Source: Malassezia furfur
Taxonomy: Eukaryota
NCBI GenBank assembly: GCA_052055015.1
Contig: JBQJIT010000005.1
Length of the DNA stretch: 21,485 nucleotides
Strand: one strand, 5' to 3'
Shown: positions 1 to 21,485 of the stretch, piece after piece
Numbering within the stretch: position 1 is the stretch's first letter
Layout: each line of letters opens with the position of its first letter
Program-made: the position numbers and the translations under genes
Notes under the pieces: model-generated
The model's database searches: none
Told to the model about the DNA's origin: nothing
Seen by the model: the letters and a program-made list of their open reading frames with translations, nothing else

Positions 1-933
1 CGACGAGCGCGACGTGTACGATGACGCGTCTTCGTCCGCACGGCTACCAGAAAGACTTGCGCTCTGCAGCTGCGCGTCCAAATCGTCCATCGGCTCGCGC
101 GCACGCGGCGGACGGGGCGCGGCGCGGCGCGTCGTCAGCTGGCGGCGCGGCGCGTATGCGGCCGCCGAGCCGGGCGGTACATCGAGTTCCGACGTCGAGT
201 CGCTCAGCATCGACGCGTTGTCGGCCCCGACGGCGCTCCCGCCGGTGATCTCCTCAAGACGACCCACGAGCGGCATTGCAAACTGCGGGGGCTCGACGTG
301 GCCCGTGAGGATCTCTTGCGCACTAAGTTGCTCGCCGTACGTCTTGCGGTTGGCATCAGGGCGGTCGAGCAGGACAGTGCCCTCGATCGTCACGCCGCCA
401 TACAAGCCGCGGCTCATGCTGTAGCTAAACATCGCCGACATCTTCATCTCGGCATTCAACGCGGCACTCGCCTCGCCTGAGCGCCCAAGCGGCCCGACGG
501 CCAGCGCCAGGTTTCCACCAAGCTGCAGTGAGCCGGACGACATAAAGGTGCGCACGGCCGCGCGCGAGTTGAGCACAATCAGGAAATCAACCATCTCAGC
601 GCCGGCGTTGAAGCCGCCGCCCAACCCGCCGATACCGATCGCCGTAGGCGCCGACCATTCTGCGTGAGGGAGCGTAGGACGTACCGCCATTCGGCAGCTT
701 GGCAAGCACCACGCCTGTACCGGCGCGCGCGCTCATTAGGAACCCGATCCGGTATACGGTAAAGCTGCGTCAGTGCGCGGCGACCCACATCGCGATGCCC
801 TTAGCCTTGCGCATGACGCTCGACGGGATCACCCTGTCGAGCGAGCTCGTGGTGCCCGGCTGGCAGAATTTGTCGAGGATCTGCGTGAGCAGCGTCGACG
901 TGCCTTCTTCGCCCTGCGCACATCCGACTCCAT
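1..933 (-). CDS. YSC84: Ysc84/Lsb3/SH3YL1-family SYLF-domain actin/endocytosis protein, 3' end beyond window; exons 933-904, 880-789, 764-685, 659-<1
   Basis: Spliced translation MESDVRRAKK/ILDKFCQPG...VIPSSVMRKAKGIA/IFTVYRIGFLMSARAGTGVVLAKLPNG/EWSAPTAIGIGGLGGGFNAGAEMVDFLIVLN...LQLGGNLALAVGPLGRSGEA...FSYSMSRGLYGGVTIEG matches SYLF-domain motifs. It needs three tiny introns, so the ORF track misses it. An alternative in-frame ATG exists at 969. The paralog name (YSC84 vs LSB3) cannot be resolved. Confidence 0.88.
660..684 (-). other. 25-nt spliceosomal intron (YSC84-like intron 3)
   Basis: GTACGTCCTACGCTCCCTCACGCAG; removal gives LPNG-EWSAP. Confidence 0.9.
765..788 (-). other. 24-nt spliceosomal intron (YSC84-like intron 2), in-frame TGA
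   Basis: GTGGGTCGCCGCGCACTGACGCAG; removal gives KGIAIFTV. Confidence 0.88.
881..903 (-). other. 23-nt GC-AG intron (YSC84-like intron 1)
   Basis: GCACGTCGACGCTGCTCACGCAG; removal joins MESDVRRAKK to ILDKF, resembling the family N-terminal helix. Confidence 0.75.
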
Positions 934-957
934 CGTCGTCCTCCGGTGAGCGGGGTC

Positions 958-967
958 GCCACGTGGC
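958..967. promoter_or_regulatory. GCCACGTGGC E/G-box, candidate promoter element for the YSC84-like gene
   Basis: CACGTG at 960-965, 26 nt before ATG 933 on the minus strand; same motif recurs at other gene starts. Confidence 0.5.
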
Positions 968-1143
968 ATGATAGGGTCCGGGCGCCAGCGCGTGCGCACC
1001 GCACCACAACAGCACCGCAACTACAGGGCTACAGAGGACGCACCGAGCGACGTACACGCCCTGCATGGTCAGTACCATCGCGTTGGCCGCGAGGGCGCGC
1101 GCGTCGTCGTTGTCGCCGGCGCCTGCGCGTCCGCACGGGCCAT

Positions 1144-1152
1144 GCCACGTGG
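1144..1152. promoter_or_regulatory. GCCACGTGG E/G-box, candidate promoter element for GCN2
   Basis: CACGTG at 1146-1151, 23 nt before ATG 1175. Confidence 0.5.
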
Positions 1153-1174
1153 ATGCCGGCGTCCTCCAGCGACC

Positions 1175-4100
1175 ATGGGGGTGCCGCCGCGGCCTGCCGA
1201 GGAGCTCGCGGAGCTGCGGCGCACAGAGAAAGAAGCCATTGAGTCCATCCTTGGCGATGACTTTGCCGTCGTCCCGTCGACGGCGTGGCATGGCGCTGCG
1301 CAGGTCGAGACGTACGAGGTGGTGCTGCGCCCGGAAGACGAGTCACAAAAGGCGCACATCGCGGTGGTGGTGCGCCTCACGCTCACACGCACCTACCCCA
1401 ACACGGTACCGAGCGTGCAGGTGCGCAGCAATGATCCACGTACGCACGGACTCGCTGCTGAGCAGCTCGCGGCACTCGGCGAGACGCTGCATGCCAAGGC
1501 ACGCACGCTCCTCGGCGCCGAAATGGTGTGGGAGCTGGTGAGCGCCGGGCAAGAGTTTATCAGCGTGTACAATACGGCGCCCGTCCGCGACTCTTCCACA
1601 TCCCGCCTAAGTCTCGAGGAACGCATGAAGCAGCGCGCACGCACCGAGCAGCAGGACGAGGCGCGCCGTGCCCAAGAGCAACACGCCCAGGAAGAAGAGG
1701 CCGAGCGCGCGCGCGAGCAGCAGCTTGCGGATGAAATTGAGAAGGCAACACAGCGGCAAAAGGCCGCCATCCGCGAGGAGCGCAAGAAACTGCGCGACGC
1801 GCCGATGCCCACGCCTGCTGTCCCCGCGCCCACCGAGGCGCGCCGCGTCGACTGGGAGCGTGCGGACGCCGAGGCGTTTGCGCTTGAGGCCGTGCGCATC
1901 GACGACCACACTATGCGGCGGGGCACGCTGCTTGAGACGCACGCGCTCACGCACAGCTTCCTCGCGATGCCGTCCGAGGCAATGCCGGGCACGATGCTGT
2001 ATGCACTCGACGTGACGCCGATCAGTGCGCCATACTACGCCGGTAACAATGGCGCACGCAAGCTCGCCAGCGTCGAGGAGGAGCTTGTGGCTCTACAGCG
2101 GCTCACGGCGCCGACGCTCGTGCCGATCCTCGGGTTCGCGCGCGTGTCACGGCCGACGCCGGATCTGCCCCAGGCGACGGCGCTGTGCATCGTGCGGGGC
2201 TGTGCGAATGCATGGCGCATGAGCCAGCTCCTCGCGCAGTGCCGCACGCTGCCCTGGCCAAGCGTGCGGAGCCATGTGCTGCGCCTGCTCGATGCGCTGC
2301 ACACACTGCACGCTGCCGGCCTCGTGCATCGCCAGGTCGCACCGGAGCATATTGTCCTCGAGCAGGACCGGGTGCGCCTCGGCGGCGCATGTACGCCGCG
2401 GCGCCTGCTCGATCTGCACCGCTCCAATGCCCTCAACGCGCTCCCTACGCGCGAGACGCCCGCGCCGGACGCGTGGCGCTCGCCCGAGGCCATCAGCGAC
2501 CCGATCACCTATGCGCCGCCGCGCGACTTGTGGGACCTGGGCCGGTGTGCGTGCCAGATGCTGTTTGGCACACAGGTTATCTATACGTACGCCTCGCCCG
2601 AGCAGCTCTTTGACTCGATGCACGGCAGCGACATGGACGAGGCGCGCGCATTTTTGCAGCGGCTTATGCATCGCTCGCCCAAGGTGCGGCGTAGCGCCGC
2701 CGAACTCCGTGCACTGCTGGACGAGACGAGCGCGGCGCTGTGGCGCACGGACGATACCGCCGCGTCGGTGCCCGCGCTGCCGACACACTCGCTCGAGGTG
2801 CCGACGCGCGCGGCGCCGACGCACCGTGCGCCCAAAGCACGCGAGCCTATCGGCTCCTTTTGGCAGCTACGCAACTTGCCTGCGGCGCCCGCGCCGCAGC
2901 CCGTGTCGCGCTACTTGAGTGACTTTGAGGAGGTCGAGTTCCTCGGCAAGGGTGCGTTCGGTGTCGTGGTCAAGGCGCGCAACAAGCTCGATGGACGCTT
3001 CTACGCGGTGAAAAAGGTGCGCCTGAGCAGCTCGGCGGCCGAAGAGGAGCGCACCATGCGCGAGATCATGACACTGTCGCGCCTCGACCACCCCCATATT
3101 GTGCGCTACGTCACCTGCTGGATCGAAGAAACCCAGGTCCCGGGCCTCGCGGGGCTCGGCGCCGAGTCGTCGACGGATGCGGCCATGACCACGAGCCAGC
3201 AAATGGACGCCAGTCTGCTCCGCGCCCTCAACCGCTTTACGCCTGCGGGCCTTGGCGGCGCGAGCCATGACGACGACTTTTTATCCACGGATCGCACCGA
3301 TCCTTTGAGCGACGCCGATGCGCTCGTCGAGTTTGGGCCGGTGTCGAGCGACGTGTCCGGCGCACAGGCCGACCCCGCCGAGAGCTCGTTTGCGAGCAGC
3401 GACACGAGCTCGACGCTGTCGTCGAGCGGCGCAAGCTTGGCCAGCCCACCACGCGCGCCAATGTCGTCGTCGCACGACCGCAGCACAGGTGCAACGCGCG
3501 TCCTCTACATCCAGATGGAATACGTCGAGAACCAGACGTTGAGTGATGCGATTGAGCGTGGCCTGTCGATCGACGAGGCGTGGCACATTTTCCGGCAGAT
3601 GCTTGAGGCGCTCGCTCACATTGCGAGCGTCGGCATCATCCACCGCGACCTCAAGCCAAGCAACGTACTGATGTACGCCAACGGGGACATCAAGATTGGC
3701 GACTTTGGCCTCGCGACGACCAACCTGCAGACCATTGAGACGGGTCTCCGCGAGTCGGTCCTGAGCGAGCACGCCATGGGCGCACATGGCGACGACACGG
3801 AGCTTACCTCGGGGCTCGGCACCTTTTCGTACATTGCGCCCGAAGTCCTCTCGAAGCACGGGCTGAGCACACGCTACAACTTCAAGGTCGATATGTTTTC
3901 GCTAGGGATCATGTTCTTCGAGATGATTGCGTCCCAGCGCTACTACAAGACGACGATGGAGCGCTACCAGCTGCTGCGCGACTTGCGGCAGCCTTCCATC
4001 AACTTCCCCGCGGCGTGGGACACGACGCAGTTTGCCGCACAGACGCAAATCATCCGCCAGCTGCTCGACCACGACCCGAGCCGCCGGCCGTCGCCGATGG

Positions 4101-6225
4101 ACATGCTGCACAGCCCGCTGCTCCCGCCCAAGATGCAGGACGAGTACGTGGAGGAGCTCCTGCGCCTCGCGGCGCGGCCTGCGAGTACGCACCGGCACCA
4201 GCTCATCGCCTCGCTCTTCTCCAAGACGGACGCGGACGAGGTGCGTGACTTCACATTCGACACGGGCGCGCAGAGCGACGAGGACGACGTGCTCGTTGGC
4301 GTCGTGTGTCAGTACCTCCGCAGCGTGTTTCAGAAACGCGGCGCGGTGCCGGTGCACCCCCCGCTGCTCGTCCCGCCGAACGATGTGTACGCGGGCGAGA
4401 CGAGCGTCGTCAAGCTGCTCGACCGCACGGGCAACCTCGTGCTGCTTCCGTACGACTTGACGGTGCCGTTTGCGCGCGTGTGTGCGCGCAGCGGCCACCT
4501 GCGCCTGAAACGCTTTGACATCGCCGACGTCTACCGCGAGAACCTGCTCGCCGGGGGTCAACCGCGCGCGGTACTCGCCGCAAGCTACGACATTGTCTCG
4601 CCCGAGGCCGACTTTACCTCGGAAGCCGAGGTGCTCGGCGTGCTCGACGAGCTGCTCGAGATCCCGGGGCTTGCGGGCAACCCGTGGGAGATCGAGGTGG
4701 GGCACGCCTCGATTGCCGACACGCTCCTCGCGCGCTTCCCTGCGCGGCTCCGCGCGTCGATCCTCGGCGTCTTGCCGCACCTCGGCGTACGGGGCAGTGA
4801 ACACCGCGCGCGGCAGCAGCTCACGCAGCTTGGCATGTCGGCCGCGCAGCTCGAAGAGCTCGAGGCCCTCCACTTGCGTGGCGATGTCGCCGACACCACC
4901 GAGCAGCTGCGCGCGCTGCTCACCCCGACGGAGCGCGCGGCGCTCGACGCGGCGCTCGCAGACGTGCACCGCGTCTCGCAGCTCGCACGCCAGTTTGGCG
5001 TGCGTCGCCGCGTGCTGTTTGTGCCGCTGCTCGCGTACGGCTTCCAGCGCTACGAGCAGGGCATCATCCTCACCGTCGTCCAGCACACCAAGCACCGCGA
5101 GGTGCTCGCAGTTGGCGGGCGCTACGACGCGCTCCTCCGCCGTTTTGCGTTCCCCCGCGCCTCGTCGACGGCGAGTCCGGTGCCGGGCGCCGCCGGCGTG
5201 CAAATCGCCGTGGGGAAGATTGTCGCGGCGCTCGCCAAGTACCAGCAGGTAAATGTGCCCAAGCTCATGGGGCGCCCCGAGGAGGAGCGCACGCTCGGGC
5301 CCTGGACGCCGCGCCGGTGCGGTACGTGTGGCACACTCACCCAGAATGTTATCTCGCCGCTAGTGCGCCCGGCCTGCTTGATCTGCGCATCGAGTTGTGT
5401 ACGCTGCTGTGGGCCAACGGCGTGAGCGCCGACATCCAGTACGAGAGCAGCGCCGGCGAATCGCTCGAGACGACCACGTCCATGTGCCGCGCTGAAGGTA
5501 TCCTCTTTCTTATCCTCGTGCGCGCCCACAACCCGGCGCTGAAGGTACGCGAGGTCATTCCGCGCACCGAGCATGAGGTGCTGCGTGAGGATCTGCTGCC
5601 CTTCCTGCATGACCGCATTGCACGCCAGCGCCGCATCGACCTGCACACTGCCGGCGGCACGCAGGCGCGGCCCAACGTCCCTGATGTCCAGATCAAGGCG
5701 CCATCGCTGGTCAAGCTTGCGCCGTCCACGGCCGCACCGCTCCCTCTGCGTACGGTGCCGCCTTCGGACGTGCATGTGTCGCTCCCGCCGCGGCCCGACC
5801 GCGCGCGCCGCGACCGCCACGGCGAGCGTAAGCTCAAGCCCGCAGCACACCAGGCGCTTGCCGAAAAGGCCGCCGGCGAAACGGCGCGCCTGGCCGATGC
5901 ACTGTCGACCAACAAGCTGCCTGTCTTTGCCGTGGACCTCGCACCCAGCCTGCTCACACGCTTTGCGGCGGTGGCTGTCGCGCCCGACGACGTGTTCCGC
6001 GCGCAGTTCGCCGACACCACGCACGAGGAGCGCGAGTATCTCCGCACGCTTCGCACGCAGATTTTGCATGCGCTGCGTACCGACGATGCGAGCACACCGA
6101 CGCCGCCGCCCAGCAGTGCACTGCCCGGTGCTGCGCGGGCCGAGGCGCCGACAGGCACGCACACAGGCACGCACCGCGCGCTGCTCTACTCGATCCGCGA
6201 GGGGCGCCTCGTGTTGACGGAATAG
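1175..6225 (+). CDS. GCN2: eIF2-alpha kinase GCN2 (about 1675 aa); exons 1175-5321, 5345-6225
   Basis: N-terminal RWD domain (EKEAIESIL...TYPNTVP), charged region, pseudokinase (VHRQVAPEHI), kinase with insert (SRYLSDFEEVEFLGKGAFGVVVK, HRDLKPSN, KIGDFGLA), HisRS-like domain (LPYDLTVPFAR, LAVGGRYD). The C-terminal part is joined through a 23-nt intron (PRRC-ECYLAAS...LWANGVSAD). Start chosen on GACCATGG context and RWD position. Confidence 0.95.
5322..5344 (+). other. 23-nt spliceosomal intron (GCN2)
   Basis: GTACGTGTGGCACACTCACCCAG; links the frame of ORF 968..5425 to the frame of ORF 5317..6225. Confidence 0.92.
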
Positions 6226-6236
6226 CCGCTAGGTAC

Positions 6237-7189
6237 CTACTCGACCCGGTCATGCTCGACATCCGCAAAATGGCTGTCGTGCGCGTTGTCCGCCAGCGCG
6301 ATCGGCCCGTCGTGCTCCGTCAGCACCGAGTCGTCGCCCGTATACAGGAACGCATCGTAGAGGCCCACGCCCAGTAGGCCACCGACGACCGGCGCAAGCA
6401 CCGGGCCAAATAGCCAGTACGCGCCGTCGTGCGTCCAGAGCTCTTTGCCATAGCCGAGCAGCATCAGCGCCAGCCTAGGACCCAGATCGCGCGCGGGGTT
6501 CAGCGCGTAGCCCGTGTTGTAGCCCAGCGCGGAGCCGATGGCCAGCACCGCGAAAAAGAGGCCGATCGGCATCGTGCCCCGGCGCAGCGCCCAGTTTCCC
6601 TGGTCGCCCATGGCAGCTACAAGGAAGAGCAGCGTCGCGGTGCCGACCAACTCGGTCATATACGCCGTCGAGCGCGCAATCAGTGCGCTTGGGAATGTGA
6701 CAAACAGCCCGGCGGTCGCACGGGGGCCGACGACCGTGCGCGCCGCGCCGCCCTCAAACACGGCTATGCTGTCGTGGTACAGCGCGTACACGACCAGTGC
6801 CGCTACAAAGCACCCCAGCACTTGCGCAACAATGTAGCTCAGCACCTTGCGCTCTGGGAAACGGCGCAGCACCCGCATCGCGATCGTCACTGCAGGGTTG
6901 AGGTGCGCGCCGGAAATCCCGCCAGCTGCCCAGCACCCAAGGGCAATGCCGGCCGCCCACGCGATCCGACACTGCAGGTAGTTGCCTGGGTCAGCACACC
7001 TTTACCTACCAAACGCGCCGGCCATGCCATGCTCCGCATAGTGCAGGCGCACCTCGCACTCGACACCCGTGCCAAACAGGATGACCATGAATGCACCCCA
7101 AAATTCGCTGGTTGAGTATATGCTACGTACGCAAACTCTTCTTTGTACGCTTGGCGCACACGGTGCCAGCGGTGCAACGTCGCGGCCAT
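6237..7189 (-). CDS. Aquaglyceroporin (MIP family, GlpF/AQP3-type), about 301 aa; exons 7189-7131, 7107-7010, 6985-6237
   Basis: Spliced protein has EEFAEFWGAFMVILFG, GISGAHLNPAVT (NPA1) and GYALNPARDLGPR (NPA2 followed by RD, the glyceroporin signature); spliced length 906 nt is a multiple of 3. Confidence 0.92.
6986..7009 (-). other. 24-nt intron (aquaglyceroporin intron 2), in-frame TAA
   Basis: GTAGGTAAAGGTGTGCTGACCCAG. Confidence 0.88.
7108..7130 (-). other. 23-nt intron (aquaglyceroporin intron 1)
   Basis: GTACGTAGCATATACTCAACCAG; removal gives EEFA-EFWG. Confidence 0.88.
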
Positions 7190-7219
7190 GGTGTCTGAAG
7201 CGCAGCCAGGCCCGTGCGC

Positions 7220-7228
7220 GGCCACGTG
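7220..7228. promoter_or_regulatory. GGCCACGTG E/G-box between the RMT2 stop and the aquaglyceroporin start
   Basis: CACGTG at 7223-7228 abuts the RMT2 stop codon and lies 33 nt before aquaglyceroporin ATG 7189. Confidence 0.5.
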
Positions 7229-8442
7229 CTACCATAGCTGCAGGTGGGCTACCGGGAGATAATACTGCGCCAGGGTCCAGTACTGCCGCTTGACCCCGTT
7301 CCAGTCCTCGGCCTCGACGCGGGGGGAGAGCGTTTGCCATTCGGTCACCAGCCCAATCTCGCGCAGGTCCAGCTCGCTCACGCGCGTATACACCTCGTAC
7401 AAGAACCGGTTCGTCGCCGCGAGGCCGTGGAAGAAGGAGAAACGCGCCTCGGGGCCGGACAGTACGTTGGGCAGGCACTCGAAAAAGGCGCGCAGGTCGT
7501 TGTAATCTTGCGAGTAGGTATCAAAATAGATCGCGTCAAACACGCCAAGCTTCATGGCGATTTCGCCGTCCGGGTCGTCTTGCGGTTGCAAAAAATCCTC
7601 CCAGGTCCCTTCGAAGATTTCCACGCCGGGCCGCTTGTCCCAGCCTTGCTCGCGCAAAAATCGCAGTGCATCGGGGTGCGGCTCAATAATGACGTGCCGC
7701 CCAGGGCGGTACTTCTGGATCGCCTCGTCAATGATGCCAAGACCAAAGCCGACGTTGAGCACGGCAAAGCCTTCGTCCTGTCCGGCGCACAGCGCATGCG
7801 CCGACGCGTGCATGATCTCGTTCTCCCACTCGGCCATCACCATGTTGCGATCCTTGTCCAGACACCGCCACTGCCCGCGCTCGTCTTTCTCAAACGTGAG
7901 CGGGGTCGCAAGGAACGCGCGGTTGCTCGCACTCGCCTCGTTCTGCGTGCCGGGCACCAACGTGAGCGACGCGCCGTTTGTCTGCTCAGCAAGCTCCGCA
8001 TGGTCCATGGCCTGGGCCTCGTGCTCGGTGTTTGCGTCAACTTTGCGCTCGAGCAGGTTCGCCAAAAACGACTGCCGCACACCCTCTGCGGTGAGACACG
8101 CCTCTACGCACCTTCGAGAAGCAGCATGTAGCACTCGTTTGCATTACGTGACCACGCCAAGTCACCTGCCGTATATCCGAGCCTGTCCACGGCATTCCAG
8201 AGTCCACCGTAGCGCAGCAGTACGCGAATGGTCTCGGCGCTGCCGGCGTCGGCCGCATAGTGCAGGGCGTCCCAACCCAGCGCTTCGTCCGCGTACCAGG
8301 CGTCTGCGGAGCCGTCCCATGCACCGCTATCCTCGTCCTTATGTTGCAGCAGCCTCTTGCACTGCGCAGCGTCGCCCGCTGCCGCCGCGCGCAGCAGCTG
8401 CTCGTTGCGCTCCGTGCGGGCCGCCGGCCATGCGTCGTCCAT
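7229..8442 (-). CDS. RMT2: Arginine N-delta methyltransferase Rmt2 (ankyrin repeat + GAMT-like SAM domain), about 395 aa; exons 8442-8112, 8085-7229
   Basis: Ankyrin-like N-terminus (GWDALHYAA...LLRYGGLWNAVDRLGYTAGD), then VMAEWENEIM, VLNVGFGLGIID, HVIIEPHPD, FDAIYFDTY, FSFFHGL, all Rmt2 motifs. Confidence 0.93.
8086..8111 (-). other. 26-nt intron (RMT2)
   Basis: GTGCGTAGAGGCGTGTCTCACCGCAG; removal gives YMLLLE-EGVRQ. Confidence 0.9.
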
Positions 8443-8488
8443 CGTCGCAAATTTTGGCCACGTGCGTCTTGCGTCCGGCGGCGATCGC
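8443..8488. promoter_or_regulatory. 46-bp divergent (bidirectional) intergenic region containing AAATTTTGGCCACGTG
   Basis: Lies between RMT2 ATG (8442, -) and nucleoporin ATG (8489, +); CACGTG at 8459-8464. Confidence 0.6.
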
Positions 8489-10045
8489 ATGTCGCTCTTT
8501 GGATCGAGCAGCGCGAACCCCGCGGGGGGTTCTAACCTGTCCCGTTCGGTATCGTTCGGTGGGCAGGAAAACAAGCCTGCGTTCTCGTTCGGGAATACCC
8601 AACCCGCACAAGGAAGCGCGGCGGGGGCCAAGCCGGGCTTGTTTGGCGCGTCCAGCACGCAGCCGTCCCAAGGCACGGGCGGGTTGTTTGGCGCACAGAG
8701 CACGTCGCAGCCCGCACAAAACACGGGTCTTTTTGGCCAGAGCACACAGCAGGGGCAGTCGGGCGGCCTGTTTGGACAGTCGAACAACGCACAGCAGGGG
8801 CAGACAGGCGGAGGCCTCTTCGGCGCCCAAAACAACACACAGCCAGGGCAGTCCGGTGGACTGTTCGGTGCGCAGAACAACCAGGCCGGACAATCCGGAG
8901 GACTGTTCGGTGCGCAGAACAACCAGGCCGGGCAATCCGGAGGACTGTTTGGCGCGCAGAACAACCAGGCCGGGCAATCCGCGGGACTGTTCGGTGCGCA
9001 GAACAACCAGCAGCAGGGCCAATCCGGCGGCCTCTTTGGCCAGCAAGGCCAGCAAGGCCAGTCGGGTGGCCTCTTTGGCCAGAACAACCAGCAGGGCCAG
9101 TCGGGTGGCCTGTTTGGGGCACAGAACAACGCACAGCAGGGCCAGTCGGGCGGGTTGTTTGGCGCGTCGCAGCCCAAGCCCGGCCTGTTTGGCCAGCCGA
9201 GCACCGGCACTGCGGCGCCATCCGGCGGGCTGTTTGGCCAGAACACCCAGCAGGGCCAGTCCGGTGGCCTGTTTGGTGCCAAGCCCGCGGGCGGCCTGTT
9301 TGGCGCGAGCACGAGCGGGATGGGCGCGCCGGGCAGTACATCAGGCGGCCTATTTGGTGCGTCGACGACGGCGCAGCCGGCACAGCCAGCACAAGGCTTC
9401 CTGCAGTTCCCCTACTACCAGCGTGAGCGCTTCAACGAGCTGCCAGACGCACAGCGTTCGCTGCTCGAAGAGATGGACAAGGTGATCCAGACGCAGACGC
9501 AGATCAAGAACGAGCTGCGTGCACGCGACCAGACGAGCGAGCCGCGGCGGCTACCTGCCGAGGTGCACGAGCTGAAGTCGCTGCAAGAGTCGATTGTCGC
9601 ATCGCTCGAGTCGGACGTGCAGCGGCTGCAGACGATCAATGCACGCGTCGAGCGTGACCGGATTGACCAGTTGCAGCTGCACCACGTCGCTGAGCATGCC
9701 AAGAGCAAGCTGAGCGACGGAAGCAGCTTTGTGGACTGGCTGCGCAGTTTCTACGAGCGCGCGGCGGACGAGGACGTGGCGCGCATCCACCGGTACCGCG
9801 TGACGATGGAGCAGATCGAGCGGCACCTACTCTCGCTCGACCAGCGCGAGCAGTTTGCGCCGCGCGTCATTGCCGAGATCATCTACGACCAGAACGCGTC
9901 GTTCATGGGCTTTGCTGAGCAAATCGCGACGCTGCATGCCGAAATCGAAACACTCAAGAAGGATTACGTAAAATGGTACCAGGCGCGGTACCAGTCCGTG
10001 CGCGACCCGTTCGCGCCGGGGGTGTCGGTGGCCGAGGGTGCATAG
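8489..10045 (+). CDS. NUP49: GLFG-repeat central-channel nucleoporin, Nup49/Nup58-like (518 aa)
   Basis: MSLFG start, many GGLFG repeats in Q/N/S/G-rich spacers, then ERFNELPDAQRSLLEEMDKVIQ and a coiled-coil C-terminus as in the Nup49/Nup58 family. FG-nucleoporin identity is strong; the exact ortholog is less certain. Confidence 0.8.
   Translation: MSLFGSSSANPAGGSNLSRSVSFGGQENKPAFSFGNTQPAQGSAAGAKPGLFGASSTQPSQGTGGLFGAQSTSQPAQNTGLFGQSTQQGQSGGLFGQSNNAQQGQTGGGLFGAQNNTQPGQSGGLFGAQNNQAGQSGGLFGAQNNQAGQSGGLFGAQNNQAGQSAGLFGAQNNQQQGQSGGLFGQQGQQGQSGGLFGQNNQQGQSGGLFGAQNNAQQGQSGGLFGASQPKPGLFGQPSTGTAAPSGGLFGQNTQQGQSGGLFGAKPAGGLFGASTSGMGAPGSTSGGLFGASTTAQPAQPAQGFLQFPYYQRERFNELPDAQRSLLEEMDKVIQTQTQIKNELRARDQTSEPRRLPAEVHELKSLQESIVASLESDVQRLQTINARVERDRIDQLQLHHVAEHAKSKLSDGSSFVDWLRSFYERAADEDVARIHRYRVTMEQIERHLLSLDQREQFAPRVIAEIIYDQNASFMGFAEQIATLHAEIETLKKDYVKWYQARYQSVRDPFAPGVSVAEGA
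8849..9016 (+). repeat. Coding tandem repeat, 4 x 42 nt (QSGGLFGAQNNQAG)
   Basis: Near-identical units begin at 8849, 8891, 8933 and 8975; more degenerate copies flank them. Confidence 0.9.
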
Positions 10046-10047
10046 TG

Positions 10048-13000
10048 CTATAGCTGGGCCTCGACCAGTTCAAAGTAGCGGCCGTGCTTGTGGAGCAGTT
10101 CGTCGTGCGAACCCATTTCGACAATTTTGCCGTCCTCGACGACGCAAATCAAGTCGGCGCGCCGGATCGTCGAGAGGCGGTGCGCGATGGTGATCGTGGT
10201 GCATCCCTTGCATGCGTTGTCGAGCGCCTGCTGGACGAGCACCTCGGACTCGGCATCGAGCGCCGACGTCGCCTCGTCGAGCAGCAGGATACGCGGACGG
10301 CGCAGCAGCGCGCGCGCAATGCACACGCGCTGGCGCTGCCCGCCGCTGAGCGAAGAGCCTTTGAGGCCGATCATGGTATCCAGGCCCTCGGGCAGCGCCA
10401 TGGCAAAGTCCCACACGCACGCCTCGCGGCACGCCGCCTCAATTTCCGCGTCCGTCACGCGCTCGGGGTCGACGGCACCGAGCGACAGATTCCAGCGCAG
10501 CGTGCCCTCGTACAGCACCGGGTCCTGCGACACGTACGCCATCTCGGCGCGCCACGTGGGCAGCGGAATCGCCCGCAGGTCCAGGCCGCCGTAGGTGATG
10601 GTCCCGCGACACGGGTCATAGAAACGCTGTAGCAAGCTGAGAATGGACGACTTGCCGCTGCCCGACGTGCCACAGAACGCCACGGTTTGGTTTTCGTGGA
10701 TGGTCAGGTTCAGGTGGCGCAGCGCCGGCACGTCGGGGCGCTGGGGGTAGCGCAGCTCGACGTGCGACAAGACGAGGTCGCGCGGGCCGCTGGGCGGCCA
10801 CGCCACGCCCGCATCGGCGTCCTGCGAAATCTGCGGCGTGCGCGCCCACCAGCCCTCGACGACTTTGATCGCATGCCGCGCACGCGCAACGTCCGGCAAA
10901 AAGGTCGCCAGACGCACGGCGGCAAACACGCCGATGAACACGCCCTCGAACACGGCAAACATGGAGCTTGCGTCGATGCGCTCCGTCACGACGAGACGCG
11001 TGCCCCAGTAGAGCATTAGGCCCGTCGAGCCGTACAGCGCAAACTGCGAGTAGGCAAAGCACGCGCTGCTCGTCGCCAGCACCCAGCGGAACGGCTCGCG
11101 CACGGTGCTTTCGCGCTCCATGTGGCGCAGCGCACGCTGCTCGCGCCCGAGCGACGCGACTGTCGGAATCGCGTCGACGATCTCGGCAATGTATGCAGCG
11201 GTGCCGTCGATGGGCGACTGCACCACCTTTTCGTAGCGCTCAGCCAGCTGCACGTTGAAGAAGCTCGCGACGAGCAGCGACAGCAGGCCGGGCACGCACG
11301 TCAGCGCAAGCTCCCAGCTCATCGAGATGGACATGATCACCGAGCCGAGCAAGTTGCCCGCGGCCATGATGAGCTGCACGGCGACGACGCCCGTCGCGGT
11401 GCCGATGCTCTGTGCGTGGCTAAACACGGCCGAGCTCAGCGCGCCGCTCGCGTTCTCCTTGCGGTCAAAGAAGGCGACTTCCTGGCGCAGCAGGGCGTGC
11501 AGCGACTTGACCTTGATCGCGTTCATCATGCGCTCCGACGCCAGCTCCAAGAAGAAGGACGCAAAGAAACCCACCATGAGCGCCACGGCCGCCACCACAA
11601 TGAACCACATGCCCCACCAGTTGCTCCGGTCACGCAGGCGCCCGGGGTCGTTCTGGATGCCGAGCGCATCGATCGCGTACCCGCTGATCCACCCGGTGAT
11701 CGGGAAGGAGGCCGCGAGCGCCACAGCAAATGCAATGCCCACCACGAACACGCCATGCTGCCCCTGCGAGACGTGCCACAGCCCGCGACGCGGCGCACGC
11801 TTCGTCACCGCCCCGGCCCCGGCGCCCTCGTTCTTTTCATCGGCGCTGTCCGCGTCGTCGGCGGCGCGCGCCTCGTCGCGCCGGTCGCTCGCGCCCCAAC
11901 TCGCGCCGGTGACACCCGCGCCGCGCATCGACACGTCGGCGAGACGCGGCGGCTGCCAGTGCTTGCCGCCCTCGGGCGCGTTCGGCGCCGCACGCGCCGG
12001 TGCACCGGTCCGCGGCGGACCCCATGCACTGCTCGACGCCTGCGTCGTGGTCTCGACACCGGTCGCATAGTCGGGCACGTCGGGCTCCGCCTCGTCGTCG
12101 AGCGGCAGCCCGGACGCGATGCGGTTGTGCATCACCATGCGGTGATACACACCGCCGGTGTGGCGCATCAGCTCGCGGTGCGTGCCGACCTCGGCGACCG
12201 CGCCGTGCGTCAGAGTCACGATCTGGTCGGCATGCTGCACGGTCGACAGGCGGTGCGCGACGATGATGGTCGTCATCCCCCGCGCCGTCTGCTCGCGCTG
12301 CAGCATGCGCTTGATCCGCTCCTCCGTCGAGGTATCCAGCGCCGAGGTCGCTTCGTCCAGGCACAGAATTTGGGGCTCACGCACCAGTGCACGCGCAATC
12401 GCAATGCGCTGGCGCTGGCCACCCGAAAGGTGCACGTTGCGCCCGCCGCCCAGGTGCGTGTCCATGCCCTGGGGCAGCTTCTTGACAAACGTCCACGCCT
12501 CGGCCTTCACGAGCGCGTCCTGCACCTTGGCACGCACCGCCTCGTCCGCGACCGACGCATCCGGCTGCACCGCCGTGAGGCCCATCGCGACGTTCTCGGC
12601 GATCGTGCCGCTGAACAGCTGGGGGTTCTGCCGCACCACGGCGATCTGCGAACGCAGCCAGCGCAGGTTGAGCTCGCGCACGTCGACGCCACCAAAGAGG
12701 ACGCGGCCGCCGCCACGCACGCGCTCGCGCGCTTCCTCGACGTCGCCGTCCTGCGACACGCGCGACGCCGCACGCTCCGGCGACTTTTCGCGCGTCGCCG
12801 CGGCCTTTTCGCCGGGGGCGTCGCCGGGGGTGTCGCCTTCCGGGTCGCCCGCGCCAAACTTTTCGTCGCCGCGCACGGGCACGTTGGACGTCTCGGGGTC
12901 GTACTCGCGGCCAAGCAGCGCGGTGATGGTCGACTTGCCGCTGCCCGACGGGCCGACGAGCGCCGTGACCTTACCGGGCGGGAACACGATCGAGACGTCG

Positions 13001-14250
13001 CGCAGGCTCGCCGTGTACGGGCGCGCGGGATAGGCGAATGTGACGTGGTCCAGCGTAAAGCTCGGCTCGTACGTCGGCAGCTGCGTCGGATTGGGCGCGC
13101 CCGCCGGTACGCCGAGGATCGCGCCGTCGGTCGACCGCACGTCGACGTGCGGCTCGCGCTCGATCACGGCGCGCATCTTGCGCAGCGCCGCACCGCTCTC
13201 AATGAGGCTGAGCAGGTGGGGAATGACCATCGCCATGGAGAACATCGAGCTGAGGTAGTTGTAGAAGCACGAAATGACCCCGTCCATCTGCTCACGCCCC
13301 TTGGCGATCTGCACCGAGCCCCACCAGAAGCCGAGCGAGTAGAGCGCGTTAATCACAAAGTACATCGATGCCACGTCTCCGCCCTTGACCGCCGCGCGCC
13401 GCGTGACAAAGCGCGCCAGCGGCGCAATGTACAGTGTATGCATCCGCGTGACAAGGATGTGCGTCAGTTCAAACGAGTGCACCACGCGCACAGACGAGAG
13501 CACCTGCTCGACAAACGTCGACAGACGGCTGTCGATGTCGAGCGCGGACGAGGTCACCATGTCGCCCAGCGCACCAAGCGTCGTCGTGACAAGCACTGCA
13601 AACACCAGCACGGTGAGCAGCACACCCGCAACGGTCGGCGCACGCGAAAAGGCCATCACCATGCTCGTGATCAACGTCGCGACCGCGTTCGCAAAGAAGC
13701 CCAACTTCTCGCCAAACGCCGCGCGGATCTGCGTCACGTCGCGGTTCGCGCGCGAAGCAATTTCGCCAGGGCCGTGCACATCAAAGAAGCCCGGATCCTG
13801 CACAATGGCCGCGGCAAAGTATTCCTCACGCAGTCGGTGGCACAGCTCGTGCGTCGCGAGCGGCATTAGCGTCACAAAGCCCCAGCTCGTGAGCAGCACC
13901 AGCACACCGATCACCACATTGATCCACGCCAGCAAATTGCTGTGGCGCTGCGCGTACGCGGGATCCGTCCACTGGTACTCCTTGACCGTATGCGACCAGT
14001 AGCCGTACAGCAAGTCGATCGCCGACAGACCGCCACCAGCCACGATCGCGCACGCCAGGCCCAGCACGTACAGCACCGTCGGGTGCCGGACGAACGCCAT
14101 CGGCGCGCGCACCGGCGAGGGCACGGGCGGCGCAAACGAAAAGAGGTACAGAAAACCTCGTAGGCGCGAGCGGTGTTGGTGTAGGATCGCCGCTCGGTAC
14201 GGCGCCTCGTACGCCTGCATGGCGTTGTCCACTCCGTCCCCCGCGGTCAT
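10048..14250 (-). CDS. Full-length ABCB (MDR/P-glycoprotein-like) ABC transporter, TMD-NBD-TMD-NBD, up to 1400 aa, apparently intronless
   Basis: Two NBDs: GPSGSGKST/LSGGQRQRIAIARAL/LCLDEATSALD and GTSGSGKSS/LSGGQRQRVCIARAL/LLLDEATSALD, each preceded by a TMD. Start could be 14250 or 14220. Substrate unknown. Confidence 0.93.
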   Translation of the reverse strand: MTAGDGVDNAMQAYEAPYRAAILHQHRSRLRGFLYLFSFAPPVPSPVRAPMAFVRHPTVLYVLGLACAIVAGGGLSAIDLLYGYWSHTVKEYQWTDPAYAQRHSNLLAWINVVIGVLVLLTSWGFVTLMPLATHELCHRLREEYFAAAIVQDPGFFDVHGPGEIASRANRDVTQIRAAFGEKLGFFANAVATLITSMVMAFSRAPTVAGVLLTVLVFAVLVTTTLGALGDMVTSSALDIDSRLSTFVEQVLSSVRVVHSFELTHILVTRMHTLYIAPLARFVTRRAAVKGGDVASMYFVINALYSLGFWWGSVQIAKGREQMDGVISCFYNYLSSMFSMAMVIPHLLSLIESGAALRKMRAVIEREPHVDVRSTDGAILGVPAGAPNPTQLPTYEPSFTLDHVTFAYPARPYTASLRDVSIVFPPGKVTALVGPSGSGKSTITALLGREYDPETSNVPVRGDEKFGAGDPEGDTPGDAPGEKAAATREKSPERAASRVSQDGDVEEARERVRGGGRVLFGGVDVRELNLRWLRSQIAVVRQNPQLFSGTIAENVAMGLTAVQPDASVADEAVRAKVQDALVKAEAWTFVKKLPQGMDTHLGGGRNVHLSGGQRQRIAIARALVREPQILCLDEATSALDTSTEERIKRMLQREQTARGMTTIIVAHRLSTVQHADQIVTLTHGAVAEVGTHRELMRHTGGVYHRMVMHNRIASGLPLDDEAEPDVPDYATGVETTTQASSSAWGPPRTGAPARAAPNAPEGGKHWQPPRLADVSMRGAGVTGASWGASDRRDEARAADDADSADEKNEGAGAGAVTKRAPRRGLWHVSQGQHGVFVVGIAFAVALAASFPITGWISGYAIDALGIQNDPGRLRDRSNWWGMWFIVVAAVALMVGFFASFFLELASERMMNAIKVKSLHALLRQEVAFFDRKENASGALSSAVFSHAQSIGTATGVVAVQLIMAAGNLLGSVIMSISMSWELALTCVPGLLSLLVASFFNVQLAERYEKVVQSPIDGTAAYIAEIVDAIPTVASLGREQRALRHMERESTVREPFRWVLATSSACFAYSQFALYGSTGLMLYWGTRLVVTERIDASSMFAVFEGVFIGVFAAVRLATFLPDVARARHAIKVVEGWWARTPQISQDADAGVAWPPSGPRDLVLSHVELRYPQRPDVPALRHLNLTIHENQTVAFCGTSGSGKSSILSLLQRFYDPCRGTITYGGLDLRAIPLPTWRAEMAYVSQDPVLYEGTLRWNLSLGAVDPERVTDAEIEAACREACVWDFAMALPEGLDTMIGLKGSSLSGGQRQRVCIARALLRRPRILLLDEATSALDAESEVLVQQALDNACKGCTTITIAHRLSTIRRADLICVVEDGKIVEMGSHDELLHKHGRYFELVEAQL

Positions 14251-14261
14251 CGCATTCGTGG

Positions 14262-14278
14262 CGCGTGGCCAAAAATTT
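14262..14278 (-). promoter_or_regulatory. AAATTTTTGGCCACGCG, variant of the upstream motif, before the ABC transporter
   Basis: Nearly identical to AAATTTTGGCCACGTG at 8449-8464. Confidence 0.45.
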
Positions 14279-14334
14279 GCCCTAATTTCCTCTTTCTACG
14301 CGCTGTGGAGGCCCCGGCTCCGGCCCCGGCATTT

Positions 14335-16926
14335 CTACGCCCCAAATAAGAAATTCATCTCGCTCGCCGACAGGCGCGAGGCTGCGTCAGACCCGGTCAC
14401 GTACCGCGCGACAGCTGCGTGCTGCCGTCCAGCGCCGCCTTGGCGAGCGCACGCTTCTTCTCTTGTAGCTGCAGAATCCGCTCCTCGACCGTGTCGGTGA
14501 TCGACAGCTTGTAAATGTACACGTCTTTCGCTTGGCCGAGCCTGCGTCAGCGTCCCACGTACCGGTGCGCACGATCGAAGGCCTGCTCCTCGATCTGCGG
14601 ATTCCACCACAGGTCGCACAGGATCACCCGGTTGCAGCACGTCAGATTTAGACCCGTGCTTCCGGCCTTGAACGAGATCAGAATCACGCGCGTCTCGGGC
14701 CGCGTGCGGATCGCCTGGAGCGCCGACTCGCGCGCAGTGCGCGACATGGTTCCATCGTCTGGGTCAGGGGCTCACGTACATCGCACGAAATCCACGCCGT
14801 GCTTCCGCAACACGGGGCCCAGCAGGTCCAGAAACGAGGTAAACTGGCTAAACACGATCGTCTTGTCGTCGCGCGCTTCGCCGCGGATCGTATCGAGGAG
14901 CGCGACGACCTTGTCGACCTTGGATGAGCTCCGTGAACCCCAGTCGATGCCACGCTCTGCCTCGTCCTTGGCCTGCGCACGACACCCCGCACACAGGACA
15001 TGCCCGCCTTCGGCGGGGTGCGACGCCGGCAGCGACACTTGGCACCGCTCACAGTGCTGCGAACGCACCGACAACCCGGACAGCAGCTCGGCCAGCTCGT
15101 CGTCCGCACTCATGCCAGAGTCGGCGGCCGCGACGGCAGGCGCATCAGGTGCAGAAGGCGCGCTTGGCGACTGGCCCGTAATCAATGCAGGGTGATTACA
15201 CGCTGCGTCAGCGCACCACCTACCTTGCCGTAGCCTCAGGAGCATCACCAGCATACCCATCATGTCGTGCTTGCCCTCCGCCTCAACCGAAAGGCTGTCC
15301 TTAATGCACAGTTCAATCTTCCGGTAGAAGGCACGCTCCTCGTCACTCGCAAAGTCGAGCATGACCACATCGACGTTGCGCTTCGGCAGCTGCAGCAACT
15401 TCTTGCCATTGTATTCGGCGTCCTTGGTGCGCCGCAGCATGATGGTGCGTAGAATGACACACAGCCGCTTCATTCCGTTTTCGCTGCGGGCGCGCATGCT
15501 GCGTGAGGCGGGCCACGTACGTGCTCTTCAGCGGGTCGTCAATCTTTTCGCGGAAGTGCGACAGGTCGTCAAACGGCGCCGCACGCAAAAAGTGCATCAG
15601 ACTAAACAGCTCCAGAACATTGTTCTGCAGCGGCGTTCCGGTCAGGCACCAGCGCGACGCCGCATTCAGCGACAGTTCGTAGCATGCCTGGCTGCTCTTG
15701 GCACGGTAATTTTTGATGTTGTGCGCCTCGTCTGCGTCAGTAAGCGACCTACCCAGCACCACCCGGAGCCATTTTACCTGGAACAGCGGCGCGCGCGCCA
15801 CTTTAGCGCGTGGCTTGCGCACTGTGCGGCGTGGTAGCGGCGTGTCCGAGTCGGACGACGCCGAAGCAGAGCTCGACGCGTCCGAATTCAGCGTAAGAGG
15901 ACGCGCTTTCGATCCTAGACTCGGCGCGTCTTCGTCTAAGTCGGCAAGGTACTGCGCATGCTCGTTGCTGGCCGTCGCGTACGTCGTGATCACCACGTCG
16001 GCGCGCCGCAGTACATCCGCCGACTTGGCGCGGTGGGGGCCATGGTGCACATACACCTGCAGTTTGTGCCCTGTCTTTTCGTTCGCCTCGCGCTGCCATT
16101 GCTCAACGACCGCGAGCGGCGCAATAATGAGCGTCGTCTTGGTACCGGAAGCATACACTGCCTTGCGCCGCTGCGCCAGCATGTCCCCCACCTCGTCCAC
16201 AAACACGGCGCCATCGGGATCGTCTTGGCCACTGGTCGGCGGCGCTTTGGCTTTGGCCTTGGGCTTGCCGAGGCCCTCCTTGGCCAGGTTTGCCGCCAGA
16301 TCATCGGATGGCTCGCTCGATTGCATGCTCTCCAATGTGCGATGCAGCAAGATGAGTGCGAGCATTTGCACGGTCTGTGTGAGCCTGCGACGTACTTTGC
16401 CCAATCCCATATCGTCCGCGAGGATGCCACCTTTGATGTCACCGCACTCGCGCTGCTGCATCCACTCGATGCCTTGCACTTGATGCGGCAGCAGGCGGCA
16501 CAGCAGACCAGGGACATTTGCCTTGTTCATGTCGACCTGCTCGACGACCGTCACGAGACTCGAAAGCATCGCCTGCAGCTGCTTCTCGCGGTCTTTGGCC
16601 GAGAGATTGCTCCGCTCGAGCGGAGTACCGGGTGCTGGCGGCGTCGCTAGTGCGCGATCTGGTGTCCACCGCTTTGGTGTGCGCGTCTGCGGCGTGCCGC
16701 GCGTCGGTGTGCTGGGACCCCGGCCCAGCATCCAGGGGCTCGGCGGCTCGGGCGTCGACGGCATCATGCGCACGCGCGGCTCGGTGCGCCACCCTGTGCG
16801 CCCACGCACGCTCGGCGAGCCTGTGCCCTGTGGTGTGCGTGGGCTCCCACGGTCCTGTTGGGTCCCGGGCGTGGGCGAAGCGAGGCCCAGCTGCTGCGCC
16901 AGCAGGCGCTGCCGCATGGCCTCCAT
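14335..16926 (-). CDS. SNF2-family ATPase, Rad5/Rad16-like group (Ris1/Uls1/TTF2-like), about 813 aa; exons 16926-16396, 16374-15753, 15731-15521, 15498-15224, 15202-14780, 14758-14563, 14541-14405, 14381-14335
   Basis: After removing 7 tiny introns: [115 protein letters not shown]; spliced length 2442 nt is a multiple of 3. Confidence 0.9.
14382..14404 (-). other. 23-nt intron (SNF2 intron 7)
   Basis: GTACGTGACCGGGTCTGACGCAG; gives C-terminus [15 protein letters not shown]. Confidence 0.85.
14542..14562 (-). other. 21-nt intron (SNF2 intron 6), in-frame TGA
   Basis: GTACGTGGGACGCTGACGCAG; restores DRAHR-LGQ. Confidence 0.93.
14759..14779 (-). other. 21-nt intron (SNF2 intron 5), in-frame TGA
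   Basis: GTACGTGAGCCCCTGACCCAG; restores FVR-YDG. Confidence 0.93.
15203..15223 (-). other. 21-nt stop-free in-frame intron (SNF2 intron 4)
   Basis: GTAGGTGGTGCGCTGACGCAG; restores RLRQ-ACNHP. Confidence 0.9.
15499..15520 (-). other. 22-nt intron (SNF2 intron 3)
   Basis: GTACGTGGCCCGCCTCACGCAG; joins the frames of ORFs 15343..16956 and 14772..15497. Confidence 0.9.
15732..15752 (-). other. 21-nt stop-free in-frame intron inside Walker B (SNF2 intron 2)
   Basis: GTAGGTCGCTTACTGACGCAG; restores VVL-DEAH. Confidence 0.92.
16375..16395 (-). other. 21-nt stop-free in-frame intron inside Walker A (SNF2 intron 1)
   Basis: GTACGTCGCAGGCTCACACAG; restores GLGK-T. Confidence 0.92.
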
Positions 16927-16959
16927 CGTGTTGATATGTGGAGGAACGTACCACACTGG

Positions 16960-18294
16960 CTACGCGGTCCGTGCGCGTTTGCTGGGGGAGTCTATGGTGT
17001 CGTGAGCGCGGCCTTCACGCTTAGGGGGTTCCGCGAGCATCGCACCATCGGCGTCCTCGAGCTTGATCGAGGGAGGCGCTGGCCCATCGATGTGCGCCTC
17101 TTCCTTGGGCTTTGTTTCGTCGTCGTGGGCCCACACCTCTCCGTCCGGCGCCTCGACCGGCTCGGTCTTGGGCTCCGCTTTCACGTCGGCCTCTGGCTCG
17201 TACGCCAACAGCGAGGGCAGGTCTGCGTAAAAGAGGAACTGCATTAGTTGTGCACGTACCGAATGTGCCCAGCCCGCCCGATCGCCCCAGATGGCGCGCA
17301 GGCGGTCGGCGACCTCTTCGTACCGCTTGGTACGGATGCCGTACCACCGCTCAGCAAAGTGGAAGACGTGCCGGTCGACGGGGATGCTGCTCGCTTGGTC
17401 CAGCGACATGAGCAGGATACAGTCGGCCACTTTGGGGCCGATACCTGCGAGAGGCAGCAGCCGTTCACGGGCGTCGTAGTACGACAGGTGGCGTAGCTCC
17501 ATTAGATCGGCATACACGGCCTCGTCCACTTTTTCGTCGGGTGCATCAGGAGGCAAGGAGTCTCGCGCTTTTTCGCACAGCATCGACGCGGTCTGTGCGA
17601 GGTACTTGGCCCGGTACCCGAATCCGAGCGCACGTAGCCGACCCTCGACATCGGGCTGCGCGAGCCGCGTGGGCGGCGGAAAAGGATGGTACGCAAGCGA
17701 GACATGCTTTTCTGGTGCATCCGCGAGCTCGTTCATGTCGAGGGTATGGCACAGGCGGGCGCCTGGTGGGTAGTCTTCGACATGCACGCACGGCGAAAAG
17801 TGCTCACACAGCTTGTGCACCATCTGACTGATGCGGGGAATGTTGTTGTTGGAGCTGCAAATGAACCTGTGTGAGCAGGATACGTACGCGCACATGCACT
17901 CCCACGGGTCCTGCCGCAGGATGTTGCCCCCCGCGAACCGCTGGGCGTGCTTCGCGAAGACGGGGTCCTTGGCGCTCCACTCCTCGAACCACGTCGCCGC
18001 GGGTGTGTCGAGGTTCAGGTAGTCCCGTAGCCAGTGCGCGGTGTCAGTGCGTGCTGCGTTCGGCGCATACACGGTGCGGTGCAGCAGCGCATGCGACGCA
18101 CGGTCGTGCGTGACGAACACGACGCGGTCACGAAGGCACAACGACCACTCGAGCCGCCGCGGCTCTTTGCCGCGCGCAGGCACAAGCACCTTGCGCCACC
18201 GGAACGCCTGCCCGCACTGGTGCGCAATGGTCAGCGGCAGTACCACGGGACACTGCGGCGACAGCGCCAGCACCTCGTACGCGGCTGGTGGCAT
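16960..18294 (-). CDS. OGG1: 8-oxoguanine DNA glycosylase/AP lyase, about 430 aa; exons 18294-17888, 17866-17260, 17238-16960
   Basis: CGQAFRW, ILRQDPWECMCA-FICSSNNNIPRI, LRALGFGYRAKY, HhH-GPD region GIGPKVADC...IPVDRHV with catalytic Lys and Asp, AGWAHS-FLFYADL. Confidence 0.95.
   Translation of the reverse strand: MPPAAYEVLALSPQCPVVLPLTIAHQCGQAFRWRKVLVPARGKEPRRLEWSLCLRDRVVFVTHDRASHALLHRTVYAPNAARTDTAHWLRDYLNLDTPAATWFEEWSAKDPVFAKHAQRFAGGNILRQDPWECMCAYVSCSHRFICSSNNNIPRISQMVHKLCEHFSPCVHVEDYPPGARLCHTLDMNELADAPEKHVSLAYHPFPPPTRLAQPDVEGRLRALGFGYRAKYLAQTASMLCEKARDSLPPDAPDEKVDEAVYADLMELRHLSYYDARERLLPLAGIGPKVADCILLMSLDQASSIPVDRHVFHFAERWYGIRTKRYEEVADRLRAIWGDRAGWAHSVRAQLMQFLFYADLPSLLAYEPEADVKAEPKTEPVEAPDGEVWAHDDETKPKEEAHIDGPAPPSIKLEDADGAMLAEPPKREGRAHDTIDSPSKRARTA
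17239..17259 (-). other. 21-nt stop-free in-frame intron (OGG1 intron 2)
   Basis: GTACGTGCACAACTAATGCAG; restores AGWAHS-FLF. Confidence 0.9.
17867..17887 (-). other. 21-nt stop-free in-frame intron (OGG1 intron 1)
   Basis: GTACGTATCCTGCTCACACAG; restores ECMCA-FICSSNNN. Confidence 0.9.
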
Positions 18295-18329
18295 GGGGCA
18301 TCGGGCGATCGGGCGTCGTCGCGACGACC

Positions 18330-20072
18330 ATGGCGGTTCGGCGGACGACGCCGGCGCGGGCCGGGCGTGCGGAACGCGCGCCGCGTATGGACGCGCTTGC
18401 GCCGCGGAAACCAACGGGGCGCTACGTGTACGAATCGTCGGAAGATCAGAGCGATACGGACCCTGTGAATTGGCGCGACGTGCCGCGGCCCAAGTGGTGG
18501 GCAGACCTTGCGAGCGACGACGACGACGACGACGACGCCGATGAAGGCGAGCACACCGCCGACCTGTCCGCGGTGCGTCTTGCCAATGAGCTTGATCCAT
18601 GGGAGGCATGGGAGGCCGAGAGCCGGCGGCGCGCCTGGGTACGTCGCGTCCTAACCCAGCGGCCCATCTTGCACCAGGGCCCCGTACGTGTGCGGCACAC
18701 GTCGACGCCGCGTGCCGCGGACCGCAGCATTCAGGAGGTGTCGGACTTGCTGTCGCGCTTCCAACTGCAGCAAAAAGAAACCGAGCGCATCGAGCGCGAG
18801 TCGTTCGACCAGCGCAACGCCTCGCTTTGGGAGGGCATTGAGCAAGCGATCCGCGACGCCGAAAAGCGCGCGGTACACGAAGCTGAGCAGCTCGCGCACG
18901 CACGCAAACGCCAAGAGCAGGCCGAGGCTGAGGCGAAGCGCGCGCGCGAGGCCGAGCTCGCGCGCATCGAGCGCGAGAAGCGCGCGGCCGAAGAGGAGAA
19001 AGCGCGGGCCGCTGCCAAGGAAAAGGAGCTCGCCGAGCTCGCCCAGAAGGAGGGCGTGTACAATACAATGCGTGGTGGCGAGCGCATCTGGCCGATCGCT
19101 GCCAAGGAGTATGCGCACTGGCAGGCCGAAATGCGCACCATCAAAGAGGAGATTCTGCCCGCCGTCGCCGCGAATCCAGCATGGCGGAAGCAGTGCTTTG
19201 CCGCGAAACGTGCCATCACGCCCAAGATTGGACAGCTGACCAACTCGCGTGCAGAAATTGCACGCATCACGAATGCGATCGCCGCCGTGCTGCAGGAGGC
19301 CAAGGACGCGTCCGATACGCAGGCGCAGCGCTTCCTCTACTACTGGACGCTCAACCATCTCGCCAAGGGCCTCATCCGGCAGGCCGAGCAAGAGGTCGCC
19401 GCGCGGCAAGAGACGGCGTATCCCCTCGCGCGCACTGCGCTCGGGCTTATGCTCCGCGGCCACGGCGAGCTGGGCCATGTGCTCATGGCGCGCCTCGTGA
19501 AAAAGTGCCCCTACGTCTTGGGCTACGTCCCCGAGCGCCCGGCCGACGCCGACGAGCGCACGTACCGCAAAATGCTCGGTTTCCGCCCGGACACGGAGGA
19601 GTCGACGCACATGTACGTGTCGCGCATGGCGGGCATCGCCGCGCTCTACTTTGCGTGCCTGCAAACGGCGCTGCCGTCCGTCGCGCAGTGCAGCGGTCTG
19701 CCGCCGTCGGTGCCGCTGTCCGATGCGGCGCAGGCGGTGCCCGAGGTGCTGCGCCCTGCGCGGCTGTGGACGTGGCAGGTGCGGTGCACCACGCCGCCGG
19801 TCGCGCGGCAGTCGCTCGTCCCGTCGCTGTGGTGCACGTTCTTGGAGGTGGCCGGGATCGCTGCCCAGGAACGCTACGGCCGACAGGCACACAAGCTCTG
19901 GACGCTGCTCCTGGAAGAGGGCGTGCGCCACAAGCAGCTCGGACCAGCCGAGGCATCGGGCGACCAGGAGGCGCTGCACGCCGCGCGCGTGCGCCTCCAG
20001 CTTGTGCTCGAGTCGTGGCAAAAGACGCACTCGCTCGCCGAGCACGCGTCGGCGGGGCGGGAGATGGAATGA
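18330..20072 (+). CDS. GLE1: mRNA export factor Gle1, about 573 aa; exons 18330-18638, 18660-20072
   Basis: Acidic N-terminus, E/K/R/A-rich coiled coil, then GLE1 domain motifs ITPKIGQLTNS, LNHLAKGLIRQAEQEV...AYPLA, LMARLVKKCPY, YVSRMAGIAALYFA. Start 18330 chosen for GACCATGG context; 18387 is an alternative. Confidence 0.9.
   Translation: MAVRRTTPARAGRAERAPRMDALAPRKPTGRYVYESSEDQSDTDPVNWRDVPRPKWWADLASDDDDDDDADEGEHTADLSAVRLANELDPWEAWEAESRRRAWVRRVLTQRPILHQGPVRVRHTSTPRAADRSIQEVSDLLSRFQLQQKETERIERESFDQRNASLWEGIEQAIRDAEKRAVHEAEQLAHARKRQEQAEAEAKRAREAELARIEREKRAAEEEKARAAAKEKELAELAQKEGVYNTMRGGERIWPIAAKEYAHWQAEMRTIKEEILPAVAANPAWRKQCFAAKRAITPKIGQLTNSRAEIARITNAIAAVLQEAKDASDTQAQRFLYYWTLNHLAKGLIRQAEQEVAARQETAYPLARTALGLMLRGHGELGHVLMARLVKKCPYVLGYVPERPADADERTYRKMLGFRPDTEESTHMYVSRMAGIAALYFACLQTALPSVAQCSGLPPSVPLSDAAQAVPEVLRPARLWTWQVRCTTPPVARQSLVPSLWCTFLEVAGIAAQERYGRQAHKLWTLLLEEGVRHKQLGPAEASGDQEALHAARVRLQLVLESWQKTHSLAEHASAGREME
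18639..18659 (+). other. 21-nt stop-free in-frame intron (GLE1), hidden in an open ORF
   Basis: GTACGTCGCGTCCTAACCCAG matches the donor, branch and acceptor consensus and the modal length of the other introns; no protein-motif check available. Confidence 0.8.
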
Positions 20073-20082
20073 CTGTACATAG

Positions 20083-21405
20083 CTATACGGCGAAGCCAAA
20101 CGCTTCATTCCCGCTTCGCGCGCTCGCCGGCAGTGACCCCAACGTGTCCGGCACGTCGGGGATCGGCGGCAGTTCGCTTTCGGGGGGCGGACGCAGCGGC
20201 GGCAAGGGCTGCGACCGCCGGCGCGCCGTGAGCGAGCCGGGCGTGCGCCACTTGAATGCGCCCGACGCGCTGCGTTGCGGCGCAGGGTGCACGGGCGTCG
20301 ACACCGCGCGCGGTGCACTTGGTGCCGGCGCGAGAAGGCGCGCGGGTAGGAACGGCGACGCGGCGCGGCCCGCAACGGCACCGATCGCCGGCGCGAGCTG
20401 CGGCGAGGTGTCCGCAGGGGGGAAGAGCGCGCCGGCGAGCGACGTCGGCATGCTCCAGTGCCGTTGCGCACGTACGGATGCCTCGGCGCGCCGTACAGGC
20501 ATTTCGGGGGGCGCGTACACGTACGGCGCAGCGCGCTCGCGGTGCGAGCTGGTATCATGGGAAAGGTACGTCGGCCACGGCACGACGGGAATGTGCAGGT
20601 ACGACAGAGCAGGCGCCAGCCCCGTGGCCTCGCTCGAGGATGCCGCGAGGGGAGGGTACGACGGTTGCGCCGTATTCCACGCTGTCGGCGCCTCGGCAGT
20701 GTGCCAGTCGGCGGGCGCAAACGCGCTTGGCGGCTCCGCGGCGGCGGCGGCGGCGACCTCGGTGAAGCCATCGCCGGCGGGCGCCGACGAGTGCTGCGCG
20801 TCAAGCCAGGTGTCCACACTGTACTTGTTGTATGCACTGTGCTGCACCGCCGGGTCGGGCGCAGGTGCGGCCTGTGTGTCAATCACCGTATGCGTCGAGG
20901 CATCTGCGTCGTCGTTCGTCTCGGCGTCGGCACCCCACGACGACGGAGCGTCGGCGGATTGCGTGAGCACGATGGTAGGGCGCACACGCTGCGTCGAGGC
21001 AGTGCGTGTGGTGCCGCTGCTGGTGGCCCGTGTCGCGGAGCGCGACGGCGGCGCACCGACGAGCGGCATCGACAGCCGCTTGGACAGCCGCCGTGCCGTG
21101 GAGTGCTCGTGCGGCTTGAAGAGGCCCGCAAGCCAGCTCGAGCGCTCGCGCGGCGGAGTGTGGGAGCCATCGCGAGCGCGCTCATATTGCTGCGACGTGC
21201 GCCGCGCAGCCGGCGCAGCAGGGGGGGACTGGGCGCGTGTCGCCGATGGGGGTCCCTGCGTGCGCGGTGCCACGAGCTTGGGCCGCGACGTGACAAACGC
21301 CGACTCGTCCCAGCCCTTGCCCGGACTCGGCGGTAGGGGGGTCGCTGCAGTATGGTAGCGCGACAAGGCCGCGACCCAGCTTTCCCCCACGTCCGTGGGG
21401 TCCAT
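20083..21405 (-). CDS. Hypothetical Pro/Ala/Ser-rich, probably disordered protein (440 aa)
   Basis: ORF fills the space after GLE1, ends in TAG 10 bp from the GLE1 stop and has the CACGTG motif 29 nt upstream; no recognisable domain. Confidence 0.65.
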   Translation of the reverse strand: MDPTDVGESWVAALSRYHTAATPLPPSPGKGWDESAFVTSRPKLVAPRTQGPPSATRAQSPPAAPAARRTSQQYERARDGSHTPPRERSSWLAGLFKPHEHSTARRLSKRLSMPLVGAPPSRSATRATSSGTTRTASTQRVRPTIVLTQSADAPSSWGADAETNDDADASTHTVIDTQAAPAPDPAVQHSAYNKYSVDTWLDAQHSSAPAGDGFTEVAAAAAAEPPSAFAPADWHTAEAPTAWNTAQPSYPPLAASSSEATGLAPALSYLHIPVVPWPTYLSHDTSSHRERAAPYVYAPPEMPVRRAEASVRAQRHWSMPTSLAGALFPPADTSPQLAPAIGAVAGRAASPFLPARLLAPAPSAPRAVSTPVHPAPQRSASGAFKWRTPGSLTARRRSQPLPPLRPPPESELPPIPDVPDTLGSLPASARSGNEAFGFAV

Positions 21406-21433
21406 CTAGGCGCGAAGAGGGAAGGTGTCGAAA

Positions 21434-21445
21434 CCACGTGGCCAA
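21434..21445. promoter_or_regulatory. CCACGTGGCCAA (minus strand TTGGCCACGTGG) E/G-box
   Basis: CACGTG at 21435-21440, 29 nt before ATG 21405. Confidence 0.5.
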
Positions 21446-21485
21446 GTCGGTGGACGCGTCTATGTAATTAACTAGGCGGGGGGTT

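Follow-up and report, generated by a model that had tools for sequence, protein, structure and literature searches.

It is an open question how introns that contain little more than their own signals are recognized and folded by the spliceosome; the systems in which it is currently studied are ciliates, nucleomorphs, microsporidia and, of late, myxozoans. The same question is raised by the Malassezia window analyzed here (the whole stretch of DNA, 21,485 nt), for which the original prediction had listed 17 introns of 21-26 nt with an apparent hard floor at 21 nt.

Intron content and coding evidence

Gene models were built and every G[TC]R[CG]GT hexamer was listed on both strands of the window. 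Together they independently re-derived 17 introns of 21-26 nt in seven genes, identical in number, lengths and donors to the predicted set. Eight introns were 21 nt long, one 22 nt, four 23 nt, two 24 nt, and one each 25 and 26 nt (median 22 nt, mean 22.4 nt). The donors were GTACGT (11 introns), GTAGGT (three), GTGCGT, GTGGGT and GCACGT (one each). All introns lay on the sense strand of their host genes, which encode a Ysc84-like protein, GCN2, an aquaporin, an RMT2-like protein, an SNF2 helicase, OGG1 and GLE1. The SNF2 helicase gene alone held seven of them.

After intron removal all nine complete CDSs ran from ATG to stop with no internal stop and with a length divisible by three, as had been claimed. 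Retention would cause a frameshift or a premature stop for 11 of the 17 introns. The other six, each of 21 nt and marked ORF-preserving in the lists below, are stop-free and in frame if retained; because the reading frame is open without their removal, they are called from homology and motif only. The spliced proteins aligned gap-free with homologues at all 17 junctions (SNF2 7/7, OGG1 2/2, Ysc84-like 3/3, aquaporin 2/2, and 1/1 each for GCN2, RMT2-like and GLE1), so the predicted restoration of conserved protein motifs was borne out. At 11 of the junctions at least one related contig had an uninterrupted coding sequence. These related contigs are metagenome records, and orthology was inferred from synteny and 45-72% identity. 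Gene order was common to the window and the Malassezia-like contigs, and the best named matches were Malassezia yamatoensis (59% identity), M. psittaci (57%) and M. pachydermatis (47%).

Ten of the 17 lengths were multiples of three (binomial p = 0.027), which gives no indication that introns of such lengths are selected against. By our own reasoning, the counts of stop-free introns of this kind match the per-phase expectation from the consensus; as the counts are already explained in this way, no claim of selection for or against them is made. Rfam and tRNA scans of the window returned no matches.

The features of the left part of the window were as follows.

1..969, minus strand: Ysc84/SH3YL1-like CDS, 5' part, three introns, continuing past the left window end (Pfam Ysc84)
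881..903, minus strand: Ysc84-like intron 1, 23 nt, GC-AG, GCACGT...CTCAC-G-CAG, phase 0, frame-shifting
765..788, minus strand: Ysc84-like intron 2, 24 nt, GTGGGT...CTGAC-G-CAG, phase 2, in-frame stop on retention
660..684, minus strand: Ysc84-like intron 3, 25 nt, GTACGT...CTCAC-G-CAG, phase 1, frame-shifting
968..6225, plus strand: GCN2 CDS, one intron (Pfam RWD, Pkinase, HisRS-like; PDB GCN2)
5322..5344, plus strand: GCN2 intron, 23 nt, GTACGT...CTCAC-C-CAG, phase 1, linking ORF 950-5422 to the frame of ORF 4801-6222
6237..7189, minus strand: aquaporin/MIP CDS, 301 aa, two introns (Pfam MIP)
7108..7130, minus strand: aquaporin intron 1, 23 nt, GTACGT...CTCAA-C-CAG, phase 2, frame-shifting
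6986..7009, minus strand: aquaporin intron 2, 24 nt, GTAGGT...CTGAC-C-CAG, phase 1, premature stop on retention
7229..8442, minus strand: RMT2-like CDS (ankyrin and methyltransferase), 395 aa, one intron (syntenic ORFs in relatives)
8086..8111, minus strand: RMT2-like intron, 26 nt, GTGCGT...CTCAC-CG-CAG, phase 1, frame-shifting

In the Ysc84-like gene, the junction of intron 1 (RRAKK/ILDKF) was gap-free in six of 11 SH3YL1/Ysc84 homologues, namely those spanning the region; with an internal GT as donor the intron would be 19 nt long and the frame would be lost. Homologues also aligned without a gap at the junctions of intron 2 (KGIAI/FTV) and intron 3 (LPNG/EWSAP). The PDB alignments of GCN2 ended 2-3 residues beyond the donor and the downstream exon alone gave no PDB match; the junction (TPRRC/ECYLAAS) was decided from 12 GCN2 homologues, with which it aligned gap-free. 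The start of GCN2 is more likely ATG 1175, directly 5' of the RWD domain, than the alternative ATG 968. Orthologues of aquaporin intron 1, 27 nt long in L004 and 25 nt in L005, lay at the identical position. At aquaporin intron 2, L005 was uninterrupted and gap-free across GAF/GNY, and L004 carried a 59-nt intron. The RMT2-like ORF, whose product is putatively of the RMT2 family, was 62-72% identical to the syntenic ORFs of L004 and L005, both of them uninterrupted and gap-free across the intron site (LLLE/EGVRQSF); a Pfam search with the protein returned no match.

The SNF2 helicase gene carried the following introns.

14335..16926, minus strand: SNF2-family helicase CDS, 813 aa, seven introns (Pfam SNF2-rel_dom)
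16375..16395, minus strand: SNF2 intron 1, 21 nt, phase 0, ORF-preserving if retained (homology and motif)
15732..15752, minus strand: SNF2 intron 2, 21 nt, GTAGGT, phase 1, ORF-preserving if retained (homology and motif)
15499..15520, minus strand: SNF2 intron 3, 22 nt, phase 2, frame-shifting
15203..15223, minus strand: SNF2 intron 4, 21 nt, GTAGGT, phase 1, ORF-preserving if retained (homology and motif)
14759..14779, minus strand: SNF2 intron 5, 21 nt, phase 1, premature stop on retention
14542..14562, minus strand: SNF2 intron 6, 21 nt, phase 2, premature stop on retention
14382..14404, minus strand: SNF2 intron 7, 23 nt, phase 1, frame-shifting, removal yielding the conserved C-terminus

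Intron 1 splits the Walker A motif (GLGK/T), which was gap-free in 12 of 12 homologues. Removal of intron 2 restored VVL/DEAH (Walker B) as in 12 of 12 homologues, and removal of intron 4 restored LRLRQ/ACNHP as in 11 of 12. The junction of intron 3 (PLKS/T) was gap-free and removal of intron 5 restored VR/YDG. At each of these five sites all three related loci were intronless. Removal of intron 6 restored DRAHR/LGQ (helicase motif VI); L001 and L005 had the orthologous intron, with lengths of 25 and 24 nt, respectively, and L004 had none. At the site of intron 7 the relatives carry two introns around an 11-nt micro-exon, and intron 7 is likely, though tentatively, the orthologue of the second of this pair (28, 22 and 29 nt).

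The remaining two host genes lay at the right of the window.

16960..18294, minus strand: OGG1 CDS, 430 aa, two introns (Pfam OGG_N, HhH-GPD; PDB OGG1 E = 8e-43)
17867..17887, minus strand: OGG1 intron 1, 21 nt, phase 2, ORF-preserving if retained (homology and motif)
17239..17259, minus strand: OGG1 intron 2, 21 nt, branch box CTAAT, phase 0, ORF-preserving if retained (homology and motif)
18330..20072, plus strand: GLE1 CDS, 573 aa, one intron (Pfam GLE1)
18639..18659, plus strand: GLE1 intron, 21 nt, branch box CTAAC, phase 0, ORF-preserving if retained (homology and motif)

The alignment with human OGG1 showed a gap of exactly seven residues at the site of OGG1 intron 1 and ended at the donor of intron 2. 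Across ECMC/AFICSSNNN (intron 1) L001 was uninterrupted and gap-free, and L004 and L006 had a 33-nt intron. Across GWAH/.LFYADL (intron 2) L005 was uninterrupted; the orthologous intron was 42 nt in L004 and L006 and 23 or 26 nt in L001. In GLE1, L004, L005 and L006 were uninterrupted across RRAW/RP and the 7-residue insert was absent.

Splicing signals and intron class

The introns shared one layout, consisting of a 6-nt GTACGT-like donor, a spacer of 6-10 nt, a CTNAC branch box, one base and CAG. The gap between branch box and CAG was two bases in one intron only, and no pyrimidine tract was present in any of the 17. Length variation was confined to the donor-to-branch spacer, so the 21-nt minimum corresponds to 6 + 6 + 5 + 1 + 3. 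The position counts were G17 T16 A15 C13/G4 G17 T17 at the 5' end and C16 T16 N A16 C15 N C17 A17 G17 at the 3' end. The branch box read CTNAC/T in 16 introns and CTCAA in one. The presumed branch A was located at -6 in 16 of 17, leaving a 5-nt tail, and it was never closer to the donor than intron position 16. The fungal branch-site consensus is CTRAY, unlike which the base preceding the branch A was C in seven introns. The GC content of the introns was 62%.

Sixteen introns had GT-AG and one GC-AG termini, always with CAG at the 3' end, and the extended 5' splice site was of the GTRNGT type, with predicted capacity to pair with U1 and U6. These termini and the branch box, together with the sense-strand location and the restoration of frame and protein in 17 of 17 cases, are those of U2-type introns and agree with the spliceosomal nature originally proposed. 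Judged from sequence, the introns are very probably major-type (U2-type) spliceosomal introns of a GC-rich Malassezia, compressed almost to the bare splicing signals. U12-type (minor) introns have a rigid ATATCC/GTATCC donor and a TCCTTAAC branch box; no such donor occurred among the 17 and this class was rejected. IRE1-type introns (HAC1/XBP1, 26 nt in XBP1) are cleaved in twin stem-loops, have no GT-AG or branch signals and serve as one dedicated substrate. This class was also rejected, given 17 sites in seven unrelated genes with GT/GC-AG ends and branch boxes. Introner-like spread was dropped, as the spacers of the eight 21-nt introns, compared by eye, had no similarity beyond the signals.

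In the mechanism we propose, the introns would be excised efficiently as lariats with CTNAC serving as branch site. The 6-nt spacer may be the shortest bridge between the donor/U6 and branch/U2 helices that the spliceosome of this lineage tolerates. The resulting lower bound would be lineage-specific and reached via deletion bias and the compaction seen across the genome.

Chance expectation and the 21-nt minimum

The window was scanned for a donor hexamer followed by YTNAY, 0-4 nt and YAG within a span of at most 26 nt. The pattern matched 18 times, corresponding to 16 of the 17 introns and two nested alternative donors, all on the sense strand of genes; the intron missed was the one with CTCAA. 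In 200 simulated windows (first-order Markov) there were 1.9 +/- 1.3 matches with a maximum of five, versus 18 in the real one. The 3' box CTNAY-N1-2-CAG occurred 22 times on both strands; 16 of these were intron ends, and the remaining six had no donor within 30 nt.

No intron shorter than 21 nt was found in the motif scan of the whole window with spacers of 0-5 nt. In a homology-gain test, in-frame GT/GC...AG segments of 12, 15 and 18 nt in the seven genes (n = 407) were scored for the gain that their removal brought in the alignment to relatives, with a threshold of 8 points. Two of the 407 reached it (8-9 points), neither with splice signals. The same test, run blind, recovered five of the six ORF-preserving 21-nt introns (SNF2 introns 1, 2 and 4, OGG1 intron 2 and the GLE1 intron). 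All nine introns that were not 21 nt were longer, for which a two-sided-symmetric expectation would give (1/2)^9 = 0.002. These sequence data are consistent with a floor at 21 nt within the window. Of the hard floor originally proposed, the pile-up at 21 nt and the lack of anything shorter stood; its hardness did not, because 17 introns in 21 kb, seven of them in one gene, are too small a sample to prove it.

A steric limit at 21 nt, which the original prediction linked to a putatively streamlined spliceosome, cannot be general, since Stentor coeruleus splices introns of 15-16 nt, placing the branch A at position 10 and leaving the same 5-nt tail (Nuadthaisong et al., 2022, PMC9505925). Any limit is therefore lineage-specific and, if there is one, it lies in the donor-to-branch distance of the lineage.

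Comparison with relatives and other short-intron systems

In three related contigs the orthologous introns measured 22-59 nt and were usually longer than those of the window; one window intron of 23 nt had a likely orthologue of 22 nt in L005. In eight orthologous introns of related contigs, parsed by eye, the donor-to-branch spacer was at least 6 nt.

That shortness itself might not be new, as the original prediction had allowed, is confirmed by the literature on the genus. M. sympodialis has 5,350 introns with a mean of 30 bp, 99% of them supported by RNA-seq (PMC5389616, Table 2), M. restricta introns have a mean of 37.2 and a median of 30 (PMC9241646, Table 1), and a review mentions "very short introns" in Malassezia (PMC7426719). 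The available sections of PMC5389616, PMC9241646 and PMC6473144 likewise describe a compact genome whose GT/GC-AG introns measure a few tens of bases, and minimum intron lengths of 10-20 nt were already used by their annotators. With 21-26 nt in a Malassezia host, the window introns belong to this very short class and fall low in the range given in these sections, or under it. They are shorter than the Malassezia averages in the tables cited (mean 30 bp and median 30 bp, versus a mean of 22.4 and a median of 22 nt in the window). The same sections of the three papers describe no length floor, mode or donor-spacer-branch-CAG layout, and our literature search found no paper on these features in Malassezia. 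Given the higher published averages, the window may be atypical of its own genome, or the species may differ.

Outside the genus, the near-uniform minimal introns of S. coeruleus resemble those of the window, with an equal 5-nt tail after the branch A (PMC9505925). However, the lariat loop is 10-11 nt in Stentor versus at least 16 nt in the window, and Stentor introns are AU-rich (about 76%) without a strong branch consensus, whereas those of the window are GC-rich with a strong CTNAC box (PMC9505925). In type B introns of Trichomonas vaginalis the branch box and 3' splice site likewise form one composite element with a fixed distance (PMC12316389). The minimum there is 23 nt, termed "one of the shortest known" in 2025 (PMC12316389), but this protist has only a few dozen, T-rich introns genome-wide, in contrast to 17 in 21 kb of a fungus (PMC12316389). 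Introns of microsporidia (Encephalitozoon) and ciliates (Paramecium, about 25 nt) are alike in belonging to a 20-30 nt class with constrained ends, in other lineages. Microsporidian splicing is reported to be inefficient (PMC13644364). A 2026 list of exceptions to the lower intron limit of about 30 bp names ciliates, Microsporidia and Dicyemida, and Malassezia is absent from it (PMC13644364).

Alternative explanations

It is hardly credible that the segments are not introns at all and represent chance motif matches or lineage-specific short insertions in coding sequence, as the frame requires 11 of the 17, every junction is gap-free against homologues, and the motif count exceeds simulation about 10-fold, with every match on the sense strand. 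Another possibility, which we consider improbable, is that some of the six in-frame stop-free elements are retained facultatively, giving isoforms with seven extra residues, so that splicing would be alternative and not constitutive. The open frame in these six and the absence of any sign of counter-selection against lengths divisible by three would fit such retention. However, the seven residues are absent from relatives, the stop-free count fits the per-phase consensus expectation by our reasoning, and the inserts would lie within Walker A (GLGK/T), immediately ahead of DEAH and within the conserved OGG1 block C/AFICSSNNN; the retained products would probably be inactive.

More weight, though still on the unlikely side, is given to the explanation that the introns are real and the 21-nt floor is a small-sample impression, with some shorter introns and/or a broader distribution genome-wide, like the published Malassezia sets. 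Such a reading draws on the size of the sample and its concentration in one gene, and on the genus averages near 30 in the tables cited. It also draws on a 22-nt intron of a relative in which the branch box abuts CAG, so that tails can be shorter than those in the window. It is countered by eight of 17 introns being exactly at the minimum with none below, by the failure of both the motif scan and the homology test to yield a candidate under 21 nt, and by the spacer never being under 6 nt in the eight parsed introns of relatives.

Implications for intron minima and gene models

We tentatively suggest, as a possibility that falls somewhat short of an expectation, that no fungus has a shorter intron population than this GC-rich Malassezia lineage, which would lie below microsporidia with a mode of 21 and a median of about 22 nt. 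The length distribution of its introns would have a sharp genome-wide left edge arising from at least 15 nt before the branch A and the fixed 5-nt tail. If true, it would provide a natural read-out of the smallest substrate accepted by an otherwise conventional fungal spliceosome in a transformable yeast, and Malassezia would have to be added to the current lists of ultra-short-intron lineages, which lack it. Direct tests of the minimal donor-to-branch distance would become possible in a basidiomycete yeast that can be cultured and transformed, has 21 nt as its commonest intron length and offers the spacer as single variable element.

Six of the introns leave the frame open, and the public predictions P0001, P0002, P0003, P0006, P0008 and P0010 read through or mis-splice such introns. 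For Malassezia gene models the minimum intron length should therefore be set at about 20 nt and the models checked against homologues. P0003 is without ACNHP at SNF2 intron 4, which looks like a mis-called intron in that prediction, and the introns of P0006 and P0010 at the site of SNF2 intron 6 are read through in these predictions.

Ultra-short introns and their anatomy

Every G[TC]R[CG]GT hexamer was tabulated with its downstream AGs, and gene models were then assembled. This re-derived exactly the 17 introns of the original prediction, with lengths of 21 (eight introns), 22, 23 (four), 24 (two), 25 and 26 nt and with the donors GTACGT (11), GTAGGT (three), GTGCGT, GTGGGT and GCACGT. All nine complete spliced CDSs run from ATG to stop with lengths divisible by 3 and no internal stops. 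The window (GC 61-71% across 21,485 nt) is densely packed with fungal genes, as listed here with Pfam matches where present.

Genes of the window
Extending past the left end of the window, minus strand, Ysc84/SH3YL1-like gene (Pfam)
GCN2, plus strand (Pfam)
Aquaporin, minus strand (Pfam)
7229-8442, minus strand, ankyrin plus methyltransferase gene, presumably RMT2-like (no Pfam match)
FG-nucleoporin, plus strand (Pfam)
ABC transporter, minus strand (Pfam)
14335-16926, minus strand, SNF2-family helicase (Pfam)
OGG1, minus strand (Pfam)
GLE1, plus strand (Pfam)
20083-21405, minus strand, Pro/Ser/Ala-rich ORF of 440 aa with ATG and TAG, predicted only (no Pfam match, no intron motif)

The named proteins closest to the helicase were from Malassezia yamatoensis (59%), M. 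psittaci (57%) and M. pachydermatis (47%); the genus had therefore been guessed correctly from the sequence.

The intron signals were nearly invariant. Counts at the 5' end were G17 T16 A15 C13/G4 G17 T17, and those at the 3' end were C16 T16 (C7/G7/A3) A16 C15 N C17 A17 G17. Sixteen introns have the presumed branch A at -6, which leaves a tail of 5 nt. None of the introns has a pyrimidine tract, and their GC content is 62%. Length differences are confined to the spacer that separates the donor from the branch box (6 nt in eight introns, 7 in one, 8 in four, 9 in two and 10 in two), and since its minimum is 6, the shortest length decomposes as 21 = 6 + 6 + 5 + 1 + 3.

A pattern combining the donor hexamer, YTNAY, a gap of 0-4 nt and YAG within at most 26 nt gave 18 matches in the window, namely 16 of the introns and two alternative donors nested in them; the one intron it missed carries CTCAA. 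All matches were on the sense strand of genes, and 200 Markov simulations of the window gave 1.9 +/- 1.3 matches (maximum 5) versus the 18 observed. The 3' element CTNAY-N1-2-CAG occurred 22 times on both strands, 16 times as an intron end, and no donor was found within 30 nt upstream of the remaining six (two sense, four antisense).

Lengths divisible by 3 were found in 10 of 17 introns (p = 0.027), six of them stop-free in frame, which contrasts with the deficit of stop-free, multiple-of-3 introns reported in Paramecium. In seven of the 17, a C precedes the presumed branch A (CTCAC), and a C at this position could not form a pair with the usual branch-binding sequence of U2.

Frame and homologue tests

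Retention would cause a frameshift or premature stop for 11 of the 17 introns. The reading frame is independent of the other six (three SNF2 introns, the two of OGG1 and the GLE1 intron), all of 21 nt, and each junction was therefore checked against homologues. In an alignment with 12 homologues, conserved helicase motifs were restored at all seven SNF2 junctions (GLGK/T, VVL/DEAH, LRLRQ/ACNHP, R/YDG and DRAHR/LGQ; the slash marks the exon junction). At the OGG1 intron 17867-17887 the gap in human OGG1 is exactly seven residues, and the human alignment ends at the 17259 donor. All three Ysc84-like junctions, including that of the GC-AG intron, were gap-free against vertebrate SH3YL1 and fungal homologues (six of 11 homologues spanned the region), and the GCN2 junction TPRRC/ECYLAAS had no gap against 12 homologues.

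A metagenome scan yielded six syntenic Malassezia-like contigs (L001-L006, GC 48.5-49.7%), which appear to represent three species and share with the window the gene order GLE1-OGG1-SNF2-ABC-FGNup-RMT2-MIP-GCN2. Their coding sequence was unbroken and gap-free at the sites of SNF2 introns 1-5 (three of three loci), SNF2 intron 6 (L004), the RMT2-like and GLE1 introns (L004 and L005), OGG1 intron 1 (L001), OGG1 intron 2 (L005) and aquaporin intron 2 (L005). At these sites, such intron-less relatives act like a stand-in for cDNA. In total, all 17 junctions were supported, and the 17 introns are very probably real.

Intron presence varied within the group, with SNF2 introns 1-5, the RMT2-like intron and the GLE1 intron absent at every related locus that covers the site (three, two and two loci, respectively). 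Closer relatives among the public helicase homologues retain SNF2 intron 1 (P0002, 89% identical) or intron 2 (P0002, P0005 and P0008). In L001 the OGG1 intron 2 orthologue (9776-9801) ends in tandem acceptors, with CAG 3 nt after TAG, and measures 23 or 26 nt; the 26-nt form fits the uninterrupted L005 protein better. The SNF2 C-terminus of related contigs contains an 11-nt micro-exon between two ultra-short introns, and removal of both regains the conserved ...FLF.G C-terminus.

Introns flanking the SNF2 micro-exon
L001, 12398-12462: 26 + 28 nt
L005, 12400-12458: 26 + 22 nt
L004, 12431-12499: 29 + 29 nt

A plausible lower bound and the probable splicing mechanism

No intron in the window was below 21 nt, and the nine lengths that differ from the mode all exceed it, for which the chance under a symmetric expectation is (1/2)^9 = 0.002. 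No candidate below 21 nt emerged when the window was scanned with spacers of 0-5 nt. In a blind test, GT/GC...AG segments lying in frame and measuring 12, 15 or 18 nt were removed one by one from seven genes and the alignment to relatives was rescored. Of the 407 segments only two improved it, marginally (8-9 points), and neither of them has splice signals. For the six 21-nt introns that preserve the ORF, this procedure picked up five, with gains of 11-16 points; one false positive, also marginal, came with them.

Orthologous introns were usually longer in relatives: 25 and 24 versus 21 nt in the window for SNF2 intron 6, 33 versus 21 for OGG1 intron 1, 42 and 23-26 versus 21 for OGG1 intron 2, 27 and 25 versus 23 for aquaporin intron 1, 59 versus 24 for aquaporin intron 2, and 28 and 29 versus 23 for SNF2 intron 7, with one reverse case (22 nt in L005 versus 23). 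Therefore, the lineage of the window is the short extreme of the group, and a lower bound of about 21 nt in this lineage is plausible. The hard 21-nt floor originally proposed is consistent with the window, which has no shorter intron, but 17 introns, seven of them from one gene, are too few for a genome-wide floor.

The signal layout and exact junctions are best explained by conventional U2-type splicing acting on a minimal substrate. CTNAC would be the branch site, and the 6-nt spacer may be the shortest bridge between donor and branch helices tolerated by the lineage. Splicing is probably efficient; if retained, the ORF-preserving introns would add seven residues within Walker A, beside DEAH or within a conserved block of OGG1. 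The suggested steric limit at 21 nt is not universal, since Stentor coeruleus splices introns of 15-16 nt, in which the branch A occupies position 10 and is followed by a tail of 5 nt (PMC9505925). The 5-nt tail is common to both systems, whereas the loop is 10-11 nt in Stentor and at least 16 nt in the window.

Comparison with published introns

Short introns were already known at the genus level, as the original prediction allowed (PMC5389616, PMC9241646, PMC7426719). In the accessible parts of these and related papers, M. sympodialis has 5,350 introns with a mean of 30 bp and 99% RNA-seq support (PMC5389616), M. restricta introns have a mean of 37.2 and a median of 30 (PMC9241646) and were annotated with minimum lengths of 20 and 15 (PMC6473144), a review mentions "very short introns" (PMC7426719), and for M. 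globosa 76-79 nt was given by an earlier annotation made with MAKER (PMC4634964). The intron-size distribution of M. sympodialis is plotted in Fig. S8 of PMC5389616 and may be relevant to the floor. The available portions of three further Malassezia papers held no statement on nuclear intron length (PMC3560662, PMC8476143, PMC7385547), and a full-text literature search found no description of a floor, mode or signal layout of Malassezia introns. Malassezia is missing from the lineages that a 2026 paper lists as having introns shorter than 30 bp, as far as its accessible text goes (PMC13644364), and a 2025 paper described a 23-nt Trichomonas intron as one of the shortest known (PMC12316389). 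What is new is that the species appears more extreme than its genus (median 22 versus about 30) and that its introns follow a rigid layout of 6 + (6 or more) + 5 + 1 + 3.

Public predictions and gene packing

Short in-frame introns were read through in the public SNF2 predictions P0001, P0002, P0008, P0006 and P0010; for example, seven extra residues follow GLGK in P0001 and P0002, and DRAHR is followed by YV... in P0006 and P0010. P0003 (M. yamatoensis) was mis-spliced and lacks ACNHP. Therefore, Malassezia proteins in databases contain intron-derived residues.

Gene packing in the window is extreme. Divergent ATGs are 46 nt apart for RMT2-like/FG-nucleoporin (8442-8489) and 35 nt for OGG1/GLE1 (18294-18330), and convergent stops are separated by 11 nt for GCN2/aquaporin (6223-6239), 2 nt for FG-nucleoporin/ABC transporter (10043-10050) and 10 nt for GLE1 and the 20083-21405 ORF (20070-20085). 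Tandem pairs have 39, 84 and 33 nt between the stop of the upstream gene and the next ATG (7189-7231, 14250-14337 and 16926-16962, respectively). The UTRs and promoters of these genes must overlap neighbouring genes. The nine complete CDSs end in TAG in eight cases and TGA in one, with no TAA.

Follow-up and report, generated by a model that had tools for sequence, protein, structure and literature searches.

Introns of 21 to 26 nucleotides with a putative branch adenosine beside the acceptor in a Malassezia-type fungus

Introns with the branch site beside the acceptor are known from Yarrowia and Trichomonas; no description was found for the Malassezia group. In Yarrowia lipolytica, one base separates ACTAAC from YAG in 72.5% of introns, which puts the branch A at -6, counted back from the intron end (NAR 2026, PMC13309789, available part). 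Anchoring of the branch site without a pyrimidine tract is reported for Y. lipolytica, T. vaginalis and G. lamblia (Irimia & Roy 2008, PMC2483917, available part). An earlier note on the DNA studied here had attributed a fused branch/acceptor spacing to Yarrowia, and the accessible portions of both publications confirm this. A class of very short introns is described in T. vaginalis, including one of 23 nt that the authors count among the shortest known (PMC12316389, in part). For Malassezia sympodialis, manual curation (Zhu et al. 2017, PMC5389616) resulted in 5350 introns with a mean length of 30 bp, and RNA-seq supports 99% of these, so that tiny Malassezia introns are already on record. 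The words "branch" and "lariat" do not occur in the main text of that paper, where no account of branch/acceptor geometry was seen, and a literature search outside subscription journals found no paper on this geometry in Malassezia. Among ciliates, Paramecium introns average 25 nt (PMC8997360, available part), and those of Stentor are described as exceptionally small (PMC9505925). The earlier note had named tiny ciliate introns as a second example of fused spacing; the terms "branch point" and "branch site" do not occur in the available text of the Stentor paper.

The window, i.e. the whole stretch of 21,485 nt that was analyzed, has a GC content of 66%, and its closest proteins are from Malassezia. 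Seven of its ten genes carry introns in the coding region, 17 in total, each on the coding strand of its own gene. Their lengths are 21 nt (eight introns), 22 nt (one), 23 nt (four), 24 nt (two), 25 nt (one) and 26 nt (one), which is among the smallest seen in a fungus. The termini are GT-AG in 16 cases and GC-AG in one. All intron counts refer to this set of 17, which comes from a single 21-kb window and a single organism. The set was chosen by frame repair and homology, independently of the branch/acceptor motif. When the 17 segments are excised, all seven genes are open from the ATG without an internal stop; six end at a stop codon, and one leaves the window at its edge. The spliced proteins are collinear with orthologs from four related loci (L001, L003, L007 and L008). 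Judged by reading frame and homology, excision of the segments is shown to be required for intact conserved proteins. Six of the eight 21-nt introns (six of all 17) are stop-free multiples of three, so that their excision is argued by homology only, not by frame repair. The pattern GTNNGT-N6..11-CTNANNCAG has 15 matches on both strands of the window, all of which are introns, compared to a mean of 0.13 and a maximum of 3 in 200 dinucleotide-preserving shuffles. CTNANN precedes 22 of 833 CAG on both strands, and 16 of these 22 are the introns.

The YSC84/DUF500-like gene (minus strand) has three introns, each with A at -6. Intron 1 (881..903, 23 nt) is the GC-AG case (GCACGT...CTCACGCAG) and was located by homology: L003 and L008 share the first exon of 10 codons and the subsequent ILD.FC, and both also have an intron at this site. 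The gene model that includes intron 1 is open from the ATG. Retention of intron 2 (765..788, 24 nt, GTGGGT...CTGACGCAG) leads to an in-frame stop; the intron at this site is 23 nt long in L007 and L008. Intron 3 (660..684, 25 nt) consists of GTACGT, 10 nt and CTCACGCAG. Its removal restores the frame, and the relatives are collinear there, without an insertion. The single intron of GCN2 (5322..5344, plus strand, 23 nt, GTACGT...CTCACCCAG, A at -6) fuses two frames upon removal, resulting in a protein of 1675 aa; the junction in the relatives (PRRC|ECY) is gapless. The aquaporin (MIP) gene (minus strand) has two introns, both with A at -6. Intron 1 (7108..7130, 23 nt, GTACGT...CTCAACCAG) has A instead of C at -5; its removal restores the frame, and L001, L007 and L008 have introns at the same site. 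Intron 2 (6986..7009, 24 nt, GTAGGT...CTGACCCAG) leads to an in-frame stop when retained, and L001 has an intron at this position. The RMT2 intron (8086..8111, minus strand, 26 nt, GTGCGT...CTCACCGCAG) is the sole exception in spacing, with A at -7. Without it the gene is back in frame, and the relatives align collinearly across the junction (LLLE|EGVRQSF).

The SNF2/ULS1-like helicase gene (minus strand) has seven introns. Intron 1 (16375..16395, 21 nt, GTACGT CGCAGG CTCACACAG) splits the Walker A motif GLGK|T. If unspliced, GLGKT is broken, and the relatives read GLGK|TVQM. Intron 2 (15732..15752, 21 nt, GTAGGT CGCTTA CTGACGCAG) would, if unspliced, be a 7-residue insertion relative to yeast Rad5 and to the relatives. 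Intron 3 (15499..15520, 22 nt, GTACGT GGCCCGC CTCACGCAG) restores the frame upon removal, with collinear relatives. At intron 4 (15203..15223, 21 nt, GTAGGT GGTGCG CTGACGCAG), the relatives read LRLRQ|ACNHP, without 7 extra residues. Retention leads to an in-frame stop for intron 5 (14759..14779, 21 nt, GTACGT GAGCCC CTGACCCAG), where the relatives are collinear, and for intron 6 (14542..14562, 21 nt, GTACGT GGGACG CTGACGCAG), where L007 and L008 have a 24-nt intron and L001 has none. Removal of intron 7 (14382..14404, 23 nt, ending in CTGACGCAG) restores the frame, so that the gene reaches a stop codon; HSPs from the relatives end there. OGG1 (minus strand) has two 21-nt introns. Intron 1 (17867..17887, GTACGT ATCCTG CTCACACAG), if unspliced, is a 7-residue insertion relative to human OGG1, immediately before FICSSNNNI, and L001 and L008 also have introns at its site. 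At intron 2 (17239..17259, GTACGT GCACAA CTAATGCAG), L008 reads GWAHT|VLFYADL without an insertion, and L001 has a 42-nt intron. The GLE1 intron (18639..18659, plus strand, 21 nt, GTACGT CGCGTC CTAACCCAG) is at a site where L001 (RRAW|RP) and L008 (RRAW|HA) lack 7 extra residues.

The introns share a compact set of signals. The donor consensus is GTA[C/G]GT, with G at +1, G at +5 and T at +6 being invariant and A at +3 found in 15 of the 17. The GT/GC-AG ends together with this extended donor are those of U2-type introns. CAG is terminal in all 17, and C-T-N-A occupies -9 to -6 in 16, so that the putative branch A is at -6 (-7 in the remaining one), with a gap of only three bases to the AG. 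The branch motif is CTCA in eight introns, CTGA in seven and CTAA in two, the base preceding the putative branch A being C or G in 15. Position -5 is C in 15 of the 17. As far as sequence can assign it, the C-T-N-A-Y form (16 introns; CTCAA in one) belongs to the yUnAy/CTRAY class. A near-invariant ACTAAC-like consensus is not found; C, T, A and C are fixed, while the two bases 5' of CT are unconstrained. In two introns (15203..15223 and 15499..15520), the -6 A is the sole A outside the donor hexamer and the terminal CAG. It is probably the only plausible branch nucleotide in this set, an identity that we infer from the motif and its position. Pyrimidines make up 46% of the 126 spacer nucleotides, and T alone 13%; a polypyrimidine tract is absent, as the earlier note had claimed. 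Its counts (A at -6 in 16 introns with RMT2 at -7, and CTCA in eight) were reproduced upon re-examination. The anatomy that it proposed for a 21-nt intron, a 6-nt donor, a 6-nt free spacer and a 9-nt branch/acceptor, also holds, and its lariat loop of about 16 nt agrees with the arithmetic, since the predicted branch is at position 16 of 21.

Three related species (metagenome contigs L001, L003 and L008) have tiny introns too, with a variable position of the putative branch A. Their introns were kept when an HSP break or a flagged insertion was accompanied by donor and branch signals, and the YTNAY nearest to the 3' end was taken to contain the branch A. In 24 such introns (22-59 nt, placed by homology or by pattern), the adenosine is at -5 to -13; a further (25th) one, read by eye, has it at -6. 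Among the SNF2 C-terminal introns, two from L001 and two of the four from L008 are placed by pattern only, and splicing does not clearly improve the ORF. The commonest position is -9 for L001, -8 for L003 and -7 for L008. In none of these introns does another AG lie between the putative branch A and the terminal AG, which is partly true by construction, because the nearest YTNAY was chosen. Each species apparently has its own preferred spacing (-9, -8, -7 and -6), which a plain first-AG rule does not predict.

Nine of the 17 have no counterpart in L001, L003, L007 or L008. SNF2 read-through peptides in two closer relatives, P0122 (89% identity) and P0128 (about 60%), are compatible with 21-nt introns of the form G[TC]NNGT-N6-CTNANNCAG at the same sites; in the control, compatible exon k-mers numbered 1/6828, 5/6818 and 4/6818. 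The P0125/P0128 lineages do have introns at SNF2 sites 384, 454 and 546, so that these introns are at least clade-old, which speaks against a recent gain; the nine absences may reflect gain as well as loss. Some candidate introns were discarded. A 20-nt nucleoporin intron (GTACGT...CTCATGCAG, L002-L005) encodes the conserved TSPLMQY, and its removal would shift the frame. An 18-nt intron in an ABC gene (L007/L008) does not correspond to any flagged insertion against the window protein. GC...AG "insertions" in variable protein regions are ordinary indels that lack donor and branch signals. In the window and five of the eight related loci (120 kb), no snRNA matched Rfam at the gathering score. 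Public protein sets of related species contain fused genes, e.g. an ABC transporter joined to the SNF2 helicase, and have gapped helicase motifs exactly at SNF2 intron sites.

We consider it probable that these are ordinary U2-type introns that have been compacted to an apparent lower size limit, rather than introns subject to a special distance ruler. Such an intron would consist of the donor hexamer GTA[C/G]GT, at least six unconstrained spacer bases and a degenerate CU-N-A-C of the yUnAy type. The first AG, always as CAG, would follow three bases past the branch A, which places that A at -6; the lariat of a 21-nt intron would then have a 16-nt loop and a 5-nt tail. There is no room for a pyrimidine tract between branch and acceptor, so the branch-site complex itself most likely defines the 3' site, with the first AG downstream being used, as is the general rule. 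The uniform spacing is probably the end point of lineage-specific compaction. Lariat formation and factor requirements are predicted here from sequence features.

Alternatively, a changed 3' recognition apparatus might measure the 3' splice site at a set distance from the branch. The U2AF large subunit might, for example, have lost its reading of pyrimidine tracts, second-step factors for distant acceptors might have been lost, or a changed U2 branch-recognition sequence might tolerate C before the branch A. The near-invariant spacing in this species (-6 in 16 of 17) and the different preferred spacings of related species are consistent with this, as is CTCA in eight of the 17 introns, which mismatches canonical U2 pairing. 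For Stentor, a ciliate with tiny introns, a table gives Slu7 and Prp18 as not found (PMC9505925, available text). Spacings in the relatives, however, range from -5 to -13 within single loci, so that there is no strict ruler in the genus, and the relatives also have CTNAY with any base before the A. Because of this, and because CTNAY fits the degenerate yUnAy of animal branch sites, a change of U2 is unnecessary. The fixed-distance choice of the 3' site that had been proposed earlier is not specifically supported, as the relatives (5-13 nt, always the first AG) fit a first-AG rule equally well; we regard such a mechanism as unlikely, while the species-specific preferences may leave room for a distance optimum. 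It is very improbable that CTNAC belongs to an extended acceptor signal recognized by a protein, with the branch elsewhere and possibly at a non-adenosine. U2 would pair with CU-N-A-C over just 3-4 base pairs, going by canonical pairing, which speaks for this. The motif nevertheless has the universal form of a branch site (U at -2 and Y at +1 relative to the A), and its distance to the AG varies in the relatives, which makes the CTNAC-type motif a separable element. Two introns are without any other A, and a branch closer to the donor of a 21-nt intron would shrink the loop to less than 16 nt.

Some of the stop-free 21-nt segments might be lineage-specific coding insertions of seven residues, or might be only partly spliced; six of the eight are readable in frame, and gene callers translated through such segments (P0121, P0122). 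One insertion would, however, interrupt the Walker A motif GLGK|T, and others would lie inside conserved blocks that are uninterrupted in human OGG1, yeast Rad5 and all relatives. In addition, all six show the full donor and branch/acceptor pattern, as opposed to 1/6828 to 5/6818 exon k-mers. We assign this only a slight chance. Removal by something other than the major spliceosome can hardly be credited. U12-type introns also have a branch site close to the acceptor and no pyrimidine tract, and Ire1-type introns, excised with tRNA ligase as in HAC1/XBP1, are similar in size (20-26 nt). The U12-type consensus is [A/G]TATCCTT for the donor and TCCTTAAC for the branch site, whereas the donor here is GTA[C/G]GT, the branch motif is CTNAC, and TATCC is found in none of the 17 introns. 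HAC1/XBP1 introns have non-GT-AG borders in paired stem-loops and belong to one stress-regulator gene; the 17 segments, with their GT/GC-AG ends, are spread over seven unrelated housekeeping genes, unlike a stress-specific Ire1 substrate. Where the relatives have introns at the same sites, these are of the ordinary GT-AG type, with lengths reaching 59 nt.

The reading as compacted U2-type introns can be taken further. It is tempting to speculate that the major spliceosome of this Malassezia lineage operates at a physical limit that is undocumented for fungi, although as a whole we consider this possible rather than probable. The commonest class, being exactly 21 nt with none shorter, may reflect a minimal loop of 16 nt. 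Only about four unpaired bases may remain between the donor, bound by U6, and the branch site, which is bound by U2 and may be cut to CU-N-A-C, with the acceptor fixed three bases beyond the A. If this were true, the 3' site would be recognized without a pyrimidine tract and possibly without second-step factors for distant acceptors. Stop-free 21-nt introns, the retention of which is invisible to nonsense-mediated decay, would be tolerated or even favored, and the series -9, -8, -7, -6 would record the migration of the branch site towards the acceptor.

A culturable and transformable fungus in which the usual intron has 21 nt would be a natural test bed for the minimal RNA between donor, branch and acceptor and, as a second open question, for the recognition of a 3' site without a pyrimidine tract. 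Introns of such a size, often in frame and lacking stops, defeat gene predictors. The differing branch-to-acceptor spacings of four related species are a rare series on the drift of splice signals under genome compaction.

In comparison with known systems, Paramecium and Stentor have introns of a comparable size class, but theirs are AT-rich and the lineage is unrelated. Stop-free introns with a length of 3n are said to be avoided in Paramecium; here, they are six of 17. M. sympodialis is from the same genus-level group, and the window organism is more extreme (mode of 21 nt, 66% GC). In T. vaginalis and G. lamblia (ACTAACACACAG), branch site and AG form one anchored unit that lacks a pyrimidine tract, as in the introns described here (PMC2483917, available part). 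The branch A is, however, at -8 in a long and near-invariant motif, as opposed to -6 here, and those genomes have only tens of introns, compared to 17 across the ten window genes, with the 21-nt class being commonest. Yarrowia is the closest match in geometry, with a single base between the branch hexamer and CAG/TAG, A at -6 and no pyrimidine tract. Its introns are long (table columns of 204 and 268.75 for 719 introns in the accessible part of PMC2483917), in contrast to 21-26 nt here, and its signals are near-invariant (GTGAGT and ACTAAC), whereas only CT-A-C is fixed here, with the donor GTA[C/G]GT. Since Yarrowia is an ascomycete and the fungus described here is a basidiomycete, the two are far apart and the likeness is convergent; the identical geometry would thus have arisen independently.

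The window has a G+C content of 66% and carries ten tightly spaced genes, coding for a YSC84/DUF500-like protein, GCN2, an aquaporin (MIP), RMT2, an FG nucleoporin, an ABC transporter, a SNF2/ULS1-like helicase, OGG1, GLE1 and one unnamed ORF. The top named protein matches are from Malassezia (M. yamatoensis, 59%; M. psittaci, 57%); M. cuniculi and Malassezia sp. CBS 17886 are also among them (44-49%). The E-box core GCCACGTG occurs seven times against 2.6 expected, a count reached in 0 of 100 shuffles, and six of the seven copies are in intergenic promoter regions. Copies are found at 958-967, 1144-1151, 7221-7228, 8457-8464 and 21435-21442. In L003 and L008, two related syntenic loci, the YSC84-like gene likewise has CACGTG upstream.

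The coding strand was scanned for segments of 21-26 nt that start with GTNNGT and end with CTNA-N(1-5)-YAG, which returned 16 segments. The 17th intron was found via homology rather than by motif. It is a GC-AG intron of 23 nt (881-903, minus strand, GCACGT...CTCACGCAG) that follows the 30-nt first exon of the YSC84-like gene. This 10-codon exon and the subsequent ILD.FC are conserved in L003 and L008, with an intron between them, and first-exon conservation in these loci was the sole route to its detection. When all 17 introns are taken out, each of the seven intron-bearing genes is open from ATG without internal stop; six end at a stop codon and one leaves the window edge. The spliced proteins align end to end with their orthologues in four related loci, so that no further coding intron is hidden. 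The full intron pattern occurs 15 times in the window, compared to 0.13 expected (200 shuffles), and all 15 occurrences are introns. CTNANN precedes 22 of the 833 CAG triplets on both strands, 16 of these being introns.

Eight introns have exactly 21 nt and none is shorter, which suggests a hard floor; the others have 22 (one), 23 (four), 24 (two), 25 (one) and 26 nt (one). The earlier note had placed the putative branch A six bases from the intron end (-6) in 16 of the 17 introns, the exception being that of RMT2 (-7), and a recount gave identical numbers. Its count of eight introns with CTCA also holds, CTGA and CTAA being used by seven and two, respectively. All 17 introns terminate in CAG, and 15 of them have C at -5. 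The donor is G-T/C-A-C/G-G-T. Its position +4 is C in 13 and G in four introns, never A or T. Any of the four bases is found there in the relatives (about 50% G+C). This position looks free and seems to follow base composition.

The proposed anatomy of a 21-nt intron, a 6-nt donor, a 6-nt spacer and a 9-nt branch/acceptor, was confirmed. A lariat loop of 16 nt is predicted for such an intron. The spacer (126 nt in total) is unconstrained, with 46% pyrimidines and 13% T, a T share not above the window average. The longest pyrimidine run downstream of the donor has 2-7 nt, and the gap between branch A and AG is three bases. There is nothing like a polypyrimidine tract, as the earlier note had stated. 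The introns at 15203-15223 and 15499-15520 have no A other than that at -6 between their donor hexamer and the CAG end; if the branch point is an adenosine, it must be this one.

The case for excision is made by protein evidence. Seven introns have a length that is not a multiple of three, and their removal restores the reading frame. Among the other ten, four contain an in-frame stop codon. The remaining six, all of 21 nt, can be read through. In OGG1, this yields seven extra residues before FICSSNNNI, opposite a gap of seven residues in the human protein. In the helicase, seven extra residues appear between VVL and DEAHNIKN (a 7-residue gap in yeast Rad5), and another seven interrupt the Walker A motif (GLGK|T). 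At the three other sites, the seven residues are missing from all relatives. Exon peptides rarely fit the intron pattern by chance (only 1/6828 to 5/6818). Retention of such a stop-free 21-nt intron would lengthen the protein by seven residues and would escape nonsense-mediated decay. This is opposite to the tiny introns of Paramecium, which are said to avoid stop-free lengths divisible by three.

Metagenome contigs were scanned with the intronless ABC transporter as query, and eight syntenic loci were recovered (53-57% identity, 48-50% G+C). Judged by sequence and identity, they appear to stem from three species. Their introns were placed via HSP breaks, stop-bearing insertions or ORF repair, except that two SNF2 C-terminal introns of L001 and two of L008 were placed by pattern alone. 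These introns are also tiny, yet less uniform than those of the window. The nearest YTNAY adenosine is at -8 to -13 in L001 (mode -9; introns of 27-59 nt), at -7 to -10 in L003 (26-32 nt) and at -5 to -8 in L008 (mode -7; 22-30 nt). All four bases are found before the putative branch A, which makes CTCA one form of a CTNAY rule that holds across the genus. The first AG downstream of the putative branch serves as acceptor in all introns of the relatives, an outcome which is favoured by the method of branch choice. Two closer relatives, represented only by the read-through ORFs P0122 (89% identity) and P0128 (about 60%), show insertions of seven residues at helicase sites shared with the window. 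These can be back-translated into 21-nt introns of the form G[TC]NNGT-N6-CTNANNCAG, and the 21-nt form with A at -6 is thus not confined to one genome.

We propose that these are ordinary major-spliceosome introns in which the signals have moved close together, with the minimal yUnAy form as branch motif. An acceptor three bases past the branch A would leave no room for a protein reading a pyrimidine tract between them, so the 3' site would probably be set by the branch-site complex and the first-AG rule. The earlier note had considered a lower dependence on U2AF or an altered U2 pairing, which are possibly involved. Its interpretation is partly supported, the geometry being upheld. The variable spacing in the relatives argues against a strict distance ruler. 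A distance optimum would still be compatible with the species-specific spacing modes.

For nine of the 17 introns, a same-site counterpart is absent from four related loci (660-684, 5322-5344, 8086-8111, 14759-14779, 15203-15223, 15499-15520, 15732-15752, 16375-16395 and 18639-18659). Conversely, relatives have introns that are absent from the window, among them two or three in RMT2 and an additional one in OGG1. Three helicase intron sites are occupied in the lineages of the protein records P0125 and P0128. The positions of introns are thus subject to turnover from one Malassezia clade to another. Of the three related species, one (L002-L005) lacks the aquaporin gene that lies between RMT2 and GCN2 in the window (6237-7189), its gene order being otherwise conserved. 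In L008, introns of 26 and 25 nt seem to flank a 15-nt micro-exon of this gene (17118-17183), which encodes the HINP of the NPA motif. Public annotations of related Malassezia look damaged around tiny introns. In P0003 and P0004, the ABC transporter is fused with the SNF2 helicase; P0123 and P0124 lack conserved helicase residues exactly at intron sites (DEAxNIKN..., ACNHPA).

A description of branch/acceptor geometry in Malassezia was not found in the literature searched, which covered part of the journals. Curated introns of M. sympodialis have a mean size of 30 bp, and the main text of that publication makes no mention of branch sites (PMC5389616). The Yarrowia parallel drawn in the earlier note is borne out: in Y. 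lipolytica, a single base separates ACTAAC from CAG/TAG in 72.5% of the introns (PMC13309789), a geometry identical to A at -6, and Irimia and Roy describe branch anchoring and the lack of a pyrimidine tract for Y. lipolytica, T. vaginalis and G. lamblia (PMC2483917). T. vaginalis resembles the window in having very short introns, one of 23 nt being called one of the shortest known in a 2025 paper (PMC12316389). The window introns have a branch-anchored, tract-less 3' structure of a known type, and their total size is unusually small for a fungus. What is distinct is the combination of four features: whole introns that most often have 21 nt, a branch motif cut to CT-A-C, a GC-rich intron sequence, and a gene-dense genome that is apparently not intron-poor.
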